A stretch of DNA of 64,000 nt, taken from positions 1 to 64,000 of the forward strand of contig JBDRRF010000041.1 in NCBI GenBank assembly GCA_043825875.1, written 5' to 3'. The notes beneath the pieces were generated by a model, which saw nothing but the letters and a program-made list of their open reading frames with translations, did not search any database and was not told where the DNA came from. The stretch comes from Pseudomonadota bacterium (GTDB taxonomy: Bacteria > Desulfobacterota > Desulfobacteria > Desulfobacterales > RPRI01). Positions 1-64,000 of the stretch are shown piece by piece. Both the position numbers and the translations under genes were made by a program. Numbering within the stretch: position 1 is the stretch's first letter; the number at the start of each line of letters is the position of its first letter.

Positions 1-141
1 CACTTTCAAAACGTTTCAGTTTGGTCAAGCTCAAGGCGGGAGAAAATTTCAACCACAGGAATACATTTAGTATTTCGAGGATTGAAATTTGAGCCCAACG
101 CTTAAGATCGGCCAAAATGGGGCGTTTTGAAACTGGCTCAA
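1..141. mobile_element. MITE-like palindromic element, copy A (left end cut by window edge)
   Basis: Reverse complement of 7562-7709 except one substitution and one small ag/tta change; ends in CGTTTTGAAACTGGCTCAA. Confidence 0.85.
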
Positions 142-153
142 TGGAGTGGTATT

Positions 154-822
154 ATGATAGTAGGAAAACAAAAATCTATCGCTGAAATCAAGGAAATCAT
201 TTCTCCATACCAAAAGGTGCTCATTCTTGGCTGTGGCACCTGCGTAAAAACCTGCTTCGCAGGAGGAGAAGACGAGGTGGCAACTTTATCTTCAGCTTTA
301 CGTCTTGCAAACAGAAAAGAAGGCAAAGATATTTATATTGAAGAATTAACTGTTGAAAGGCAATGCGAAGATGAATTTATTCAGGAAGCAGCAATCGCTG
401 TTTCGAAAAACTCAGCCGTTTTGTCTTTAGCTTGCGGTGCTGGCGTTCAGGCAATTGCAAGGCGTTTTGAGGATGTCCCTGTATTGCCCGGTGTTAATAC
501 GACATTTATCGGAGTTCTTGAAAAACAGGGACTTTTTACTGAAGAATGCCTTGGATGTGGCGATTGCAAGCTTGCTGTTTTCGGCGGAATATGTCCTGTT
601 ACAAGATGTGCAAAAAAACTCCAGAACGGCCCTTGCGGCGGTTCCCAGAATGGCATATGCGAGGTCAATCCTGATACTGAATGTGCATGGCAACAGATAA
701 TAACACGACTTGGTAATCTGGGGCAGCTTGACAATTTAAAAAAATATAATCCACCAAAAGACTGGCGTACCAGTCATGCTGGCGGGCCCAGAAAATTAGT
801 AAGAGAGGATCATATTATATGA
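154..822 (+). CDS. metV: Methylenetetrahydrofolate reductase small Fe-S/Zn subunit (MetV)
   Basis: Cys motifs GCGTC, RQCE, ACGAG, CLGCGDC, CPVTRC, NGPCGG, CAW; overlaps metF; start moved to ATG 154 (GGAG RBS) because the TTG at 127 lies inside the MITE. Confidence 0.9.
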   Translation: MIVGKQKSIAEIKEIISPYQKVLILGCGTCVKTCFAGGEDEVATLSSALRLANRKEGKDIYIEELTVERQCEDEFIQEAAIAVSKNSAVLSLACGAGVQAIARRFEDVPVLPGVNTTFIGVLEKQGLFTEECLGCGDCKLAVFGGICPVTRCAKKLQNGPCGGSQNGICEVNPDTECAWQQIITRLGNLGQLDNLKKYNPPKDWRTSHAGGPRKLVREDHII

Positions 823-1751
823 AGAGTGAATCGCTAAGCAATCTACAGAGTATTTTGGATAAAGGAGAGTTTGCCGTAACTTCAGAGTGTGGGCCACCCC
901 GCGGAACTGATCCTGAAATAATCCGAAAAAAAGGCGAACTGCTTAAAGGGTATGTAGATGCAGTAAATGTAACGGATAACCAGACGGCTATTGTAAGAAT
1001 GTCCAGCATTGCAGCCTGTACACATCTTGTGCAGATGGGGCTTGAACCTGTCATGCAAATGGTTACGCGCGACCGCAACAGAATTGCGCTGCAATCGGAT
1101 ATACTGGGTGCTTACTCTTTGGGGATAAAAAATATTCTCTGCCTTTCAGGTGATCATCAAACATTTGGCAGCCAGCCTGACGCTATGAATGTTTTCGATA
1201 TAGATTCTATGAACCTTGTTAATATGGTAAAAACCATGAAAACGGAAGGAAAGGATATGAGCGGATTTGATTTAAAAAGTCCGCCAAAGATGTTTATTGG
1301 CGCTGCTGCCAATCCTTTTGCCGATCCGTTTGAATACCGCATAATCCGGCTGGCCAAGAAAATCGATGCAGGTGCTGATTTTATTCAAACCCAATGTGTT
1401 TATAATCTGGACCGTTTCAAACAATGGATGCATCTTGCCCATGAGGAGGGGCTTACAGAAAAAACACATATTTTGGCAGGAGTAACCCCTTTAAAATCTG
1501 AAAGAATGGCTAACTATATGGCTACCAAAGTGGCTGGAATGGATGTTCCCGAATCCCTGATTAAACGCATGGGGAGTGTGCCAAAGGAAAAAGCGGCCGA
1601 AGAGGGCATCAAAATTTGCGTGGAAACTATTGCTAAGTTGCGCGAGATAAAAGGAGTGCACGGTGTCCACATTATGGCTATAGAATGGGAAGAAAAAGTC
1701 GGCCCGATAGTTGAGGCAGCCGGTCTTTCACCCAGGCCGCAAGCAGTTTAG
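819..1751 (+). CDS. metF: 5,10-methylenetetrahydrofolate reductase
   Basis: Motifs TSECGPP, NVTDNQ, RDRNRIALQS, LSGDH, KKIDAGADFIQTQ, GVHIMA. Confidence 0.93.
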   Translation: MKSESLSNLQSILDKGEFAVTSECGPPRGTDPEIIRKKGELLKGYVDAVNVTDNQTAIVRMSSIAACTHLVQMGLEPVMQMVTRDRNRIALQSDILGAYSLGIKNILCLSGDHQTFGSQPDAMNVFDIDSMNLVNMVKTMKTEGKDMSGFDLKSPPKMFIGAAANPFADPFEYRIIRLAKKIDAGADFIQTQCVYNLDRFKQWMHLAHEEGLTEKTHILAGVTPLKSERMANYMATKVAGMDVPESLIKRMGSVPKEKAAEEGIKICVETIAKLREIKGVHGVHIMAIEWEEKVGPIVEAAGLSPRPQAV

Positions 1752-1764
1752 CCAGGAGGACGGT

Positions 1765-3174
1765 ATGCCAAAAAAATATCACGTTCCAGTCAAGACGGCA
1801 ATTCCACGATTCAACCCGGTTGGTAAATATACTACTGTTGAATTCAGGGAGGATTGTGCAGGAAGTTGCCGCAAATGCGTAAAAAAAGCATGTGTATACG
1901 ATATTTTTAAAGATAATTATAAACATATTGCTTTAATGGAAGAACCTGAATATCTGTATGCCTGCCAGAGCTGTTTCCGTTGTGTGCAGGAATGCACCAA
2001 GGGAATATTTTCGCGGGTAATAAATCCTGATTACCGCTCATTGGGAGATGATTACTGGCACTCTGATATTATTCATCGCACATGGTATCAGGCACATACA
2101 GGTAAAATTCCTGTTTCGGGAGCAGGCTATCGGGGCCCTTTTGTAGGAGAGGGCTTTGACTCAATGTGGACGGATATGTCGGAGATTGTACGGCCTACAA
2201 GAGACGGCATTCATGGCAGAGAGTATATCAATACCGGTATTGAGCTCTCCCGCAGAAATTCAAGGCTGAGTTTTGCAAAAGACGGAACTCTTCTAACCAA
2301 AACACTGCCCATTTTTGAAATACCCATACCATTAATTTTAAAACAACCCGATTTCGGAGTATTAAGCGAAAATGTTTTACAGTCTATGGTACAGGCTGCA
2401 TACATTCTGGGCACTATGTTATTAATTGATCCTAAATACTACTCCGAAAACTTCAGGTCATTTGCTCAATGTCTTATACCGACTCTTTCAAAAAAGAATT
2501 ATAGTGATTTTCTTGAGCATGTGCCTGAGATAAGAATGGTAGAACTTGCTTATGAAGAGGAAATAGCAAAAGTAATAGAAGATCTGCGGGCTTCAAAACC
2601 CGGCCTTGTTATCTCTGTTGCTGTTCCCTTAAACCGTGATTCTTCATCGCGAGCCGTTGAACTTGTGGAATATGGAGTCGATACAATTCATTTTTATGCA
2701 AATGAACGGGGTCGGGAATTTGACTCTGAAAACCCCAGATTTTTAAAAGAGATGATCAGAGAGGTTCATCTTGCTCTTGTTGACAAGCAGTTAAGAAACA
2801 AAGTCAACCTGATTTTTTCAGGCGGAATTGCCATGGCGGAACATGTGGCGAAATCCATAATATGCGGAGCCGATGGCGTAGCTGTTGATCTTGTTTTGCT
2901 TATCGCGCTTGAATGCCGCTTATGCCGCCAGTGTGTGAAAGGTGAAACATGCCCGGTAAAAATAGGCAACATAAATCCTGACTGGGGCAAACAGAGAATT
3001 ATTAATCTTGTCGGCGCCTGGCGGAATCAATTGATTGAAGTAATGGGAGCTATGGGTATTCGTGAAGCAAGACGGTTAAGGGGTGAAGTCGGCCGTTCAA
3101 TGTGGTTTGAGGATCTGGAAAAGGAAAGTTTCGGTCCTATTTTCGGAGAAAGAAAAATATCGGGGTTGGTATAA
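1765..3174 (+). CDS. Glutamate synthase FMN-domain-related protein with N-terminal 4Fe-4S ferredoxin domain (degenerate GltB2-like)
   Basis: CAGSCRKCVKKAC and CQSCFRCVQEC; C-terminal SGGI...AKSIICGAD and CRLCRQC...CP; no GEGG or QGAKPG; ATG 1765 follows GGAGGA. Confidence 0.75.
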   Translation: MPKKYHVPVKTAIPRFNPVGKYTTVEFREDCAGSCRKCVKKACVYDIFKDNYKHIALMEEPEYLYACQSCFRCVQECTKGIFSRVINPDYRSLGDDYWHSDIIHRTWYQAHTGKIPVSGAGYRGPFVGEGFDSMWTDMSEIVRPTRDGIHGREYINTGIELSRRNSRLSFAKDGTLLTKTLPIFEIPIPLILKQPDFGVLSENVLQSMVQAAYILGTMLLIDPKYYSENFRSFAQCLIPTLSKKNYSDFLEHVPEIRMVELAYEEEIAKVIEDLRASKPGLVISVAVPLNRDSSSRAVELVEYGVDTIHFYANERGREFDSENPRFLKEMIREVHLALVDKQLRNKVNLIFSGGIAMAEHVAKSIICGADGVAVDLVLLIALECRLCRQCVKGETCPVKIGNINPDWGKQRIINLVGAWRNQLIEVMGAMGIREARRLRGEVGRSMWFEDLEKESFGPIFGERKISGLV

Positions 3175-3177
3175 AAG

Positions 3178-4728
3178 ATGAATAGTGATAATAAAAACAA
3201 TAAACTGCCGGAAACTATAGTCACACCTTCGAGATTTAGAAATACTATCGGCAAGTATACAATAAAAAGAAATTCCAGCTGTATTTCCTGTGGGCTATGC
3301 TCAGAAATCTGCCCTTATGGTGTGCATCCAAGATATGATAATTTCAGCAAACCGCTTCGACCAAAAGACCATAAATGTATAGGATTCAAATGCAAGGAAA
3401 ATGAATTTTATTGCATCGACCGGTGCCCACAACAGGCGCTTACTTTGCGTCTTAACCCTATTTTAGATACGCTTGGTGATTATCGCTGGACTAATGAAAT
3501 GCTGATTGCTCACTGGGAAATGGCTGAAACAGGCAATCTGCCTATAGTTGATCTTGAATACAATCTTGGAAATTCCGGCGGCGGTTTTGATAAAATGCGC
3601 TTTAAACTGCTTGAAGAGGGAAAGTATCTTGATCTGGCTGATGAAGATATGGACACAAGCATTGTTTTAAATAAACGCTCAGACGGACGCCCGGAAATTA
3701 CAATATCAATTCCATGTTACGGCGGAGGGATGTCATATGGTTCAACAGCATTAAATGTTATGGTGGGGCGTGCCAGAGCCGCAAAAATGCTCAACACTCT
3801 AACCTGCACCGGTGAGGGCGGGTATCCGGAAGAATTGGTTCCCTATGCTGATCATGTAATTACACAGATTGCAACCGGTCTGTTTGGTGTGCGTGAAAAA
3901 ACAATTAAGTATGCTCCAATAGTTGAGTTTAAATACGCCCAGGGCGCAAAGCCAGGTTTGGGCGGTCATCTGCTTGGTGAAAAAGTAACGCCTAAAGTTG
4001 CGGCTATGCGGGAAACTGTAGTGGGGAATCCTTTGTTTTCGCCGTTTCCTTTTCATAGTGTTTATTCTATAGAAGATCATCAAAAACATGTTGACTGGGT
4101 CAAGGAAATCAATCCGCGTGTTTTGGTATCGGTCAAAGTATCCACGCCATCTGATGTTGATATGGTTGCGGTAGGAAGTTATTATGCCGGGGCACATATC
4201 GTACATATAGACGGCAGTTATGGCGGAACAGGAGCAGCTCCCGATATTGCAAAGAAAAATATTGCCATGCCGATTGAATATGCAATTCCTAAAGTGCATA
4301 AATTCCTTACTGACGAGGGAGTACGTGATAAAATTTGTCTTATTGCAAGCGGTGGGATAAGAAATGGTATAGATGTAGCAAAGGCAATAGCTCTTGGTGC
4401 TGATGGAGTAGTAATAGGCACGGCAGAACTTGTTGCTTTAGAATGTGTGCGTTGTGGAAACTGTGAAAGCGGCAGGGGTTGCGCCCGAAGTATCGCTACA
4501 ACTGATCCCGAACTTGGAAATATTATAACGGAAGAATGGACCCAAAAACGTATTGTCAATATGTATAGTGTATGGCGCAAACAATGGTGTGAAATATTAA
4601 GGCAATATGGCATGAAAAGCATTCGTGAGCTTGTAGGCCGCAGTGATCTTTTAGTTCATCTTGATTATCTCGAAGAAAGCGAAAGGCAAAAATATCAGCC
4701 TGCGCCTAAGAAAAAACTGGTTATATAG
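3178..4728 (+). CDS. Glutamate synthase FMN-binding subunit (GltB2-type) with N-terminal ferredoxin domain
   Basis: GGMSYGS, TGEGG, QIATGLFG, KYAQGAKPGLGGHL, DGSYGGTGAAP, SGGIR, CVRCGNC; N-terminal CISCGLCSEICP. Confidence 0.88.
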   Translation: MNSDNKNNKLPETIVTPSRFRNTIGKYTIKRNSSCISCGLCSEICPYGVHPRYDNFSKPLRPKDHKCIGFKCKENEFYCIDRCPQQALTLRLNPILDTLGDYRWTNEMLIAHWEMAETGNLPIVDLEYNLGNSGGGFDKMRFKLLEEGKYLDLADEDMDTSIVLNKRSDGRPEITISIPCYGGGMSYGSTALNVMVGRARAAKMLNTLTCTGEGGYPEELVPYADHVITQIATGLFGVREKTIKYAPIVEFKYAQGAKPGLGGHLLGEKVTPKVAAMRETVVGNPLFSPFPFHSVYSIEDHQKHVDWVKEINPRVLVSVKVSTPSDVDMVAVGSYYAGAHIVHIDGSYGGTGAAPDIAKKNIAMPIEYAIPKVHKFLTDEGVRDKICLIASGGIRNGIDVAKAIALGADGVVIGTAELVALECVRCGNCESGRGCARSIATTDPELGNIITEEWTQKRIVNMYSVWRKQWCEILRQYGMKSIRELVGRSDLLVHLDYLEESERQKYQPAPKKKLVI

Positions 4729-4729
4729 A

Positions 4730-4823
4730 AAGGGTTCAAGGATTCGAGGATTCAAGGGGTCGAGGGTTTAAATGATGACAAACATTCACTTGAACCCTTG
4801 GCCCCTTGAATCCTTGAACCCTT
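4730..4823. repeat. Imperfect palindrome of 8-bp units (AAGGRTTC / GAAYCCTT)
   Basis: Five 8-mers on the left arm, four complementary 8-mers on the right arm, intergenic. Confidence 0.8.
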
Positions 4824-4897
4824 AATAAATATAGAAATCTTTAGCCGATTAAAGCTGACATGAAGTAGATGATTTTGTAAAAAGGAAGAATATACCC

Positions 4898-7555
4898 ATG
4901 CATAACAACAGGGAAGCCATAATAAATAAAATACTCGCTGGCCGGGCGAACTTGCCGCAAAGTAATATACCCACAGAAAAACCTGCTGAAGAAGGCGGCT
5001 GCGGGGTTACCGGGTTTATCTGCTCGATTCCGGTCGGCGGCCGTCATATTTTTGAACCTTCATTGCAGATGCATAACCGCGGTAACGGCAAGGGCGGAGG
5101 CATAGCCGCAGTAGGCATTTCCCCGGACAGTATTGGTGTTACCCAGCAAGTTCTTGATACGCATTATATGCTGCAAATCGCACTTCTTGATCCCAAGGCT
5201 CGTCGTGATGTAGAAAAAAGCAATATTGAGCCTTACATGGAAGTTCATAAAGCAGAAAAGATCCCTTCGGTTGATGACTACCGTGATATTCCCGGACTGG
5301 AAGTAAAGCCTCCCGATGTATGGCGCTATTTTGTCAGAGTTAAAACCGATGTTCTTGGTCGCTTTATAGAAGATAAAGGTTTTCAGGATATGGATCCGCA
5401 AAAAGCGGAAGATGAGTTTATCTATCAAAATACTTATAAGCTCAACCAGAAATTTTATTCCTCACTTGGAAAGCAGAGAGCTTTTGTTCTTTCTCATGGC
5501 CGCAACATTATGATCCTTAAAATAGTCGGTTATGCGGAAAAGGTTGCCCAATACTACCTGTTAGATGATTTTAAAGCTCACGGATGGATAGCACACCAGC
5601 GCTTTCCTACAAAAGGCCGGGTATGGCATCCGGGAGGCGCTCATCCTTTTATCGGACTGGATGAAGCACTTGTCCACAACGGTGACTTTGCAAACTATCA
5701 TGCAGTAAGTGAATATCTGAAACAAAATAATATCTTTCCCCAGTTTCTTACAGACACCGAAGTTTCGGTTCTTATGCTGGATTTATTAAACAGAACATTT
5801 GAATATCCGATGGAATATATTATTGAGGCTCTGGCGCCAACCTCCGAATATGATTTTGACCGCTTACCTGCCGAAAAGCAGCATATATACAGATATATTC
5901 AGTCCAATCATATTTTTAATTCACCGGATGGTCCGTGGTTTTTTATTATTGCCCGCAATGATTTTTATAATAATCAACTTCAGCTGTTAGGCATTACAGA
6001 TACGGCCATGCTACGTCCTCAGGTTTTTGCCCTGCAGGAAGGAGAAGTACAGATAGGACTCATTTGCTCGGAAAAACAAGCTATAGACGCAACACTTCAA
6101 AGCCTTGCAGCCGAGGACAGCCGTTTCTGCCCGATTGCCGATAAATACTGGAATGCGCGCGGCGGAAGCGCCACCGACGGCGGATCATTTATTTTCACAG
6201 TAAAAGATAAGCAAAATGGTACCGGCGAAAAAGAACTTGTGTGCACCAACAAATTTGGGGAAACAGTCGAGATTCCGAAAGATAAAACATCCTGTGATAT
6301 GACTGTAGATATTTCATCTCATGCGGATGCAAAAGAAATTTCAAAAGAAATTGAAAATATTTTTTCAACAAAAGACGCTGCCGGTGCTGCCGCTTATGTG
6401 ATAGCAAATATCGCTTCCTGGGATTATGAAAAATTGAGAATTGCCTGCCATGAAATGGTTAAACTTGCAGGTTTAAATGATGATAACGCTTCAAAGGCAA
6501 TATATGTGTTAACCACACTAAATGATCAGCTTTATCCGGTTGGTATAAAGAAACGCAGTTGGGTGCTTAATATAATAAGAAATAACCTTACTCTTATTTT
6601 TAAAGCGGTAAAGAATTTGGATAGTAAAGATTCCGGCATTTACCGCCACATAGACTGGGATACCCGCTTATCAATTCGGGCACCCAAAGCTGAAGAGAAA
6701 ATCCTGATAATAAATGCAAGAGATTTCACGCCTGAAGGCGATGATTGTGATGCAAGGCTTATATGTGCGGCATATGAGCTTGGCTGGAAACAATTTATCT
6801 GCTACGGCTATAAGGGCCAGAGATTTACAGGATGCGGCTTGAGTGATGGCGCAGATGGTGTAAGAATTGATGTGTACGACAGCTCCGGCGACTATCTTGC
6901 TTCAGGAATAGATGGTCAGGAAATATATGTGCACGATAATGCCCAGGATCAATTGGGCCAGATTATGAAAAGAGGAAAGCTTGTTGTTTACGGTGATGTA
7001 GGACAAACTTTCATGTATGGAGCAAAAGGGGGAAATGTATTTGTTCGCGGCAATGCGGCAGGGCGTCCCCTTATAAACGCAGTAGGTTCCCCAAGGGTAG
7101 TAATTAACGGAACATGTCTGGATTACCTGGCAGAATCTTTCATGGCCGGTGACGCTTTAAACGGCGGAGGTTTTGTTATTATAAACGGTCTTGAGTTTGA
7201 TGAAGACGGAAATGCCAAAACATTGGAAAACCCTTATCCGGGTTCAAACCTGTTTTCTCTTGCATCCGGCGGAGCAATATATATCAGGGATCCTTTTAAT
7301 AACCTGGTAAATGAACAGCTAAACGGCGGTGAATATGTCGATCTTAGCCCTGCCGATTGGGATCTTATAAAGCCGTATCTGGAAGAAAATGAAAGGCTGT
7401 TCGGAATCTCTGTAGAAAATGATCTTCTTACTATAAACGGTGAAAGAAAAGACTATAGCAAAGTATTCCGCAAAGTCATGGCAGCAAAACTTGATGTACT
7501 CGCTATAGAATCTGTTGCCTCGGAAGAGTATGGCGTGGACTGGGATGAAGAATAG
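4898..7555 (+). CDS. Class II glutamine amidotransferase fused to GXGXG domain (GltB1+GltB3-like)
   Basis: Propeptide then CGVTG Ntn nucleophile, HNRGNGKGGG, AHQRFPT, AHPF, VHNGD, TDTEV; C-terminal GQRFTG, GDYLASG, GDVGQTFMYGAKGG, ASGGAIY. Confidence 0.88.
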   Translation: MHNNREAIINKILAGRANLPQSNIPTEKPAEEGGCGVTGFICSIPVGGRHIFEPSLQMHNRGNGKGGGIAAVGISPDSIGVTQQVLDTHYMLQIALLDPKARRDVEKSNIEPYMEVHKAEKIPSVDDYRDIPGLEVKPPDVWRYFVRVKTDVLGRFIEDKGFQDMDPQKAEDEFIYQNTYKLNQKFYSSLGKQRAFVLSHGRNIMILKIVGYAEKVAQYYLLDDFKAHGWIAHQRFPTKGRVWHPGGAHPFIGLDEALVHNGDFANYHAVSEYLKQNNIFPQFLTDTEVSVLMLDLLNRTFEYPMEYIIEALAPTSEYDFDRLPAEKQHIYRYIQSNHIFNSPDGPWFFIIARNDFYNNQLQLLGITDTAMLRPQVFALQEGEVQIGLICSEKQAIDATLQSLAAEDSRFCPIADKYWNARGGSATDGGSFIFTVKDKQNGTGEKELVCTNKFGETVEIPKDKTSCDMTVDISSHADAKEISKEIENIFSTKDAAGAAAYVIANIASWDYEKLRIACHEMVKLAGLNDDNASKAIYVLTTLNDQLYPVGIKKRSWVLNIIRNNLTLIFKAVKNLDSKDSGIYRHIDWDTRLSIRAPKAEEKILIINARDFTPEGDDCDARLICAAYELGWKQFICYGYKGQRFTGCGLSDGADGVRIDVYDSSGDYLASGIDGQEIYVHDNAQDQLGQIMKRGKLVVYGDVGQTFMYGAKGGNVFVRGNAAGRPLINAVGSPRVVINGTCLDYLAESFMAGDALNGGGFVIINGLEFDEDGNAKTLENPYPGSNLFSLASGGAIYIRDPFNNLVNEQLNGGEYVDLSPADWDLIKPYLEENERLFGISVENDLLTINGERKDYSKVFRKVMAAKLDVLAIESVASEEYGVDWDEE

Positions 7556-7561
7556 CAGATA

Positions 7562-7709
7562 TTTGAGCCAGTTTCAAAACGCCCCATTTTAGCCGATCTC
7601 TGCGTTGGGCTCAAATTTCAATCCTCGAAATACTAAATGTATTCCTGTGGTTGAAATTTTCTCCCGCCTTGAGCTTGACCAAACTGAAACGTTTTGAAAG
7701 TGGCTCAAA
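7562..7709. mobile_element. MITE-like palindromic element, copy B (148 bp)
   Basis: Terminal inverted repeats TTTGAGCCAGTTTCAAAACG / CGTTTTGAAAGTGGCTCAAA with one mismatch; internal stem; near-identical inverted copy at 1-141. Confidence 0.88.
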
Positions 7710-7767
7710 GGGATGATATTTTCGCAAAAATTTATATATACGGTTGCCCCATTCAACAGGAGAAGAC

Positions 7768-8631
7768 TCACTCGCGATCTTTTGCCGCTAAGAGCTTTAA
7801 TCCTTCTGTTTTTTCTAAAAAAAGCTGCATATGGGGATAGGGAATCTCGATACCCGCTTTGTCCAATGCCCGTTTGCCTTTTTCAGTATATTCCCACATA
7901 AGGGTATATTTCAAAAGAGAATCCTCTGTCCAGAAGCGTAGCTCCATATTCACGCTGCTGTCCCCCAGATTCTTAACCAACACCACGGGATCAGGATTGT
8001 CGAGTATTCGCTTGTCACCAGCCAATGTTTTAAGAAGTATTTCCCTGGCCTTTTCAGTGTCTTCTTTATAAGCAATGCCTATGGGTACGCGGATGCGTAT
8101 TTTCGGTGTTAAGGTATAGTTGACCACTCGTTCCTGAACCAATTGCTTATTCGGAACCACAACGGTTTCATTATCAAATGTGGTAAGAACTGTTGTCCTT
8201 AATCTAATTTCAGTAACTGTGGCATGCATATCCCCAATAGAGATCCAGTCTCCGTGTGAGAAGGGACGATCAATAATAATGGCAATTCCGGAAATCAAGT
8301 TTGCAATGGTGTCCTGGGCGGCAAAAGAAATTGCCAGGCCCGCGATACCAAAACCTGCAATCAAGGAAGTGACATTGATGCCCAACTGGTCGGCCACTGT
8401 AAGAAATGCAATCGCGAAAACCGCATACCTCAAAAAGCGGAGTATCAGGCTTTTCGCCTCGAGCGTTATTTTTGTTTTTGATAGGGCAGTGGAGACCATT
8501 CGCCGGAAAATCTTGTTAAGCACCCAAAACACCAAAACTAAAATTCCAGCGCCCAGGATATTCGGCAAGTAAGCGATAATTTGAGTTGAAAGAGATTCTA
8601 AATTCACGGATTGAAAAAAATGCTTTACCAT
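7768..8631 (-). CDS. mscS: Small-conductance mechanosensitive channel family protein
   Basis: Three TM segments, GIAGLAISFAAQDTIANLISG, RPFSHGDWI, VPNK, LGDSSVN, IEIPYP. Confidence 0.9.
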   Translation of the reverse strand: MVKHFFQSVNLESLSTQIIAYLPNILGAGILVLVFWVLNKIFRRMVSTALSKTKITLEAKSLILRFLRYAVFAIAFLTVADQLGINVTSLIAGFGIAGLAISFAAQDTIANLISGIAIIIDRPFSHGDWISIGDMHATVTEIRLRTTVLTTFDNETVVVPNKQLVQERVVNYTLTPKIRIRVPIGIAYKEDTEKAREILLKTLAGDKRILDNPDPVVLVKNLGDSSVNMELRFWTEDSLLKYTLMWEYTEKGKRALDKAGIEIPYPHMQLFLEKTEGLKLLAAKDRE

Positions 8632-8654
8632 ATAACTAACTCCTTTCTGGTTAC

Positions 8655-8823
8655 AAGCTATCTCAAAAAAAAGATCGCGTCCACTGACAAGGCGTGAGGT
8701 GATAAAAATACAGGCAGATAATAAGCTTTATATGATTATGAGTCAATTATCATTTACGAATAGTACAGGCTTATCAAAGGTTTTGCATCAAGCAAATATC
8801 CTGTGGGTTTGGTGAGATATCTT
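8655..8823. repeat. Degenerate MITE-like element
   Basis: Ends AAGCTATCTCA / TGAGATATCTT (10 of 11 complementary); internal CAAGGC, the complement of the GCCTTG seen in the other elements. Confidence 0.4.
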
Positions 8824-9100
8824 GAACAATCATTTTCTGTGGCGAGTTTTGTTTACAACCATGAACTTTAGGAGGTTAGGAGAAATTCAGATTAAAATTT
8901 GAAACCATTTAAAAGCAGATCTTCCTTTTTAAGTTATATCTGAAAATCCTATTGATTTAATTAAGGCGTACTGTTACCTAATTTTACGAATAGTTGCTCA
9001 TTATATAAGTTAATTTGTTTTGGTATTTTTTGGAATAAACAATCCGTTATCTCATTTTATTATTTTACTATTTGAAAAGGATTGAATATGACCGGATATA

Positions 9101-9150
9101 CAAAAAGCCCCAATCTTCAGATAATTGAAGCACGGGGCTTTTGTTTTTTT
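9101..9150. terminator. Hairpin with T tract, possible bidirectional terminator
   Basis: AAAAGCCCC...CTTCA/TGAAG...GGGGCTTTT followed by a T run. Confidence 0.5.
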
Positions 9151-9370
9151 AAATATTGTGAACTATCAAAACTTGGAAGCACAAACTTGTGGTGCCAAGT
9201 TTGCACTTTAAGTTTACGGGGCACGGAATATATGTCTATATCGGAAATCGGAATGCTCATTACTTTTTAAATATAACATTTATTTGTGGCATTTTTAATT
9301 TATTATACATTAAGTTATTTGAGAAAGTATAAAAGTAAAGGGCGTTATCCCGGCACACATAGCAAATAGA

Positions 9371-9417
9371 ATTGTGATTGAATATTATTCACACAGTGAT
9401 ATATATTCAATCACAAT
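9371..9417 (-). terminator. 15-bp perfect inverted repeat downstream of the last gene of the minus-strand cluster
   Basis: ATTGTGATTGAATAT ... ATATTCAATCACAAT, about 30 bp past the SDR stop. Confidence 0.6.
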
Positions 9418-9448
9418 AAACCTTTTAGAGTCTCAAAAATGAAGTAGC

Positions 9449-10210
9449 TTATGCAATTAGAATCAGACCGCCATCTATTCCAATAAATTGTCCGTTTAGG
9501 TATGATGCACCTTCACTAGCCATAAAAGCTAATATTTGTGAGCAATCTTCATAAGCCTTACCAAAATGCCCGACTGGTATCTCGCTTTCTATTCGACTTG
9601 CAGCGTCCCGCCCCTGTGGGGTCATATCATAAGCTTCTGTTCTTACAATGGGCAAGCATGCATTTGTTACAATACCAAACCCACCCCATTCTTTAGCTGC
9701 GTTCCGTGTAAGTGCCATGATGGCTCCTTTTGCCATTTCATATGCAGCAAAACCTGGTGCCCCTACCAGGCATGAATGTGAAGAAGTATTAATAATACGC
9801 CCATATCCCTGCTTCTTCATATAGGGGTAGCACTTTTGCATAAATAACATAGTTTGTAATGGTCCTGTGACAAAGGCTTCGAGCGCACCTTTTGGTGTGA
9901 CACCGGTCAGATAAGTCATATCTTGCAATGCACCCTGAGCTATATTGGCAAGAACATCAACGGTTCCAAATTCTTTAATAGTTGTATTAACGACATTATC
10001 GATGTCTTCTTCATTTACCACGTCGCAAGTAACGGATATGGCGGTACCTCCTTTTGCGGCAATTTCTTTAACAAGAGCCTCCAGTTTTTCCGTACGGCGT
10101 GCAGTTATCACAAGTTTAGCTCCCTCTTCAGCAAATCGAACTGCACAGCCCCTGCCTACTCCTGAGCTTGCTCCTGTCACAATAGCAATTCTTCCTTCAA
10201 GAATACCCAT
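9449..10210 (-). CDS. SDR family oxidoreductase
   Basis: TGASSGVG, YEMAK; start set at ATG 10210 (GGAGG RBS). Confidence 0.9.
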   Translation of the reverse strand: MGILEGRIAIVTGASSGVGRGCAVRFAEEGAKLVITARRTEKLEALVKEIAAKGGTAISVTCDVVNEEDIDNVVNTTIKEFGTVDVLANIAQGALQDMTYLTGVTPKGALEAFVTGPLQTMLFMQKCYPYMKKQGYGRIINTSSHSCLVGAPGFAAYEMAKGAIMALTRNAAKEWGGFGIVTNACLPIVRTEAYDMTPQGRDAASRIESEIPVGHFGKAYEDCSQILAFMASEGASYLNGQFIGIDGGLILIA

Positions 10211-10305
10211 CTGAATCCTCCTGATAGTCATACATCATAGTAATTGGATTTCGACTATGCATACATTGCTTCATAAGCTCACATAAGCAGTGAAGCAAGC
10301 CCATC

Positions 10306-11481
10306 TCAACGCCCCGGATCGCTGAGAAGATGACCAAAGCGCTTACGATATTGTGGAAATTGTTGCATAATGGCAACAGAATCAAACCCGAAATCCTCTG
10401 CATTGTAATGGTGGCTGCCATGTTTTGATTTTGGATTCTCGGCAATATATTGTTCTATACGGCGTATATGTTCGGCACTGAAGGGTAAATCAAAATGCTG
10501 ATGAATGCGGCGAACCTGGCCAACCGGGTCGAGTACCGTGTCACGATAAGGAATGTCAAGCACTCGCGCATCGAGTTTTGGATCACGCGCACGTGCTGCC
10601 GTACTACGCTCAAGACATGCTCCAAACAAATGTGCTGCCAGTTGGCCAATCTCCTTCCGCTTCGCACGCGGATCATTCATATGAAATATAGTCCAGATAA
10701 AATTCGAACCAGAGGGAATCGTCCGTACCGGATCACGATGTGTCTGAACGAAACACGCGTCCGGATACGTTGCGGCCAGCTGATCGAGATTAAGCTGATG
10801 CATCGGTTCTTTCAAAGTCCAACGGCCACGAGGACCTTTCCACTGCAATTGTTGCAGCACTCGCTTATGCGTGCGATAGAGACCCTCAATCGGGGTATCG
10901 GCCAGCCAGTGTACGAAACGAGGTACACCATAAAATGAGAATAATCGTGCGCTGGCAAAATGCAGAGCCATTAAATAGAGACAATCCGCCGGCATAGTGG
11001 CGCCGAATGGATGTATTTTCTTTAATTCCGGCAAGGCCGCAAACATGCCTTCGAGTTGTGCCTGCATTTGAGCAATTCTGGGATCGGTGTCGAATGTAGC
11101 AGCCTCAGGCGCAGGCCATGGCCTTGCGGTTTCCCATACAAGAGGTGCACGGGCAGCCGGGTCGAGAGCCATAAGATCATGCAGAATCGTTGTACCGGTT
11201 CGGGACAATCCGATAAGAATAATCGGGCGTTTGATTTTGATTGCAAGTATTTCAGGATACCGGCGCTCATCATCCACAAGCCTGAGTCTGGTAATCAATA
11301 GATCAATCATGTGCTCTGTAAAGCGTTCAACCAATTTAGGCAAAGGATCGGTCTCGCACAGGGCCTCGACAAGAACCGTAAGGCCTATACGAAATGTTTG
11401 GTCAGACCCCCAATCTGAAAGACCGGAGCGATGTTCTGCTTCATGTATAAGTGTAGTAACGCTAAGTTCCATGGATTTCAT
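10306..11481 (-). CDS. Sulfotransferase family protein (mycobacterial Stf-like)
   Basis: PAPS-binding loop GLSRTGTTILH, WTLKEP, FVQTHRDP, C-terminal KHGSHHY. Confidence 0.85.
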   Translation of the reverse strand: MKSMELSVTTLIHEAEHRSGLSDWGSDQTFRIGLTVLVEALCETDPLPKLVERFTEHMIDLLITRLRLVDDERRYPEILAIKIKRPIILIGLSRTGTTILHDLMALDPAARAPLVWETARPWPAPEAATFDTDPRIAQMQAQLEGMFAALPELKKIHPFGATMPADCLYLMALHFASARLFSFYGVPRFVHWLADTPIEGLYRTHKRVLQQLQWKGPRGRWTLKEPMHQLNLDQLAATYPDACFVQTHRDPVRTIPSGSNFIWTIFHMNDPRAKRKEIGQLAAHLFGACLERSTAARARDPKLDARVLDIPYRDTVLDPVGQVRRIHQHFDLPFSAEHIRRIEQYIAENPKSKHGSHHYNAEDFGFDSVAIMQQFPQYRKRFGHLLSDPGR

Positions 11482-11486
11482 CTCCT

Positions 11487-12509
11487 CTACCCGGATAGTT
11501 CACACATGCCGTAGCCGACCTCATTGTCCCATTCAAAGATAGAACATGACTGGCTCATCAAGACTTCGCAATCAACAACAAGTCCATGAAAGTCTAAAGA
11601 AATGCTCTTAGTCTTTTCGCCAGGCTTGCCTTCGTTCCAGGTCCCAACAGGAATCCACGTTGTCTTGACATTTCTGCCCTTAATGTGCGCTGTTCCAAGA
11701 GCGCTCTTCAATATAACCGTATAAGGCGGTAATTTCGGAACACGATCAAGCTCCGGCACCTGGAGAACTTCTGCGCGATGGACCTGTTTATTTTCGAAAA
11801 TATATGCTTCGCTAAAATAAGGAATATTGCGCTCCTTATTGAGAACTTTCAGACCGAATCCTCTGCCACTCGGAAAAAACCCGCAGACCCAGGCATGGCT
11901 TTTCATGCCGGTCATGTCGCGTGGACCCCGTACATGTGCCCGCAATCCGACACCCTCAAAGTTCCACGACTCGGTCGCAACCTTAATCTGACCGACTGCT
12001 TTTACCAGTTGTTCGTATTTTCCGAGAAAGTCGCTCTGTGTCTCCACTGCCGCAGATTGATTGCCAGGCCCTGTGCTCAAAGGGATAATCCATGGCTCAC
12101 CTTGTGTTGTTGCCCGGATGTCGACATCGACATGGGTTGTGGGCCCTTCGCAAACCAGGCCGCGCGCCTGCTGTTCTTCGGTTGTAACAAGTGCCTTGCC
12201 GGTCCAGCGATAACGCCAGGATCTAAAAGGTTTTTCGCAATGCAAGCTAAGATTTGTTCCGCCCGGCTCGTTGCCCTTTGTAAATGTACCTTCGGATTGT
12301 GTTATCAAAATTCGTCCATCGGGTAGAAACAAGCTGGCACGTTCACAAGCCCTGCCCGCCGTAATGCCATGGAGATGAAGGTTTATTCCAATATCTTTCG
12401 GGCCGTCATAAAACCAATTATTAAATGTCTCAACCAGGTTGGGTATGTGCGATGCCGTCGTCAGCGCATAATCAAATTCTTGACGGAGACCACCGTTAAA
12501 ATTGTCCAT
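11487..12509 (-). CDS. Uncharacterised beta-rich protein (tocopherol cyclase/AttH-like clan, DUF7064-like)
   Basis: ETFNNWFYD, PFRSWR, YEQ...GQIKV...GVGLRAHVRGPR, terminal GYGMCE; ATG 12509 with GGAG RBS. Confidence 0.6.
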   Translation of the reverse strand: MDNFNGGLRQEFDYALTTASHIPNLVETFNNWFYDGPKDIGINLHLHGITAGRACERASLFLPDGRILITQSEGTFTKGNEPGGTNLSLHCEKPFRSWRYRWTGKALVTTEEQQARGLVCEGPTTHVDVDIRATTQGEPWIIPLSTGPGNQSAAVETQSDFLGKYEQLVKAVGQIKVATESWNFEGVGLRAHVRGPRDMTGMKSHAWVCGFFPSGRGFGLKVLNKERNIPYFSEAYIFENKQVHRAEVLQVPELDRVPKLPPYTVILKSALGTAHIKGRNVKTTWIPVGTWNEGKPGEKTKSISLDFHGLVVDCEVLMSQSCSIFEWDNEVGYGMCELSG

Positions 12510-12710
12510 AAGCTTTCTCTCCAGACCTTGCAAGCAAGGTGTTCCCACGAGCCTATATATCAGGTATTTTGTGACGTGATAAAAACTTGCTTTTAAAATT
12601 TAATTAAAAAGCTTAAAATAAGATATAGTACTATTTATATATTTTATATCATTTGCTAACAATAAAATAAGGATTAAGCAAATTTTCCTTGTTGAAATAC
12701 AAATTCTAAT

Positions 12711-13283
12711 TCATGTTTTGCATATCCTGCTTCTTAAGTATTTTATCAGATATAAAATACTGCCGGTTAATATTAGCAGCACTACTAATGCGCCTAAAAT
12801 CCATTTAAACGATGAAAAGATACTAGTTATTAATGCCACATTTGGATTAAAATCAGGTAAGCTTGAAATCATAAAAAAAACCCCGATATTTTCAAAATAA
12901 TCACAAAAGGCCGCAGCAAAAGGAAGTATTATAATCCCCTTAATCCTGCTATCGGGAGATACAATTCTTTTAAACAAAGCTGATATTATAAGAGTAAAAG
13001 ATATGGCTGAAATTAGTGGGTAAATTGAATCTAATATGAAAAAATAATGCAAATAAAGTCGAAGGCCTTCACTTGATGTTGTCGTTAACCATTTTCGTGC
13101 GTATTCAACATTATATCCTATGATAGCATCAGGTAGAGTTAGTCCATTAGAATTTAGTTTAAGACGGGGTATAACATCTAACATAATTATAGTACTAAGT
13201 ATTAATGTGAAAAATAACATAACCGAAATTATTTTCCAGACGGCATTTTTTTCAATCAATTGGAAAATACTATTATTTCTCAT
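12711..13283 (-). CDS. Hypothetical membrane protein
   Basis: 190-aa AT-rich ORF, about four hydrophobic segments, LDSIYP and DYFEN motifs. Confidence 0.7.
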   Translation of the reverse strand: MRNNSIFQLIEKNAVWKIISVMLFFTLILSTIIMLDVIPRLKLNSNGLTLPDAIIGYNVEYARKWLTTTSSEGLRLYLHYFFILDSIYPLISAISFTLIISALFKRIVSPDSRIKGIIILPFAAAFCDYFENIGVFFMISSLPDFNPNVALITSIFSSFKWILGALVVLLILTGSILYLIKYLRSRICKT

Positions 13284-13298
13284 AAACTCACCATCACT

Positions 13299-13430
13299 CT
13301 ATGGGTTCAAAACCTTTCTTTTCCACTTTTTTTGTAATTCGGAAAATACTTGCAAATGATTGATTTCAGAAGCAGGACAAACATTGCTACAGGTTCCGCA
13401 CATAATACACTCAACCAAACTGTTCCGAAC
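13299..13430 (-). pseudogene. Remnant of SdhB/FrdB-like Fe-S subunit (C-terminal fragment)
   Basis: Hand translation VRNSLVECIMCGTCSNVCPASEINHLQVFSELQKK matches VQNGLYACIMCGECNNVCPAAEIDHLSLYEILRKE of 27662-28360; no intact N-terminus; apparent frameshift in an A run. Confidence 0.8.
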
Positions 13431-13569
13431 CGGCAAGGGACTCAGGTTTGGGCAAGAAGTTATTAGTTTCCACAGTCGGTAGAGATAAAGCTATAATACG
13501 AAGAGATATCAACTATTATCCTGTTTTTCGGCATGTGATTTAAAAGAGTTTAAGCGCAACTTTTTAAAG

Positions 13570-14784
13570 TCAAGTTTTATACAGTCCGGAATCTTTAAGC
13601 CACAAAAAAGTATAACCTTCAATATTATCATTTATTTTCATTTTCACAAATGATTCGAAGCTTTCCCTTTTTGGTATTTTTACTTCAACAGAATCAAAGT
13701 GCTCCGGTATAGGATATTTGCCATATGCATTAACTGCGGCAATAAACGCATGCACATGTTCAGGGGGGGTATCAGCATTTATATTGTTTAAAAAAAGAAT
13801 GAATTTCCCGCCGGAAGCCCCCGCCTTGATATATCTTTTAACACGTGCGATTATCTCGCTGACCGGTCCTTTTTCTAATAGAGATGCATCAAAGCCTATT
13901 TGCAAAGGTATACTGTGTTTGTCTGAAACATTTTTAAAAAACTCAGGTCCTATAATATTGACATCAGGATCCAATGCCAACAAGCATGTATTCATTGTCA
14001 TCTTTAAGCGAGCTTCGACAAGATCCATCGGATTTTTAAGATATGTATCTCCCCAGTTACCTGCCGACATTGCAATAAAGCCGGGTATTTTCAAATTATC
14101 ATTTAAATATTGAACATAAGGTACAACAAAATTATTCATAATCTTCATATTTATAAGAGGTATGCTGGCCCAGGCATCCGCCAGTATTACATTTTGTGCT
14201 TCGGGAAACTGATTCTTAAGGTCTCTTATATATGGAATCATGAGGTTGTCACAAATGCTTCTTAGCATCTCATGAACGAATTTAGGATCTGATGCAATGG
14301 AAGCAATCAGATTTTCGTATCCATAGATATTGCAGGCAGTACAAAAGGGGGAAGAAGCAACCAAACCCGTTCTTGGTAATCCGGTATAATCTTTAGCAAG
14401 TTTGTAGCTATCTACTAATTTGCTGAAACGCCCTGCATACAGTCCGTTAAACCTGATCTTATCGATATCGTTTTTATCTTGAATAACATAATCAGAGCGA
14501 TCTATATCCGGAATATGGTTTGGGAAATATTTTATTTTTTGTCCGATGGATTCAGGTTCAATGTTGTAGACATCCCATTGAGGTTCAGCTACAGTAATGC
14601 CATAGTATTCTGTTAGAAGCAAACTTATCTCGATAAGTGTAAGTGGATTTGTAAATACCTTATCAAAACTTATCTTGGCCATTTTACAGACATGTCCCGG
14701 AAACTGGGCTGAAACCGGAACCTTTATCGGGGTATCAGTAAAAGCTGCACCTAATATACGAATGCTGTCATACCAATAACTCAT
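13570..14784 (-). CDS. Uroporphyrinogen decarboxylase / MtaA-CmuA methyltransferase superfamily protein
   Basis: SPFCTACNIYGYENLI, DPKFVHEML, ADAWAS, GGKFILF...TPPEHVHAFIAAV. Confidence 0.8.
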   Translation of the reverse strand: MSYWYDSIRILGAAFTDTPIKVPVSAQFPGHVCKMAKISFDKVFTNPLTLIEISLLLTEYYGITVAEPQWDVYNIEPESIGQKIKYFPNHIPDIDRSDYVIQDKNDIDKIRFNGLYAGRFSKLVDSYKLAKDYTGLPRTGLVASSPFCTACNIYGYENLIASIASDPKFVHEMLRSICDNLMIPYIRDLKNQFPEAQNVILADAWASIPLINMKIMNNFVVPYVQYLNDNLKIPGFIAMSAGNWGDTYLKNPMDLVEARLKMTMNTCLLALDPDVNIIGPEFFKNVSDKHSIPLQIGFDASLLEKGPVSEIIARVKRYIKAGASGGKFILFLNNINADTPPEHVHAFIAAVNAYGKYPIPEHFDSVEVKIPKRESFESFVKMKINDNIEGYTFLWLKDSGLYKT

Positions 14785-14827
14785 TAGAGACCTCTATTAG
14801 TTTGGTATTATTAAGGATATGGTGAAT

Positions 14828-16774
14828 TTATATTATTCTTCCGATATTATATCCTTCATATATCGCATCAATCGCCTTACGGGGTGCCGCACAATCTCCA
14901 ACCGCGTATAACTCTTTTACTTTATCTTTCAAAGCATAATAGAGTTGATTATCGGCCCGGTTGCCCATTACCGAAACCACTGTATCTACATTTTCTATTT
15001 TTCTTTCAGCTTGCGTATAAACATTAAATACGGATACCGTATTTCCCGAAACCGCCTTTATAGCTGTGCTGGGGCTGAAAACCACCCCTTTATTAAGTAC
15101 TCTTCGTTGGTATGCGCCCAAATCCGGGCTACTCATAAGTCCCATACCAATAAAGAGTAAAGGTGATATAGCTTCTACTTGTTTGCCCATATCTGTTAAA
15201 TGCTCAATAACGCTCAGAAATTTCCAGTGAGCCTCCCCACCGTCAAGTACTACCACTTTATTCCCAATATCAGCTTTTCCGGAAATAGCATCCCGTTCAT
15301 TGATTACATTAGCCTGTTCCATGCCTGGCAGCGGTGGTATAACAGGCTGAGAACCGGTAGCAACCACTACTGCATGCGGCTGTTCCCGTTCAATTATCTC
15401 CGGTGTTACTTCTACACCGGTATGAATCTTTACTCCCAATATCTCCATCTGCTTTGCCAGGTATCTCGTAATACCTCCGAATTCAGACCTTCCGGAAGCT
15501 TTCATTGCAATGCTGACCTGTCCTCCCAATTCTTCCTCTTTTTCATACAGGATCACTTCATGGCCTCTCAACCTGGCTACCCTGGCCGCCTCCATCCCGG
15601 CAGGCCCACCGCCTACTACCAAGACCTTCTTCTTGGGCGAGGCCGGCGCCAAGGTACCGATTTCTCTTTCAAGTCCTACTACAGGATTCTGCAAACAAGA
15701 CATGGGCTTTCCCTCAAATAATCTGCCCAGGCACCCTTGATTACATGCTATGCAGTAACGAATCTCTTCTATCCTTTTTTCCCTGGCTTTGTTGGGCCAT
15801 TCCGGATCAGCAATAAGGCCCCTTGTCATACCCACCATGTCACCGTGTCCATCAGCTAATATTTTTTCTGCCTGTATCGGGTCATTGATCCTGAAAGTGT
15901 TAATTACAGGAAGAGAAACCGCTTCCTTGAATTCAGCCGCGTAGGCGCTGTGAAACCCTAATGGAACCTGCATTCCGCAGCCCACTGCCACTTGAATTAT
16001 ATAGGGGGGATGCCCGATATGAATATAATCTATCTTTCCTGTAGCTTCCAGCAGCTGAGCAATCTCTTTCCAATCATTTAAAGTAAGCCCGCCTGGAACC
16101 AAATCATCAGCAGGAATCCTTATACCAACAACAAAATCACTTCCCACGGCTTTGCGTATTGCATCAATTACTTCCATTGTCATACGCATCCGGTTCTCCA
16201 GATTGCCCCCATAATCATCCATACGTTTATTAAAATATGAAGACATGAATTCATTAAGCAGATAACCATTGGTACCATGAATTTCTACCCCGTCCATACC
16301 GCCTTTTTTTGAGTGGAGTGCCGATATAGCAAAGGCCTGAACAAGATTTTTGATATCTTCAATCTCCATTTCCTTGGGTGTCTCACGCATTACCGGGCAG
16401 GCAATTGCCGATGGAGCCAGAAGTGGCTGCCGACTATGCCCGCTTTCCATTTGCCTGCCACAATGACTAAGCTGCATTATAATCTTCGTACCATAAGGGT
16501 GCACCGAGTCAGCCAGACGCTTCAACATCGGTACCGACCTTTCTTCAAATATTTCCTGGATATTCAGCATTCCTTTGGTACTTGGCGCTATGGTCATGCC
16601 ACCAGCAATAATGAGCCCCACCCCGCCTTCAGCGCGCATTTTCATATATTCTATATATCTGTCATCTAGTATATTATCCTTCGCAAAGGACGTACCGTGA
16701 GGGGCAAAACCTATCCTGTTGTTAACAGTTATAGATCCTATTTTAATCGGCATAAATAAATATTTATATTCCAT
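14828..16774 (-). CDS. Old yellow enzyme family flavoprotein (FMN, 4Fe-4S, FAD; FadH/BaiCD/NCR-type architecture)
   Basis: RAEGGVGLII, EIHGTNGYLL, DDYGGNLENRMR, CIACNQGC...C, GGGPAGMEAA; ATG 16774 after GGAGGA. Confidence 0.9.
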   Translation of the reverse strand: MEYKYLFMPIKIGSITVNNRIGFAPHGTSFAKDNILDDRYIEYMKMRAEGGVGLIIAGGMTIAPSTKGMLNIQEIFEERSVPMLKRLADSVHPYGTKIIMQLSHCGRQMESGHSRQPLLAPSAIACPVMRETPKEMEIEDIKNLVQAFAISALHSKKGGMDGVEIHGTNGYLLNEFMSSYFNKRMDDYGGNLENRMRMTMEVIDAIRKAVGSDFVVGIRIPADDLVPGGLTLNDWKEIAQLLEATGKIDYIHIGHPPYIIQVAVGCGMQVPLGFHSAYAAEFKEAVSLPVINTFRINDPIQAEKILADGHGDMVGMTRGLIADPEWPNKAREKRIEEIRYCIACNQGCLGRLFEGKPMSCLQNPVVGLEREIGTLAPASPKKKVLVVGGGPAGMEAARVARLRGHEVILYEKEEELGGQVSIAMKASGRSEFGGITRYLAKQMEILGVKIHTGVEVTPEIIEREQPHAVVVATGSQPVIPPLPGMEQANVINERDAISGKADIGNKVVVLDGGEAHWKFLSVIEHLTDMGKQVEAISPLLFIGMGLMSSPDLGAYQRRVLNKGVVFSPSTAIKAVSGNTVSVFNVYTQAERKIENVDTVVSVMGNRADNQLYYALKDKVKELYAVGDCAAPRKAIDAIYEGYNIGRII

Positions 16775-16855
16775 CTTTGCTATATCCTCCAAATAATAGG
16801 ATTAAACGCATATAGTTGTAACTATAATCAAAGCCCCATTTTCTCAAAATAATTC

Positions 16856-18187
16856 TCAGGGCTTAAAGCGGTTTTCAATATCTCCTGCTACTATCTTTGC
16901 TGTTAAAGCACAAGCTGGGCTCCCACCTGCCCATCCGCCTTTTATGGCTACGCCGTCTCCGACATTGTATAGGTTTTCTATTGGAGTCTTTTGCGGAATG
17001 TCTTTATAACCTACTATAGGCGCATTGGCCAGAGTCGGCCATTCTCCCCAATAGCAACCAACATGCAGGACTTGTCCGTATTTGTTGAAGTCAGGCACAC
17101 AATCTTTTAAATCCTGGATATGTAAATTTACTTCATTTCTTAAATTCCAGGAAGATGTCTGACTTACCGGACTGGAGATGGAATAATGAATATATTTTCC
17201 TTTAGGGGCCAATGCAGGACACACATGAGAAATAGATACGAATGAAACTAATCTGCGTGTTTCATAGGTATACAAAAGGGGAACATCAAACAAAGGTCTG
17301 TCGCTGATGGTTGTAACCCAGATTTGAAGTGAAGGAACCATATTCATAAGTTCTCTTAAATAACCTTTGTCAAAATATTCTTTGCCTGCAAGAGCCACAG
17401 TTTTTTTCGGGCCTGTATTGCTTATTACCGCTCTTGCCAGAACTGTCTTCTCTCCTTTCTTATCTTCAAAAACGGCGCCTTGTGCGATTCCGTCTTTAAC
17501 CAGAATTTTTTTGGCTCTGCACTGGGTGAGAACTTTGCCCCCTTTCTCTTCTATGACATTTTTAAGCGCTTTCATCAATGCCATGCTTCCTTCAGGAGCG
17601 AAACCTACGCCACTCTGGAAATCTTTTATGCTCCCGGCGAAGGACTGAAAATATTCTTTTGCCGATACCTCATGAGCACGAGTGCTTAAAACACGGTCGC
17701 TCAGATTACTATAGTATTCTATGAGTTTCTCATCTCTTGTATATTGATTAAGATAATCTTTCAGAGATATTTCATTTGAAGGAAAATTCCAGGTCTGAGC
17801 TCTGTTTATTCCGTTTTTTAAAGCCTCTATTTCTTTTTTATCGCCGCAAAATCTGGATAAAATGGCATCCGGCTGATTGCTTTTAGACATATCAATAATT
17901 TCATTATCAATGCGATGCTTTGGTGGAATTGTCATGGGAGTCACATCAAACTCAGCACCGACTTCATCAAAAATTGTTTTAAAAGATCCGGCCATAGGTA
18001 CACCAAGTAGGCCGGTTGGAATTTTATAACCTTTATACTTTAACGTAGCGCATCTTCCACCAATTATAGGTAATTTTTCTACCACTATCGTTTTATAGCC
18101 CTTTTTTGCAAGCAGTGCTGCCGAACAAAGCCCGCCTATCCCTGAGCCCAGAATCACTACATCGCATTTTTCCTGTTTTTGTTTCAT
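16856..18187 (-). CDS. Phytoene desaturase family FAD-dependent oxidoreductase (COG1233)
   Basis: GSGIGGL...VVEK...GGRC, LAPKGK, KTPIENLYNVGD. Confidence 0.85.
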   Translation of the reverse strand: MKQKQEKCDVVILGSGIGGLCSAALLAKKGYKTIVVEKLPIIGGRCATLKYKGYKIPTGLLGVPMAGSFKTIFDEVGAEFDVTPMTIPPKHRIDNEIIDMSKSNQPDAILSRFCGDKKEIEALKNGINRAQTWNFPSNEISLKDYLNQYTRDEKLIEYYSNLSDRVLSTRAHEVSAKEYFQSFAGSIKDFQSGVGFAPEGSMALMKALKNVIEEKGGKVLTQCRAKKILVKDGIAQGAVFEDKKGEKTVLARAVISNTGPKKTVALAGKEYFDKGYLRELMNMVPSLQIWVTTISDRPLFDVPLLYTYETRRLVSFVSISHVCPALAPKGKYIHYSISSPVSQTSSWNLRNEVNLHIQDLKDCVPDFNKYGQVLHVGCYWGEWPTLANAPIVGYKDIPQKTPIENLYNVGDGVAIKGGWAGGSPACALTAKIVAGDIENRFKP

Positions 18188-18257
18188 ATACTTCTCCTCT
18201 TATTGATAGCCGGATCGTTGAAACCAAGATCGGATTGATCAATATATTTTCTTGACG

Positions 18258-18431
18258 TTAAATAGTTGCCATACTCAAGGAATCCGTTGGACAGAAGTTA
18301 ATACAGACCTGGCATTCATCACATTTTTCATAATCTATTTCGAGATAACCCCAGGCGCACAATGCATCTTTAGGGCAAAAGGTTTGACACCATCCACATC
18401 CTACACATGTTTCTTCATTTACGGTCAACAT
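18258..18431 (-). CDS. 2[4Fe-4S] ferredoxin, 57 aa (absent from the ORF track)
   Basis: Hand translation MLTVNEETCVGCGWCQTFCPKDALCAWGYLEIDYEKCDECQVCINFCPTDSLSMATI; AAGGAGG RBS. Confidence 0.92.
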   Translation of the reverse strand: MLTVNEETCVGCGWCQTFCPKDALCAWGYLEIDYEKCDECQVCINFCPTDSLSMATI

Positions 18432-18454
18432 TTAAATACCTCCTTAATTATTAA

Positions 18455-19504
18455 TCAGATCCCAAGGGGTGTAGCTTTGCCTTGCTCAAAGTATGCCTGG
18501 CAATCATTTATAGGAACACTGTGACCATCCGGAAAAATAAAACGACCATTGGTTCTGCCAAGGCCGCAATGATGAGTAGTATAACCGCCGGTCAAATGGA
18601 AGCCGAACAGTGCTCTGGCCCATAGGGCTACATTCATTTCTACAGTACCACCCGGAGCCTTCATTGTGATATTCCATTGGATGGGAATCGTTACATCGGT
18701 AAACGGATCTTTCCAGAACTCAAGCGGCTCCACATTGATCTCACCTGCACCAAAATCGATAATCTGATCATCCATATAAACACGGCCTGCGAAATGATTC
18801 GCTTCAGGCTCGGCAAAGCAAAATATCTTTATGGATTCGCTGAAGCACCATCCCCAGATATAACCCGTGGAGTGACCGATAAGTGATGGGACGTCAAAAT
18901 CTTTACCGAAGCAGGTTCGTTCACGGACAGCCCAGCCCTCATCGAAGGTATATTTTTTACCCTGATAGGTAAAAGATCCTTCCGCCCAACCAAGGTGTTC
19001 ATTCCCGGCCATTCCTTTAGCGGCAAGGTCGCTCCACGGTCCATGATAGAGAATCACATCGCCTATGCCCCCCATGGTCAGGTCGAGATCAACACCCATG
19101 TGTTCTCCTTTTAATTCCCAATAGGGCGGACGAAATATCATCTGCCGGTTGCCTGCTGTCCAGACGACCCTGTCATCTTCCTTCACAGCTTTAAAATTAT
19201 TGAAACTCATCATTGGATCCATGCGGTTTCCAACAAAGTCATTATTTACCATCGTGCGCTGTTCGCTGGGGGTAATAATCAGATTTGTCTGAAGCAACGC
19301 TCCATCCACGATTCCCCATTTTCTGCCCCCTACATGATAAAGCGTACCGCACACAAAAATATCGTTCCCTCCGGCTTTGCCCAAAACCATCATACCGATA
19401 TGATCCTGAAAATGTTCGGCCAAATGCTCTTTGGGAAGTTCCTCCATATGGCTCATCTCTTCGTCCAGCTTAACATTACAGGTGGCATTCCTTTGCGCAT
19501 TCAT
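18455..19504 (-). CDS. Uncharacterised AttH/CrtC-like protein, paralog X1
   Basis: Aligns by eye with three other ORFs; GNRQ...PPYWELKGEH.GV, EGSFTYQGKKY, WKDPFT...PIQW. Confidence 0.75.
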   Translation of the reverse strand: MNAQRNATCNVKLDEEMSHMEELPKEHLAEHFQDHIGMMVLGKAGGNDIFVCGTLYHVGGRKWGIVDGALLQTNLIITPSEQRTMVNNDFVGNRMDPMMSFNNFKAVKEDDRVVWTAGNRQMIFRPPYWELKGEHMGVDLDLTMGGIGDVILYHGPWSDLAAKGMAGNEHLGWAEGSFTYQGKKYTFDEGWAVRERTCFGKDFDVPSLIGHSTGYIWGWCFSESIKIFCFAEPEANHFAGRVYMDDQIIDFGAGEINVEPLEFWKDPFTDVTIPIQWNITMKAPGGTVEMNVALWARALFGFHLTGGYTTHHCGLGRTNGRFIFPDGHSVPINDCQAYFEQGKATPLGI

Positions 19505-19617
19505 ATTTATTCTCCTTTATAAATTCTTATTAAAGAACATTTGCAAGTCCTTGCGTAAAAAACTTTCTGCAATATTATGTGCCTCTATTATATACATATT
19601 CTTTAACACCGGATATA

Positions 19618-20490
19618 TTACGCTCCCAAAACCTGGATCAATATCTCCGGCAAGTTTTTGACTTCGATTTTACCTTTGGATGCCTTTTTAAGGAAGTAAT
19701 GGCCATCGCCACATGGTACCAGAATACTATCCAGGTTCTTCTTTTCGGCTTCCTCAAGAATGCGTTCGGGATTCTGTTTACAGCAATTATGATTATCCAG
19801 ATCTACAAGTGTTAAACCTTTTATGTTGCCCATCACCTTGCGATATCTCGGCCAATCGAGATTGCCCATGTATGGAAAATACCTGTGGCATCCTTCAAAA
19901 TAGCCCATTACTGTGGGTATAATTTCGAGGGTTTTTTCTTCCAGCTTATCCATCATCACGTCATAAACCCACCGATGGCTGCCAGCATCTTCAGGAAATG
20001 TATTTCTGACCAAAGCGGCGCAAACCTGGCATGCATAAATCATGTTTTTTGCCCCGGCCTGCTTTCCCAGATCCCAATTATATTGCATGAAATCTTTACA
20101 TGCCGCTTTTACTTTTTGTTTTTCTTCTTCCGGAATACCCACCGATATGATACTGTCCTCGAGCGGAGGAGCACCACAACAGATTTCTTTTTCAGCAGAA
20201 TAGGTGTAGTCGATTCCGAGCAGATCAAGCAATTTCATCGTATCCCGTAACTTTGATATGCTCATAAAAGGCACATAACAACCAAACGTCAAAAAGTTTT
20301 CGGCTTTTTTCTTGGGTTCGGGAATACCTATGGCTTTCAGCAATCCTGCTTTAAGCAACCATGCAGGAGCATGGTTTCCTGTTTCCCTGATGCATTTCAA
20401 CTGATCTTCACGGCTCCTGTCAGCAGCCAGATATGCGATCACCTGCTGAAAATCTTCAGTAAAAGTTATGTTTCGCTCTTTTAGTTTCAT
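19618..20490 (-). CDS. Stand-alone CCG-domain (HdrB/HdrD-like) Fe-S protein, paralog 1
   Basis: TGNH, FGC, EICCGAP, CQVC, EGCH, CCKQ; ATG 20490 with AAGGAG. Confidence 0.85.
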   Translation of the reverse strand: MKLKERNITFTEDFQQVIAYLAADRSREDQLKCIRETGNHAPAWLLKAGLLKAIGIPEPKKKAENFLTFGCYVPFMSISKLRDTMKLLDLLGIDYTYSAEKEICCGAPPLEDSIISVGIPEEEKQKVKAACKDFMQYNWDLGKQAGAKNMIYACQVCAALVRNTFPEDAGSHRWVYDVMMDKLEEKTLEIIPTVMGYFEGCHRYFPYMGNLDWPRYRKVMGNIKGLTLVDLDNHNCCKQNPERILEEAEKKNLDSILVPCGDGHYFLKKASKGKIEVKNLPEILIQVLGA

Positions 20491-20581
20491 GCTTTTCTCC
20501 TTTTCCGGTAAATCGGGCATATCATATGACCTTGAACACCTCATTAAGCCTTAGCTTGTGATACTAAAAAGACTTCAAATC

Positions 20582-22528
20582 CTAACCTAAAAGGCCCCTT
20601 TGTTCCAAATCGCCTGCAACATCATGTAAGTCCAGATCTTCAAGCGCTTTGCGGGTCTGCAATCCTGTTGCCACATCCCAGTTTCTATAACTGTAGTATT
20701 CGTCTTTCATAACTTCGAATGCTTTCCTGTCAAGCACTTCGCCCTTTCGTGACAGAGGTGCCCCGTCTTTGCCGGGTACCAGACAATCAGGGTTTACGTG
20801 ATCAGATTCCAGTGGTTCAGTGAAGAAGTAATCGGCCACAATGTCATCAACTCTTCCCCTATGCCCTTCACGAACAAGTATTGCCCGCTGCTGGTTAAAG
20901 AGCCTCTCGCCGATTCTGTTAAGACCTTGTTCGTCGATTTGGTTACCAGTTACCAAAGAAAGAAGTTTACTTTCCAGGCTTGGGTCCCCCGCATGATCAT
21001 CAGTGGATGGAAGATCCATAATGGGGTATAGCAAGTCACAGAGTGCCAGGCTGTCTTTGATATACTGCCTGTCCTGTATTCTCTTCGCTGCCAATGCCTT
21101 ACCCTCATAAGTGGAAAAATCAGCAGCCATCTCACTTCCCCAAAATCTTTCGGCTATGGCGCGAAAGACCTGTGAAGAAAAATAGGCTCCTTGGATTCCC
21201 TGATTCCAGGCCAGCCACTTGGAGACCCGAATCGATATCTCATGCAGGTGCTGGATGGGGAGTCTCGGCTCCATGGCATAAAAAAGTGAGGTTGTGATAT
21301 AGAGTCTGGGCCCATAAAAAGTTTTGCATTTTGAGGAAAAATAGGTGACTTCTTTTACTTTTTCTACTGCTTCAGGGCCAAAATGTTCGGCGGCTTTATC
21401 CAAACCCAGTGCCAGCTGACCTCCAAAGCCCTCAAGGTTGGAAATTTTTTTCAAAAGGGTATCTAAAAACTCCAGGCTGCCTATATCCGATAGTGGCAGT
21501 CCGGTATTGCTGTCGTTTAAAATTCCCGCCTCATAACATCGCTCAATCCAGTTTAATATATAATCTAATCCATGGGATTCAATTCCGTATTCATCTATAA
21601 GTCTTGTTGCATGGAAACTTACATCATTCCACTTTCCGTAATATTTAATCGCTCTTGGTTGGTAGAACATGGCCGAGTGGCAAAAAAATTTCCCCTTCTT
21701 TCCATTTTCAGCTTCATAGGTCTTTCTTACGCAGCCGGGGCAACCATAGCAGGGACTTTTTTTCAGCTTTGGAAAGATATCAGGTACGGGGTTCATTTTT
21801 ACCAAATAAGGAGTCTCCATTCTGGAAGGAAATTGCCATAATCCCTGAAGATATCTACCCATCTCCTTTATACGTTCCGGTTGCGCGACATTAACGTTTC
21901 GCTCGGAAGCGTTTACTACCACAGCCTTTAATTTCTTTGAGCCAAAAACAGCCCCTATGCCTGCAGAACCACTGGCATCGTTATCAGCGTGTATGGAGGC
22001 TATCGTCACCTTATTCTCACCGGCTGGGCCAATAGCTACAACCTTAAATGATTTTCCCAGCTCATTTTTTAGAATTTTCCGGGTCTCAACCGCACCCTTT
22101 CCCCGCAAGAATGCAGCATCCTTCAATTGAACAGTGTTGTCCGTAATCAGAAGGTATACAGGCTTTTCCGAGATACCCTGGACTACAATGGCATCATAGC
22201 CGGCAAATTTCAATTCGGCACCCCATGTTCCGCCCAGATTGCAATAGTTGTAGTGATCAGGAGTGGTTTTAGATGTTTTTGCACATACTGCCCACCTGGA
22301 ACCTCCGATCATGCGTACTCCGGCCATAGGACCGGTAGCAAATATGATTCTGTTTTGCTCATCAAAAGCTTTGGTTTCAGGAGGTACTTCATCCCAATAT
22401 ATTTTGGACGCAAGGCCCCGGCCTCCAAGAAATTTAGAGGCATAATTCATGGTGTCATCGTAGAAGATCTTTCCGGTAGAAAGATCAACTCTAAGGATTT
22501 TTCCGGAATATCCAAAATATTTTTCCAT
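20582..22528 (-). CDS. Tungsten aldehyde:ferredoxin oxidoreductase family protein, AOR1
   Basis: GKILRVDLS, GGRGL, ELKFAGYD, IGPAGEN, GSKKLKA, CYGCPGC, DEYGIE, YYSYRNWD. Confidence 0.9.
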   Translation of the reverse strand: MEKYFGYSGKILRVDLSTGKIFYDDTMNYASKFLGGRGLASKIYWDEVPPETKAFDEQNRIIFATGPMAGVRMIGGSRWAVCAKTSKTTPDHYNYCNLGGTWGAELKFAGYDAIVVQGISEKPVYLLITDNTVQLKDAAFLRGKGAVETRKILKNELGKSFKVVAIGPAGENKVTIASIHADNDASGSAGIGAVFGSKKLKAVVVNASERNVNVAQPERIKEMGRYLQGLWQFPSRMETPYLVKMNPVPDIFPKLKKSPCYGCPGCVRKTYEAENGKKGKFFCHSAMFYQPRAIKYYGKWNDVSFHATRLIDEYGIESHGLDYILNWIERCYEAGILNDSNTGLPLSDIGSLEFLDTLLKKISNLEGFGGQLALGLDKAAEHFGPEAVEKVKEVTYFSSKCKTFYGPRLYITTSLFYAMEPRLPIQHLHEISIRVSKWLAWNQGIQGAYFSSQVFRAIAERFWGSEMAADFSTYEGKALAAKRIQDRQYIKDSLALCDLLYPIMDLPSTDDHAGDPSLESKLLSLVTGNQIDEQGLNRIGERLFNQQRAILVREGHRGRVDDIVADYFFTEPLESDHVNPDCLVPGKDGAPLSRKGEVLDRKAFEVMKDEYYSYRNWDVATGLQTRKALEDLDLHDVAGDLEQRGLLG

Positions 22529-22617
22529 AGCCTCACTTCTCCAGCATAAGGGGCTGTGTGCAGACGGGCATAAGTACTACGTATTTTTGTCAAGTTTAAT
22601 AAAAGAAAATGAATGTA

Positions 22618-22670
22618 GAATATTGAACAAGGAATTTCGAACAATATTCATTATTCCTTGTTCGATATTC
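22618..22670. repeat. Intergenic hairpin
   Basis: GAATATTGAACAAGGAAT ... ATTCCTTGTTCGATATTC, 17 of 18 complementary. Confidence 0.7.
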
Positions 22671-22678
22671 AATATAAT

Positions 22679-22725
22679 TAAGCTCCCCGCTGCAAGCAGC
22701 GAGAAATGCGTTTGCTGATGCGTTT
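22679..22725. repeat. REP-like short palindrome
   Basis: TAAGCTCCCCGCTGC-AA-GCAGCGAG tight hairpin right after the X2 stop. Confidence 0.45.
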
Positions 22726-22729
22726 TAAA

Positions 22730-23782
22730 TTATCCCTTAGGAAGGACTGTCGCTTTAGCTGTCTCAAAGTAGGTCTGGCAATCATCCATTGGAACATTGC
22801 GTCCGTCGGAGAAGACTACACTGCCGTTGGTTCTGCCAAGCACACAGTAGTGTGTAGTATAGCCCTTGGCCAAATGAAAGCCGTATAGTGCTCTTGACCA
22901 CGTTGCCACATTCATCTCAACATTTGCTTCATCAGATTCCATTTTAATCTTCCATTTAATTGGAATCGTCACATCTGTCATCGGATCTTTCCACCTTTCC
23001 AAAGGCTCAACTGTGATCTGGCCGGGACCGTAACCAATGACCTGATCACCACTCCAGACACGCCCCACATAACGGTTTACCTCAGGTTCAGCAAAGCAGA
23101 ATACCTTTACAGATTCACTAAAGCACCATCCCCAGATATAACCAGTGGAGTGACCCAATAGTGTTAATACATCCCAACCCTTACCCAGGCAGGTTCGCTC
23201 GCGGACTGCCCAGCCCTCATCGAGGGTATATTTCTTACCCTGGTAGGTGAAACTGCCCGATGCCCAGCAAAGATGCTCATTACCGGCCAAACCTTTTGCG
23301 GCAAGGTCAGTCCACGGACCATGATATGGAATACAATCGCCAATACCGCCAATCGTCAAGTCAAGGTCAACACCCATGTGCTCTCCCTTTAACTCCCAGT
23401 AGGGCATACGGCATGTAATCTGGCGGTTGCCGGTTTTCCAGATTACTTTGTCGGATTCCTCAACCACCTGAAAGTTTGCGGATTCATCCGTCGGTCCAAT
23501 GCGGTTGCCGACAAATTCGTTATTTGATATCGTGCGATGGTCGCTTGGAGTGATAATCAGATTTGTCTGCTGCACGATCCCATCGGTAATGCCCCAGACA
23601 TTTCCCCCGACATGGTACATGCCTAATGCCATAAAAATATCTTTACCTTCACTTTTGCCCATAATCAGAAATGCAATATGATCCTGGAAGTGTTCACTTA
23701 ATTGTTCTTTGGGCAGTTCCCTCATATGATTCATCTCATCTGATGTCTTAACATTACTTGTAGCTTTTTTTTGTTCTTTCAT
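22730..23782 (-). CDS. Uncharacterised AttH/CrtC-like protein, paralog X2
   Basis: Close paralog of X1 (EHFQDHI, QTNLIITPS, GNEHL, DEGWAVRERTC, GHSTGYIWGWCFSES shared). Confidence 0.75.
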   Translation of the reverse strand: MKEQKKATSNVKTSDEMNHMRELPKEQLSEHFQDHIAFLIMGKSEGKDIFMALGMYHVGGNVWGITDGIVQQTNLIITPSDHRTISNNEFVGNRIGPTDESANFQVVEESDKVIWKTGNRQITCRMPYWELKGEHMGVDLDLTIGGIGDCIPYHGPWTDLAAKGLAGNEHLCWASGSFTYQGKKYTLDEGWAVRERTCLGKGWDVLTLLGHSTGYIWGWCFSESVKVFCFAEPEVNRYVGRVWSGDQVIGYGPGQITVEPLERWKDPMTDVTIPIKWKIKMESDEANVEMNVATWSRALYGFHLAKGYTTHYCVLGRTNGSVVFSDGRNVPMDDCQTYFETAKATVLPKG

Positions 23783-23830
23783 CGCTTTACCTTCCTATTA
23801 ATTTAATTTTTGTTGGTTTGTTAATCTTTT

Positions 23831-23954
23831 GTAACTACTCAGGTTGTTTGGTTCACAGTTCACGGTTCACGGTTGATTGCCTTGAGGTCTTCAAAATGTT
23901 CAATCCTAATCGCTCTCTAACCCTGAACCCTGAACTGTGAACCTGAGTAGTAAC
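23831..23954. mobile_element. MITE-like element with internal 7-bp repeats
   Basis: Ends GTAACTACTCAGGT / ACCTGAGTAGTAAC (13 of 14); GGTTCAC-type units on the left, TGAACCC-type units on the right. Confidence 0.7.
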
Positions 23955-23965
23955 CTATTTTTATT

Positions 23966-26038
23966 TTATCCTGCTGAGGCGCTTGATGGAGGAAGTTTAT
24001 CCATACGCTCCAATTCATCAGCCACATCTTTCAAGCCCAGTTCCTCAAGCTTAGCTCTTGTGGGAGCGCCCTCCTTCCACCCTCTGAGTTGATAATAAAC
24101 CGAAAGAAGATTCTCCAGCTTTTCTCTGGGAAAGAGCGCATCGCCTGCCTTACTCTTTTCCTGATAAATGACATCGTGAAACGCATCTACGGCACCCTCT
24201 AAATAGCCGTCTCTGATCCATATTGCTCTCTCCAGATTTACCAGCCTCTCATATTGCTTCATTAAATCCTCTTGCGTGATGTCCTCTCCGAACACCGCAC
24301 TCCATTGTTCAGGTGTTCCATGCACGCTGCCCCACGTAAGTTCCTCTTCCAGCGCTAGCCCTCGCATTAAAGTCAGTTCCGAATTAAAAGAACAAACGGA
24401 GGCGCAGTCGCCTTCCATATGATAATAATCATGAATGATTACTGCTTTAGCAACGTCTTCCCCCCAATAAGTGGTATCCTTAATTTTGTCTGTACCGTAC
24501 CATTTGGTAAGCCATGCAGAATCGGCTCTTGCATTGTTCATTACCTCCAACTCTTTTCCTCTTTTTATACTTTGCAGAGCAAAGAGGGTACACATGGGAC
24601 TGACTGCACAATCCCCCATGCCCTTACCCCACACGATTGCGTGCCGGCGCATGCCGCCGAATTGGCCGCCCTTAGTGTACGTTTTTTGATATAAGTATTC
24701 CATTTCCCGGCGTCTGGGACCAAACTCTTCATGCTCCATAATGTGTTTTGTCGACAGAGCGGGGCCTTTGGCGATCACATCTCCGAAGCCTTCTCTATAA
24801 GCTATTTTATACGTGTATTCTCTTAAGAACTCCTGGCTTCCGTATTTTGACCAGGGCAACCCTGTATTTTCTTCGGTCAGGATTCCTCTTTTGTGAGCTT
24901 CCCGCAGCATATCGAGGTGCATGATAGAACCTCCTCCGGGAGCTTCAGGGCTAAAGTCCACCGGAAATCCCATCCAGGCCATAGAACTGACAAGAGAAGA
25001 ATCGATACCTAAATCGTCGGTGAGTATGGCGAATTCATAAAGAACTCTGCCTGCCGGGCGTCCGCCATAGTATTCCTGTTCCTGTCCGGCCCACAGCAGG
25101 GACTCCCCGCACTCAAACGAACCACTGTGCACAGCATTATCTGCAAGCCTGACTTTAGTCTTACAGATGGTGTTGCAACCGGGACACCCTGACGGACTCA
25201 TTTTTACAAGACCAAGTTCTTGTTCACGGCCCATCTTAGTTCCCTTCGGCCACATATACTGCCAGAAGTATGGCACTGGTGGCCGATGTTTGCCTACGAT
25301 GGTCTTTCCGCCTACGGCTCTCGTTTCACCGGGCAATAACATAGCCACTTTTCTCATATGTTCGTTTACTTCCAGAATTCTTTCAGGATTGGCTACCTTA
25401 ATGCTGCCTGTTCCTCTGATTGCGATAGCCTTGAGATTCTTGGAGCCCATGACTGCCCCATAACCACCGTGGGCAAAAGCGGTATTGCTATCAACGGCAA
25501 TGATGGATTGGATAACCAGATTTTCCCCGGCCGGTCCGATACATGCAGCTTGTACATTTTTGCCATGCATCTGCATTAACTTCATACGGGTTTGGCTTGT
25601 CGTCTTCCCCCAAAGCGAGGCTGCATCCCGTATTTCCACATGCCCGTCTTTTATCCAGAGATAAACAGGTTTTTCGGCCTTACCCTGCACGATAATGGCG
25701 TCATATCCGGCAAACTTTATCTCATATCCCCAACGTCCTAAAGCGATAGATGGGTAAATAGTGCTTACAGGATATATACAGGGAGCTTTGGCAACGCATA
25801 CACTCGGTGCGGCATAGGCTGCACCTGTTGCAGTGAGTGCTCCCGTGGCAAATATTAGTCTGTTTTCAGGGTCTAGAGCGCCAACTTCCGGTGTTATCTC
25901 ATCCCAGTAAATCCTGGCTGCCAGGCCTCTGCCACCAACATATTTTGGCAGATAGTTTGCACTGGGAATCTCGGTAATTATTTTATCAGTTAAATCTACC
26001 CGTAAAATCTTACCTGCGTAACCATATTGTTCCGCCAT
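23966..26038 (-). CDS. Tungsten aldehyde:ferredoxin oxidoreductase family protein, AOR2 (divergent)
   Basis: GKILRVDLT, EIKFAGYD, IGPAGEN, MGSKNLKA, CPGCNTIC, DDLGID, YYQLRGW...PTRAKLEELGL. Confidence 0.88.
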   Translation of the reverse strand: MAEQYGYAGKILRVDLTDKIITEIPSANYLPKYVGGRGLAARIYWDEITPEVGALDPENRLIFATGALTATGAAYAAPSVCVAKAPCIYPVSTIYPSIALGRWGYEIKFAGYDAIIVQGKAEKPVYLWIKDGHVEIRDAASLWGKTTSQTRMKLMQMHGKNVQAACIGPAGENLVIQSIIAVDSNTAFAHGGYGAVMGSKNLKAIAIRGTGSIKVANPERILEVNEHMRKVAMLLPGETRAVGGKTIVGKHRPPVPYFWQYMWPKGTKMGREQELGLVKMSPSGCPGCNTICKTKVRLADNAVHSGSFECGESLLWAGQEQEYYGGRPAGRVLYEFAILTDDLGIDSSLVSSMAWMGFPVDFSPEAPGGGSIMHLDMLREAHKRGILTEENTGLPWSKYGSQEFLREYTYKIAYREGFGDVIAKGPALSTKHIMEHEEFGPRRREMEYLYQKTYTKGGQFGGMRRHAIVWGKGMGDCAVSPMCTLFALQSIKRGKELEVMNNARADSAWLTKWYGTDKIKDTTYWGEDVAKAVIIHDYYHMEGDCASVCSFNSELTLMRGLALEEELTWGSVHGTPEQWSAVFGEDITQEDLMKQYERLVNLERAIWIRDGYLEGAVDAFHDVIYQEKSKAGDALFPREKLENLLSVYYQLRGWKEGAPTRAKLEELGLKDVADELERMDKLPPSSASAG

Positions 26039-26040
26039 AG

Positions 26041-26592
26041 TTAAACACTTCCTTTCGGCTGTATGTATCCGGTTTGAACACCGTTCGGATCAGTGAAATA
26101 GGTAAGCGCTCCGTGTGAGCATGCCTTAACGCAGGCGGGATCTCCACCGCAGAGGTCACATTTGACGGCTTTCTTTTTTGCCTTATTAAACCTGATGCGT
26201 GGTGGGTCATAAGGGCATTTCTCTATGCAGTTCTGGCAGCCAATGCAGAACTTCTGCTCAATTATTCTGGCGCCTGTTGCGGCATCCACTTTGATGGCGC
26301 CCGTCGGACAGTAGCGCAGGCATTGAGGATCGACACATTGCAGGCACGGTTTGGCTGAATTTTCAAAAATATAATTCGTGGATTCCGCAAGCTGTATCCT
26401 GGCCAGCTCGTGTGAACAAACCCCTTCATTGGTAAGAGAACAGGCATGCACGCAATGCATGCAGCAAGTACAGTGTTCTTCATCTACAATGATAACACCT
26501 TTAGATAAAGGTACATGAACCGGTGGCACAAATGCCGGTCTTAGAAGACGTTTTTTGTTGATCTCTTCTGTTTTGATCTTTTGATCAGACAA
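26041..26592 (-). CDS. Polyferredoxin (four 4Fe-4S clusters) AOR partner subunit
   Basis: CTCCMHCVHAC, CLQCVDPQCLRYCP, CIGCQNCIEKCP, CDLCGGDPACVKAC; TTG 26592 after AGAGGAG; stop 2 bp before the AOR2 start. Confidence 0.88.
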   Translation of the reverse strand: MSDQKIKTEEINKKRLLRPAFVPPVHVPLSKGVIIVDEEHCTCCMHCVHACSLTNEGVCSHELARIQLAESTNYIFENSAKPCLQCVDPQCLRYCPTGAIKVDAATGARIIEQKFCIGCQNCIEKCPYDPPRIRFNKAKKKAVKCDLCGGDPACVKACSHGALTYFTDPNGVQTGYIQPKGSV

Positions 26593-26623
26593 TCGAATTC
26601 TCCTCTTAACAGGATTTCTTATT

Positions 26624-27496
26624 CTATAGTCCAAGCACCGGAATCAATACTTCAGGAAGATTTTTAATCTCTATTTTACCACCTCTCTTTGCCGCTGCAG
26701 ATCTTAAGAAGTAATGGCAATCACCGTCGGGAGCAACAATCCGGGTTAAATTATTCTTTTCGGCATTTTCCAAAATAGCATTGGCATCCTGTTTGCAGCA
26801 GACCTTTCTGGGCAGATCCACTATCTCCATGCCTTTAACAGTGCCCAACACTTTACGATATCTTTTCCAATCAAGGTTGCTGTTGTGAGGATAAAACTTG
26901 TGACATCCTTCAAAAAAACCGATTGTTGTCGGCTCAACTTTGAGATCTGTGTTTTCCATCTTATCCATAATCAGATCATAAATATAGCGATGGCGCTCGG
27001 GCTCATCAGGAAACGACCTTTTTATTACAGCGGCACATACCTGGCAGGCATAGACCATTATTTTTTGCCCCGACTTTTCCGCCAGATCAACATTGAACTG
27101 CCTCATTTTATGTGCCTGGTCATCCATTTCTTTCTGACGCTCTTTTGAAATACCTATGATTTCGCGTGAATCCTGAACCATAGGGGCACCGCAACAGACT
27201 TCCTTGTCCGAATAGTTATAATCAATTCCAAGCGCATTTACTATCTTAACCGTATCGCGCAATTTATTAGTGCTCCAAAAAGGTACATAACAACTCCAGA
27301 CGATGAAGTTTTCTGATTTTGGATTTGGTTCCTTTACTCCTATATTCCGAAGCACTCCAGTACGCAAAACCGAAGGGATAGAATGATTTCCCGTCTTCCA
27401 GCAGTCGTCCACCTGTTCCTCCAGACTTCTACCGGCAGCCAGATACTCAATAAACTCTGCAAATTCTTTACTGTACTTAACATTTCTTTTATGCAT
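26624..27496 (-). CDS. Stand-alone CCG-domain Fe-S protein, paralog 2
   Basis: TGNH, WSC, EVCCGAP, CQVC, EGCH, CCKQ, PDGDC. Confidence 0.85.
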   Translation of the reverse strand: MHKRNVKYSKEFAEFIEYLAAGRSLEEQVDDCWKTGNHSIPSVLRTGVLRNIGVKEPNPKSENFIVWSCYVPFWSTNKLRDTVKIVNALGIDYNYSDKEVCCGAPMVQDSREIIGISKERQKEMDDQAHKMRQFNVDLAEKSGQKIMVYACQVCAAVIKRSFPDEPERHRYIYDLIMDKMENTDLKVEPTTIGFFEGCHKFYPHNSNLDWKRYRKVLGTVKGMEIVDLPRKVCCKQDANAILENAEKNNLTRIVAPDGDCHYFLRSAAAKRGGKIEIKNLPEVLIPVLGL

Positions 27497-27530
27497 GCTT
27501 ATTCCTCCTTTATATATTTTACAGTGAGCC

Positions 27531-27666
27531 TAAGTATTAAGGTTCATAAATTCGGTTACGTATTGTCATTTCGAACGTAGCGATAAATCTTAATTAAGAT
27601 AAGATGTGATAAAAGATATCTCCCTTCGGTCGATATGACACCGAAACTATGAAATGGAGTACTAAG
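27531..27666. repeat. Nested palindromic element
   Basis: Inner arms TGTCATTTCGA...AAATCT / AGATAT...TCGATATGACA; outer arms TTCATAAATTCGG / CCGAAACTATGAA; CTAAGTATT repeated at 27530 and 27662. Confidence 0.65.
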
Positions 27667-28360
27667 TATTCAAACCTTTTTTTTCCGCTTCTTTTCGCAA
27701 TATTTCATAAAGGCTTAAATGGTCAATTTCGGCAGCAGGGCAAACATTATTGCATTCTCCGCACATGATGCAGGCATAAAGGCCGTTTTGAACTGCTTCT
27801 AAGACCCTGTCTGCTTCATCAAATGGATCATAGTAACGCAATCCCGAAGCAACAATACCTGCGGGACCTATAAATTTTTCAGGATCCTTATCTTCATTAA
27901 TTACCGGACAGGCGGCAATGCAGCACAAGCATCTGCAACACCATTCCAGATTGCCGATCTTTTTGGCCAGGGCCGGATCCATTACTGCAGTAATATCACT
28001 TTCTACAAGCGGTTTCGACCTTACCCTTGCTTCTATCTTTGCTATCCTTTCACGTATCTTGCTCTTATCTACGATAAAATCACGGATTACAGGAAATCCT
28101 TTTAAGGGCTCAAGAACGATATCACGGTCATTACTTATGGGGGTAAAACATGCCATCATCGGTTCACCGTCAAGCATCATGGCACAACGTCCGCATACTC
28201 TCCCCCTGCACGAATAATCAAATGCTATGGCTTCATGGTTTTCATGGACATAAACGAGTATTTCAAGAACCGTTATATTTTTCTTCCAGGGAACATTATA
28301 AGTCTTGTAGTAGGGCATTGCATCTATTGCCGGGTCATATTTAAATATCTTTACATTCAT
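27662..28360 (-). CDS. SdhB/FrdB-like iron-sulfur subunit
   Basis: SCRGRVCGRC...C (2Fe-2S), EPLKGFPVIRDFIVD, CCRCLCCIAACP, CIMCGECNNVCP. Confidence 0.9.
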   Translation of the reverse strand: MNVKIFKYDPAIDAMPYYKTYNVPWKKNITVLEILVYVHENHEAIAFDYSCRGRVCGRCAMMLDGEPMMACFTPISNDRDIVLEPLKGFPVIRDFIVDKSKIRERIAKIEARVRSKPLVESDITAVMDPALAKKIGNLEWCCRCLCCIAACPVINEDKDPEKFIGPAGIVASGLRYYDPFDEADRVLEAVQNGLYACIMCGECNNVCPAAEIDHLSLYEILRKEAEKKGLNT

Positions 28361-28381
28361 CCCTTTTCTCCTTTATATATC

Positions 28382-28499
28382 CTTCCAGATAATGTTTTGT
28401 GCTGCGTTATCAGTCGCCCCACTTCGACAGCGTATCAATTGTACGCTTTACTCAGTGAGGCTCCTTCTGGCCTTGCCAAAAACATTATCTGAAAGTCTA
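28382..28499. mobile_element. MITE-like element inserted at the flavoprotein stop codon
   Basis: Ends CTTCCAGATAATGTTTT / AAAACATTATCTGAAAG (16 of 17); absent at the equivalent position of the paralog (31240-31254). Confidence 0.8.
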
Positions 28500-30383
28500 T
28501 AGGGTAAATTTATTGTCTATGAATTTTTTCATCTGATCAGGGGTGTAGTCCAGGCATACGATCGGTTTTTTATCAAGTTGCATGTTTCCGTTCACCAGTT
28601 TGACGGTAATATTGCACAGCCAGTTCTCATTATCCCTTTTGTTAAAATCGGACCGGTAATGCGGACCCCTTGTCTCGGTTCTCATTGATGCCGCCCTGCA
28701 CATGGCCTCGACCATATCAATCATATTATAATTTTCAATAGCTTCTTTCCATTCCGTATTAAATGTTTTCGTCTTGTTGGAAACGATCATGCGTGGAAGA
28801 TCTTCTTTTCTGATCCGCATTAGCTCTTTGATGGAAGATTCAAGGTTTGCTCCGCTTCTTATTGGCCCTAAAGCCTTATAAGAAGCCCTTTGAATGGCGT
28901 GTCTTACAACATGAGGACGAATCGGTTTATTCACCTTTTTGTTGCGGATTTCATGGACTCGTGCAAATTCATTATTCACCGCCTTCCAGTCTATCTTATT
29001 AATCTGCTGATTATTGGCATATTCAGCCGCCTTAATTCCTGCAAGTGACCCGGCGCTCATACTTAAATCAATACTGCCGGTTCTCGCACCTCTTGAGCCG
29101 CCGCCAACGGGACAGAAAAGACCTGGAATTTCAGTTGATAGATTCTCGTCAATTATTGGGTGTGCATTGGATTCATACCATTCGAGAGCTACTTCAAGGA
29201 GATTTTTTTTAATATCAAATCCGAATGTATCTTTGTAAGGCTTAACATTTCGTCTGTAAAGGTCTCTTAAGCCCTCAATTTGAGCATCGGAACGGCAATC
29301 AATATACACGCCTCCATTGGGGCTACCTTTTCCTTCATAAATTTTTTTGGCGATTTCACGCGCAAACAACCCCCTGTGCATTTCTATTCGGGGAATATGT
29401 TTCATCCAGTAGTCCCCATTCTTGTCGCATATATAAGTATAGTCAACATCATCGGCGCCTATACCTCCATTATAGCTTGCTGCAAGACCTTCGGGGTATA
29501 TACTTATCAGGTCATTTGCCATGAATTCACAATCCGTCATTCCGGCTCCATGCCTGAAAGCTATTGCGTCCACATCTCCGGTATTATCAGGACTGTTAAC
29601 TGAGACAGGCCCTACGGACTTCCATCCATAGTGCCAGGTGCACGGACCTGTGGCGGCAATAGTAGCCTTTGCCCTGAAAACACGAAATGTGCCGGTAGGC
29701 AAATAAATACCCATAGCGCCAATACATTTACCATCTTGTATAAACAGATCAGTTATCATGGTCCTGTCAACCACGTTTATTGCGTATCTTTTAAGCTCGT
29801 CGGATTCATGGCGGCTGAACCCATGTTCTATCACATCCGCACCGGGTATCATGGGTATCGTGATCAGTTTTCCTTCTTTGGTTCTGCTAAAAGCCGTTGT
29901 CCCGCGATTGGCTATATTAAGCAGCAGCTGGTTATGGGAATTATGATTATAGATTGCGCTCATTACCTTCTGATTACCCAAGCCCTCTGAATACCACAAG
30001 TTGAACCTGTATGCCTTATCTCCATCTTTTGTACTGGCAACATAATTATCCCAATTCATGCCAAATCCGCCACTAAATCCAAATGGGCCCTTATCTATGA
30101 TCATTGAATCTGTACCTTGAGCGAATGTCTCCATTGCAGCAGATACAGCAGCAAAGCCGCCCCCAAGAATAAGTACATCCGTATCATATACTTCATAAAC
30201 CGGCTCGGGAACAGCAACGGTATTTCCAGGAATTTGAATTTCTTTTGCCTTATCTTTGCCGGCTGTGTTTGCAGAAGCAAGATTGGCAATACCCAGACTG
30301 CCTGCTATACCGCCTGCATAAATCCCCGCATCTTTAAAAAACTTTCTGCGGGACGTTTTCTTTTTCTCCTTATTTGCCGACAT
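28497..30383 (-). CDS. Tat-exported SdhA/FrdA-family flavoprotein, paralog 2
   Basis: SRRKFFK twin-arginine signal, GGGFAA, AKATIAATG, NTGD, RTETRGPHYRSDF; ATG 30383 after AAGGAGG. Confidence 0.88.
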   Translation of the reverse strand: MSANKEKKKTSRRKFFKDAGIYAGGIAGSLGIANLASANTAGKDKAKEIQIPGNTVAVPEPVYEVYDTDVLILGGGFAAVSAAMETFAQGTDSMIIDKGPFGFSGGFGMNWDNYVASTKDGDKAYRFNLWYSEGLGNQKVMSAIYNHNSHNQLLLNIANRGTTAFSRTKEGKLITIPMIPGADVIEHGFSRHESDELKRYAINVVDRTMITDLFIQDGKCIGAMGIYLPTGTFRVFRAKATIAATGPCTWHYGWKSVGPVSVNSPDNTGDVDAIAFRHGAGMTDCEFMANDLISIYPEGLAASYNGGIGADDVDYTYICDKNGDYWMKHIPRIEMHRGLFAREIAKKIYEGKGSPNGGVYIDCRSDAQIEGLRDLYRRNVKPYKDTFGFDIKKNLLEVALEWYESNAHPIIDENLSTEIPGLFCPVGGGSRGARTGSIDLSMSAGSLAGIKAAEYANNQQINKIDWKAVNNEFARVHEIRNKKVNKPIRPHVVRHAIQRASYKALGPIRSGANLESSIKELMRIRKEDLPRMIVSNKTKTFNTEWKEAIENYNMIDMVEAMCRAASMRTETRGPHYRSDFNKRDNENWLCNITVKLVNGNMQLDKKPIVCLDYTPDQMKKFIDNKFTL

Positions 30384-30465
30384 CTTTTTCCCTCCTTTCA
30401 AGATCCGGGAAATACTTTTTTTAATACATTGTTCGATGTTTGAGTTCCGATGGCAGTTGAGTCCC

Positions 30466-31239
30466 TTATCTGGCAGTATATCCGGCATCAACTACAAGTA
30501 TGTGGCCGGTAACATAATCAGATGCCTTGGAAGCCAGATAAATGGCTGTACCCTTTAAATCATCCGGCACACCCACGCCATGCATCGGTACAGTGGGCGC
30601 CAGCAATTTTACAGCCTCATCCCAGGCATCAGCTCCTCCGAGTTCTGTCCTAAAAAATCCCGGAGCAATGGCATTTACATTTATTCCATATGAAGCATAT
30701 TCAATAGCCATTTCCCGGGTAAGATTTGAAATCGCACCTTTTGATGCGCAATAGGCAGGAGTCGGAAATAAAGTGCTTCCTACTTGACCGAACATAGAAC
30801 TGATGTTGATTATTTTGCCGCTTTTTTGCTTTATCATCTGCCTTGCAGCTTCTCTTGCACAGAGGAAGACCCCGGTGATGTTTGTAGTCATTATATCATT
30901 CCAGTCTGCCAGTTCATATTCATGAACAGGCAGAGGTTTGCCTGCTATTCCCGCATTGTTGAATATTATATCTAACTTTCCGAACTTCTTTATTGTTTCT
31001 GAAACCATACGTTGAACATCATCTTCCTTGCGAACATCAGCTGGTATTATAAAAGCTGTGCCACCAAGTTCCTTGATTTTTTTCGCTACAATAGCTAAAC
31101 GATCTTCACGACGGGCAACACACACTACATTGGCTCCAACACTAGCCATAGCCTCAGCAAAAGCTGCTCCCAAACCACTGCTTGCCCCGGTCACAATGGC
31201 TACTTTTCCCGTAAGGTCAAATAAATCATTTACATTCAT
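30466..31239 (-). CDS. SDR family oxidoreductase
   Basis: TGASSGLG, NNAG, YCASK, NAIAPG. Confidence 0.92.
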   Translation of the reverse strand: MNVNDLFDLTGKVAIVTGASSGLGAAFAEAMASVGANVVCVARREDRLAIVAKKIKELGGTAFIIPADVRKEDDVQRMVSETIKKFGKLDIIFNNAGIAGKPLPVHEYELADWNDIMTTNITGVFLCAREAARQMIKQKSGKIINISSMFGQVGSTLFPTPAYCASKGAISNLTREMAIEYASYGINVNAIAPGFFRTELGGADAWDEAVKLLAPTVPMHGVGVPDDLKGTAIYLASKASDYVTGHILVVDAGYTAR

Positions 31240-31251
31240 CCCTTATTTCCT

Positions 31252-33141
31252 TTATAGGGTAAATTTATTGTCTATGAATTTTTTTACCTGCTCCGGTGAA
31301 TAGTCCAGACATACGATCGGCTTTTTCTCAAGCTGCAAGTTCCCGTTTTCCTGTTTAACGGTAATATTACACAGCCAGTTATCGTTATCCCTTTTGCTAT
31401 AGTCCGACCTGTAATGCTGGCCTCTTGTTTCCGTTCTCATTAATGCCGCCCTGCACATACATTCCACAAGATCAATCATGTTATAATTTTCAATTGCTTC
31501 TTTCCATTCAGTGTTGAAGGTTTTTGTTTTAGCAGAAACAACCATCCTGGGGAGATCTTCTTTTTTTATCCGTTCTATCTCTTTTATCGAAGCTTCAAGG
31601 CTTACTGCATCCCTTATCGGCCCTAAACCTTTATAAGCAGCCTTTTGAAGGGCATGTCTTACCACATGAGGCCTGATCGGATTTTTTACTTTTCTTTCAA
31701 GGATTTCATGGACTCGCGTAAATTCATTATATACAGGCTGCCAGTCTATACTGTTTATCTTGTTATCTTCGGCATATTTAACCGCCTTAATCGCTGCAAG
31801 TGAGGATGCACTCATGTTTAAAGCTATACCACCGCTTTTTGCACCTCTTAAGCCGCCACCCACGGGACAAAACAGACCTGGTATATCGGTTGCGAGATTT
31901 TCATCAATTATAGGATGTGCGTTGGATTCATACCATTCAACCGCTACTTCAAGCAGATCCTTTTGAACATCGATTCCAAATAACTCCTTATAAGGCTTTA
32001 CATTGCGCCTGTAAGTGTCTCTCAGATCATCAAGGATTTTGTTTGAACGGCAGTCAATATATACACCTCCATTGGGGCTCCCTTTTCCTTCAAGGATTTT
32101 TTTTGCAACCTCGCGTGCAAATAATCCCCTGTTCATTTCCGCTTTAGGGATATCCTTCATCCAGAAGTCGCCGTTCTTGTCGCAAATGTATTCATAATCG
32201 ATATCATCTGCACCGATACCCCCATTGTAGCTTGCGGCAAGGCCTTCAGGATATATGCTTATAAGATCGTTTGCAAAAAACTCGCACCCTGTTATTCTAG
32301 CACCGTTTCTTAAAGCAATAGCATCCAGATCCCCTGTATTATCAGGACTTCCAAGAGAAATAGGGCTTACGGAAATCCAGCCGTAATGCCATGTGCAAGG
32401 ACCTGTAGCTAAAATTGTGGCTTTGGCTCTGAAAACACGAAACGCCCCTGTCGGCAAATATATGCCCATTGCACCGATACAACGTCCGTCCTGTATAAAC
32501 AGGTTGGTAATCATTGTCCTGTCAACTACATTTATACCCTGCCTTTTTATCTCATCGGATTCATGTCTGCTGAATCCATGCTCTACCATTTCCTGGCCCG
32601 GCATTGGTATTTTGAATAATTTTCCGGTTTTGGTTCTTGAAAAAGCTGTGGTGCCACGGTTTGCTATTTCAACCATTATCTGGTGATTCGGCATATGATT
32701 AAAAACTGCTTTAAGCGCCTTCTGATTGCACAGGCCTTCCGAATACCAGAAGTTAAATTTGTAAGCCATATCGCCGTTTGTAATGCTTGTGATGTAATTG
32801 TCCCAATTCATGCCAAAGCCGCCGCTGTAGCCGAACGGCCCCTTATCCACCATCATCAGGTTGGCCCCCTGGCCGAATGCTTCCATTGCTGCAGATACTG
32901 CCGCAAATCCACCGCCAAGTATGAGTATGTCAGTATTATAAACTTCATAAACCGGTTCAGGTACTTTAACTGTTGATCCCGGAATCTGTATTTCTTTTGC
33001 AGTATCTTTACTTGCTGTGGCAGCACCTGCAAGATTGGCCATTCCCATACTGCCTGCTATACCGCCTGCAAAAAGTCCCGCATTTTTCAAAAACTCCCTG
33101 CGGGATGCTTTTTTGTTTTCCTTCTTTTCTTCTTGTGCCAT
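31252..33141 (-). CDS. Tat-exported SdhA/FrdA-family flavoprotein, paralog 1
   Basis: SRREFLK signal; collinear with 28497-30383 over its full length; ATG 33141 after GAAGGAG. Confidence 0.88.
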   Translation of the reverse strand: MAQEEKKENKKASRREFLKNAGLFAGGIAGSMGMANLAGAATASKDTAKEIQIPGSTVKVPEPVYEVYNTDILILGGGFAAVSAAMEAFGQGANLMMVDKGPFGYSGGFGMNWDNYITSITNGDMAYKFNFWYSEGLCNQKALKAVFNHMPNHQIMVEIANRGTTAFSRTKTGKLFKIPMPGQEMVEHGFSRHESDEIKRQGINVVDRTMITNLFIQDGRCIGAMGIYLPTGAFRVFRAKATILATGPCTWHYGWISVSPISLGSPDNTGDLDAIALRNGARITGCEFFANDLISIYPEGLAASYNGGIGADDIDYEYICDKNGDFWMKDIPKAEMNRGLFAREVAKKILEGKGSPNGGVYIDCRSNKILDDLRDTYRRNVKPYKELFGIDVQKDLLEVAVEWYESNAHPIIDENLATDIPGLFCPVGGGLRGAKSGGIALNMSASSLAAIKAVKYAEDNKINSIDWQPVYNEFTRVHEILERKVKNPIRPHVVRHALQKAAYKGLGPIRDAVSLEASIKEIERIKKEDLPRMVVSAKTKTFNTEWKEAIENYNMIDLVECMCRAALMRTETRGQHYRSDYSKRDNDNWLCNITVKQENGNLQLEKKPIVCLDYSPEQVKKFIDNKFTL

Positions 33142-33160
33142 TTGTGTCTCTCCTTCTTTA

Positions 33161-33922
33161 TTATACAACGGATCTCCCGCCGTCTATAGCGATAGATTGC
33201 CCCGTAATATATGAAGACCCATCAGAACACAGCCAGAGTACAGTTTCGGCAATCTCCTGCGGCACCCCAAGCCGGCCTATCGGTGTAGTCTCATTGAGCT
33301 TTGCCTCCGTTCCCGGATTGCGTTTAAGGTATCCCTCCGTCCCAGGAGTGAGGATCGGGCCCGGACAAACCGCATTCACACGAATACCTGATTTGGCATA
33401 TTCTAAAGCAGTTGTTTTTGTTAGCCCCAATACTCCATGCTTGCTGGCTGAATAAGCGCACTGATAAGGTGTACCATGTAATCCCGAAGCTGATGACATA
33501 TTTACTATAACCCCACCTCCCTGCTTTAACATGTGAGGTATCTCATATTTCATGCACAGCCAGACTCCTTTAAGATTGATATTCATAAGATGGTCCCAGT
33601 CTTCTTCTGCAAAATCTGCTGTTAACGCCAAATTTACACCTACCCCAACGTTATTAAAGGCATAATCAATACGGTCATATATCCCAATCGTTTCCCGTAC
33701 CATCTCCTCAATCTCAATTCGCTGGCTGATATCAGTCTTGACGAAATAGGCATCACCACCAGCTTCTTTGATCATCCGGACAGTATCTTCACCGCCCTTT
33801 ACCATAATATCAGCAATAACAATCTTTGCCTTTTCCCTTGCGAAAGCCAAAGCAGTTGCCTGGCCAATCCCCATAGCCCCACCGGTTATCAGGGCAACCT
33901 TGTTCTGAAATTTACCTTCCAT
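33161..33922 (-). CDS. SDR family oxidoreductase
   Basis: TGGAMGIG, YSASK, NAVCPG; ATG 33922 after AAGGAG; related to 53225-54001. Confidence 0.92.
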   Translation of the reverse strand: MEGKFQNKVALITGGAMGIGQATALAFAREKAKIVIADIMVKGGEDTVRMIKEAGGDAYFVKTDISQRIEIEEMVRETIGIYDRIDYAFNNVGVGVNLALTADFAEEDWDHLMNINLKGVWLCMKYEIPHMLKQGGGVIVNMSSASGLHGTPYQCAYSASKHGVLGLTKTTALEYAKSGIRVNAVCPGPILTPGTEGYLKRNPGTEAKLNETTPIGRLGVPQEIAETVLWLCSDGSSYITGQSIAIDGGRSVV

Positions 33923-33936
33923 GCGACATCTCCTTA

Positions 33937-34995
33937 TTATGGGGTTCCCCCGTCCAAAGGCATTGTTAACCTGCCCCACTCCGCGTAAGTAATCATATCC
34001 TTGATGAGAATAATTTGCCCATCAGGAAGGAATATACGGCCATTAGTTTTCACAAGATTTCCGTAACGAGTGGTATGGCCCCTGCGGGTAATGAAACAAT
34101 AAAAGACCCTCCCGCCTGCAACCATGTCCAGATCTGCTATACCTTTGTCGGAGCTCATATTAACATGCCAGCGGCCCGGAACCCGCATAAGGGTTTGGGG
34201 GTCTGTCCACCAATCAAGTTCACTTACAATGATTTCGCCCAGACCGAAAGGGATCTCCTTACCATCCACATAAGCACGGCCGTAGCCAAGTCCGCCTGCC
34301 GGCATACTCAAAATAAAGATCTGTGTTGATTTGTTCAAACCTGCTATGTAGTAATATGGTTCACGCATTGCTTTGGAATGATCGTATGCCTCACTAAAAG
34401 TCATCATTTCGTGGATGCCAAACCCATTTTCAAGTGTATATGTCTTGCCCTCGAAAGTTATCGTCCCTTCGGCCCAGCAGCACTGGTGATAACCGGCTCT
34501 GCCCGTTGTGGCCAAATCGGAATAAAGCCCCCATACCCGGGAAGCTTTCCCAAGTCCACCCAGGGTCAGGTTGCATTCCACACCTTGCTGCTCACCTTTC
34601 ATTTCCCAATAAGGTGGTCGTGAGATATATTGGCGGTTACCCGGATTCCAGCTTACCTCATCCGGCTTTTCCACAATACGAATACTATCTGTCCATTCTG
34701 AAGGATCCAGACGGTTTGCTATAAATTGGCTATCTTGTATACTGCCCCATTTATCTTTGGGTATCTTCAAAAACATATTCTGACCCATCAAAGAGTCATC
34801 AACCCGCCATTTTCCTTTTCTGCCACCTCCGGTACGCCATGCGCCTGCTCCAAAAAGCAAGATATGACCGTCAGATTCGCCCAATACCGGTCCTCCGATC
34901 CACTCACAAAAGTCCATACCCTGGGGCAATTCGGTCACATGACTCATGTCCTCACTGAGTTGCACGTCGCTTATTGCTTCTCTTGCTTTTGTCAT
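33937..34995 (-). CDS. Uncharacterised AttH/CrtC-like protein, paralog X3
   Basis: SDVQLSEDMSH, GNRQYISRPPYWEMKGE, EGTITFEGKTYTL, WTDPQT...PGRW. Confidence 0.75.
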   Translation of the reverse strand: MTKAREAISDVQLSEDMSHVTELPQGMDFCEWIGGPVLGESDGHILLFGAGAWRTGGGRKGKWRVDDSLMGQNMFLKIPKDKWGSIQDSQFIANRLDPSEWTDSIRIVEKPDEVSWNPGNRQYISRPPYWEMKGEQQGVECNLTLGGLGKASRVWGLYSDLATTGRAGYHQCCWAEGTITFEGKTYTLENGFGIHEMMTFSEAYDHSKAMREPYYYIAGLNKSTQIFILSMPAGGLGYGRAYVDGKEIPFGLGEIIVSELDWWTDPQTLMRVPGRWHVNMSSDKGIADLDMVAGGRVFYCFITRRGHTTRYGNLVKTNGRIFLPDGQIILIKDMITYAEWGRLTMPLDGGTP

Positions 34996-35024
34996 AGTTA
35001 TACCCTCCCCATATTAAAGTTTTG

Positions 35025-35855
35025 TTATTGACCAATAAACAGAGGCTTTTTCGCTTCGCGCAGGAGATATTTAATTAAACTTCCCAGAAAAAAACTTTTT
35101 AAAGCATCTTTTGAATGAACACCGGCAATAAACATATCAACCTCATCCATGTATTTTTCCTTGATCTCGGTTATAATGTTCCTGGAAGTCCATTCTGTTT
35201 TAATGATTGGTTGACCGTGAGCTTTCATATACTCTTTCGCTTTGTTTAAATAGTACATGGCCGTATCCTGCTCCGGATGTGACATAAGGATAATAAACTC
35301 AACTTCTTTGTCACGAGAAATATTTGCAAAACATTTCATAGCACGTGCTGCCGGCAAGCTGCCATCGAAAGCTATGAGGGCTTTTCGTATGGGGATAAAA
35401 TTTTTAGGAACTGCTAAGATCGGAGTAATGGTATGGGAAAGTATTTTTTCCAAAGGCATCTCTACATTTTCCAATTCATCAAAATAATAGGATGACCTGA
35501 ATCCCATTACCAGCAAATCGTAGAACATGCTCTGAAACATGATCTGCTCCGTACATGTTCCCTGGAATTCGGTTGTTTCATGCGCTACGCCTTCAGCTTC
35601 ACATGTCTTATTAAATTTATCGAGCACTTTGGTTATGCGCTGATTGATCTGTTCAAGAACACGCTTGTCCAGTTTTTCGGTCCAGCTGGGCATTTTGGCA
35701 TAAGCCGGGCCAAAGCACTTCTGAATGCCTGGCTCAATAAGTACTGCTGTTCCGGTAATAGTGGCTTCCTGACGTTTGGCCACAAAACATGCATATTGAA
35801 GAGCAGAATCGGTGTAGCTTGAGAAATCCAAGGGTAATAAGATGTTACTAATCAT
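35025..35855 (-). CDS. Universal stress protein (tandem USP domains)
   Basis: NILLPLDFS, DLLVMG, IAFDGS, FFLGS...PLFI; ATG 35855 after AAGGAGG. Confidence 0.88.
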   Translation of the reverse strand: MISNILLPLDFSSYTDSALQYACFVAKRQEATITGTAVLIEPGIQKCFGPAYAKMPSWTEKLDKRVLEQINQRITKVLDKFNKTCEAEGVAHETTEFQGTCTEQIMFQSMFYDLLVMGFRSSYYFDELENVEMPLEKILSHTITPILAVPKNFIPIRKALIAFDGSLPAARAMKCFANISRDKEVEFIILMSHPEQDTAMYYLNKAKEYMKAHGQPIIKTEWTSRNIITEIKEKYMDEVDMFIAGVHSKDALKSFFLGSLIKYLLREAKKPLFIGQ

Positions 35856-35951
35856 GAACGCCTCCTTTAAATTGTTAAATACAATAGTGATTTCATTTTG
35901 CAAGCAGTTAAAAAACCTCGACTGCGTCTTTTGATCTAAAAAGGAATCTTA

Positions 35952-36713
35952 CTACATTCTTAAGCCACCATTGATACTGTAATCCTGACCTGTTATCCAA
36001 TTGGCATCTTCAGAGGCCAGAAAAGCGACCATAGCTGCTATCTCCACCGGCTCTCCAAGCCTCCCTAATGGCACCGCAGATACATATTTGTCCTGGATAC
36101 CCGAAAATTTAGCCATAGCCCTAGCAAGTGCCGGAGTATTAACCGGTCCCGGAGAAATACAATTGACAGTAATGCCATCTGCGGCCAATTCCAGGGCAAT
36201 CGCCCTTGTGAACCCTGCTACTGCCGCCTTACATCCGGAATAAATAGAATGATAAGCAGTACCATGTTTGCCGGAATCCGATCCTATATTGATGATCCTG
36301 CCTTTTTTCTGCTCAAGCATTTTGGGGATGACAGCTTTGCAGCACAAAAGGGTACCTATAAATAATATATCGGTTTCCGTTTTCCATGACACCAGATCAG
36401 TTTCATGAAAACGTTTAAAAGAGTAATCATCGGCCTGAGGACCGTGACAGTTGACCAGGATATCCACGCGACCGAATTTGGCAATGCTCTTTTTAACCAT
36501 CTCACTAACATCATTACTACTGGTTACATCAACTTTAATCGCCAGCGCTTTGCCGCCGGATTTATTTATTTTTTCTGCTCCTTTTTCTGCTTCTTCTTTG
36601 TGCACATCCGTCAAAACAACACTGGCGCCTTCTGCAGCCAGCATTGTGGCAATGGCGAGTCCTATGCCCCCGGCCGCCCCTGTGATTATGGCTACTTTAT
36701 TTTCAAGTCGCAT
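35952..36713 (-). CDS. SDR family oxidoreductase
   Basis: TGAAGGIG, NIGSDSG, YSGCK, NCISPG. Confidence 0.92.
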   Translation of the reverse strand: MRLENKVAIITGAAGGIGLAIATMLAAEGASVVLTDVHKEEAEKGAEKINKSGGKALAIKVDVTSSNDVSEMVKKSIAKFGRVDILVNCHGPQADDYSFKRFHETDLVSWKTETDILFIGTLLCCKAVIPKMLEQKKGRIINIGSDSGKHGTAYHSIYSGCKAAVAGFTRAIALELAADGITVNCISPGPVNTPALARAMAKFSGIQDKYVSAVPLGRLGEPVEIAAMVAFLASEDANWITGQDYSINGGLRM

Positions 36714-36812
36714 ATTTATTCTCCATTTTAGCTATTACCCCTAAAAGCGGCACTAATATTTCCAGTAGATTTTTAATCTCTTCATTTATCCCTATATAGT
36801 TAAAATGGTTTG

Positions 36813-37886
36813 CTAAGCAGCTGAAGGTGCTCCACTCTCCAAGCTCATAACAGTCCTGCCCCATTCAACATAGCTCAATATATCCGGGATTTGAACACTT
36901 CGCCCATCAGAAAGAACAACACTTCCGCTGGTTCTCGCATTGAGCCCATAACGCATGTTATAGCCTTTTTTATTTACTACGCAATATATCCCTCTTCCTC
37001 CGGAGCCCACAATCATGTCCACACCACCGCCCGTTGATTTCATATTAACATGCCAGCGCACCGGGACTTGCATACCTGTCTCAGGGTCTGTCCATAATTC
37101 CAGTTCATCCATGGTGATCTCATTATGGCTGAAGGGGATCTCCTGGTCATCCACATAAACGCGTCCATAACTGACCCCGGCTTTCGGCATGCAGAAAAGA
37201 AAAATCTGTACAGACCCGCTAAGGCACCATATATATGTATAAGGCTCCCGTATGAGTTCCATGTGATCATAGCTATGCCCAAAGGTCATTTGGTCATGAA
37301 TGCCATAAGCTTTTTCGAGTGTGTATACCTTGCCCTTTACTGTTATTGTGCCTTCGACCCAGCAACGCTGCTCATAACCGGCTCGGGTGGTTGTAGGTAA
37401 GTCGGGCCATAGCCCATAGCAACGGGAAGCATTGCCTATTCCGCCCAGAGTCAAATTACAATCCACTCCAAGATGTTCGCCTTTAGCCTCCCAATAGGGT
37501 GGTCTGGAGATGAACTGTCGGTTGCCGGCCTTCCAGATTATATGGTCAGGTTTTTGAATAATTTGAACTTTGCCTGTCCATTCAGAGGCATCCAGGCGGT
37601 TGCCAACAAAGAAACTATCGTGCATCCTGCCCTGTTTATCCTGGGGAACCATCACTAAAGTAGTCTGGTTCATCATAGCGTCATCGGCCTTCCATTTCCC
37701 GTTCCGCCCTCCTCCGACATGCCACGCGCCAACACCCAAAGCAATGTCATAACCTTCTGACTCTCCCATTACCAGGACACCGTTAAGCTCCATGAAGTCA
37801 CTTCCCTGATCCTTAGGCAATTCGGCCACATGACTCAGGTCTTCGCTCAGTTGCACATCGCTCGTTGCTTCTCTTTTTTCCGCCAT
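36813..37886 (-). CDS. Uncharacterised AttH/CrtC-like protein, paralog X4
   Basis: Close paralog of X3; EGTITVKGKVYTL..AYGIHD, WTDPETG...PVRW; ATG 37886 after AAGGAG. Confidence 0.75.
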   Translation of the reverse strand: MAEKREATSDVQLSEDLSHVAELPKDQGSDFMELNGVLVMGESEGYDIALGVGAWHVGGGRNGKWKADDAMMNQTTLVMVPQDKQGRMHDSFFVGNRLDASEWTGKVQIIQKPDHIIWKAGNRQFISRPPYWEAKGEHLGVDCNLTLGGIGNASRCYGLWPDLPTTTRAGYEQRCWVEGTITVKGKVYTLEKAYGIHDQMTFGHSYDHMELIREPYTYIWCLSGSVQIFLFCMPKAGVSYGRVYVDDQEIPFSHNEITMDELELWTDPETGMQVPVRWHVNMKSTGGGVDMIVGSGGRGIYCVVNKKGYNMRYGLNARTSGSVVLSDGRSVQIPDILSYVEWGRTVMSLESGAPSAA

Positions 37887-38227
37887 TGTTAAGCACTCCT
37901 TTTGAATAAAAATATTTAGCAAAAAACTAATTGCAGATAGTTGTAGCTCATCTCTGATGAAAGAGGTTTCCCAATGTATTTAAGAAGTATAAGTCTTAAG
38001 ATTAACTTTGACTTATATTTTTTTTATAGTTTTGTATTTGAGGGTGATGCATAGTTGCTATGGATCATAAGCTTAGATCGGGATTGTATGGTTATATCTA
38101 TTGCTTGCTATCATAGGGGTAGCACAGATTTTCTTATCAACAGAATTTACATGCAATGCCCTATGAACTGGATAGTTGAGCATCTCCTCCGTAAACCGGG
38201 TTGCCTTGTAAACCTTGTCTCTCAAAG

Positions 38228-38261
38228 TATTATTGCCGGAGCGAGGTGTCCGGCAATAATA
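38228..38261 (-). terminator. Intrinsic terminator candidate after transport operon 1
   Basis: 13-bp perfect stem TATTATTGCCGGA / TCCGGCAATAATA. Confidence 0.7.
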
Positions 38262-38300
38262 ACTAAATAACGATTTTACTATATTGCTATTGGCCTGCTT

Positions 38301-39320
38301 TTACTTCTGTTGGACATTAGGCAAATAGCCCATAAGCTTTACCTGGTCGCCCTCGGTTATGATGGTCATCGAACGTGCGCCAACAATGATTGCTTTTTTA
38401 TCACCCAGAAACTCAAGTCCGCTGAACCAGGCAAGTTTTATATCAATAGAGGTTTCCATTTGCTGCCAGGTTTTTCCACCGTCTTGGCTAGTCATAATCG
38501 CCCCACGGTCTCCTGCTGCAATGCAAAAATCACCCTGCGCTCTAACTTCATAAAACGTTGGCAACTCCCCTTTATCATCAGGTGCTATGGTTATTGTTTT
38601 CCAGGTTATGCCGCCGTCTTCCGTCCTTAGCACAGTGCCGCCCAAACCTACCACAACCCCTTGCGTCTTCGAAGAAAAAGATATCCCGAACAAAGTGTTT
38701 TCAGTTCCGGACTCCTGAAGACTCCAGGTTTTACCTCCATCCTTAGTGTACAATATTGTGCCGAACTCTCCGGCCACCCAACCCTCTTCTTCATCATTAA
38801 AGACCATGCTGTAAAAAATAACATCCTTTGGATATGTATTGTTCACCCAGGTCTTTCCGCCGTCTTCCGTATAAAAAATTGTTCCCCAATCGCCTGTGGC
38901 TACACATTTCTCCGGGCTCAGGGCTTTTGCCGTAAACAGGTGCTTTCTTTCAGGTGCAGTCTGCTTGTTCCAGGTCTTACCGCCATCAGTTGTATGAAGA
39001 ATAGTACTGCCTTTCCCTACAATCCATCCCACCTTGGGATTACAAAAGGAAACGGATAAAAGCATCATTTTCGTACCGGCATCCTGATCCTCCCAGTTCA
39101 AACCTCCGTCTAAGGTATGCTGGATATTTCCCCGAGCGCCCACAGCCCAACCTTCTTTCTCATTTACAAAACATAATGAATACATGCTATCCTTGAACCT
39201 TTGTTTTGCGGACGAAGCAAAAGAAAGGCCGCTTTGAAATATGAATAATGCAGACAGCAATACCAGGATAATAAGTTGGGTACTTTTCCATTTCATCTTA
39301 TTTTCAATCCCTATCTTCAT
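38301..39320 (-). CDS. YCF48/BNR-repeat beta-propeller exported protein, copy 1
   Basis: Signal peptide plus repeated GW.VG..G.I..T.DGG.TW Asp-boxes. Confidence 0.9.
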   Translation of the reverse strand: MKIGIENKMKWKSTQLIILVLLSALFIFQSGLSFASSAKQRFKDSMYSLCFVNEKEGWAVGARGNIQHTLDGGLNWEDQDAGTKMMLLSVSFCNPKVGWIVGKGSTILHTTDGGKTWNKQTAPERKHLFTAKALSPEKCVATGDWGTIFYTEDGGKTWVNNTYPKDVIFYSMVFNDEEEGWVAGEFGTILYTKDGGKTWSLQESGTENTLFGISFSSKTQGVVVGLGGTVLRTEDGGITWKTITIAPDDKGELPTFYEVRAQGDFCIAAGDRGAIMTSQDGGKTWQQMETSIDIKLAWFSGLEFLGDKKAIIVGARSMTIITEGDQVKLMGYLPNVQQK

Positions 39321-39362
39321 AGATTTTGTTCCTCTCTGTGATTACGTATTTGATCCTGTGCT

Positions 39363-39403
39363 GTTACCGGGGTAATAAAGATTAAAATCTGTACCCCGGC
39401 AAC
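39363..39403. terminator. Hairpin between MMPL and YCF48 genes
   Basis: GTTACCGGGGTA / TACCCCGGCAAC plus inner AGATT/AATCT; not present in operon 2. Confidence 0.5.
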
Positions 39404-39430
39404 GCAATGCAATGGCAATCTGTTCTGATA

Positions 39431-41842
39431 TCAGGCCCTGTACTTGGGCAATATTTTGTCCGGACCTATAATTGATACCAGAGCCGGCAGTACCGTCAGC
39501 GCCCCCACCATATTGGCAACCAGCAGGAAGGCTAATAGTATTGCCATCTCGGCCTGAAATTTGAAATCGGCGAATACAAAGAAAATAACAGAAATAACCA
39601 GGGTTAAGGACGTAAAAATGATCGCCTTACCTGTTGAAGTAATCGCCATGTAACGGGCTTTTCTGTAATCACCGTAGCTGAACTGGTATTCTTCCGACAG
39701 GCGGCTCAAAATATAGATGCCGTAGTCCACACCTATTCCCACACCTACCGAAGCCACAGGCAGGGAATTAATGTTTAAGTCAATCCCCAGCCCAAGCATC
39801 AAAAGATCACTTAAAACCTGCGATACAACAAGAGGGATAAACAAGACCAGCGCACCCCAGAATGTCCGATAGGCAATTGTGCAAAACAGGAATGTAACGC
39901 TAAAAATGAGCGAGATATTTATCCAGTAAGACCATTCCACCTCCTCATTAACAGCGGCTAAAATTCCAAGAATGCCTCCGGCCAAACGGAATTTTATATG
40001 CTCGGACGGATTATCATTGATATATGTCTTGAGAGTCGATATGGCTTTGGTAATAACTTCATTATTGTAATCGGCGAAGTAAAGGGTTACGGCCGCATTC
40101 TTTTTATCTCCGGAAATGAAGCGATCCATGCTTCCGCCGGTTGATGATCCTGCTACCAATCCTAATACACTTGCGACATCGTATTTTTTTTCGGGTAACA
40201 TGGCCCACTTGGGATGACCGTCGTGATAACTCCTAAAAACTTGTTTTAACATGTCGCTGATCGTAACGGCCCCTCCAACTTGGGGTATTTCGTTGGTAGC
40301 ATAAATGCCCATCTCATCAATAAGCCTGATGGTGTCAGCGTTAGCAATCGCTCCTTCCTTATCGCCTTCAGCTACAACAACCATCTGACTGGAACCGATG
40401 AAATCACTGTTAGCCTTTTCAGCAGCAATATTATAGGGATGATCAGAATAAAGGATTGCCTTACCGGCGCTGGTATCTCCTACTTTCAAATGTTTTTGCG
40501 TTATATAACCGCCACCTAAGATAACTATAATAACTACAGCCAGGACAATCCACTTCCGAAACCCCTGAGTCAGGGAGATAAGAAACTCACCAATCTTTAT
40601 GTATATCTTATCACCGGGACGCATTGTGATCTCTCTTAGTTTCTCACGCGCCGTTTCCTTGTCCAGACCTGCAAGCTCTCCCTTCTTTAAATGCTTGGCC
40701 CGAGGCGGCGGCAGGAGTGAAACCAGAACAGGATGCATAACTATCGAGCTGACATAGATCGAGATAATCCAGAAACTACCGTAGAAGGCCAGATTCCGCA
40801 TCAAAGGGATGCTGGCTACGGCAATGGTGAGTACCCCCAGACCATCGGTGACAAGTCCCAGAATACCGGGCTTGTAAAGATAGCCGTAAGCGCTGATGAT
40901 GGCCTGCTTCTGCTCCCCGATAGCGGCGTATTCCTCATGATAGCGTTCCATGGACTGGACCGAGTGGCTCAAGGCTCTTGCCGATAAAAGCAGCGGTATT
41001 ACCAGAACCAATGGGTCAACGTTGATTCCAAGCGCTGCCGCAAAACCCAGGCCCCAAATAGCGCTGACCAATGCTGAAATAACGGGTATGAATATGCCCA
41101 TGAAGCTTCTAAAATACCACCACAGCATGATGAGCATTACTATCGCTGTTACGATGAAAACATTATAAAGCTGAGGGACATAGTGGGCTATCCAGGCATA
41201 AAGCATAGGATAGCCTGTAATATACAGGGTGTGATTCTCATCTTCTACTTCAGACTTGATCTTTTGCATCTCATTGAATAGATTATTCAGGTCCAGGCCT
41301 TCTTCCCAGAACCCGGCGGCAATCAATGATGCTTTATCATCCATGCTGACATATACGCCACGGACTCCTTCATTGCTATAAACTATTTCCTTTAATTTTA
41401 AAAGATCTTCCTTAGACTCGGGTATAGCTCTTACTATTGGATTAGACCTGAGGCCATCATTACCCACACCGAAATTTTTCAACCGTGGATGAGTAAGAGA
41501 TATAATCTGTAAATTATCCACCCCTTCTACGGTCATTACAAATTTTGTAATTTTATCAATCTTTTTGATGGTTTTGGTATTATATATATCCCCATCTTTT
41601 ACCTCGAGAATTATACTCATCAAATTCGCGGTACCAAACATTGTGCGGTATTCCTTGTAAAGCTGGATGTACTCATGTTTGGGAGGGTAAAGATCGAAAA
41701 AATCGGTATGGATTCTCAGGCTGAAGCACTTATAGCCGAAAAATAGGGTGCCAATAATGATTAAGGTTAACATCAGAATCGGATGGCCCACATGATATTC
41801 GACCAATTTCAACCAAATTGTCTTATTGCCCTTATTTGTCAT
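39431..41842 (-). CDS. MMPL/RND-family transporter, copy 1
   Basis: Two-repeat 12-TM architecture with two periplasmic loops; SHSVQ, GIGVDYGIY, GKAIIF, VLPAL. Confidence 0.9.
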   Translation of the reverse strand: MTNKGNKTIWLKLVEYHVGHPILMLTLIIIGTLFFGYKCFSLRIHTDFFDLYPPKHEYIQLYKEYRTMFGTANLMSIILEVKDGDIYNTKTIKKIDKITKFVMTVEGVDNLQIISLTHPRLKNFGVGNDGLRSNPIVRAIPESKEDLLKLKEIVYSNEGVRGVYVSMDDKASLIAAGFWEEGLDLNNLFNEMQKIKSEVEDENHTLYITGYPMLYAWIAHYVPQLYNVFIVTAIVMLIMLWWYFRSFMGIFIPVISALVSAIWGLGFAAALGINVDPLVLVIPLLLSARALSHSVQSMERYHEEYAAIGEQKQAIISAYGYLYKPGILGLVTDGLGVLTIAVASIPLMRNLAFYGSFWIISIYVSSIVMHPVLVSLLPPPRAKHLKKGELAGLDKETAREKLREITMRPGDKIYIKIGEFLISLTQGFRKWIVLAVVIIVILGGGYITQKHLKVGDTSAGKAILYSDHPYNIAAEKANSDFIGSSQMVVVAEGDKEGAIANADTIRLIDEMGIYATNEIPQVGGAVTISDMLKQVFRSYHDGHPKWAMLPEKKYDVASVLGLVAGSSTGGSMDRFISGDKKNAAVTLYFADYNNEVITKAISTLKTYINDNPSEHIKFRLAGGILGILAAVNEEVEWSYWINISLIFSVTFLFCTIAYRTFWGALVLFIPLVVSQVLSDLLMLGLGIDLNINSLPVASVGVGIGVDYGIYILSRLSEEYQFSYGDYRKARYMAITSTGKAIIFTSLTLVISVIFFVFADFKFQAEMAILLAFLLVANMVGALTVLPALVSIIGPDKILPKYRA

Positions 41843-42072
41843 CAATCATTCCTCACAAAAATTATTGTTATCTTCACCAAGGATAGCCATGAAGCTTAGG
41901 CGAACTTAATCCCAGAAAAACAACCATATACTTTATCGATATGCAGATCTGTACATCCCACCGGGGATTATAGCTAAATCCAGACGAAGGTCAAAATAGG
42001 GTTACTCTTACCTAACTGAATTCATACCTACACAAAACAATAAATGTAATTTACTAAAACTTCTTAAAAAAG

Positions 42073-42131
42073 TTTGGGGGCCTCTTATATGCCTGGGTTT
42101 AAAACCCGGAGGTATGAAATCGGCCCCCGCA
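42073..42131 (-). promoter_or_regulatory. Conserved intergenic stem-loop between DUF1329 and MMPL genes (operon 1)
   Basis: TTTGGGGGCC...ATGAAATCGGCCCCCGCA; counterpart at 61365-61421. Confidence 0.6.
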
Positions 42132-42178
42132 ATAGCCTATCGTTAATCCGTTCAGTTAAACATTGATTAACGGCCCTT

Positions 42179-43510
42179 CTATTTGGACATGCGCATTATG
42201 TATTCTTTGTTGAATATTTTTGGCGACAATCTGGAAAGAGGCATAAACATGGAGCTATTTTCCTTATTCACAAAGTCGTTTTGGACCCATCCGGAAGTAG
42301 CATGGCGCGCCTTCTCGTCAATTGTCATCTGAATATCACGTATCCCTACGTTGTCCCGCCCCGATGGCGTTACGGTCTTGGTATATACGGCGACACTCCA
42401 GGTACGGAAGGCCCCCGTCTTGTCGTGTATTTCCTTCATGAAGATAACGTCGGTTTCCTTATCCATGTAATTGATATGCAAGCCCCAGGCATAATAGGGA
42501 TCTTTAGGCATCTGCTCCATCACAATGACTCTCCTTGGTACCCAGACTATATTGAGCAGAGCCCATTTGGCGCCTTTCCAGTTAGGATCCTGAAAACCGA
42601 TCTTGATGGGGGCGTAATTAAAGTGATAGGTGCCGTCCGGATCTTCCGTGGTGTGGCGTAAATCGACTTGTGAAAATGGGCAGAGTATTGTCTTTTCTCC
42701 CACAACCTTCCAGTCCATCCATGTGTTTTTCCCGTCCCACATAAAACCCAGATCCTGCCAGGCGTCAGAGCCGAAATATGGGTCGGAACGTACAACACCG
42801 GATGACTGCCGTACCCGGCGTATAGATGGAACATAAGCATAAGTGGTTACATCACCATCATCCATATAATCAAAGATTAACTGATTTATTCCAAACATAT
42901 CAAAAGGTTCCATATTTAAAGAGATTGACATTTTGATATAATTGTTGGGGTTGTTGGTAATTTCCTGTCCCGGCGGACGGCCTGTCATCATAAGCTCGAA
43001 ACTATTGGTCCATATATACCTGTGTTCACCTTGTTTATCATCTATCCAGGTAACCTTGTTCTGATAATGTTCACCCTGAATACGATATTTATTCCATTGG
43101 AAATTATACATGATCTTGTCGGCATACTTGGGATCTTTGGGATCAAGATGGGGGAAGGGCCGGCCATAGATATTGTAAAATGGAATTTTCCCCGTCTTCT
43201 TATCTATTAAATGCCCAGTGGCATCGACTTCGAATTTTCCGGCGTTTTTCTCACTGGCTTCCAGGAATTTATCATCATACTTATACTCATAATTCAATTT
43301 AGGTGCAGTATGCAGGACGAAATCGCCCCTTTCAACAGCACGGTACAGAGCCGGAACCAGAAGGTCTTTGTATTGGGCGCAGTTGCTCTTGTCGATTACC
43401 TTAGCGAGTTCTTCGGCAGCAGACATAGAAACGCCACCTAAAAACATTATCAATGCCAGAAACAACGGCAATATGAAAAATTTTGTGCAACTTATTGTTT
43501 TTTTTCTCAC
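42179..43510 (-). CDS. DUF1329 periplasmic protein, copy 1
   Basis: Signal peptide, GRPFP, YAYVPSIRRVRQ, PKDPYYA; GTG 43510 after GGAGGA. Confidence 0.85.
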   Translation of the reverse strand: MRKKTISCTKFFILPLFLALIMFLGGVSMSAAEELAKVIDKSNCAQYKDLLVPALYRAVERGDFVLHTAPKLNYEYKYDDKFLEASEKNAGKFEVDATGHLIDKKTGKIPFYNIYGRPFPHLDPKDPKYADKIMYNFQWNKYRIQGEHYQNKVTWIDDKQGEHRYIWTNSFELMMTGRPPGQEITNNPNNYIKMSISLNMEPFDMFGINQLIFDYMDDGDVTTYAYVPSIRRVRQSSGVVRSDPYFGSDAWQDLGFMWDGKNTWMDWKVVGEKTILCPFSQVDLRHTTEDPDGTYHFNYAPIKIGFQDPNWKGAKWALLNIVWVPRRVIVMEQMPKDPYYAWGLHINYMDKETDVIFMKEIHDKTGAFRTWSVAVYTKTVTPSGRDNVGIRDIQMTIDEKARHATSGWVQNDFVNKENSSMFMPLSRLSPKIFNKEYIMRMSK

Positions 43511-43577
43511 TTTTTCCTCCTTTATAGCTTTCCCTTTTATAGAAGAACTTGCTGAATAATTTTCCATAATTTCATCA

Positions 43578-45050
43578 TTACCAGCTATAACCAACTTTTG
43601 CGGTAAGTTCGCTTGTAGGAACAAATCCAGAATAGCCTGACCTGGCCGTCTTGTCTCCCAGGAAGGCCTGCAGAGCAAAGTTAACATAAAGATTGCCGTT
43701 TATCTGCCAGTTTAAAATAGGATGAATCATCCAGGATGCTCCTCCTGCTCCTTTCCGTCCGGGGGCGTAGTTCATAACAATCATAGGAGCAATCCTGCCT
43801 TCGTACCAGCTCCACCCAATGTTAAGACCGAAGACATCGTAATCCTTTAGCTTGTAAGTACCAGGTTTTTCGAGAAGAGCCTTATCCCATTCATTGATTC
43901 TCTCGTGTGCCCACTCAAAGCCGAAGCTTGTTCTCTCATGATCGGTGATAAAGGGGACCATAATCTTCTTGTCAAGATACATTGCCCACCTGGTAGTTGG
44001 CTTGTAGGCAAAGGTTTCTAAACCTCCGGTTATTTCTTTGCTGGCTCCAAAGCCATTGCGTGCGATTGGATCTGCTGAATGATGGCCAAACTCACCCCTG
44101 ACAACAAGGTCAATAGGCGTAACATTATAACTGAAATACATGCCGTAAACATGCTGTATATTGTGGGTCATATACGCAGCCATGTCAGAAAAACGTAACA
44201 CGGTGCCGGCATCATTGTTTACATCCCTGAAATAAGCAAAGGAAATACTTAACCTCTCAAAGTCAGCAGTTAACTTCGCACCGTACTCACTTTCATTCGT
44301 AGGTACTTTCTGTTGGACGTTAAACGCTTTTAAGCCGCCAAACAGAATACTTACATAAGGAGCGTTCTGATTACTGTCAATCGGCCCGAATTGTGCCGGG
44401 CGGATGTCGGGAACCCAGAGAAAATCAAAATTAAGGGCCAAACCTTTCATAGCCGGAACGCTGTAATTTAAACGGGTCATATATAAAGGTATTTTTACAT
44501 CATCAGGATTTTGGAAAAACAACTGATAGGAATTATCCTTGGGATTGATAACATCCACAATAGTTGTGGTGCCACCCGCCTCGCCCCAGGACACAAGCTG
44601 CCTGCCAGGCCTCAAGAAAGCACTGCCCAAAGCCCCGCTATATACAAAATCAACAAAAGCCTCACGTAAATCTTTCTCAAATTTGACATCATCCTTGCCG
44701 TAGTCAAAGCGCGTCAGTCCTCTATTTTGAACAATGTCATGATATTCATTCCCACGTAAATCGTATATCGAGTCATAAGCCCCGCGAAAGGTCAAATGAA
44801 CCTTAGAAACTGAGAAAGGTCCAGCCTCCATACTGTCAGGATAAATGTCAATATCGAATTTTAAGGTATTTCTCTGCTGAACCCCTTCTACCTGGTCGAA
44901 AAAACCGTTCTGGATACCTGTTGTATCACGCAGAACAAAGTTAGATTCGAAATAACCATGAAAGCTAGTTTCCGCCATTACCTCTGCTGAAAACATCAGT
45001 AAAATGGACGCTATTGCAACAAAGTATAAAAATCTTCTTTTCCTAGGCAT
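43578..45050 (-). CDS. DUF1302 outer-membrane beta-barrel protein, copy 1
   Basis: Signal peptide, DLREAFVD, GRQLVSWGE, DVINP, C-terminal KVGYSW beta-signal. Confidence 0.85.
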   Translation of the reverse strand: MPRKRRFLYFVAIASILLMFSAEVMAETSFHGYFESNFVLRDTTGIQNGFFDQVEGVQQRNTLKFDIDIYPDSMEAGPFSVSKVHLTFRGAYDSIYDLRGNEYHDIVQNRGLTRFDYGKDDVKFEKDLREAFVDFVYSGALGSAFLRPGRQLVSWGEAGGTTTIVDVINPKDNSYQLFFQNPDDVKIPLYMTRLNYSVPAMKGLALNFDFLWVPDIRPAQFGPIDSNQNAPYVSILFGGLKAFNVQQKVPTNESEYGAKLTADFERLSISFAYFRDVNNDAGTVLRFSDMAAYMTHNIQHVYGMYFSYNVTPIDLVVRGEFGHHSADPIARNGFGASKEITGGLETFAYKPTTRWAMYLDKKIMVPFITDHERTSFGFEWAHERINEWDKALLEKPGTYKLKDYDVFGLNIGWSWYEGRIAPMIVMNYAPGRKGAGGASWMIHPILNWQINGNLYVNFALQAFLGDKTARSGYSGFVPTSELTAKVGYSW

Positions 45051-45200
45051 TTAAATTGCCCTCCTTTTCTGTAAGTAATGTTCAAAATAACAAGCTTACA
45101 AACTTTAACCCCATTTACTCTCTATGCTTTTTTCGGTCTTATAAGTTGCCCTCCTTCCTTGTTGTATGATGTGTTCCAAATAATTAACCCCCTTCTATGC
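45046..45200 (-). repeat. Tandem duplication of the DUF1302 leader/RBS region
   Basis: Minus strand has two copies of GCATAG...GGGGTTAA...TATTTKGAACA...AAGGAGGGCAAYTTA; the distal copy reads AAG where the proximal copy has ATG. Confidence 0.7.
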
Positions 45201-45327
45201 AGCATAGCCAAAGTGAATATACTCTTTGGCCTTAAAAGGCTTTAAATCTTGAGCTCTTTATAAATCTGTGATCACAAACTTGTCTCAGCATTAAGTGCTA
45301 TATGCAGGGGCAACTCGAGAAGGAAGT

Positions 45328-45696
45328 AAATTAATCAGATATACCGTTATATAAGTACCGATTGAGTTTATAATGCTATAAAGATCGTGCTATTCGAATT
45401 ATATTGTAATATTAATTATTAACTATGCAAAATAAAGCAATATGTTATCAATATTTGATAATGATATCGCAATATATTAAAAAAGAATCGTAGAGAGAAC
45501 AGAGCTAAAATAATAATAAAAATTCTTGTAGTAGTTATAAGTGATAGATGAAGACAAATTAATCAGATAGTGTCGGTTAAGTTTATAATACTATACGCAA
45601 AGACTGTGCTATTTAAATTATATTGTAAAAGAAATTATTAAGTATGCAACATAAAAAATATATTAAAAAATAATCTTGGAGAGAATAGAGCTAAAA
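45328..45696 (-). promoter_or_regulatory. Tandemly duplicated AT-rich block, each copy with a sigma70-like promoter
   Basis: Copies 45328-45510 and 45556-45696 share AAATTAATCAGATA...GTGCTATT...AGAGCTAAAA; minus-strand TTGCAT-N16-TACAAT at 45403-45430 and 45622-45649. Confidence 0.65.
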
Positions 45697-45802
45697 GGTA
45701 GAACAGAACTAAAATATTAATATATTTTCAAATCATTGTAAAGTTTATTGTATGCCCGATTGCATATGATCAAAACCACCGGATTCATGTGGTGATTTAC
45801 TT

Positions 45803-47785
45803 TCATAACAGCCTGCCCACCCGATGCCCATCTCTTATGGCATCTCCTATACCGGAATGTGACCCGTGCGGGAAAGCACTGTCGCCCACAAGGTGAAGTT
45901 CACTAATTTTTCCTCGTAATGCCTTGTACAATGAATCGTTTCGCTCTTTGCCGGTTATCAACACTACGGTGTCAATACCCTCAATTATCCTTTCCTGATG
46001 TGTAAAGACATTGATGACCTTCACCCTGTTTCCGGATATTTCCCGGATGAGAGTTTGGGGAGTCAGGGTAACTTTAGGCAAGATACGGGAATAGACCCAT
46101 GGCAGATGATTGGTAATAAGCAGGTCCGCACCCACGTAAAAGAATGAGGTCAGAATTTCTACCTGCTTGCCTTGGTCGGCCAGCCATTCGGCCAAACCCG
46201 GCCCCACAATATAGCGTGTCTCGTCCTGGATTACTATTTTACTGCCGGCTTCCTTCCTCCCACTCAAGATCTCTTCCGGTGTTGTTACATTTTCCTGTTC
46301 CCAACCGGAAACAGGAGCAAACGTACCGGGGCTGAAACCATTTCTGTAATAAGAGGCACCGGTAGCCAGAACCACGGCATCGGGTTTTGCTGCCAGAATT
46401 TCGTTCGCGGTTATTTCATGGCCAAGTTTTATGTCTACCCCTAATTTGGATACCTGACCACGGAGCCATCGTCCAATTCCTTCTATTTCATTCCGGCCCG
46501 GAAGCTTGGCAGCAAGGTTCACCTGTCCTCCTAAGGTGTTTTCCTTCTCGTACACTGACACCGCATGGCCCTGCATAGCAGCCACCCGTGCCGCCTCCAT
46601 TCCGGCAACCCCTCCCCCTACGATAAGAACTCTTTTTTGCATCTTTGCTGCAATAAGGGTTCCTAAGCCTAGTGTCTTCTCTTCCCCAAGGGTTGGATTG
46701 ACAGTACACTGAAGGGAGGCTCCAACAAAGAGCCTGCCTACACAATTCTCATTGTCTCCCAAGCATGGCCGAATATCTTCAAAGCGTCCTTCCCGAGCCT
46801 TGTTGGGAAGCTCAGGATCGGCAATGGTTGCCCGTGTCATCCCCACCAGATCAGCTTGTCCATTGGCAAGCACCTTCTCGGCATAGAGGGGATCAGTAAT
46901 CCGACCAACGGCAATAACCGGAAGATCGTTTAAAGCTTCTTTGATGGCTGTAGCTCCATACAGCATATAGCCCACGGGAGCGTACAAGGGCGCAACTGCT
47001 ATATGAAGCTGATGCGGTTCGATGCCTATATCTATGCTCAAATAATCTACTTGTCTGGTTTCCTCTATCATTTGGGCTATGCGCTTCATATCCTCTATGG
47101 TGTTTCCTCCTGGAAACATCTCATCTGCATTCAAACGCACACCAAGGGCCATGCCATTGTTCATTTCCGCTCGTACGCACTCGATTAATTCCCTTAAAAA
47201 CAAGAAGCGATTTTCAAGTGAGCCACCATATCTATCGGTACGATGATTCCAAAGGGGCGAAAGAAACTGATTTGCGGCCAAACCATGACAGGCATGAATT
47301 TCGACCCCATCGATGCCTGTCTGATTGATATTGCGGACACAATTACCATAGCATTCAACCCATTCTGCAATTTCTTCTATTGTGAGTTCCGCGGCTGTGA
47401 TATTGTTTCCCAAGCCGGGAATGGCTGATGGACCTCTACCACTTCCCCATACTCCAATATTGACTAGCTCACAAAAAACCTTAGACCCATGTACATGTAT
47501 AGCATCAGCAATCCTGGCAAGACCAGGAATGCAACGCTTATCGTAACCCAAAATTGGGCGAAACCCATGAAGGTATGGCTCAGGCATCACTAAAGGCGCT
47601 TCTATCTCTATCAACCCCACCCCGCCTTTGGCCTTTTCAGCATGAAAATAGATATGCCTTTCGCTGGGCAATCCTTCCGGAGTTCCGAAATTAGTGCTCA
47701 CAGGAGTGCTGACGATCCGGTTAGGAATAACTACAGGTCCTAACGAAATAGGTGTGAACAGGTATTTAAATATCTCTTCAGCCAT
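45803..47785 (-). CDS. Old yellow enzyme family flavoprotein, second paralog
   Basis: KAKGGVGLI, EIHACHG, RTDRYGGSLENR, CLGDNENC...C, GGGVAGMEAA. Confidence 0.9.
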   Translation of the reverse strand: MAEEIFKYLFTPISLGPVVIPNRIVSTPVSTNFGTPEGLPSERHIYFHAEKAKGGVGLIEIEAPLVMPEPYLHGFRPILGYDKRCIPGLARIADAIHVHGSKVFCELVNIGVWGSGRGPSAIPGLGNNITAAELTIEEIAEWVECYGNCVRNINQTGIDGVEIHACHGLAANQFLSPLWNHRTDRYGGSLENRFLFLRELIECVRAEMNNGMALGVRLNADEMFPGGNTIEDMKRIAQMIEETRQVDYLSIDIGIEPHQLHIAVAPLYAPVGYMLYGATAIKEALNDLPVIAVGRITDPLYAEKVLANGQADLVGMTRATIADPELPNKAREGRFEDIRPCLGDNENCVGRLFVGASLQCTVNPTLGEEKTLGLGTLIAAKMQKRVLIVGGGVAGMEAARVAAMQGHAVSVYEKENTLGGQVNLAAKLPGRNEIEGIGRWLRGQVSKLGVDIKLGHEITANEILAAKPDAVVLATGASYYRNGFSPGTFAPVSGWEQENVTTPEEILSGRKEAGSKIVIQDETRYIVGPGLAEWLADQGKQVEILTSFFYVGADLLITNHLPWVYSRILPKVTLTPQTLIREISGNRVKVINVFTHQERIIEGIDTVVLITGKERNDSLYKALRGKISELHLVGDSAFPHGSHSGIGDAIRDGHRVGRLL

Positions 47786-48001
47786 AATTATAGGTTCGTT
47801 ATATTTAATTTATGCTTTTACTTGTACCGATTGAAAAATTACATTCAGCGAAATTTTCGTTTGTGTTTCCCAAGTTGACACAGGAATTTTTTTAGTATAA
47901 ATTGATAAATGAAATAATTTTCGAATAATTTTTTATTAGATTCATGTCATGTATGTGAGCTTCTTAACATCAATTACATTTTATGTTTTGGTATAATAAT
48001 T

Positions 48002-49606
48002 ATGTCACATAAAATTGTAAAACAACGAAATAACGTTTCGCCTGAAAATGTCAGACTTTTCAAATCCCTTGGATCTATAATCAAAGCATACCGGTTATGG
48101 CGTGGGATAAGCCAGGAGGTATTCGCAGAATCAATTAAAATCAGTGTTCGGCAATTACAGAATTGGGAAGCCAAACGTAGCCATGCCAGAATTGAGAATC
48201 TCCACGACATTTCCGAGTTCACAGGAATCCCGATGCAGGCTTTGGTGTCTCTTAATTCGGACCAACCTGTCTGGTATTGCATACGGAAACGTCGTTTTAC
48301 ATACTCTTTGATCGAAACAGAACAGTTTACCTCTCAGAAATTATTCAGGCCAAATGAAAAGCCGGAAGACCATTCTTTCCTTAATATAATCCCAATTAAA
48401 AAAGAAAAACACCTTGATATGATTCTTTCATGTCACCGGGATCTTTACGGCACGGAAAAAACATTGCACCACGATGTATTTATGGAAACAGCAAGGCGAT
48501 TTCCTGACTTAAATGTCATTATCGTTGATTATTTTGGCCATTATGTAGGTCATCGAATCTGTTTGCCTTTAAAAATTGATGTATATCAAGCACTTATAAA
48601 ACAAAAGACCATCGAGAACTATATAACAATAGAAATGATTAGTGACATTATAAAGCTGGGGGAAGGGGTTTTTTTTAATTATTCTACCTTTTCTGCTAAT
48701 GTAAACACATTATACAAAATGATTTTAGATGGCGTAGGATTCCTTTCCAAAATAAAACAAAAAGAAAAATACTTTCTTGCCACTCATACAGTCACAAAAG
48801 AAACATCGATCATACAAAACAATATGCAAATGAATTATGTGCGTAATTATCCTAATCCAAACGATGATGAAGTTTGCCCGGTAATCTATGAGACAAAATT
48901 GGATTTTCAACTGAGACCTGACGGGCCTTTTGGATGGATGTTGCATCCAACAACAAAGAAAGCGTCTACAAATAAACTGATTAATGGAATCAAACAGAAA
49001 CAATCGCCGGCCAATTCTATTCAAAACTCAGAGAAAATCTACCATCCAAGTGAAAGCAACCGGAAATCCAAAAAAACAGAAAACTGTTCGCCTTTAATAG
49101 TTGATGGATTGCCTTTAATAGTTGATAAAAAGAAGAATGATAAACATTCTGAAAAAGCGGAAACTTGCAAAAACCCCAAATGCACTTTATATGGTAAAAT
49201 TAAACAAGGAAATATAGTCTCAAACGGGACATACCGGACACAAAAAGGAACGCCGGGCCGCAGATTCTTGTGCAAGGAATGCGGCAAATCATTTTGCAGC
49301 AGAACAGGAACCATCTTTTATGACATACGTTCTCCGGAAGAAAAAGTTTTAAAAGCTCTTAAACTTTTGGTTAAAGGAATGCCTGTGCAGCATGTTGTAA
49401 AACTTTTGGGAGTTAAGTTTCATACGGTTCGCCACTGGCTTGAAGTTGCCGCTCTGCAAAAGGAAAAGATAAATGCCATTCTTATAAATGAGCCGGATAT
49501 TTCGCGGGCCGAATTAAACACTTTGTGGGACTTTGTCAAAACAAATTCTCTTCGCAAAAGAGCCCTTCTATGCAGGGCGAAAAATAAATCCTATGCAACG
49601 GAATAG
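48002..49606 (+). CDS. XRE-family HTH regulator with central putative sensor domain and C-terminal IS1 InsA-like Zn-ribbon/HTH
   Basis: IKAYRLWRGISQEVFAESIKISVRQLQNWE; CKNPKC...RRFLCKECGKSF..RTGTIFY...GMPVQHVVKLLGVKFHTVRHWL. Confidence 0.75.
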   Translation: MSHKIVKQRNNVSPENVRLFKSLGSIIKAYRLWRGISQEVFAESIKISVRQLQNWEAKRSHARIENLHDISEFTGIPMQALVSLNSDQPVWYCIRKRRFTYSLIETEQFTSQKLFRPNEKPEDHSFLNIIPIKKEKHLDMILSCHRDLYGTEKTLHHDVFMETARRFPDLNVIIVDYFGHYVGHRICLPLKIDVYQALIKQKTIENYITIEMISDIIKLGEGVFFNYSTFSANVNTLYKMILDGVGFLSKIKQKEKYFLATHTVTKETSIIQNNMQMNYVRNYPNPNDDEVCPVIYETKLDFQLRPDGPFGWMLHPTTKKASTNKLINGIKQKQSPANSIQNSEKIYHPSESNRKSKKTENCSPLIVDGLPLIVDKKKNDKHSEKAETCKNPKCTLYGKIKQGNIVSNGTYRTQKGTPGRRFLCKECGKSFCSRTGTIFYDIRSPEEKVLKALKLLVKGMPVQHVVKLLGVKFHTVRHWLEVAALQKEKINAILINEPDISRAELNTLWDFVKTNSLRKRALLCRAKNKSYATE

Positions 49607-49631
49607 AAAACAGAGGCCTTTGAAGCCCCCT

Positions 49632-49780
49632 CCCTTTTTGGCCGATTACTTCGTCAGACTCATTTCGCACGAATTGACACGTAATGAAACATAAGCACTA
49701 ACCTTTAGCGCTAGCCCTTAAATACTCATTGTATTGCAGTGGTCGAAATTCTCGCCTTCCTTGTATTTGACCAAAAAGGG
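49632..49780. mobile_element. Diverged member of the 7562-type MITE family
   Basis: Perfect 10-bp ends CCCTTTTTGG / CCAAAAAGGG; core AAATACTCATTGTATTGCAGTGGTCGAAATTCTCGCCTTCCTTG...TTGACCAAA resembles 7628-7683. Confidence 0.7.
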
Positions 49781-49792
49781 TTAAGGGTATTC

Positions 49793-51310
49793 CTAATGTT
49801 TCTTACATCTCGGTTTCTTCCCGATCTCTGACATAGCGGCTGCTTTCATAAGCTCCCTACCATCTTTTGGAAGAATAAAGCCTTTCTTTACCGCCTTATG
49901 TGTTGCTTTGGCCCATTGCCATACGAACCGGCCGTGATTAGGGTAAAGCTCTGCCATCTTCTCCGATGTGAAAGGTATAGTGGTTCCAAAAAGTCCGCAG
50001 AAAGATCCCTCAGGTGGAATTCCAGTGTTGCCAAGCCCGCTGAGCGCAGCAATTGGCACATCTACTTGGGGCGTTCTTATCCCACCGCGTACGTTACCGT
50101 GCTGATCGAACTCAAACATGAAGCCATTAGTTTCAAATCTTGGGGCCACCGGCGGAACAATCCCCTTAGTCACCCATTTGTTGAGTGCGTGAACCGCAGC
50201 TTGCAGTACCCAGTGCTGAGGACCGGTGTTAACCGGATAGTCGCATTCCATCAGGCCTGGAAGCACTATGCTAGGTGGATTCTGCATGGACTCCAGATCC
50301 ATGACTGCGTCTTGCCCGTCACCGATGTCGGAACTACCGTTAAGAACTGAGTATAGGTCAGCATGGGCGGTACCTGCAACCTCCCAGAGCCGGTATATGT
50401 CGGTGTCGGGTTGCGTCACGCTGAACCCGCTGACGGCAACATCTGTCTCGGTCATAAACACCAAAACAGGAACATTCAAGTCGTCACGGATCTGAGTCGG
50501 GCTCGGAACGTCTCCCGGATTAGGAACAGGCGCAGGAGTGCTATCCTGGTAAAGTGGCGCACCAAAATGCCAGCGGCTGTGCACGAGAAACCCGTTATAC
50601 ACATCCACTATCGGATGCACCGCATTTATGTATGTAACAAGGCGGAATGCAGATTGCGACTCACCTGCTGCAATAACCACAGTCGGTGTCAACCCATCAA
50701 ACATAGTGGCAGCGTTGTCCCAAATTGCCTGGCCTGCCTGGGAGAAGATATCGTATGAAAAGCTGTCACCCGGATGCGAGAGATCCTCGTAGCGAGGACC
50801 GCCAAAAGCCTTCGTGCTGTTAAGACCTATCTCCTGGGCTGAAATGCCAACCCAGATGTATCCACTACGGGCTAACTCATTGTGTGTTGTCGTCCAATCC
50901 GGTGCACTATCGAGTCCTGAGGATACATTAAACCATTCCACAATCACAGTTCCATTAAACATTTTTGGGTCGATAGGCCGGTACACAATGGCACGCGTCG
51001 TGTATGATGCGTTGGCATTCGGAGCAACAGTCCACTTTCCGTCTACACCAAAAGGTTCACCCGGCAACGGCACATAGGCATTTGCCGTACCTGAGATTAA
51101 AAACTCTGCCTGCTGGTAACCTATATCTGCCAAGTCGAATGAGGTCGCCCACAAGAAGGGCGCTCCATCGGTTAACGGACCTGATACCATTGGACTGTCG
51201 GCTGTCGCCGATGCAAATCCAGGATGAATGGTTATTGCTCCAAACAATAGAACTCCTAAAAGAAGATAGCACTTTAGCCATCTCAAAATCCTTTTATTAT
51301 TCCTTGTCAT
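49793..51310 (-). CDS. Secreted alpha/beta-hydrolase domain protein
   Basis: Signal peptide (ASA), FNGTVIVEWFNV, GESQSA nucleophile elbow, ETD, EVAGTAH, GGIRTP. Confidence 0.8.
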   Translation of the reverse strand: MTRNNKRILRWLKCYLLLGVLLFGAITIHPGFASATADSPMVSGPLTDGAPFLWATSFDLADIGYQQAEFLISGTANAYVPLPGEPFGVDGKWTVAPNANASYTTRAIVYRPIDPKMFNGTVIVEWFNVSSGLDSAPDWTTTHNELARSGYIWVGISAQEIGLNSTKAFGGPRYEDLSHPGDSFSYDIFSQAGQAIWDNAATMFDGLTPTVVIAAGESQSAFRLVTYINAVHPIVDVYNGFLVHSRWHFGAPLYQDSTPAPVPNPGDVPSPTQIRDDLNVPVLVFMTETDVAVSGFSVTQPDTDIYRLWEVAGTAHADLYSVLNGSSDIGDGQDAVMDLESMQNPPSIVLPGLMECDYPVNTGPQHWVLQAAVHALNKWVTKGIVPPVAPRFETNGFMFEFDQHGNVRGGIRTPQVDVPIAALSGLGNTGIPPEGSFCGLFGTTIPFTSEKMAELYPNHGRFVWQWAKATHKAVKKGFILPKDGRELMKAAAMSEIGKKPRCKKH

Positions 51311-51502
51311 TTTATTCCTTCTCCTTTCTTATTTGTTATTGCAATTAAATCCGCCGCTCACCCAAAATGCAAAATATGGTGAACTGAAAATATTGCCAAT
51401 CAGAAAGACTGTCTATTAACCTTAGCTAATCACCACCTCCTTTTTCCAGATCAAGAATTCAATTAATATGATTTGCAAGTCAATTTGATCATTGATTTTT
51501 TG

Positions 51503-52369
51503 CTACATTCCCAAAGCCTGCATCACTATTTTTGAAATAGATATTATTTCGATTTTCCCCTGGGACGCCTGCCTCAATATGAATTCGCCATCACCGCAGG
51601 GAACCAGAATGGCCTTTAAATTCTTTTTTCCGGCTTCTTCCAAAATGCGATCGGGCTGTTGTTTACAGCAATACTTGTTGGGTAAATCTACGAGTGTCAA
51701 TCCTTTTATATTACCTAATACCTTGCGATACCTTGGCCAATCGAGATTTGTATTGTACGGAAACTGCCTGTGACAGCCTTCATAATATCCCATTTCCATA
51801 GGAGCAATCTCAAGCTTTTTTTCTTCAAGCTTGTCCATGATTACGTCCCAAACCCACCGATGGGAAGCGGTATCTTCAGGAAAGGTGTTTTTTACCAAAG
51901 CGGCGCATACATGACACATGTAGACCATGTCTTTTGCTCCTAACTGTTTGCCCAAGTCCCAATTAATTTGCATTAATCCTTTACATTGTTCCTTTACTTT
52001 TTGCCGTTCTTCTTCTGTAATATCAATAAATTCAATACTATCCTCAAGCACCGGGGCACCGCAGCATAACTCTTTTTCTAATGAGTAGTTATATTCAATT
52101 CCAAGCAGATCCAGAATATTGAACATGTTGAGTACCTGAGATGGTATCCAGAAAGGAACATAACAGCCGAATGTCAGAAAGTTTTTCGCATCTTTTTTAG
52201 GCTCGGGAACACCTATGGCTTTTAACAGTCCTGCTCTTAACATCCAGGCAGGAGCATGATTCCCGGTTTTTTTAATATCCTCCAACTGTCCTTGTAGTGT
52301 TCTCCCATCTGCAAAGTACGCGATCAACTCTTGAAAAAATGCGGTATAAGATACATTTCTTTCTTTCAT
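51503..52369 (-). CDS. Stand-alone CCG-domain Fe-S protein, paralog 3
   Basis: Close paralog of 19618-20490; TGNHAPAW, FGC, CCGAP, CHVC, EGCH, CCKQ, PCGDG. Confidence 0.85.
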   Translation of the reverse strand: MKERNVSYTAFFQELIAYFADGRTLQGQLEDIKKTGNHAPAWMLRAGLLKAIGVPEPKKDAKNFLTFGCYVPFWIPSQVLNMFNILDLLGIEYNYSLEKELCCGAPVLEDSIEFIDITEEERQKVKEQCKGLMQINWDLGKQLGAKDMVYMCHVCAALVKNTFPEDTASHRWVWDVIMDKLEEKKLEIAPMEMGYYEGCHRQFPYNTNLDWPRYRKVLGNIKGLTLVDLPNKYCCKQQPDRILEEAGKKNLKAILVPCGDGEFILRQASQGKIEIISISKIVMQALGM

Positions 52370-52375
52370 TGTGTG

Positions 52376-53209
52376 TTATCTCCTTTTCATAAAGTATTTC
52401 TCGCTGCTATCCCACTTAGAATCGTGCTGCCTGTCCATATCTATCGGCAATGCAATGCCTGTAATATCTGAAGCTGCGTCTGAGCATAACCACACGACCG
52501 CTGCTGCAAATTTCTCAGGCGTCCTAAATCGTTTCAAATTAACCTGAAGCTTAGGATGTGTTGATATGCAGGCTTTATTCTTTTTTGTAGCAATAGGGCC
52601 AGGATATATGGCATTTACACGGATACCTGCCCTGGCATATTTCAACGCCGCTGTTTTTGTCAGCCCAAGAATTCCATGTTCAGTTGTTGTGTAAGTGGAC
52701 ATAGGTGGCACAAAAACCAATTCAGCGTCAGATAATTTATTGACAATAGTCCCGACCCCTTGCTTAAGCATTTGCAAAATCTCATACTTCATGCACAACC
52801 AAACACTATTCGTACAGATAATACTATCCCAGGTTTCCTTATCGTGATCAGCCGTCAAAGGTAGAGGTTGCCCAATGCAGGTATTATTAAATGCAAAGTC
52901 AATCCGGCCGTACCTCTCAATCACCTTTAGAATTAATGCCTCAGTCTCACTTTCCTGATAAAGATCTGCTTTGATAAAAACTGACTTCCCTCCAGCCTCT
53001 CTGATTATCCGAACTGTTTCTTCCCCTCCTTTGGCCAGAATGTCTGATACTACAACATTCGCCATTTCCTTGGCGAAAGCCAAAGCTGTAGCCCGACCGA
53101 TTCCTGCGCCTCCACCTGTCACCAATGCTACTTTGCCTTTAAATTGCCCTCCCAAGCAATTTGGTGGTATTTGTATCTTTGGGGATTTTGGCAAAGCTAC
53201 CTGTGCCAT
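52376..53209 (-). CDS. Degenerate SDR, tandem duplicate of 53225-54001 (probable pseudoenzyme)
   Basis: Collinear with its neighbour but YxxxK is YTTTE, NNAG is NNTC, with short in-frame deletions. Confidence 0.7.
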   Translation of the reverse strand: MAQVALPKSPKIQIPPNCLGGQFKGKVALVTGGGAGIGRATALAFAKEMANVVVSDILAKGGEETVRIIREAGGKSVFIKADLYQESETEALILKVIERYGRIDFAFNNTCIGQPLPLTADHDKETWDSIICTNSVWLCMKYEILQMLKQGVGTIVNKLSDAELVFVPPMSTYTTTEHGILGLTKTAALKYARAGIRVNAIYPGPIATKKNKACISTHPKLQVNLKRFRTPEKFAAAVVWLCSDAASDITGIALPIDMDRQHDSKWDSSEKYFMKRR

Positions 53210-53224
53210 ATGTTTTTCCTACCG

Positions 53225-54001
53225 CTATTCTACCGTACAGCCCTGTGCTGCCTGTCCACCGTCTATCGGCATAGCAATGCCTGTAACATATGAAGCTGCG
53301 TCTGAGCACAACCACACTACCGCTGCTGCAATTTCGTCCGGCGTCCCAAATCGTTTCATCGGGCTCATTGCAGCAAACTTATTCTCAAGTTCAGGATGGG
53401 CAGCCACGTATGCTTTATTACCTTCTGTAGCAATAGGGCCGGGACATACGGCGTTTATGCGGATACCGGACCTGGCATATTCCAAAGCCGCTGTTTTTGT
53501 AAGTCCTAAAATTCCATGTTTACTTGTTGAATAGGCAGACATGGTTGGAACCCCAAACAATCCTGCTCCTGAAGATGAATTAACAATGGCCCCGGCTCCT
53601 TGCTTGAGCATCTGCGGAATCTCATACTTCATACAAAACCAAATACTATTCAGGTTTGTACTGATAATACTATCCCAGGTTTCTTTGCCGTAATCAGCCG
53701 TAAGAGAAGGAGGCTGACCGATACCGGCATTATTAAATGCAAAATCAATTCGGCCGTAACTCTCGATCGCCTTTAAGATAAATCCCTCAACTTCACTTTG
53801 CTTAGAAACATCTGCTTTAACAAAGATTGACTCCCCGCCGGCCTCTTTGATCATCTGAACCGTTTCTTCTCCTCCTTTTACCAGAATATCGGATATGACA
53901 ACCTTAGCCATTTCTCCGGCAAATGCCAATGCTGTTGCCCGACCGATTCCAGAACCTCCCCCGGTTACCAATGCTACTTTGCCTTGAAATTGTCCTCCCA
54001 T
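53225..54001 (-). CDS. SDR family oxidoreductase
   Basis: TGGGSGIG, NNAG, YSTSK, NAVCPG. Confidence 0.92.
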   Translation of the reverse strand: MGGQFQGKVALVTGGGSGIGRATALAFAGEMAKVVISDILVKGGEETVQMIKEAGGESIFVKADVSKQSEVEGFILKAIESYGRIDFAFNNAGIGQPPSLTADYGKETWDSIISTNLNSIWFCMKYEIPQMLKQGAGAIVNSSSGAGLFGVPTMSAYSTSKHGILGLTKTAALEYARSGIRINAVCPGPIATEGNKAYVAAHPELENKFAAMSPMKRFGTPDEIAAAVVWLCSDAASYVTGIAMPIDGGQAAQGCTVE

Positions 54002-54136
54002 GTCAGCACCTCATCAAATTACCAATTTGCTGCAAGATAGTACTTACTACTTACAGCATTTGTCATAATAATATTCCGATATCTTCAGTTGTCATCCGGG
54101 TATGATTAAGTATTTATGAAAATTGATATGGATTTT

Positions 54137-54664
54137 TCAGAGTCTGTTTCGCTTGGAGAGTTTTTTACCAACCAATCCGCTCAGCCACAGTAAACCACCG
54201 AAAAATACAATACCTACAAAAAGCGCGCTAAACATCTGGGGAAAATCACCGTCTGCTTGCAAATGTGGAATTGTACCCACGGTGAGAAACAACATGGTGG
54301 CATTATTCACCAGTTTTTTAGCCCAGCCCATTACCAGGCAATACACCAGAAAAACTACCAAACAAAGAGCAAGTATTAATCCTGTAGTCCCGAAAACCTG
54401 CGGGAAGGCATGCAGTAAAAACGCTGTCAGCAACCCGGCAGTTGAACCGATAATACTATCAACAATCCTGTCAAAGCTCATCTGCTCAACTCCCGCCCAG
54501 TAAAACAACCACAAAAATCCTGCCCAGAACTCTGAAATACCCAAATAATGTGTAATGGAAAGGTAGATAACGACTACCAGGGCAACTGCAACCACCATCA
54601 TCAGTCCTTTAACGGGAGAAATGGGCTGGTTTATCTTTTCCTGTTCCACTTTATTTTCATCCAT
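54137..54664 (-). CDS. Hypothetical membrane protein
   Basis: 175 aa, five to six hydrophobic segments, WAGFLWLFYW. Confidence 0.75.
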   Translation of the reverse strand: MDENKVEQEKINQPISPVKGLMMVVAVALVVVIYLSITHYLGISEFWAGFLWLFYWAGVEQMSFDRIVDSIIGSTAGLLTAFLLHAFPQVFGTTGLILALCLVVFLVYCLVMGWAKKLVNNATMLFLTVGTIPHLQADGDFPQMFSALFVGIVFFGGLLWLSGLVGKKLSKRNRL

Positions 54665-54718
54665 AATTAAGTTTTCCTTATAACCACTCCCCAGCCATGC
54701 TCCGATATCCTGTCAGCT

Positions 54719-54961
54719 CTATCCGCCTGCCAACGGCTTTAGTATGATGACACAATCTCCATCGTATAGAACTTTCTCTTTTGCTACAGCTCTTTGCTTG
54801 ATCATGAAGCACGTTCCTTTATCGATTGCAAGATTGCCGAGCTGCTCGCTCAAAGATCGTACCAGATCGCTTACTGTAGCACCTTTGGGCAACTCAACCG
54901 AATACGCCTCTTTGCCACCCATGGCCTTTCCAGGCAAATAGAACTTGACCGTAATAATCAT
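54719..54961 (-). CDS. moaD: MoaD/ThiS family sulfur carrier
   Basis: Ubiquitin-like size, ATVSDL, L.DGD.V.I..PLAGG with terminal GG; next to an AOR; start could be GTG 54970. Confidence 0.82.
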   Translation of the reverse strand: MIITVKFYLPGKAMGGKEAYSVELPKGATVSDLVRSLSEQLGNLAIDKGTCFMIKQRAVAKEKVLYDGDCVIILKPLAGG

Positions 54962-55017
54962 AGCATCCACTCATTCAGCGATATTTCTTTGGAGATGTCC
55001 CAGCCATTTGGGCAGTG

Positions 55018-55827
55018 CTATGCCTCTGAAAGCATCTGAGTTTCGGCAATTGCCATGAACCCATTGTCAATCTGCAAGTCCACGCCATTGATAAAGCTTG
55101 CCATATTGCTGTTCAGAAAAACCAGGGGGTGCCCCATTTCTTCTGCCGTGGCATAACGGCCGATCGCGTAGCTCTTTATCATTTCTTCCCCGTGAGCGGC
55201 AATAAAGGCCGACAGTAATGGAGTCGCTGTCGAAGCGGGACTCAGGCTGTTAATCCGGATTCCTTTTTCTATCAACTCGCCCGCTTTCATCCTCACATAG
55301 GCGTTGATACACTCTTTCGATACGGTATAGCCTCCACCAGGAATTGCAGCGAGTCTTGCGGGATCAGCTTTTAGCCAAGCCCGCGCTTCATCAAAGCCTG
55401 GTGTAGCCAGCAATTCACGGTATTTCGACAGATTCGCCCGCCAATTTGCGCCACCCAGTGACGAAATGATTGCAATCGCACCTCCAGCATCCAGCCGTGG
55501 CAAAAGACTCTCTATGAGATGCCTGTGTCCTACAAAGTTTACCATGACAGTATCCACGTCAGAAAAAGGCGGACCCGGCAAGCCAGCGCAGCAAAAGATG
55601 CTATCCACTTTCCGGGGAAGCTGTTGCAATGCCTCGTCAATTGATGCTTTCTTCCCAAGATCCACGGGAATGTACTTTTTTGTTTTGACCGGTACTTCTT
55701 TTACATCAAGAGCATAGATCTCCGCCCCCAGCTCCAACAACATCTCGGTAGCTGCCAACCCCATTCCGGAGGCTGCGCCGTCGATCACGACTTGTTTTCC
55801 TTTATAGCCCCAGTAATTTTCTTTCAT
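55018..55827 (-). CDS. SDR, 3-alpha-hydroxysteroid / coniferyl-alcohol dehydrogenase-like subgroup
   Basis: DGAASGMG, CCAGL, VNFVGHRHL, YTVSKE, IRINSLSP..TATP. Confidence 0.85.
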   Translation of the reverse strand: MKENYWGYKGKQVVIDGAASGMGLAATEMLLELGAEIYALDVKEVPVKTKKYIPVDLGKKASIDEALQQLPRKVDSIFCCAGLPGPPFSDVDTVMVNFVGHRHLIESLLPRLDAGGAIAIISSLGGANWRANLSKYRELLATPGFDEARAWLKADPARLAAIPGGGYTVSKECINAYVRMKAGELIEKGIRINSLSPASTATPLLSAFIAAHGEEMIKSYAIGRYATAEEMGHPLVFLNSNMASFINGVDLQIDNGFMAIAETQMLSEA

Positions 55828-55872
55828 ATTTAATATCCTTTGCCTTTAGATTGATTGCTGTTTAACGCATAG

Positions 55873-57729
55873 TCATGCATATAGATCCCGCGCCACGTTC
55901 TCCATGCCTTTCATAGCCTCCAGCGCGCCCCGCTCAGGTTTGCCGGTTTCACGATTCCAACCCAGTGCCGCAAAGAACTTTTCTCCCATCATCTTATGGT
56001 CGACAGCTACGCCGGCAGTAGGCCCTTCTTTCAAAGGCGGTTCTCCCACAATTCGGGCAGGCATTTGAATGCCTGTAGGTACCAAACCCTCACGCAGGTT
56101 AAAGGCATGCCTCATAGTCAAAATGCGCAGGCCGGTTTGGTACATGTCCTGATCGTTAAAAGGCATTCCGGTTATAGCCGCGATATAAGACGGCAGAGAG
56201 CCAAATGGAGATGCAAACATAAAGAACATGCAGAAACCTGAAGCATTGAGTACCTCCATATAACAAGTGCCTCCCACGTCAGCTTGACCAAAAGAAGGAT
56301 CAGAAGGCGGAATCCCTGACAATCCACCACCACCTTTACAATGGCGACCCGGTGTCGGATCGTATTGGAAGGTCCGGGCCACTACAGGCTGCAGTCTGGG
56401 ATCGTGCATGCCGGGCTCTATACCTGAAAAAGTTATCAGGCACTCGGTTCCCTTGCCCCAGATTTTGGCTGCGCCTGCCGAGCCCCGGGCCAGTACTTTA
56501 CCGCATCCATTCTGGTCGGCGATCTTTTGTGTGATCTCCACCACGGCCTCGGCGTTTCCCCATTTCAGATCAATGCCGTCCAGGTCCTCTTTGGTGAGCA
56601 CCCCATTCTCATAGCATTCCATTGCCCAGGCCAGGGTAGAACCAGCTGATATAGTATCCAGGCCGTACCGGTTGCAAATTTCATTGCACTTCAGGATCGC
56701 TTCCACATCGTCAACCAAAAGAAGCGTGCCAAAGGCGGCGGCTGTTTCGTATTCCGGCCGTTCGGTCTCTCCCAAAGGCCACTTGCCAGAATCCACACGA
56801 TATACTGCCCCACACTTGAGCGGGCAATTTGCACAGCCATATTTAGCAGTCTTATACTTGGTGTCAAACGACTGCGAACCGATTTTCTGCGCCTTCTCCT
56901 CTCCGAAATCAACAATGCCCACACCTGCCCAGTTCTTCACCGGCGAGTCACCGGACAGGGCTGAAGCCGTGGTAGTTGCTCCTGTACCCAGTGTCTTGAA
57001 TCCGGTCACATACCAACCTATAGGGTCATCCGGAGGATTTTTTATAATCGCCATGCAGGCCTTGTTCAGTTCATTTACTTTTGCCCGATCAGCCACCGGA
57101 ATCTTGCCGGTCCCATGGACTGCGATGGCCTTAAGCTTCTTTGATCCCATCACGGCGCCTGCACCGCCACGGGCCGCAGCTCTGTGCCCGTCATTTATAA
57201 TACAGGATATCAGCGACAGCTTTTCACCCGCAGGCCCGATAACTGCTGCCCGCAGCTTGCTCTCGCCCGTCTCCTTTTCAAGGGCCTTTTGGGTATCTTT
57301 AGAATCGAGACCCCAGAGGCGACTTGCGTCGCGGAGTTCGGCCTGTCCATTTTTAATCCACAGGTATACCGGTTTTTGAGATATTCCTGAGATAAACACA
57401 GCATCGTAACCGGCCTTCTTTAACTCCGGGCCGAAGAAACCGCCAGAGTTGGCGTCATTAAAACCGCCGGTAACAGGCGATTTACATACAACTGTGTAGC
57501 GTCCTCCTAGTACCGCCCCAGTCCCGGTTACAGGGCCGGTTACAAACCCCAGAATGTTATCCGGGCCCAAAGGATCGGTACGGGGTTTCATCCTGTCATA
57601 CAAAACCCTGGCACCGATTCCATATCCCCCAAAGAAATACATAGCAAGGTGATCGTCAAGTATCTCTTCGGTGATGGCGCTTGTGGTTAGATTGACAAAG
57701 AGAATTTTGCCTACATATCCACTAAACAT
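55873..57729 (-). CDS. aor: Tungsten aldehyde:ferredoxin oxidoreductase, AOR3 (classical type)
   Basis: KSPVTGG, ELKKAGYD, RAAARGG, CANCPLKC, PEYET, NRYGLDTIS, HDPR; ATG 57729 after AGGAGG. Confidence 0.92.
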   Translation of the reverse strand: MFSGYVGKILFVNLTTSAITEEILDDHLAMYFFGGYGIGARVLYDRMKPRTDPLGPDNILGFVTGPVTGTGAVLGGRYTVVCKSPVTGGFNDANSGGFFGPELKKAGYDAVFISGISQKPVYLWIKNGQAELRDASRLWGLDSKDTQKALEKETGESKLRAAVIGPAGEKLSLISCIINDGHRAAARGGAGAVMGSKKLKAIAVHGTGKIPVADRAKVNELNKACMAIIKNPPDDPIGWYVTGFKTLGTGATTTASALSGDSPVKNWAGVGIVDFGEEKAQKIGSQSFDTKYKTAKYGCANCPLKCGAVYRVDSGKWPLGETERPEYETAAAFGTLLLVDDVEAILKCNEICNRYGLDTISAGSTLAWAMECYENGVLTKEDLDGIDLKWGNAEAVVEITQKIADQNGCGKVLARGSAGAAKIWGKGTECLITFSGIEPGMHDPRLQPVVARTFQYDPTPGRHCKGGGGLSGIPPSDPSFGQADVGGTCYMEVLNASGFCMFFMFASPFGSLPSYIAAITGMPFNDQDMYQTGLRILTMRHAFNLREGLVPTGIQMPARIVGEPPLKEGPTAGVAVDHKMMGEKFFAALGWNRETGKPERGALEAMKGMENVARDLYA

Positions 57730-57800
57730 AAGGGTACCTCCTATTTTCTTGCATATAAAAGTACAAAAACTTACTTTTCCTACAAAAGCGATACCGGGAC

Positions 57801-58802
57801 TTATTTTGCCTGAGATCCGACAACCGGTATAGCACCCATGACTTTTATCTGGTTGCCCTCTGTTATAATAGCCGCAGAACGTGTGCCCACAATAAAACCT
57901 CTGTTGCCACCAAGAAGAGCAGTACCGGAAAACCAATTAAGTTTTACCTCCAATGGCACGGGAATGGAGCTCCAGGTCTTGCCGCTATCGTTGGTTGTGA
58001 CAATCGTACCACGATCTCCGGCAGCGATTCCGTAATTCTCGCCCAATTTAACATCATAAAGGGCTTGCCCCTCTGTCGATTCGCCGGTATTGGCTTTAAT
58101 AGGCTGCCAGGTATGACCTCCGTCATCTGTTATCAGCATGATGCTGCTCAAACCAACGGCTACCCCGTGCTGCTTTGAAGAAAAGGATATCCCAAAAAGG
58201 GTCGTTTCCGTGCCTGACTTTTGGGGAGACCAGTTCTTACCACCGTCTTCCGTATGCAGTATCGTCCCGAATTCCCCGGCCATCCAGCCTTCCTCTTCCC
58301 CCTTAAAATCGATAGCGTATATGATAACATCCTCCGGGTAGCTCCTGTCCTCCCAGGTCTTGCCACCGTCTTCCGTATAGAAAACAGCTCCCCAATCCCC
58401 TGAGGCCCAGCACTTTTGAGGGCTTACGGCCTTAACCGCAAGTAGTTGTTTTCTTTTGGGAGCCTTCTGCTCCTCCCAGGTTTTGCCGCCATCAACAGTA
58501 TGAAATATTGTCCCGGATTTTCCTACAACCCAGCCTGCTTTGGAATCACAGAAAGAAATGGACAAGAGAAGAATTTCCGTTGCTATGGTTTGCCTTTCCC
58601 AGTTCCTTCCTTCATCTGTAGTATGATACACAGAGCCCCTGGCGCCTGCGGCCCATCCCTCCTTGTCACCGACAAAACATACTGAATAAAGGTGATCGCC
58701 ATAGACTTGCTTTTCTTCCGTAGCATAAACCGAATTGCCGGTGAAAATCAGCAACACTGATAACAATACTATTGTAACAAAAGGGATTCTTTTCTGTTTC
58801 AT
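57801..58802 (-). CDS. YCF48/BNR-repeat exported protein, copy 2
   Basis: Paralog of 38301-39320; Asp-box repeats; start may be 58802 or 58826. Confidence 0.9.
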   Translation of the reverse strand: MKQKRIPFVTIVLLSVLLIFTGNSVYATEEKQVYGDHLYSVCFVGDKEGWAAGARGSVYHTTDEGRNWERQTIATEILLLSISFCDSKAGWVVGKSGTIFHTVDGGKTWEEQKAPKRKQLLAVKAVSPQKCWASGDWGAVFYTEDGGKTWEDRSYPEDVIIYAIDFKGEEEGWMAGEFGTILHTEDGGKNWSPQKSGTETTLFGISFSSKQHGVAVGLSSIMLITDDGGHTWQPIKANTGESTEGQALYDVKLGENYGIAAGDRGTIVTTNDSGKTWSSIPVPLEVKLNWFSGTALLGGNRGFIVGTRSAAIITEGNQIKVMGAIPVVGSQAK

Positions 58803-58838
58803 CTTTTTCCTCGCCACCCTCTTCATGATTATTTTATT

Positions 58839-61250
58839 TTAAGCCCTGTATTTATGTAAAATCTTTTCCGGACCGATGATAGAAACCAACGCCGGTAAAA
58901 CCGTGAGAGCCCCCACCATGTTGGCAACCAGAAGAAAAGCCAGCAACATTGCCATTTCAGCCTGGAATTTGAAGCTGGCAAAAACAAAAAATATGACCGA
59001 CACCACCAGTGTGGTGGAAGTAAATATGATGGCTTTTCCCGTTGTTGTAATAGCCATATAGCGGGCCTTTGTGTAGTCACCCTGGCTGAACTGATATTCT
59101 TCCGCCAGCCGGCTTAAGATATAAATGCCGTAGTCTACACCTATGCCTACGCCCACCGATGCCACCGGCAGCGAATTGATGTTCAAATCGATTCCCATTG
59201 TCAGCATCAAAAGATCGCTCAACACCTGAGACACCAACAATGGTATAAAAAGCACCACCGCTCCCCACCAGGTTCTATAGGCAATTGTGCAGAACAGGAA
59301 AGTGGCGCCAAATATAAGGCCCATGTTAATCCAGTAGGACCATTCCACTTCCTCATTTACGGCAGCAAGAATTCCCAGGATGCCGCCCGCCAGATGGAAG
59401 GTCACCTGCTTGGCCGGATTATTCCTGATATATTCTTTAAGAGACGAAAGGGCCTTTTTTATTGACGTATTGTTATAATCACGGAAGTAAAGTGTTACTG
59501 TCGCATTGGTATTCTCGGCAGCTACGTATCGGTCCATCTCGCTGCCGCTTGTAGACCCGGCGATCAAACGCAATACCTGTTCCACATCCCCCGATTTTTC
59601 CGGCAACATAGCCCACTTGGGATTTCCTTCATGAAACATCCTGAAAACTGTTTTAATCATGTCGCTGATGGTAACGGCACCTCCAACGGAGGGTATGTGA
59701 TTGGTGGCATACCTTCCCATATCATCGATGAGTCTTACTGTTTCTTCATCCGCGATCGCTCCTTCCTTTTTGCCTTCGGCGACAACAATAAGCTGGCTGG
59801 AGCCGATAAATTCCTTGTTTATAAGATCGCCTGCAATATTATAGGGATGATCATCATACAAGATAGCCTTGCCGGCGCTGGTATCACCTACCTTCAGATA
59901 CTTTTGTGTAACATAACCGCCTCCAAAGATAATTAAAATAACCAGTGCCAGGACAACCCACTTCCTGCTCCCCTGGGACAAAGCAATCAGCAATTCACCC
60001 AACTTCACATAAATTTTATCACCTGGACGGGCGGTAATACTTTTAATTTTTTCTCTGGCCTCATCTATACTCAGACCGGCCAGTTGTCCTTTCTTTAAAT
60101 GTTTTGCCCGCGGCGGAGGTAAAAGCGAAACCAGCACGGGGTGCATGACAATTGAGCTGACATAGATAGAGATAATCCAGAAACTACCGTAGATGGCCAG
60201 ATTACGCATAAGCGGGATACTGGCCACAGCGATGGTTAATACCCCCAGGCCATCGGTGATCAGTCCCAAAATGCCGGGCTTGTATAAATAGCCGTAGGCG
60301 TTGATAATAGCTTCCTTCTGTTCCCCAACGGCAGCATATTCCTCATGGTACCGTTCCATGGACTGGACGGAATGGCTCAAGGCCCTGGCTGATAAAAGCA
60401 GCGGCACCACCAATACCAGAGGGTCAACGCTTATATTCAGGGCAGCGGCAAACCCCAGGCCCCATATAGCGCTTACCAGCGCTGAAATCATTGGAATGAA
60501 GATCCCCATAAAACTTCTAAAATACCACCAGAGCAAAATAAGCATAACTACCCCGGTTACAATAAAAACATTATATAGCTGAGGGGTATAGTGAGCTATC
60601 CATGCATAAAGCATCGGGTATCCGGTAATGTAAAGGGTGTTGTTATCATCGTCTGCTTCCGACTTGATCTTCTTCATTTCCTTGAAAAGATTATCAAGAT
60701 CCAGACCCTCTTCCCAAAACCCTGCGGATATCAAAGCCGCTTTATCATCGAGGGAGACATACATACCACGCACTCCCTCGTTGCTATAGACCTTCTCCTT
60801 TAAAATTTTCATTTCCTCCGGAGTCTCTAACACACCCTTCACTATGGGCTCGATATTGATTCCCCCGGCACCCACACCGTAGTTCTTGAGCCTGGGATGA
60901 GTCAGTGAGATAATCTGCAGATTATCCACCCCTTTGACGGCCATGATTTGTTTGGTGATCCGGTCCACCTTTTTAATAGTTTCAACGTTATAGATGTCAC
61001 CGTTTTTCACCACTAAGGCCAAGGTCATCACATTCGCCGTACCGAACATGCTGCGATATTGCTTATAAAGCTCGATATACTCATGTTTTGGAGGATAGAG
61101 ATCAAAAAAATCAGTGTGGACTCTCAGACTGAAGCACTTGTAACCGAAAAACAGGGTTCCTAAAACAATCAGCGTCAGCATCAGAACAGGACGACCTACA
61201 TGAAATTCGACCAACTTTAACCAAATTGTCTTTTTATGTTCGCTTGTCAT
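58839..61250 (-). CDS. MMPL/RND-family transporter, copy 2
   Basis: Same length as and collinear with 39431-41842. Confidence 0.9.
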   Translation of the reverse strand: MTSEHKKTIWLKLVEFHVGRPVLMLTLIVLGTLFFGYKCFSLRVHTDFFDLYPPKHEYIELYKQYRSMFGTANVMTLALVVKNGDIYNVETIKKVDRITKQIMAVKGVDNLQIISLTHPRLKNYGVGAGGINIEPIVKGVLETPEEMKILKEKVYSNEGVRGMYVSLDDKAALISAGFWEEGLDLDNLFKEMKKIKSEADDDNNTLYITGYPMLYAWIAHYTPQLYNVFIVTGVVMLILLWWYFRSFMGIFIPMISALVSAIWGLGFAAALNISVDPLVLVVPLLLSARALSHSVQSMERYHEEYAAVGEQKEAIINAYGYLYKPGILGLITDGLGVLTIAVASIPLMRNLAIYGSFWIISIYVSSIVMHPVLVSLLPPPRAKHLKKGQLAGLSIDEAREKIKSITARPGDKIYVKLGELLIALSQGSRKWVVLALVILIIFGGGYVTQKYLKVGDTSAGKAILYDDHPYNIAGDLINKEFIGSSQLIVVAEGKKEGAIADEETVRLIDDMGRYATNHIPSVGGAVTISDMIKTVFRMFHEGNPKWAMLPEKSGDVEQVLRLIAGSTSGSEMDRYVAAENTNATVTLYFRDYNNTSIKKALSSLKEYIRNNPAKQVTFHLAGGILGILAAVNEEVEWSYWINMGLIFGATFLFCTIAYRTWWGAVVLFIPLLVSQVLSDLLMLTMGIDLNINSLPVASVGVGIGVDYGIYILSRLAEEYQFSQGDYTKARYMAITTTGKAIIFTSTTLVVSVIFFVFASFKFQAEMAMLLAFLLVANMVGALTVLPALVSIIGPEKILHKYRA

Positions 61251-61364
61251 CAATTACTCCTCACAATGATTAATTGTGTCTTCAACTTTAATGTTCTCAA
61301 ATAGAGCCAAATCCTTAAGTGCCTCGCATGAACGGGAAAAATGTTTTGTAATTATTTCTCATTA

Positions 61365-61421
61365 TTTGGGGACTAATTCCATATGTTTCATATCGTTGAA
61401 AAGATGAAATCAGTCCCCGCA
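61365..61421 (-). promoter_or_regulatory. Conserved intergenic stem-loop between DUF1329 and MMPL genes (operon 2)
   Basis: TTTGGGGACT...ATGAAATCAGTCCCCGCA; counterpart at 42073-42131. Confidence 0.6.
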
Positions 61422-61477
61422 CAAAAAACGCCCCTGAATGATTCTATTCTGAAAGCATCCGGGCATTAACCGGCCTT

Positions 61478-62803
61478 TTATTTGGACAGGGCCATTAAAT
61501 TACTCTTCGTGAAAAAATCCATCGACATCCTGGAAAGAGGCATACACATCGCGTAGTTATCGCCCTCTGCATTGATGTGAATGGTTACTGTGGCATGACG
61601 GGCCTTTTCGTCAATTTGTGTCTGGTCATGCATTATCCCTGCATTATTATCACCATCCGGGGCTTCGTTATAGTCTCCGACATTAAATGTCCAAGTTCGG
61701 AATTCCCCGGCCTTGGTATCTATTTCCTTCATCCAGATCTCGTTGGTCTCCTTATCCACCCAATTTCTGTGCAAGCCCCAGGCATAATAAGGATCTCTTG
61801 GCTTCTGCTCAATAACCCAGCATTTTCTGGGAACCCAGGTTGCACTGGTAAGCGCCCACTTAGCGCCAGTCCAGCCGGGAGTGTCATAACCGTATTTATT
61901 CTTAGTTGCGTTCAGGAAAAGCGTTCCATCAGGATCTTTCTTAATCATTGTTTTATTGGTGCTGGCAAAAGGAACAAGGATCGTCTGCTCACCCACAAGC
62001 TTCCATGTCATCGTTCTGTTTTTACCGCCCCACAAGAAAGTCAGATCCTGCCAGCCATCGGACCCCATCCAGGGGTCGGACCTGCTCACCCCTGAGGTTT
62101 GCCGAATCCGCCGGATGACAGGTACATAAGCCATCTGAACCATGTCGCGTTTATCCATATAATCCCAGTCTAACTGATTGGTGTTTCGCATACTGTAAGG
62201 TTCTTTGATTATGCCGAATTCAGCATAAGACCAATGTTCTGGATTTTTGCTCTCCGGCACCGCCTGCCACGTCGGCCGGCCCTGTATGCCCATGAGACGG
62301 GAATCTGAAAGTATATATCGGTGGATGCCCTTGTCGTTATTTACCCATTGAATGCGTTGCTGATAATGATACCCTCCTATACTGCCTTTATTAAAATAGA
62401 CGTTCCACATGATCTTTTCTGCGGCTTTGGGATCTTTTGAATCGATATCGGGAAAAGGAAATCCATAAATATGATACATAGGAATCTTCCCCGTTTTATC
62501 GACCAAATCACCCTCGGCGTTTATTTGAAATTTCCCGGCATTCTTCTGACCCGCCTCCAGAAACGTATTCCAGTGCTTATACTCAAAGTTCAATTCCCCG
62601 GTGTTGAGAATATAGTCACCCCTTTCTACAGCCCGGTAAAGGGCGGGCATGAGTATGTCCTTATATTGTGCGACATTGCTCTTATCTATTGTCTTGGCAA
62701 TTTCCTCAGCCGCCTGGACAGGACCGGCCCCAAACAGCATAACCAACACTGCAAATAGAGAGCAGATCCACCATCCTGAAAATCTAATTGTTTTAGTTCT
62801 CAC
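61478..62803 (-). CDS. DUF1329 periplasmic protein, copy 2
   Basis: Paralog of 42179-43510; GFPFP, AYVPVIRRIRQ; GTG 62803 after AAGGAGG. Confidence 0.85.
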   Translation of the reverse strand: MRTKTIRFSGWWICSLFAVLVMLFGAGPVQAAEEIAKTIDKSNVAQYKDILMPALYRAVERGDYILNTGELNFEYKHWNTFLEAGQKNAGKFQINAEGDLVDKTGKIPMYHIYGFPFPDIDSKDPKAAEKIMWNVYFNKGSIGGYHYQQRIQWVNNDKGIHRYILSDSRLMGIQGRPTWQAVPESKNPEHWSYAEFGIIKEPYSMRNTNQLDWDYMDKRDMVQMAYVPVIRRIRQTSGVSRSDPWMGSDGWQDLTFLWGGKNRTMTWKLVGEQTILVPFASTNKTMIKKDPDGTLFLNATKNKYGYDTPGWTGAKWALTSATWVPRKCWVIEQKPRDPYYAWGLHRNWVDKETNEIWMKEIDTKAGEFRTWTFNVGDYNEAPDGDNNAGIMHDQTQIDEKARHATVTIHINAEGDNYAMCMPLSRMSMDFFTKSNLMALSK

Positions 62804-62868
62804 TTTTCCCTCCTTGTAGCTATCGTAAGAATGAAATAAGCCGCTTGTTATTTTTTTTTCGCTCATGC

Positions 62869-64000
62869 TCACCATTCGTAACCCATTTTTAATGTCAACT
62901 CACTCGTACCTACAAGTCCCGCAAAGCCCGACTTGGCCGTCTTATCTCCCAAAAATGCATGTAAACCCATATTGGCATAAAGATTGGAGGATATTTGCCA
63001 GCTTACAGTCGGATGGATATAACCCGAACCTCCTCCTGCCCCTGACCTTCCAGGATTATAGGCGGCAGCAATCAAGGGAGAAATTCTACCCTGCCACCAG
63101 CTCCAACTCATGTTAAACCCGATTATGTCCATATCTCTTACCGGGCTCCCCGCTTTAGAAGCTTCAGGATGGTTAAAAGCCGAATCCCAACTGTTAATCT
63201 TCTGGTGTATCCACTCCAGGGAAAAACCAATCGGCTCGTGACTGGTAATCCATCGAACATAAATGTTCTTGTCAATTGCTACCATATACAGGGTTACCGG
63301 TTTCATGCGATATGTTGCCAGGCTCATTGGCGCCAGGGTTTTCAATTCCGGTACCGCAAGAGTAACCGGCTGATTTGAATGCTGAGCAATCTCGCCTCTT
63401 AAAACCAGGTCCAACGGTGAGATCTGATAACTGAAATAAGCGCCGTAAACATCCTGGGTCGGATGAGTTAACAAAGCCTTTGTAGGAATCATGCCGACAC
63501 CGGGTATGGTGATAAAATCCGTTAAAACTGTGGCAGGATCATTGTTAACGTCCCGGTAGTAAGCCATTGATAAACTGAGCAACCCAATGTCCGCAGTTAA
63601 TTTTGCCCCATACTCCTGCTTATTGGTGGGCACATCCTGCCTGACATCCAAGCCTCTGAAGGCGGCGAAAGGTAATATGGAAACGTAAGGCGCGTTCATG
63701 CCTGCCGTTGGGTTAAGGGCAACACTGTCCAGTGGCCCGAACTGCGAAGGCCGGATGTCGGGAACCCACAACAAATCAAGATTCAGTCTTAAACCCCCTA
63801 TAGGTGGAGCGCTGTAGTTTAACCTTGCCATCCAAAGAGGAATAGCAACGTCATCAGGGTTCTGAAAAAACAGCTGATAGGATTGATCCTTGGGACAAAT
63901 AACATCCAAAAGGGTGGCGTTGGCCGAAGACTCACCCCAGGAAACGAGCTGCCTCCCCGGCCGGAAGAAAGCACTGCCCAGTGGTCCACCATAAGTAAAG
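62869..64000 (-). CDS. DUF1302 outer-membrane protein, copy 2 (5' end beyond window)
   Basis: Frame stays open to the window edge (GPLGSAFFRPGRQLVSWGE); C-terminal KMGYEW. Confidence 0.85.
   Translation of the reverse strand, partial: FTYGGPLGSAFFRPGRQLVSWGESSANATLLDVICPKDQSYQLFFQNPDDVAIPLWMARLNYSAPPIGGLRLNLDLLWVPDIRPSQFGPLDSVALNPTAGMNAPYVSILPFAAFRGLDVRQDVPTNKQEYGAKLTADIGLLSLSMAYYRDVNNDPATVLTDFITIPGVGMIPTKALLTHPTQDVYGAYFSYQISPLDLVLRGEIAQHSNQPVTLAVPELKTLAPMSLATYRMKPVTLYMVAIDKNIYVRWITSHEPIGFSLEWIHQKINSWDSAFNHPEASKAGSPVRDMDIIGFNMSWSWWQGRISPLIAAAYNPGRSGAGGGSGYIHPTVSWQISSNLYANMGLHAFLGDKTAKSGFAGLVGTSELTLKMGYEW

Follow-up and report, generated by a model that had tools for sequence, protein, structure and literature searches.

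A clade-restricted gene island of sulfate reducers that looks like an undescribed oxygen-free preparation of oily ringed molecules for the naphthalene pathway

According to the accessible text of PMC12016498, the naphthalene pathway of N47 comprises an entry reaction by Nac (naphthalene carboxylase) or Nms followed by 2-naphthoyl-CoA reductase (NCR), DHNCR, THNCoA reductase and the thn operon. Operons combining DUF1302, DUF1329, MMPL-type RND and YCF48 proteins have been described beside anaerobic hydrocarbon catabolism as AmeABCD of Castellaniella defragrans (PMC6394551) and as the 'Nanopod' cluster of the benzene degrader ORM2, which also contains a Usp-like gene (10.1101/2024.12.15.628547). 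In Sterolibacterium denitrificans, the ATP kinase 25-hydroxysteroid kinase (25-HSK) and 25-phosphosteroid lyase (25-PSL) act by activation with phosphate and subsequent elimination (PMC8449060, PMC11061730; PDB 9FZN, 9G2I, 9G4C). The surroundings of 25-HSK showed no candidate for a lyase, and the literature searched yielded no paper on the structure of 25-PSL. Finally, CrtC, kievitone hydratase, Hgs, NE1406 and fungal Diels-Alderases share a double beta-barrel fold of the AttH type.

The window, i.e., the whole stretch of 64,000 nucleotides analysed here, belongs to the genome of a sulfate-reducing host from groundwater (G000; 99.8% complete, 118 contigs). From position 9449 on it carries 40 genes, 39 of them on the minus strand and one, an HTH regulator, on the plus strand. 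Its features are as follows.

9449..10231, minus: SDR that keeps YxxxK and closes the Y-sulfotransferase-SDR unit
10306..11481, minus: PAPS-type sulfotransferase (Sulfotransfer_3), the proposed activating enzyme
11487..12548, minus: Y, DUF7064/7065-like AttH-fold protein, proposed sulfate-eliminating C-O lyase
12608..12688, no strand: site of the APS kinase gene in a relative; gene absent here
12711..13283, minus: 190-aa hydrophobic protein, no family
13570..14784, minus: URO-D/MtaA-superfamily protein, methyltransferase-like
14828..16792, minus: long-form OYE 1
16856..18187, minus: CrtI/CrtD-like flavoprotein, directly after X1
18455..19504, minus: X1, AttH-fold protein
19618..20544, minus: CCG Fe-S protein 1
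20582..22528, minus: AOR-family enzyme 1, CxxCxxC in place of CxxCxxxC
22730..23782, minus: X2, AttH-fold protein
23966-26038, minus: AOR 2
26041-26634, minus: AOR 2 Fe-S subunit
26624-27496, minus: CCG protein 2
27662-28360, minus: SdhB-like Fe-S protein
28497-30491 and 31252-33168, minus: SdhA-like flavoproteins, 76% identical, predicted to be Tat-exported
30466-31239, minus: SDR between the SdhA-like flavoproteins
33161..37922, minus: SDR, X3, Usp, SDR and X4, in this order
33937-34995, minus: X3, AttH-fold protein
36813-37922, minus: X4, AttH-fold protein, the modelled copy
38301..45050, minus: envelope cassette 1 (DUF1302, DUF1329, MMPL-type RND, YCF48; AmeABCD/Nanopod type)
45803..47785, minus: long-form OYE 2
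48002..49606, plus: HTH regulator, divergently oriented, with 10 genomic paralogs
49793..51310, minus: alpha/beta hydrolase PF20091, hydrophobic N-terminus
51503..57936, minus: CCG protein 3, SDR 52376, SDR, 175-aa membrane protein, SDR 55018 and AOR 3
57801..64000, minus: envelope cassette 2 (YCF48, MMPL, DUF1329, DUF1302), its DUF1302 gene (62869-64470) cut by the window end

Pfam searches reproduced the module counts of a first-pass annotation (7 SDRs, 3 AORs, 3 CCG proteins, 2 OYEs and 4 X proteins), its two envelope operons, both of which are DUF1302/DUF1329/MMPL/YCF48 cassettes, and its statement that acyl-CoA ligase, thiolase and enoyl-CoA hydratase families have no match in any of the 40 genes. 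The single-strand layout that it reported held as well, as did its two Tat flavoproteins, since both SdhA-like proteins carry twin-arginine motifs; it had overlooked a fifth AttH-fold gene (Y) and the sulfotransferase partner of Y. Beyond the window the region extends as far as position 99887, where the contig stops, and includes families acting on CoA esters, namely an HGD-D pair and two 4-hydroxybenzoyl-CoA-reductase-like alpha subunits. The whole island measures at least 90 kb, and the window region forms its left portion. Co-orientation alone is a weak signal, because five other stretches of 43-61 kb in the same genome contain at most one opposed gene. Expansion of the modules is genome-wide, with 14 X copies, 16 DUF1329 matches, 12 AORs and 10 regulators. 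Misassembly of unrelated contigs, which had been considered at the outset, and a duplication artefact can both be dismissed: DNA identity between paralogs in the region is only 60-89%, most of the region is collinear in G008, a close relative, and a contig assembled independently from the probable source run (hence not an independent sample) covers 9129-27499 with zero differences. Scanning the minus strand with a simple sigma-54 motif gave no site, and one RNA sequencing run yielded scattered short pieces only.

The island is restricted to a single clade of sulfate reducers. Of 401 genomes of the order, five carry X, and these form one side of a 100/100 branch (in a tree without G006), so their shared gene content counts as one event and not five. 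The whole module set appears and disappears together within the genus, which bears out the expectation that the modules would co-occur in other genomes. NCR orthologs (95-98% identity) were found in exactly the five X-positive genomes and in none of the 12 others of the genus; of these 17 genomes, bzdO exceeded its cut-off in the X-positive five alone, one CoA ligase is limited to them, and AtuA was detected in these five and in G014. In G008, the closest relative, contig C85 is collinear with 43578-94821 and continues with a regulator, two SDRs, a Mo enzyme, a flavocytochrome, NCR and a second OYE. This regulator, a paralog of that at 48002-49606, is divergent and heads the ncr operon, which is separated from the island by ∼7 kb of unrelated genes. 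In the host, ncr lies on another contig (C44), and the regulator found in G008 is missing there. Some X genes of G013 are split, a hint of decay, but so are genes next to them, and assembly errors may be responsible. Nothing on this island was retrieved from the non-subscription literature searched.

Like N47, the host has NCR (C44:5068-7044; E=0 and 1447 bits over 658 aa against 6QKG), a tandem second OYE, a bzd-type reductase and, on C111, a thn-type operon whose gene order follows that in Table 1 of PMC12016498; several small thn genes were matched by size and order only. The combination of NCR, THNCoA reductase and thn operon is that of the N47 type. The AtuA gene lies within this thn-type operon and therefore does not point to terpene breakdown by an Atu pathway, and the window OYEs are not NCR, OYE 14828 being only 36% identical to it. 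Unlike N47, neither a multi-UbiD naphthalene carboxylase cluster nor an Nms-like enzyme was found in the 118 contigs of the host. UbiD is present as one housekeeping copy each in G000, G008 and G011; G013 has a four-gene UbiD cluster with no ortholog in G000, and G016 has a second UbiD along with an unclassified 820-aa glycyl-radical enzyme. The two glycyl-radical enzymes of the host are ∼30% identical to an 828-aa enzyme of G013. Conversely, a large island like the present one, with its paralogs of AttH-fold, AOR, flavoprotein and transport genes, is not mentioned for N47 in the accessible part of PMC12016498. The link between island and ncr in a host without known entry enzymes is new here, as is the pairing of Y with a sulfotransferase. 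Of the substrates initially suggested (terpenoids, steroids, lignin or polyaromatic compounds), the destination can be narrowed to the 2-naphthoyl-CoA pathway, and steroid mineralisation is unsupported. The host genome has 8 acyl-CoA dehydrogenases, 9 crotonases and only two carboxyl-transferase matches, the last of which leaves no clear route for degrading long isoprenoid chains. At L040/L042 the gene order resembles that of dit (resin acid) genes; NCBIfam returned no specific name there, and a dit-like reading was discarded.

The four X proteins of the window are 32-67% identical to each other. The modelled copy (pLDDT 94) displays the whole-chain two-barrel AttH/kievitone-hydratase fold, with Z 26.8, rmsd 3.0 and 283 aligned residues against AttH (2ICH) and Z 24.6 against kievitone hydratase. 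By sequence, no relative was found among solved structures, and no X protein matched CrtC, kievitone hydratase or tocopherol cyclase above the Pfam curated cut-off; Lipocalin_9 matched two of the four at 25.0-25.3 bits, under its cut-off of 26.2. Identity of X and Y to any solved relative is only 9-13%, and profile comparison of X with Y was marginal (probability 54%). X forms a rare family of its own (157 clusters at 50% identity) with conserved acids E33, D198 and D267 and, in the sequences examined, no signal peptide. It is present also in aerobes without demonstrated NCR, where its neighbours are P450s, Rieske oxygenases and CoA ligases, and it adjoins CrtI/CrtD-like flavoproteins at several loci. 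Unlike the known AttH-fold hydratases and cyclases, X has multiplied up to 14-fold within a single anaerobic clade. In further sequence searches against solved structures, C89:13204 gave a weak match to AttH and C89:14831 nothing useful.

Among the redox genes, all three AORs have AFOR_N and AFOR_C domains, and two of the three keep CxxCxxxC; AOR 20582 scores 177 bits against BamB, the class II benzoyl-CoA reductase, and 175.5 against AOR, the match being mostly N-terminal. The family of CCG protein 1 is rare (9 homologs found). SDR 55018 is near the coniferyl-alcohol dehydrogenase subfamily (236 bits; cut-off 242), and SDR 52376, which lacks the catalytic Lys (YTTTE), looks from its sequence like a decayed copy of 53225. 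The AmeABCD/Nanopod combination of four domain families in one operon occurs twice in the window; compared with AmeABCD and ORM2, genomes of the island clade stand out by 16-33 DUF1329 matches each.

In the Y unit, the sulfotransferase matches PF13469 (E 8e-35), and its RTGTT loop and HRDP..S are kept across 8 homologs; the enzyme carries GLSRTGTT and HRDPxxxxxS, the two PAPS-binding motifs of sulfotransferases. Y has the invariant residues R198, H200, R202, R205 and H213, and it shares the fold of 25-PSL (Z 24.1, rmsd 3.1, 278 aligned; 12% identity), to which it comes as close as to AttH (Z 24.4). Searches with the Y sequence returned nothing useful among solved structures and, at protein and profile level, no PSL match, the presence of PSL chains in the searched set being unconfirmed. 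At all seven close-homolog loci, of which two repeat G008/G011 DNA, the sulfotransferase gene comes directly downstream of Y, and at none does an ATP kinase take this place. Relatives in other phyla keep the pair beside PAPS-supply genes: cysD-cysNC-cysQ adjoin it in Sphingomonas paeninsulae, where the pair is D3Y57_RS04585/RS04590, and in L066. An APS kinase gene lies directly upstream in one relative, behind the gene of the 190-aa protein; in the host it is missing, and both flanks of its site align with the relative at 91-93%. A partial APS kinase match occurs in G008, and the kinase is also found in 4 genomes without Y. Of seven distant Y loci opened, two have a sulfotransferase, three a kinase-type gene nearby and two no activating enzyme. 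By analogy with 25-HSK/25-PSL, with which Y would share the logic of activation then elimination, the gene pair probably removes water from an alcohol after attaching sulfate. The Y system differs from that of S. denitrificans in that its adjacent activating transferase is a PAPS sulfotransferase with PAPS-supply genes, and in that no steroid ring pathway was found in the host. Sulfate also serves as the leaving group when the curacin/olefin-synthase sulfotransferase-thioesterase makes a terminal alkene. That system is biosynthetic, ACP-bound and decarboxylative, with an alpha/beta-hydrolase partner, whereas the Y pair is proposed to be free-standing and catabolic, with an AttH-fold partner. 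In the non-subscription literature searched, neither a function of DUF7064/7065 proteins nor a sulfotransferase-lyase pair with a catabolic role came up. The Y-sulfotransferase-PAPS cassette suggests such a function for these uncharacterised proteins, namely that of lyases whose partner is a kinase, dikinase or sulfotransferase.

The island looks like an undescribed oxygen-free preparation of oily ringed molecules for the naphthalene pathway. We put at about even chances a CoA-free upper funnel that converts substituted naphthalene- or tetralin-core compounds to acids for NCR and includes a sulfation-elimination step. The envelope cassettes would move hydrophobic polycycles across the envelope, in or out; the uptake assumed at first is not established, since the only homologous cassette tested, AmeABCD, is described as an exporter in the accessible text of PMC6394551. 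Periplasmic and cytoplasmic flavoproteins may saturate or desaturate side chains or rings, and the X paralogs might hydrate C=C bonds or catalyse cyclisation via their conserved acids. An alcohol to be removed or shifted would be sulfated from PAPS, whereupon Y would eliminate the sulfate; primary alcohols would be oxidised to acids by SDRs and AORs, with CCG proteins as putative electron carriers, before the clade-specific CoA ligase and then NCR/thn take over. Our guess at the substrates is alkyl- or prenyl-substituted oxygenated naphthalene or tetralin compounds, such as naphthoquinones and aromatised terpenoids. The island would then supply concrete genes for another way into 2-naphthoyl-CoA, and ncr in a genome need not imply naphthalene activation.

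Other readings share part of this evidence. The same genes could form a stand-alone redox toolkit by which hydrophobics are oxidised, reduced or conjugated for energy or detoxification and the products, a sulfated one included, exported and not assimilated, the link to ncr being one of co-inheritance. Tat flavoproteins, flavocytochromes, AOR-CCG pairs and DUF1329 proteins do far outnumber CoA enzymes, and export by AmeABCD agrees with it; we nevertheless regard it as unlikely given the physical linkage and common regulator family at ncr in G008, and simple conjugation needs no conserved PSL-fold partner with an Arg/His cluster. That a CoA-independent peripheral route handles a hydrophobic substrate, as first proposed, fits the anatomy, the X fold and the co-occurrence of modules, but a single linear pathway is not established, because the modules are reshuffled (their order differs among G000, G008, G011 and G016) and in G008 and G011 the Y pair stands apart from the island. 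This mobility, the lone X genes in unrelated contexts (C79, C97, C109, C110) and a quick tree in which X paralogs are old subfamilies including aerobic homologs would suit an accretion site of several small independent modules for different substrates. Long collinear blocks kept in G008 and the joint gain and loss of the whole set make this quite unlikely.

An anaerobic steroid/sterol pathway as in S. denitrificans is improbable. The 25-PSL fold of Y speaks for it, APH kinases and CrtO-like flavoprotein pairs occur, and distant Y homologs reside on plasmids of ten Sphingobium Tom strains, which reportedly use steroid alkaloids. However, the best of six KstD-like flavoproteins reaches 183 bits against a KstD cut-off of 789, two Mo enzymes fall far under the ethylbenzene-dehydrogenase model, and the beta-oxidation set is small; a check for IpdAB in the host gave one CoA_trans pair with no NCBIfam match at 1e-45. 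Tying the AORs to sterol C26 oxidation proved wrong, as the C26 aldehyde is oxidised in S. denitrificans by an NAD-linked dehydrogenase according to the accessible text of PMC7411048. Highly improbable, finally, is modification of the cell's own lipids with export of the products through the envelope cassettes. AttH-like enzymes do hydrate carotenoids and archaeal GDGT lipids, and HAE3 transporters include hopanoid exporters (10.1101/2025.10.20.683597 and PMC6394551, respectively, in their accessible parts), but none of the 40 genes matched a prenyltransferase, cyclase or synthase in Pfam, and the AORs, the many SDRs and the neighbours of X in aerobes point to catabolism.

Returning to the upper funnel, a broader and doubtful version holds that the N47 clade lived ancestrally on natural naphthalene- or tetralin-core compounds, with the island as the original entry to NCR/thn. 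One lineage would have gained Nac and Nms only later and would now be losing parts of the island, and PAPS sulfation with AttH-fold sulfate elimination would be a new catabolic dehydration found also in sphingomonads and mycobacteria. Prenylated naphthoquinones from dead cells and aromatised terpenoids are examples of such natural substrates.

The gene region that runs from position 9449 to the end of host contig C41 (99887) is a real, clade-restricted, catabolic island of a genome of 4.77 Mb that is 99.8% complete and carries dsrA. Pfam results for the 40 genes from 9449 on match the module inventory of the first-pass annotation and uphold its absence of CoA ligase, thiolase, and crotonase. 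The co-orientation on which it had remarked holds as a count (39 of the 40 genes are on the minus strand) but, as a signal, is not unusual for this genome. Misassembly, which it had named as a danger, is countered by the repeats, which are old paralogs and not assembly copies, and by long stretches of collinearity with the relative G008 (host 13570-36713 and 43578-94821). Beyond the window (C41:1-64000), the island reaches the contig end and adds the following genes.

Features of the island beyond the window on contig C41
One more AOR
APH kinase
Two DMSO-reductase-family Mo enzymes
DAP_DH-family dehydrogenase
Two 4-hydroxybenzoyl-CoA-reductase-like alpha subunits (575-599 bits against a cut-off of 995)
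HGD-D pair
AveC-like protein
Two further copies of X, the AttH-fold family present four times in the window

The CCG proteins at 19618-20544, 26624-27496, and 51503-52369 belong to a small family (9 homologs, the named ones all from this clade), have altered cysteine motifs, and each adjoin an AOR, SdhB-like, or SDR gene; they are possible dedicated electron carriers. In the family of the regulator at 48002-49606 (+), an N-terminal HTH_3 is followed by a middle domain, which is conserved, and by another conserved block at the C-terminus, which contains Cys and weakly matches HTH_23; several of the regulator's 10 paralogs adjoin DUF1302/DUF1329 cassettes. At window positions 127-7555, MetV/MetF (methylene-THF reductase) adjoins a split glutamate-synthase-like set, which consists of two glutamate-synthase FMN-domain proteins and then an 885-aa GXGXG protein. 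A 142-bp intergenic element at 7565-7706, with a second copy at 1-139, has 264 genome copies (over 60% of its length) spread on 81 contigs; its termini resemble an inverted repeat, which would make it MITE/REP-like. Short intergenic repeats at 9037-9150 and 22606-22675 have 11 and 2 near-full genome copies, respectively.

The best classification for the island is as an undescribed upper funnel that leads into an already known central pathway. On sequence grounds, C44:5068-7044 is the gene of 2-naphthoyl-CoA reductase (NCR; E=0 and 1447 bits against 6QKG), which a second OYE adjoins. On contig C111, bzdN/O/Q score over cut-off and precede genes arranged as in the thn operon, which is listed in Table 1 of PMC12016498. 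Of the 17 genomes compared, those with NCR orthologs are exactly the five that have X, and the same holds for the bzd-type reductase and for one CoA ligase. DUF1329 matches number 16-33 in four X-positive genomes, 4 in G013, 1 in G006, and 0 in the 11 others. Because the five X-positive genomes form one branch, their shared gene content counts as a single event. Stronger evidence than this co-distribution is the physical link on G008:C85, where ~7 kb of other genes separate the island from a divergent regulator of the window family that heads SDR, SDR, Mo enzyme, flavocytochrome, NCR, and second OYE genes. In the host, the island and the NCR genes lie on separate contigs, and the regulator preceding the G008 NCR genes is absent.

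The naphthalene carboxylase (Nac) of N47 is described as having four UbiD-like subunits (PMC12016498). The relative G013 encodes four clustered UbiDs and, in another cluster, an 828-aa glycyl-radical enzyme, which we read as Nac and the alternative entry enzyme Nms; the host has no ortholog of either, and UbiD is found once each in G000 (the host), G008, and G011. At least three well-assembled genomes thus combine the lower pathway and the island without a known entry. G013 itself has few DUF1329 genes, split X genes that may be assembly errors, no Y (a fifth AttH-fold protein), and no reductase-like alpha pair; G016 is intermediate.

Judging each step by family or fold, the envelope cassettes would transport a hydrophobic substrate, which would then undergo (de)saturation, hydration or activation-elimination, alcohol and then aldehyde oxidation, and finally CoA ligation toward NCR. 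A tested homolog of the envelope cassette is reported as a monoterpene exporter (PMC6394551), and the ORM2 cluster is presented without an assigned transport direction (10.1101/2024.12.15.628547). A dihydroxynaphthoyl intermediate, of the kind expected from a naphthoquinone, would fit the two reductase-like alpha subunits, but the host genome holds no clear means of degrading a long prenyl chain. Steroids had been among the candidate substrates proposed earlier, and their mineralization is disfavored because CoA-linked enzymes are few (8 acyl-CoA dehydrogenases, 9 crotonases, 12 AMP-binding matches, one CoA-transferase pair, and one UbiD) and no host flavoprotein comes near the KstD cut-off. 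Elsewhere in the host, L062:3046-16850 (C67) holds two URO-D-family methyltransferases, a corrinoid protein, ETF, a pterin-binding methyltransferase, MMPL, and a window-family regulator, a set that presumably resembles the estradiol methylation system EmtABC.

The predicted model of one X copy (X4, 36813-37922, minus strand; pLDDT 94) has the AttH fold and matches NE1406 (Z 26.8), Diels-Alderases (Z 23.5-25.1), kievitone hydratase (Z 24.6), and 25-phosphosteroid lyase (25-PSL; Z 20.2-20.4), with an identity to every fold match of only 9-12%. The family is rare (157 clusters in 1.84 billion representatives). The host has 14 copies. Of the other 16 genomes of the genus, 4 have X, whereas 24 genomes from other families gave no X; across the order, with scoring limited to five candidates per genome, X was found in 5 of 401, host included. 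Among the named relatives are a record that bears the title Desulfobacterium sp. N47 and marine aerobes, e.g., Zhongshania, Spongiibacter, Pseudomaricurvus, and Halioxenophilus. Neighbors in the aerobes include P450s, Rieske oxygenases, CoA ligases, SCP-type thiolases, and kinases, as seen in a scan of 116 of 192 non-clade neighbors plus some clade genes. A quick tree recovered subfamilies common to clade members, with aerobic homologs nested within, and the best-conserved polar residues among 110 full-length homologs are E33, D198, D267, and R298. X would perform acid-catalyzed hydration or cyclization, its subfamilies probably serving separate steps; AttH-like enzymes are reported to hydrate isoprenoid double bonds (10.1101/2025.10.20.683597).

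In five of seven marine gammaproteobacterial loci (L031, L032, L034, L036, and L037; ~10000-13500), X is convergent with a DAP_DH-family dehydrogenase ~70% identical to G000:C11:3583-4704, and a divergent LysR gene is present. Loci L040 and L042 cluster X with Rieske proteins, a VOC-fold protein, two FAA hydrolases, SCP thiolase plus ChsH2, and MFS, joined in L042 by an amidohydrolase and a P450; we take them to resemble resin-acid dit clusters.

Y (11487-12548, minus strand) has no Pfam match, resembles DUF7064/7065, and yields a predicted model (pLDDT 91) close to AttH (Z 24.4) and 25-PSL (Z 24.1). Unlike X, it bears a cationic cluster, R198-x-H200-x-R202..R205..H213, invariant in 22 homologs. 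A sulfotransferase gene with intact PAPS motifs (10306-11481, minus strand) lies 5 bp downstream, an order kept in all seven close-homolog loci (the window, L026, L063, L064, L065, L066, and L069), of which L063 and L064 duplicate DNA of the G008 and G011 loci and four represent one clade. In Sphingomonas paeninsulae and L066, the pair has cysD, cysNC, and cysQ as its neighbors. An APS kinase gene directly upstream of Y in one relative is cleanly absent from the window (site 12608-12688); APS kinase occurs in 4/4 Y-positive genomes and 4/13 others. The seven distant Y loci examined carry a sulfotransferase (two), an APH kinase or PEP-utilizing enzyme (three), or neither (two); 6 of 15 plasmid matches were covered. 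Sterolibacterium denitrificans is reported to dehydrate a tertiary alcohol by a kinase plus a C-O lyase (PMC8449060; PMC11061730). By analogy, chances are about equal that Y and the sulfotransferase would form a sulfur version of this dehydration, sharing the logic of 25-hydroxysteroid kinase/25-PSL yet not belonging to that system. L044:137-15817 (host contig C89), possibly a kinase-plus-lyase version of the same logic, contains DUF1329, four AveC-like membrane proteins, an APH kinase, two more weakly AttH-like ORFs, and a tandem CrtO-like flavoprotein pair reminiscent of CtmAB and steroid delta-24 desaturase.

Follow-up and report, generated by a model that had tools for sequence, protein, structure and literature searches.

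AOR1 and AOR2, two proteins encoded in the window (the whole stretch of 64,000 nucleotides analyzed), represent two large, uncharacterized branches of the AOR family. In our preferred reading, which we consider moderately likely, both are Cys-type AOR/WOR large subunits from deep, uncharacterized clades with probable redox chemistry on substrates other than aldehydes, and AOR2 is paired with a ferredoxin. The extra cysteine and the large, untried branches in which the two proteins lie suggest that their chemistry is probably different from aldehyde oxidation.

Results

All genes described here are located on the minus strand. AOR1 (20582..22528, 648 amino acids) and AOR2 (23966..26038, 690 amino acids) are AOR/WOR-family large subunits of the Cys type. 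They are 31% identical by BLASTP and matched the Pfam domains AFOR_N (2e-65 and 1.2e-64, respectively) and AFOR_C (1.7e-42 and 1.3e-35), in each case above the cut-offs. Fe-S ligands are Cys260, Cys263, Cys266, and Cys497 in AOR1, and Cys285, Cys288, Cys292, and Cys549 in AOR2. The extra cysteine of AOR1, through which the protein is proposed to bind W or Mo, is Cys283 (codon 21680..21682) in the motif KFFCHS (translated from 21674-21691); in AOR2, it is Cys310 (codon 25109..25111) in SFECGE (25103-25120). The motifs DxxGL[DE]x and DxxxxC, which we take to be pterin motifs, are visible in both sequences. AOR3 (55873..57936) served as a comparator of the classical aldehyde-oxidoreductase type. 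It carries PEYET (codons at 56744-56757), aligned with P. furiosus AOR over the full length (372 bits), and its true start is probably about 70 codons inside the open reading frame. The AOR3 gene adjoins a coniferyl-alcohol-dehydrogenase-like SDR gene.

Directly upstream of AOR2 lie the genes for CCG2 (26624..27496), a 290-amino acid HdrB/SdhE-like protein with two CCG domains (Pfam CCG, 7e-14), and for a polyferredoxin of the WorS/YdhY type (26041..26634, 197 amino acids), the likely small subunit of AOR2. CCG1 (19618..20544), a paralog of CCG2, is encoded directly downstream of AOR1. CCG2 and the polyferredoxin are at most 31 nt apart, the polyferredoxin stop precedes the AOR2 start by 2 nt, and AOR1 and CCG1 are separated by about 91 nt. 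The gene of the third paralog, CCG3 (51503..52369), begins 6 nt past the point where an SDR gene stops and is located 3.5 kb downstream of AOR3. Within 4 kb of each of the three AOR genes there is a CCG gene on the strand that carries the AOR gene. Translation of the window bore out the first-pass annotation in the motifs that it had placed after the Fe-S cysteines (KFFCHS and SFECGE, with PEYET in AOR3) and in the gene orders CCG2-polyferredoxin-AOR2 and AOR1-CCG1.

Between AOR2 and AOR1, a tocopherol cyclase/AttH-like protein of 350 amino acids is encoded (22730..23782). It gave a weak match to Pfam Lipocalin_9, had Atlas look-alikes at 0.94-0.96, and is 67% identical to a 349-amino acid paralog downstream of CCG1 (18455..19504); a role as hydratase or cyclase in the same pathway is possible. 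Upstream of CCG2, at a distance of 165 nt, lies the gene of an SdhB/TfrB-N-like Fe-S protein of the E-type (27662..28360) with a visible third-cluster motif CxxCxxCxxxCP, a candidate rival partner of CCG2. It is accompanied by a TfrA/SdhA-like flavoprotein with a twin-arginine (Tat) N-terminus (28497..30491), of which a second copy lies at 31252-33168; the motifs RRKFF and RREFL are visible in sequence. The island around these genes codes for Tat flavoproteins, SDRs, ene-reductases of the OYE type, proteins resembling hydratases or cyclases, and systems that take up hydrophobic compounds.

In MAFFT alignments of 167 and 173 sequences, Cys283 of AOR1, Cys310 of AOR2, Cys336 of YdhV, and the cysteine of a BamB ortholog fell into one column; the ortholog was verified (895 bits against the BamB structure 4z3w_A), and its cysteine is the equivalent of BamB Cys322. 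This column held cysteine in 160 of the 167 sequences and proline in the five PEYE-type sequences. Similarly, phmmer aligned residues 259-387 of AOR1 with 298-420 of BamB; the Fe-S motifs matched in register, and Cys283 came to lie on Cys322 without gaps. BLASTP paired Cys283 with the AOR2 cysteine. The AOR2-clade profile was out of register with BamB around the Fe-S motif and therefore unusable for comparing the cysteines.

The extra cysteine was invariant in the AOR1 clade (34/34 sequences) and the AOR2 clade (33/33), as were the four Fe-S cysteines. By hmmalign it was present in 120/120 hits of the AOR1 search and 120/120 of the AOR2 search, one of the counted hits being the window's own protein. 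Among 140 representatives of 50% clusters, nine did not include the region, and 119 of the remaining 131 had the cysteine. Judged from these alignments, the extra cysteine is not a chance residue; a contact with the metal in AOR1 and AOR2 is suggested by alignment at 25-31% identity.

The second shell differed as well. At the positions of Glu313 and His448, AOR3 has glutamate and histidine; AOR1 has alanine and a gap, and AOR2 serine and a gap. The AOR1 clade retains the tyrosine of the YxPR motif, aligned with Tyr427 of P. furiosus AOR, and has a nearly invariant histidine three residues beyond the position of His448.

In the IQ-TREE phylogeny, a branch with an SH-aLRT of 99 split Cys-type from classical sequences, and YdhV joined the clades of AOR1 (support 100) and AOR2 (99) in a larger clade with a support of 100, with BamB outside. 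The sequences had been sampled for their similarity to AOR1 and AOR2, with a single YdhV, on a long branch, and the classical group alone served as root. The FastTree topology agreed. In the trees, AOR1 and AOR2 lie closer to YdhV than to BamB. The best NCBIfam model for both was YdhV, with 311 and 265 bits, respectively, versus a cut-off of 868. Against 4z3w_A, AOR1 reached 177 and AOR2 156 bits versus the 895 bits of the real ortholog. With clade profiles searched against solved structures, the AOR1 clade scored 296 bits on BamB and 302-307 on aldehyde oxidizers, and the AOR2 clade 290 and 295-348 bits, respectively. Each protein has thousands of relatives. The first-pass annotation had proposed an uncharacterized clade unlike true BamB, and had noted a cysteine roughly at the place of the EYE motif alongside the protein cysteine that binds tungsten in BamB. 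The trees agree, placing AOR1 and AOR2 in strongly supported clades of their own outside the classical aldehyde-oxidizing group, the bit scores set both apart from BamB, and phmmer (for AOR1) and MAFFT (for both) aligned the cysteine with the BamB ligand, MAFFT also with that of YdhV.

The polyferredoxin contains Pfam Fer4_11 and related 4Fe-4S dicluster domains with four cysteine cluster motifs. Its identity to E. coli YdhY is 32%, and its match to a BamC-like protein was marginal (E 0.002); by sequence, it is YdhY/WorS-like and not BamC-like. Its start is probably the TTG at 26592, behind a AAGAGGAG ribosome-binding box.

A CCG domain was detected by Pfam in both CCG1 and CCG2. CCG1 is about 49-50% identical to CCG2 and 67% identical to CCG3. 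As the relatives of CCG1 are 288-290 residues long, its start is probably Met19 (20490), which gives 290 amino acids. The CCG family comprised 29 proteins with eight invariant cysteines and one to three further cysteines in the last motif. The best fold matches of the CCG1 model (pLDDT 88.8) were LutA (E 1e-9), EtfD, and HdrB (E 6e-6 to 1e-5). The NCBIfam matches of the CCG proteins to TfrB (1.6e-9) and HdrB (1.7e-3) were weak, their match to a BamD-like protein reached E ~0.015, and they do not contain the HdrC-type ferredoxin domain.

Among 80 AOR1-type loci, SDR genes were the commonest neighbors (within 5 kb in 19 loci), and a polyferredoxin gene was directly upstream of the AOR1-type gene in four. 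A gene of the window's CCG family adjoined the AOR1-type gene in none of the 80 loci; the only BLASTP match was a distant CCG protein at a distance of about 6 kb, and the CCG-family HMM gave three weak, non-adjacent hits. At one locus, an AOR1-clade gene immediately precedes bamB-bamB-bamC-bamD-like genes. For two related MAGs, the contigs recorded for AOR1-like and for CCG-like proteins are identical in length (25985 and 32763 bp, respectively, in the two MAGs).

Discussion

From their sequences, AOR1 and AOR2 are probably cofactor-competent, binding a bis-metallopterin W or Mo as well as a single [4Fe-4S] cluster. The extra cysteine would supply the metal with a fifth sulfur ligand, like Cys336 in YdhV and Cys322 in BamB; the metal-ligand role of this cysteine is described in passages of PMC12096430. 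AOR2 most likely forms an L-S pair with the four-cluster ferredoxin encoded upstream, which would connect the [4Fe-4S] cluster of AOR2 with a redox partner outside the pair. AOR1 is of the type that as a rule stands by itself. With their noncubane-cluster motifs, the three CCG proteins are HdrB/SdhE/LutA-like, of a kind that trades electrons with quinone or thiol/disulfide, and each may serve an AOR or another enzyme. AOR1 and AOR2 probably act on a compound that the anaerobic catabolic island around them processes.

Since the extra cysteine is present and Glu313 and His448 are absent, AOR1 and AOR2 most likely catalyze a non-aldehyde redox reaction. According to passages of PMC12096430 and PMC13328260, the only enzymes known to have this cysteine, those of the BamB and YdhV type, either show no aldehyde oxidation or reduce a ring: a YdhV-clade enzyme did not act on any of 46 aldehydes, and the reaction of BCR is the reduction of an aromatic ring (both PMC13328260). 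With the Tyr427 equivalent and the nearby histidine of its clade, AOR1 may still carry out oxo-transfer chemistry.

It is improbable, in our view, that AOR1 and AOR2 act on aldehydes and carboxylates through first and second shells that deviate from the classical ones, serving alcohol-aldehyde-acid steps near the many SDR genes. The frequency of SDR neighbors, the retained tyrosine motif, and scores against aldehyde-oxidizing structures as high as those against BamB speak for such a role; the lost Glu313/His448 counterparts, the invariant cysteine, the activities just cited for enzymes that carry it, and the presence in the window of the classical AOR3 beside its SDR gene speak against it. A structural or second-sphere cysteine, or a ligand of another cluster, seems equally doubtful. 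Its distance from the first Fe-S cysteine does vary (+23 in AOR1 and BamB, +25 in AOR2, +29 in YdhV), but very divergent clades have it without exception, and its column also holds two ligand cysteines that have experimental support according to passages of PMC12096430. The first-pass annotation had also described a minimal BamBCD-like layout. Read as minimal Bam-like reductases, CCG2-polyferredoxin-AOR2 and AOR1-CCG1 would form complexes in which the HdrB-like protein passes electrons from a thiol or quinol via Fe-S clusters to a Cys-liganded W center, and this center would reduce a difficult substrate, for example a ring or an unactivated double bond. As a description of gene order and adjacency the layout stood; as a functional unit it was not supported, and we regard such reductases as unlikely. 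The tight spacing, the CCG gene near every AOR gene, the two MAGs, the locus with bam-like genes, and the predicted HdrB/LutA/EtfD fold of CCG1 are consistent with them. However, no CCG-family gene adjoined an AOR1-type gene in the 80 loci, the 29 CCG proteins contrast with the thousands of AOR1 and AOR2 relatives, and neither the polyferredoxin nor the CCG proteins are BamC/BamD orthologs. The paralogs do not track the AORs either, as CCG1, beside the Cys-type AOR1, is nearer to CCG3, whose nearest AOR is the classical AOR3, than to CCG2. Furthermore, a module for low-potential electrons is missing: among the scanned window ORFs of at least 150 amino acids, no HdrA-like or NuoEFG-like gene was found, in line with the earlier remark that the window holds no HdrA-like gene.

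The partner of CCG2 may be the polyferredoxin-AOR2 pair downstream or the flavoprotein/SdhB pair upstream, and the latter assignment fits equally well or better. It is quite conceivable, if a little short of probable, that CCG2 forms an MFR SdhABE-like or split TfrAB reductase with the Tat flavoprotein and the E-type SdhB, and that the AORs are ordinary ferredoxin-linked enzymes sharing the operon. The NCBIfam model TfrB (488 amino acids) is covered at 4-222 by the SdhB-like protein (1.5e-47) and at 260-419, in its C-terminal half, by CCG2, in the same order as the genes, and the Tat flavoproteins match the MFR SdhA model nearly end to end, including the N-terminal extension; all these matches are far below the curated cut-offs, and no SdhE-specific model was matched among the NCBIfam results. 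Passages of PMC2680327 describe the published MFR as having an SdhA extended by a Tat segment of about 40 residues, an SdhB of the E-type, and an HdrB-like SdhE with 10 cysteines; the CCG family has its eight invariant cysteines and one to three further ones. On the other side, the gap between SdhB and CCG2 exceeds that between CCG2 and the polyferredoxin (165 versus at most 31 nt), and CCG1 and CCG3 adjoin no SdhA or SdhB gene.

Comparison with known systems

YdhV, the E. coli WorL of Class V WOR (clade 41), is a bis-Mo-MPT enzyme of unknown reaction with the ferredoxin partner YdhY. AOR1 and AOR2 share with it the cysteine column and the missing classical Glu/His second shell, and AOR2 also the YdhY-like four-cluster ferredoxin gene directly upstream. 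They differ in forming clades of their own and in sequence: identity to YdhV is about 25% along the whole length of AOR2, and for AOR1 it is 41% within the N-terminal domain and 24% within a C-terminal stretch. No ferredoxin gene accompanies AOR1, and the polyferredoxin has neither a Tat signal nor a membrane segment. In a BLASTP search of 18 proteins (AOR cluster and comparators), homologs of YdhU, YdhW, and YdhT were not found, and YdhX was matched only by the polyferredoxin itself.

The likeness to the Bam system lies in the cysteine at the W-ligand position Cys322 and in the nearby polyferredoxin and CCG-domain genes; in addition, one AOR1-clade gene neighbors a true bamBBCD cluster at another locus. 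BamB, however, falls outside the clade of AOR1, AOR2, and YdhV, the polyferredoxin with its four cluster motifs does not resemble BamC, the HdrC-type domain that BamD carries is missing from the CCG proteins, and equivalents of BamE-I are absent. AOR1 and AOR2 belong to one fold family with the classical enzymes (P. furiosus AOR, FOR, and WOR1, and Aromatoleum AOR). Common to both groups are the N-terminal domain, which accounts for about 230 bits of the profile scores, the Fe-S ligands, and the presumed pterin motifs. AOR1 and AOR2 differ in the cysteine, placed one residue ahead of the EYE-motif position, in having no counterpart of Glu313 or His448, and in the branch that separates them (support 99).

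In contrast to HdrB, SdhE, and LutA, the CCG family is narrow and lineage-restricted, and its members are extended at the N-terminus by about 60 residues; its last cysteine motif is incomplete in the window's copies. With HdrB, SdhE (of E-type SQR and MFR), LutA, and EtfD it has in common the two CCG domains of the pattern C...CCG...CxxC, and the order flavoprotein-SdhB-CCG2 in the window resembles that of sdhABE.

Alignment of the extra cysteine

AOR1 (20582-22528, minus strand) and AOR2 (23966-26038, minus strand), the two cysteine-type large subunits of the AOR/WOR family in the window, are 31% identical to each other, and both exceeded the Pfam gathering cut-offs for AFOR_N and AFOR_C. The motifs read in the first-pass annotation, KFFCHS in AOR1, SFECGE in AOR2 and PEYET in the classical family member AOR3 (55873-57936, minus strand), were all found in the translated sequences. 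The [4Fe-4S] ligands, CxxCxxxC plus a distal cysteine, were located at C260, C263, C266, and C497 in AOR1 and at C285, C288, C292, and C549 in AOR2, and were invariant or at least 90% conserved within the respective clades; the AOR1 motif, CxxCxxC, is one residue shorter than in many AOR1 relatives. What we take to be the pterin-binding motifs of the family were visible in both proteins. Judged from sequence, AOR1 and AOR2 both possess the residues for a [4Fe-4S] cluster, the pterin motifs of the family and a cysteine of putative ligand type.

In the sections consulted of a 2025 review (PMC12096430), BamB Cys322 and YdhV Cys336 are described as protein ligands to the metal, and no family member outside these two clades is credited with such a ligand. 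The first-pass annotation had proposed the alignment of the extra cysteine with the tungsten ligand of BamB as a check, and the result supported the correspondence. A single MAFFT column, in alignments of 167 and of 173 sequences, held AOR1 C283, AOR2 C310, C336 of E. coli YdhV (taken from the K-12 record) and the cysteine of the BamB ortholog. This ortholog, encoded at L047:12014-13993 in one of the fetched loci of AOR1-type genes, scored 895 bits against 4z3w_A, and the cysteine of its TMKCFTK motif fell on Cys322. Moreover, phmmer placed AOR1 259-387 on BamB 298-420, gap-free across the Fe-S motif, which paired Cys283 with Cys322, and BLASTP paired Cys283 of AOR1 with the cysteine of AOR2. 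The column was occupied by cysteine in 160 of the 167 sequences; in five PEYE-type sequences it held a proline, one residue ahead of the first glutamate of EYE. A profile of the AOR2 clade aligned with BamB over the full length, but was dropped for the cysteine question because the Fe-S motif was out of register.

Within the clades the extra cysteine was invariant (34/34 AOR1-clade and 33/33 AOR2-clade sequences). By hmmalign it was present in 120/120 hits of the AOR1 search and 120/120 hits of the AOR2 search (one being the window's own protein), as well as in 119 of the 131 representatives of 50% clusters that cover the region.

The second shell of Thr243, Glu313, Tyr427, and His448 is described as missing from BamB and YdhV in the same sections of the review (PMC12096430). 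In our own alignment, Glu313 and His448 had counterparts in neither AOR1 nor AOR2, and the Thr243 column contained a gap in AOR1 and a lysine in AOR2. The AOR1 clade retains Tyr427 within a YxPR motif that aligned in a profile search as well, but AOR2 does not. AOR3 carries Thr, Glu, His, and His at the four positions.

Placement and abundance of the AOR1 and AOR2 clades

Against solved structures, AOR1, AOR2 and their clade profiles scored about equally with BamB and with aldehyde oxidizers, and most of the score came from the N-terminal domain. The opinion that neither protein is a true BamB was borne out by scores of 177 bits (AOR1) and 156 bits (AOR2) against 4z3w_A, compared with the 895 bits of the true ortholog. 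A short-motif search of 380 retrieved proteins returned no BamB, and the retrieved protein P0313, tried as a BamB candidate, was no nearer to BamB than to the AORs.

A FastTree phylogeny of 173 sequences and an IQ-TREE phylogeny of 56 sequences (LG+C20+F+G4, SH-aLRT) agreed on the groupings that follow. The classical PEYE sequences were separated from all cysteine-type sequences by a branch with a support of 99, and AOR1 and AOR2 formed clades of their own, outside the classical aldehyde-oxidizing group. The clades of AOR1 (support 100) and AOR2 (99) were joined to E. coli YdhV with a support of 100 and BamB fell outside, in trees whose sample was picked by similarity to AOR1 and AOR2, in which YdhV is a lone long branch and the root is assumed. 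BamB orthologs grouped with a few representatives. On this grouping, AOR1 and AOR2 are, by sequence, neither BamB nor YdhV proper, and YdhV is the nearer of the two.

Relatives of AOR1 number in the thousands at 55-62% identity, in MAGs named Dehalococcoidia, Chloroflexota, and Deltaproteobacteria, with the nearest at 87%; relatives of AOR2 were found from 55% identity downward. An exhaustive search yielded 7753 cluster representatives with E values up to 0.001. The cysteine-bearing sequences sampled came mainly from uncultured Dehalococcoidia and Desulfobacterota, often in multiple copies per genome and adjoined by SDR and ene-reductase genes. Among the sequences sampled, the extra cysteine marks a far larger set than the BamB and YdhV clades: it was found in each of the 240 closest relatives of the two enzymes and in 119 of the 131 cluster representatives.

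Organization of the gene cluster

The genes under study all lie on the minus strand. In transcription order, a Tat-type TfrA/SdhA-like flavoprotein (31252-33168), an SDR, the second TfrA/SdhA-like flavoprotein (28497-30491) and an SdhB/TfrB-N-like Fe-S protein (27662-28360) are followed by CCG2 (26624-27496), the polyferredoxin (26041-26634) and AOR2. Then come the 350-aa protein (22730-23782), AOR1, CCG1 (19618-20544), a 349-aa paralog of the 350-aa protein (18455-19504) and, beyond it, a CrtI/CrtD-like flavoprotein, an OYE-FAD fusion and a UroD/MtaA-like protein. The polyferredoxin probably starts at 26592, preceded by a ribosome-binding box and 31 nt past the CCG2 stop, and ends 2 nt ahead of the AOR2 start.

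Scans of the window revealed no excess of promoters (40 sites versus 42.5 in shuffled sequence) or terminators (15 versus 17.3), and an Rfam scan of the window gave no match, the Moco riboswitch included. A 10-pair hairpin with a T-poor tail (22683-22706, minus strand), located 3' of the 350-aa gene and ahead of AOR1, may mark a boundary between two transcription units.

The 350-aa protein belongs to three paralogs of about this length (33937-34995, 22730-23782, and 18455-19504, minus strand), one copy following AOR2 and another CCG1. Identity amounts to 67% between the second and third copies, and to 33-36% between either of these and the first. None of the three scored above any family cut-off, with a weak match to Lipocalin_9; look-alikes found with a language model belonged to tocopherol-cyclase, DUF7064/7065, and DUF2804 clusters. 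The proteins may be hydratases or cyclases.

The polyferredoxin contains four cysteine motifs and is 32% identical to YdhY and 34% to the WorS-like protein of L047; its match to the BamC-like protein of that locus had an E value of 0.002. YdhX was matched by the polyferredoxin alone in a BLASTP comparison of 18 proteins (the AOR cluster and comparators), and no homologues of YdhU, YdhW, or YdhT were detected in this set. CCG1, CCG2, and CCG3 are paralogs of about 290 aa with 47-67% identity, two CCG domains and eight common invariant cysteines. The predicted model of CCG1 (pLDDT 88.8) matches LutA, EtfD, and HdrB in its putative fold. In total, 29 proteins of this family were found in Desulfobacterium-like and other MAGs, with several paralogs per contig. 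A fourth paralog, P0414, clusters with P0383, a protein that shares 70% identity with CCG1. It appears to be encoded on the contig of the window's AOR2, CCG2, and CCG3 and, since it is missing from the window ORFs, probably lies outside the window.

Conservation of the layout in related loci

Neighbourhoods of the AOR1 clade were surveyed in the best 80 of 623 confirmed loci. None of these 80 had a member of the window's CCG family adjoining the AOR1-type gene. By BLASTP, a single distant CCG protein turned up about 6 kb off, in the locus L037, and the family HMM gave three weak, non-adjacent matches. The 350-aa family was found in 0/80, and a polyferredoxin gene in 7/80, directly upstream of the matched gene in four. 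Most often, the AOR1-type genes were accompanied by SDRs, which lay within 5 kb in 19 of the 80 loci, by further AOR1 paralogs, seen in 7, and by OYE-type proteins. The large subunit of the AOR1 type therefore stands alone in most cases, and pairing with CCG is particular to this lineage. For two related MAGs, a single contig apparently encodes both AOR1-like and CCG-like proteins, which is consistent with local synteny only.

In one locus from a Deltaproteobacteria MAG (L047:10001-17426, JACQYK010000335.1), two true bamB orthologs come immediately after an AOR1-clade gene. Genes for a BamC-like protein and a BamD-like protein, the latter with an HdrC domain in addition to CCG, follow in turn, and the upstream side encodes an aryl-CoA-ligase-like protein and a TRAP transporter. 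This was the sole link between the AOR1 clade and bam genes among the best 80 of 623 loci.

Other genes in the window

A four-gene set of DUF1302-like, DUF1329, MMPL/RND-like transporter, and BNR/Ycf48-like proteins is present twice (38301-45050 and 57801-63909, minus strand), with an unassigned ORF (62869-63909) in the DUF1302-like slot of the second set. As such DUF1302/DUF1329/MMPL sets occur next to pathways for hydrophobic substrates, the window may represent a catabolic island. Genes for two OYE-FMN/Fe-S/FAD fusion reductases (enoate-reductase/BaiCD/mycofactocin-OYE type) are located at 14828-16792 and 45803-47785 (minus strand), and similar genes were found in 7/80 AOR1-type loci (best 80 of 623). 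The segment 51503-57936 (minus strand) comprises AOR3, a coniferyl-alcohol-dehydrogenase-like SDR, a 175-aa protein without a family match, two further SDRs and, at its downstream end, CCG3, whose start is 6 nt beyond the final SDR stop codon.

At the downstream end of the cluster (10306-14784, minus strand), a sulfotransferase-family protein, two proteins without a family match and a UroD/MtaA-like protein are encoded. On the plus strand (127-7555), MetV-like and MetF genes precede three glutamate-synthase-domain proteins, namely two FMN-domain proteins, one of which also carries a ferredoxin domain, and one of 885 aa that has a GXGXG domain; the trio is unusual company for a methylenetetrahydrofolate reductase.

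Proposed function and comparison with known systems

We propose, as the most likely mechanism, that tungsten or molybdenum would be bound by the extra cysteine of AOR1 and AOR2, and that both enzymes probably carry out redox chemistry other than aldehyde oxidation on a compound handled by the putative catabolic island around them. AOR2 probably exchanges electrons via the YdhY-like ferredoxin; the partner of AOR1 would be a ferredoxin or, possibly, CCG1. The furthest-reaching version of this proposal is that the AOR1 and AOR2 clades, with thousands of members in Dehalococcoidia and Desulfobacterota, form a new class of cysteine-liganded W/Mo enzymes with non-aldehyde chemistry, which in this lineage took on a free-standing HdrB-like protein, on its own or together with a polyferredoxin, to give a minimal flavin-free reductase driven by thiols or quinols and acting on isoprenoid, alicyclic, or aromatic substrates. 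Taken as a whole, we regard this version as unlikely.

A cysteine-liganded enzyme of the AOR family is already known; new are two uncharacterized clades and a set of partners without an earlier description. Within the partial coverage of our literature search, neither the two clades nor any pairing of an AOR with a free-standing HdrB-like protein was found described. The sections consulted of a 2026 classification (PMC13328260) name benzoyl-CoA reductase as the sole family member with non-aldehyde chemistry and, this enzyme apart, list no class with an HdrB-like partner. If the members of the two clades are non-aldehyde redox enzymes, a sizeable share of anaerobic carbon turnover in sediments would rest on undescribed W/Mo chemistry, and the window is a source of two such enzymes and their candidate partners for expression.

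In the first-pass annotation, the layout was described as minimal and BamBCD-like. The gene order agrees with the one given there, but orthology to the bamBCDE-I operon does not hold, given a four-motif, YdhY-like polyferredoxin and CCG proteins without an HdrC domain. BamC has three clusters, whereas the window's polyferredoxin has four motifs. BamD combines an HdrC-like part with CCG, whereas the window's CCG proteins have no ferredoxin domain; in the BamD-like protein of L047, the HdrC-type ferredoxin domain precedes the CCG part, and CCG1 and CCG2 match this protein only with an E value of about 0.015. As the first-pass annotation had stated, no HdrA-like gene was present among the scanned window ORFs, and genes resembling NuoEFG, sought for comparison with BamE-I, were likewise absent from these ORFs.

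The Bam-like reading of CCG2-polyferredoxin-AOR2 competes with one in which CCG2 is the third subunit of a complex with the flavoprotein and SdhB, and the latter fits at least as well. Directly upstream of CCG2 (27662-33168, minus strand), two twin-arginine TfrA/SdhA-like flavoproteins and one E-type SdhB-like protein are arranged in a manner that resembles the periplasmic methylmenaquinol:fumarate reductase (MFR) SdhABE or a split thiol:fumarate reductase. In the sections consulted, PMC2680327 describes MFR as a Tat-exported SdhA, an E-type SdhB and a 10-cysteine HdrB-like SdhE. In such SdhABE/MFR or TfrAB systems, the flavoprotein is followed by an SdhB that bears a third [4Fe-4S] cluster and then by a 10-Cys CCG subunit, and the domain order and motifs in the window match them: the flavoproteins have twin-arginine N-termini and match the MFR SdhA model nearly end to end, and the two halves of the TfrB model match successive genes, the N-terminal half the SdhB-like protein and the C-terminal half CCG2. 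However, the matches of SdhB, flavoprotein, and CCG2 were all far under the curated cut-offs, and the gap ahead of CCG2 (165 nt) is wider than the gap past it.

YdhV (Class V WOR, clade 41) was the top NCBIfam model for AOR1 and AOR2, but with 310.8 and 264.5 bits, respectively, neither reached its equivalog cut-off of 868. Section 13 of the classification, as far as consulted (PMC13328260), assigns to Class V WOR a WorS that carries either a Tat signal or a membrane segment, together with membrane or cytochrome subunits; in contrast, the window's polyferredoxin has no hydrophobic stretch at its N-terminus. In classical aldehyde:ferredoxin oxidoreductases, Glu313 and His448 lie close to the metal, which has no ligand from the protein, and AOR1 and AOR2 differ from them in this respect, whereas AOR3 of the same window shows the classical Glu313/His448 feature. 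Precedents for a non-aldehyde chemistry of AOR1 and AOR2 are BamB and, in the consulted sections of the classification (PMC13328260), a member of the YdhV clade that showed no activity towards 46 aldehydes.
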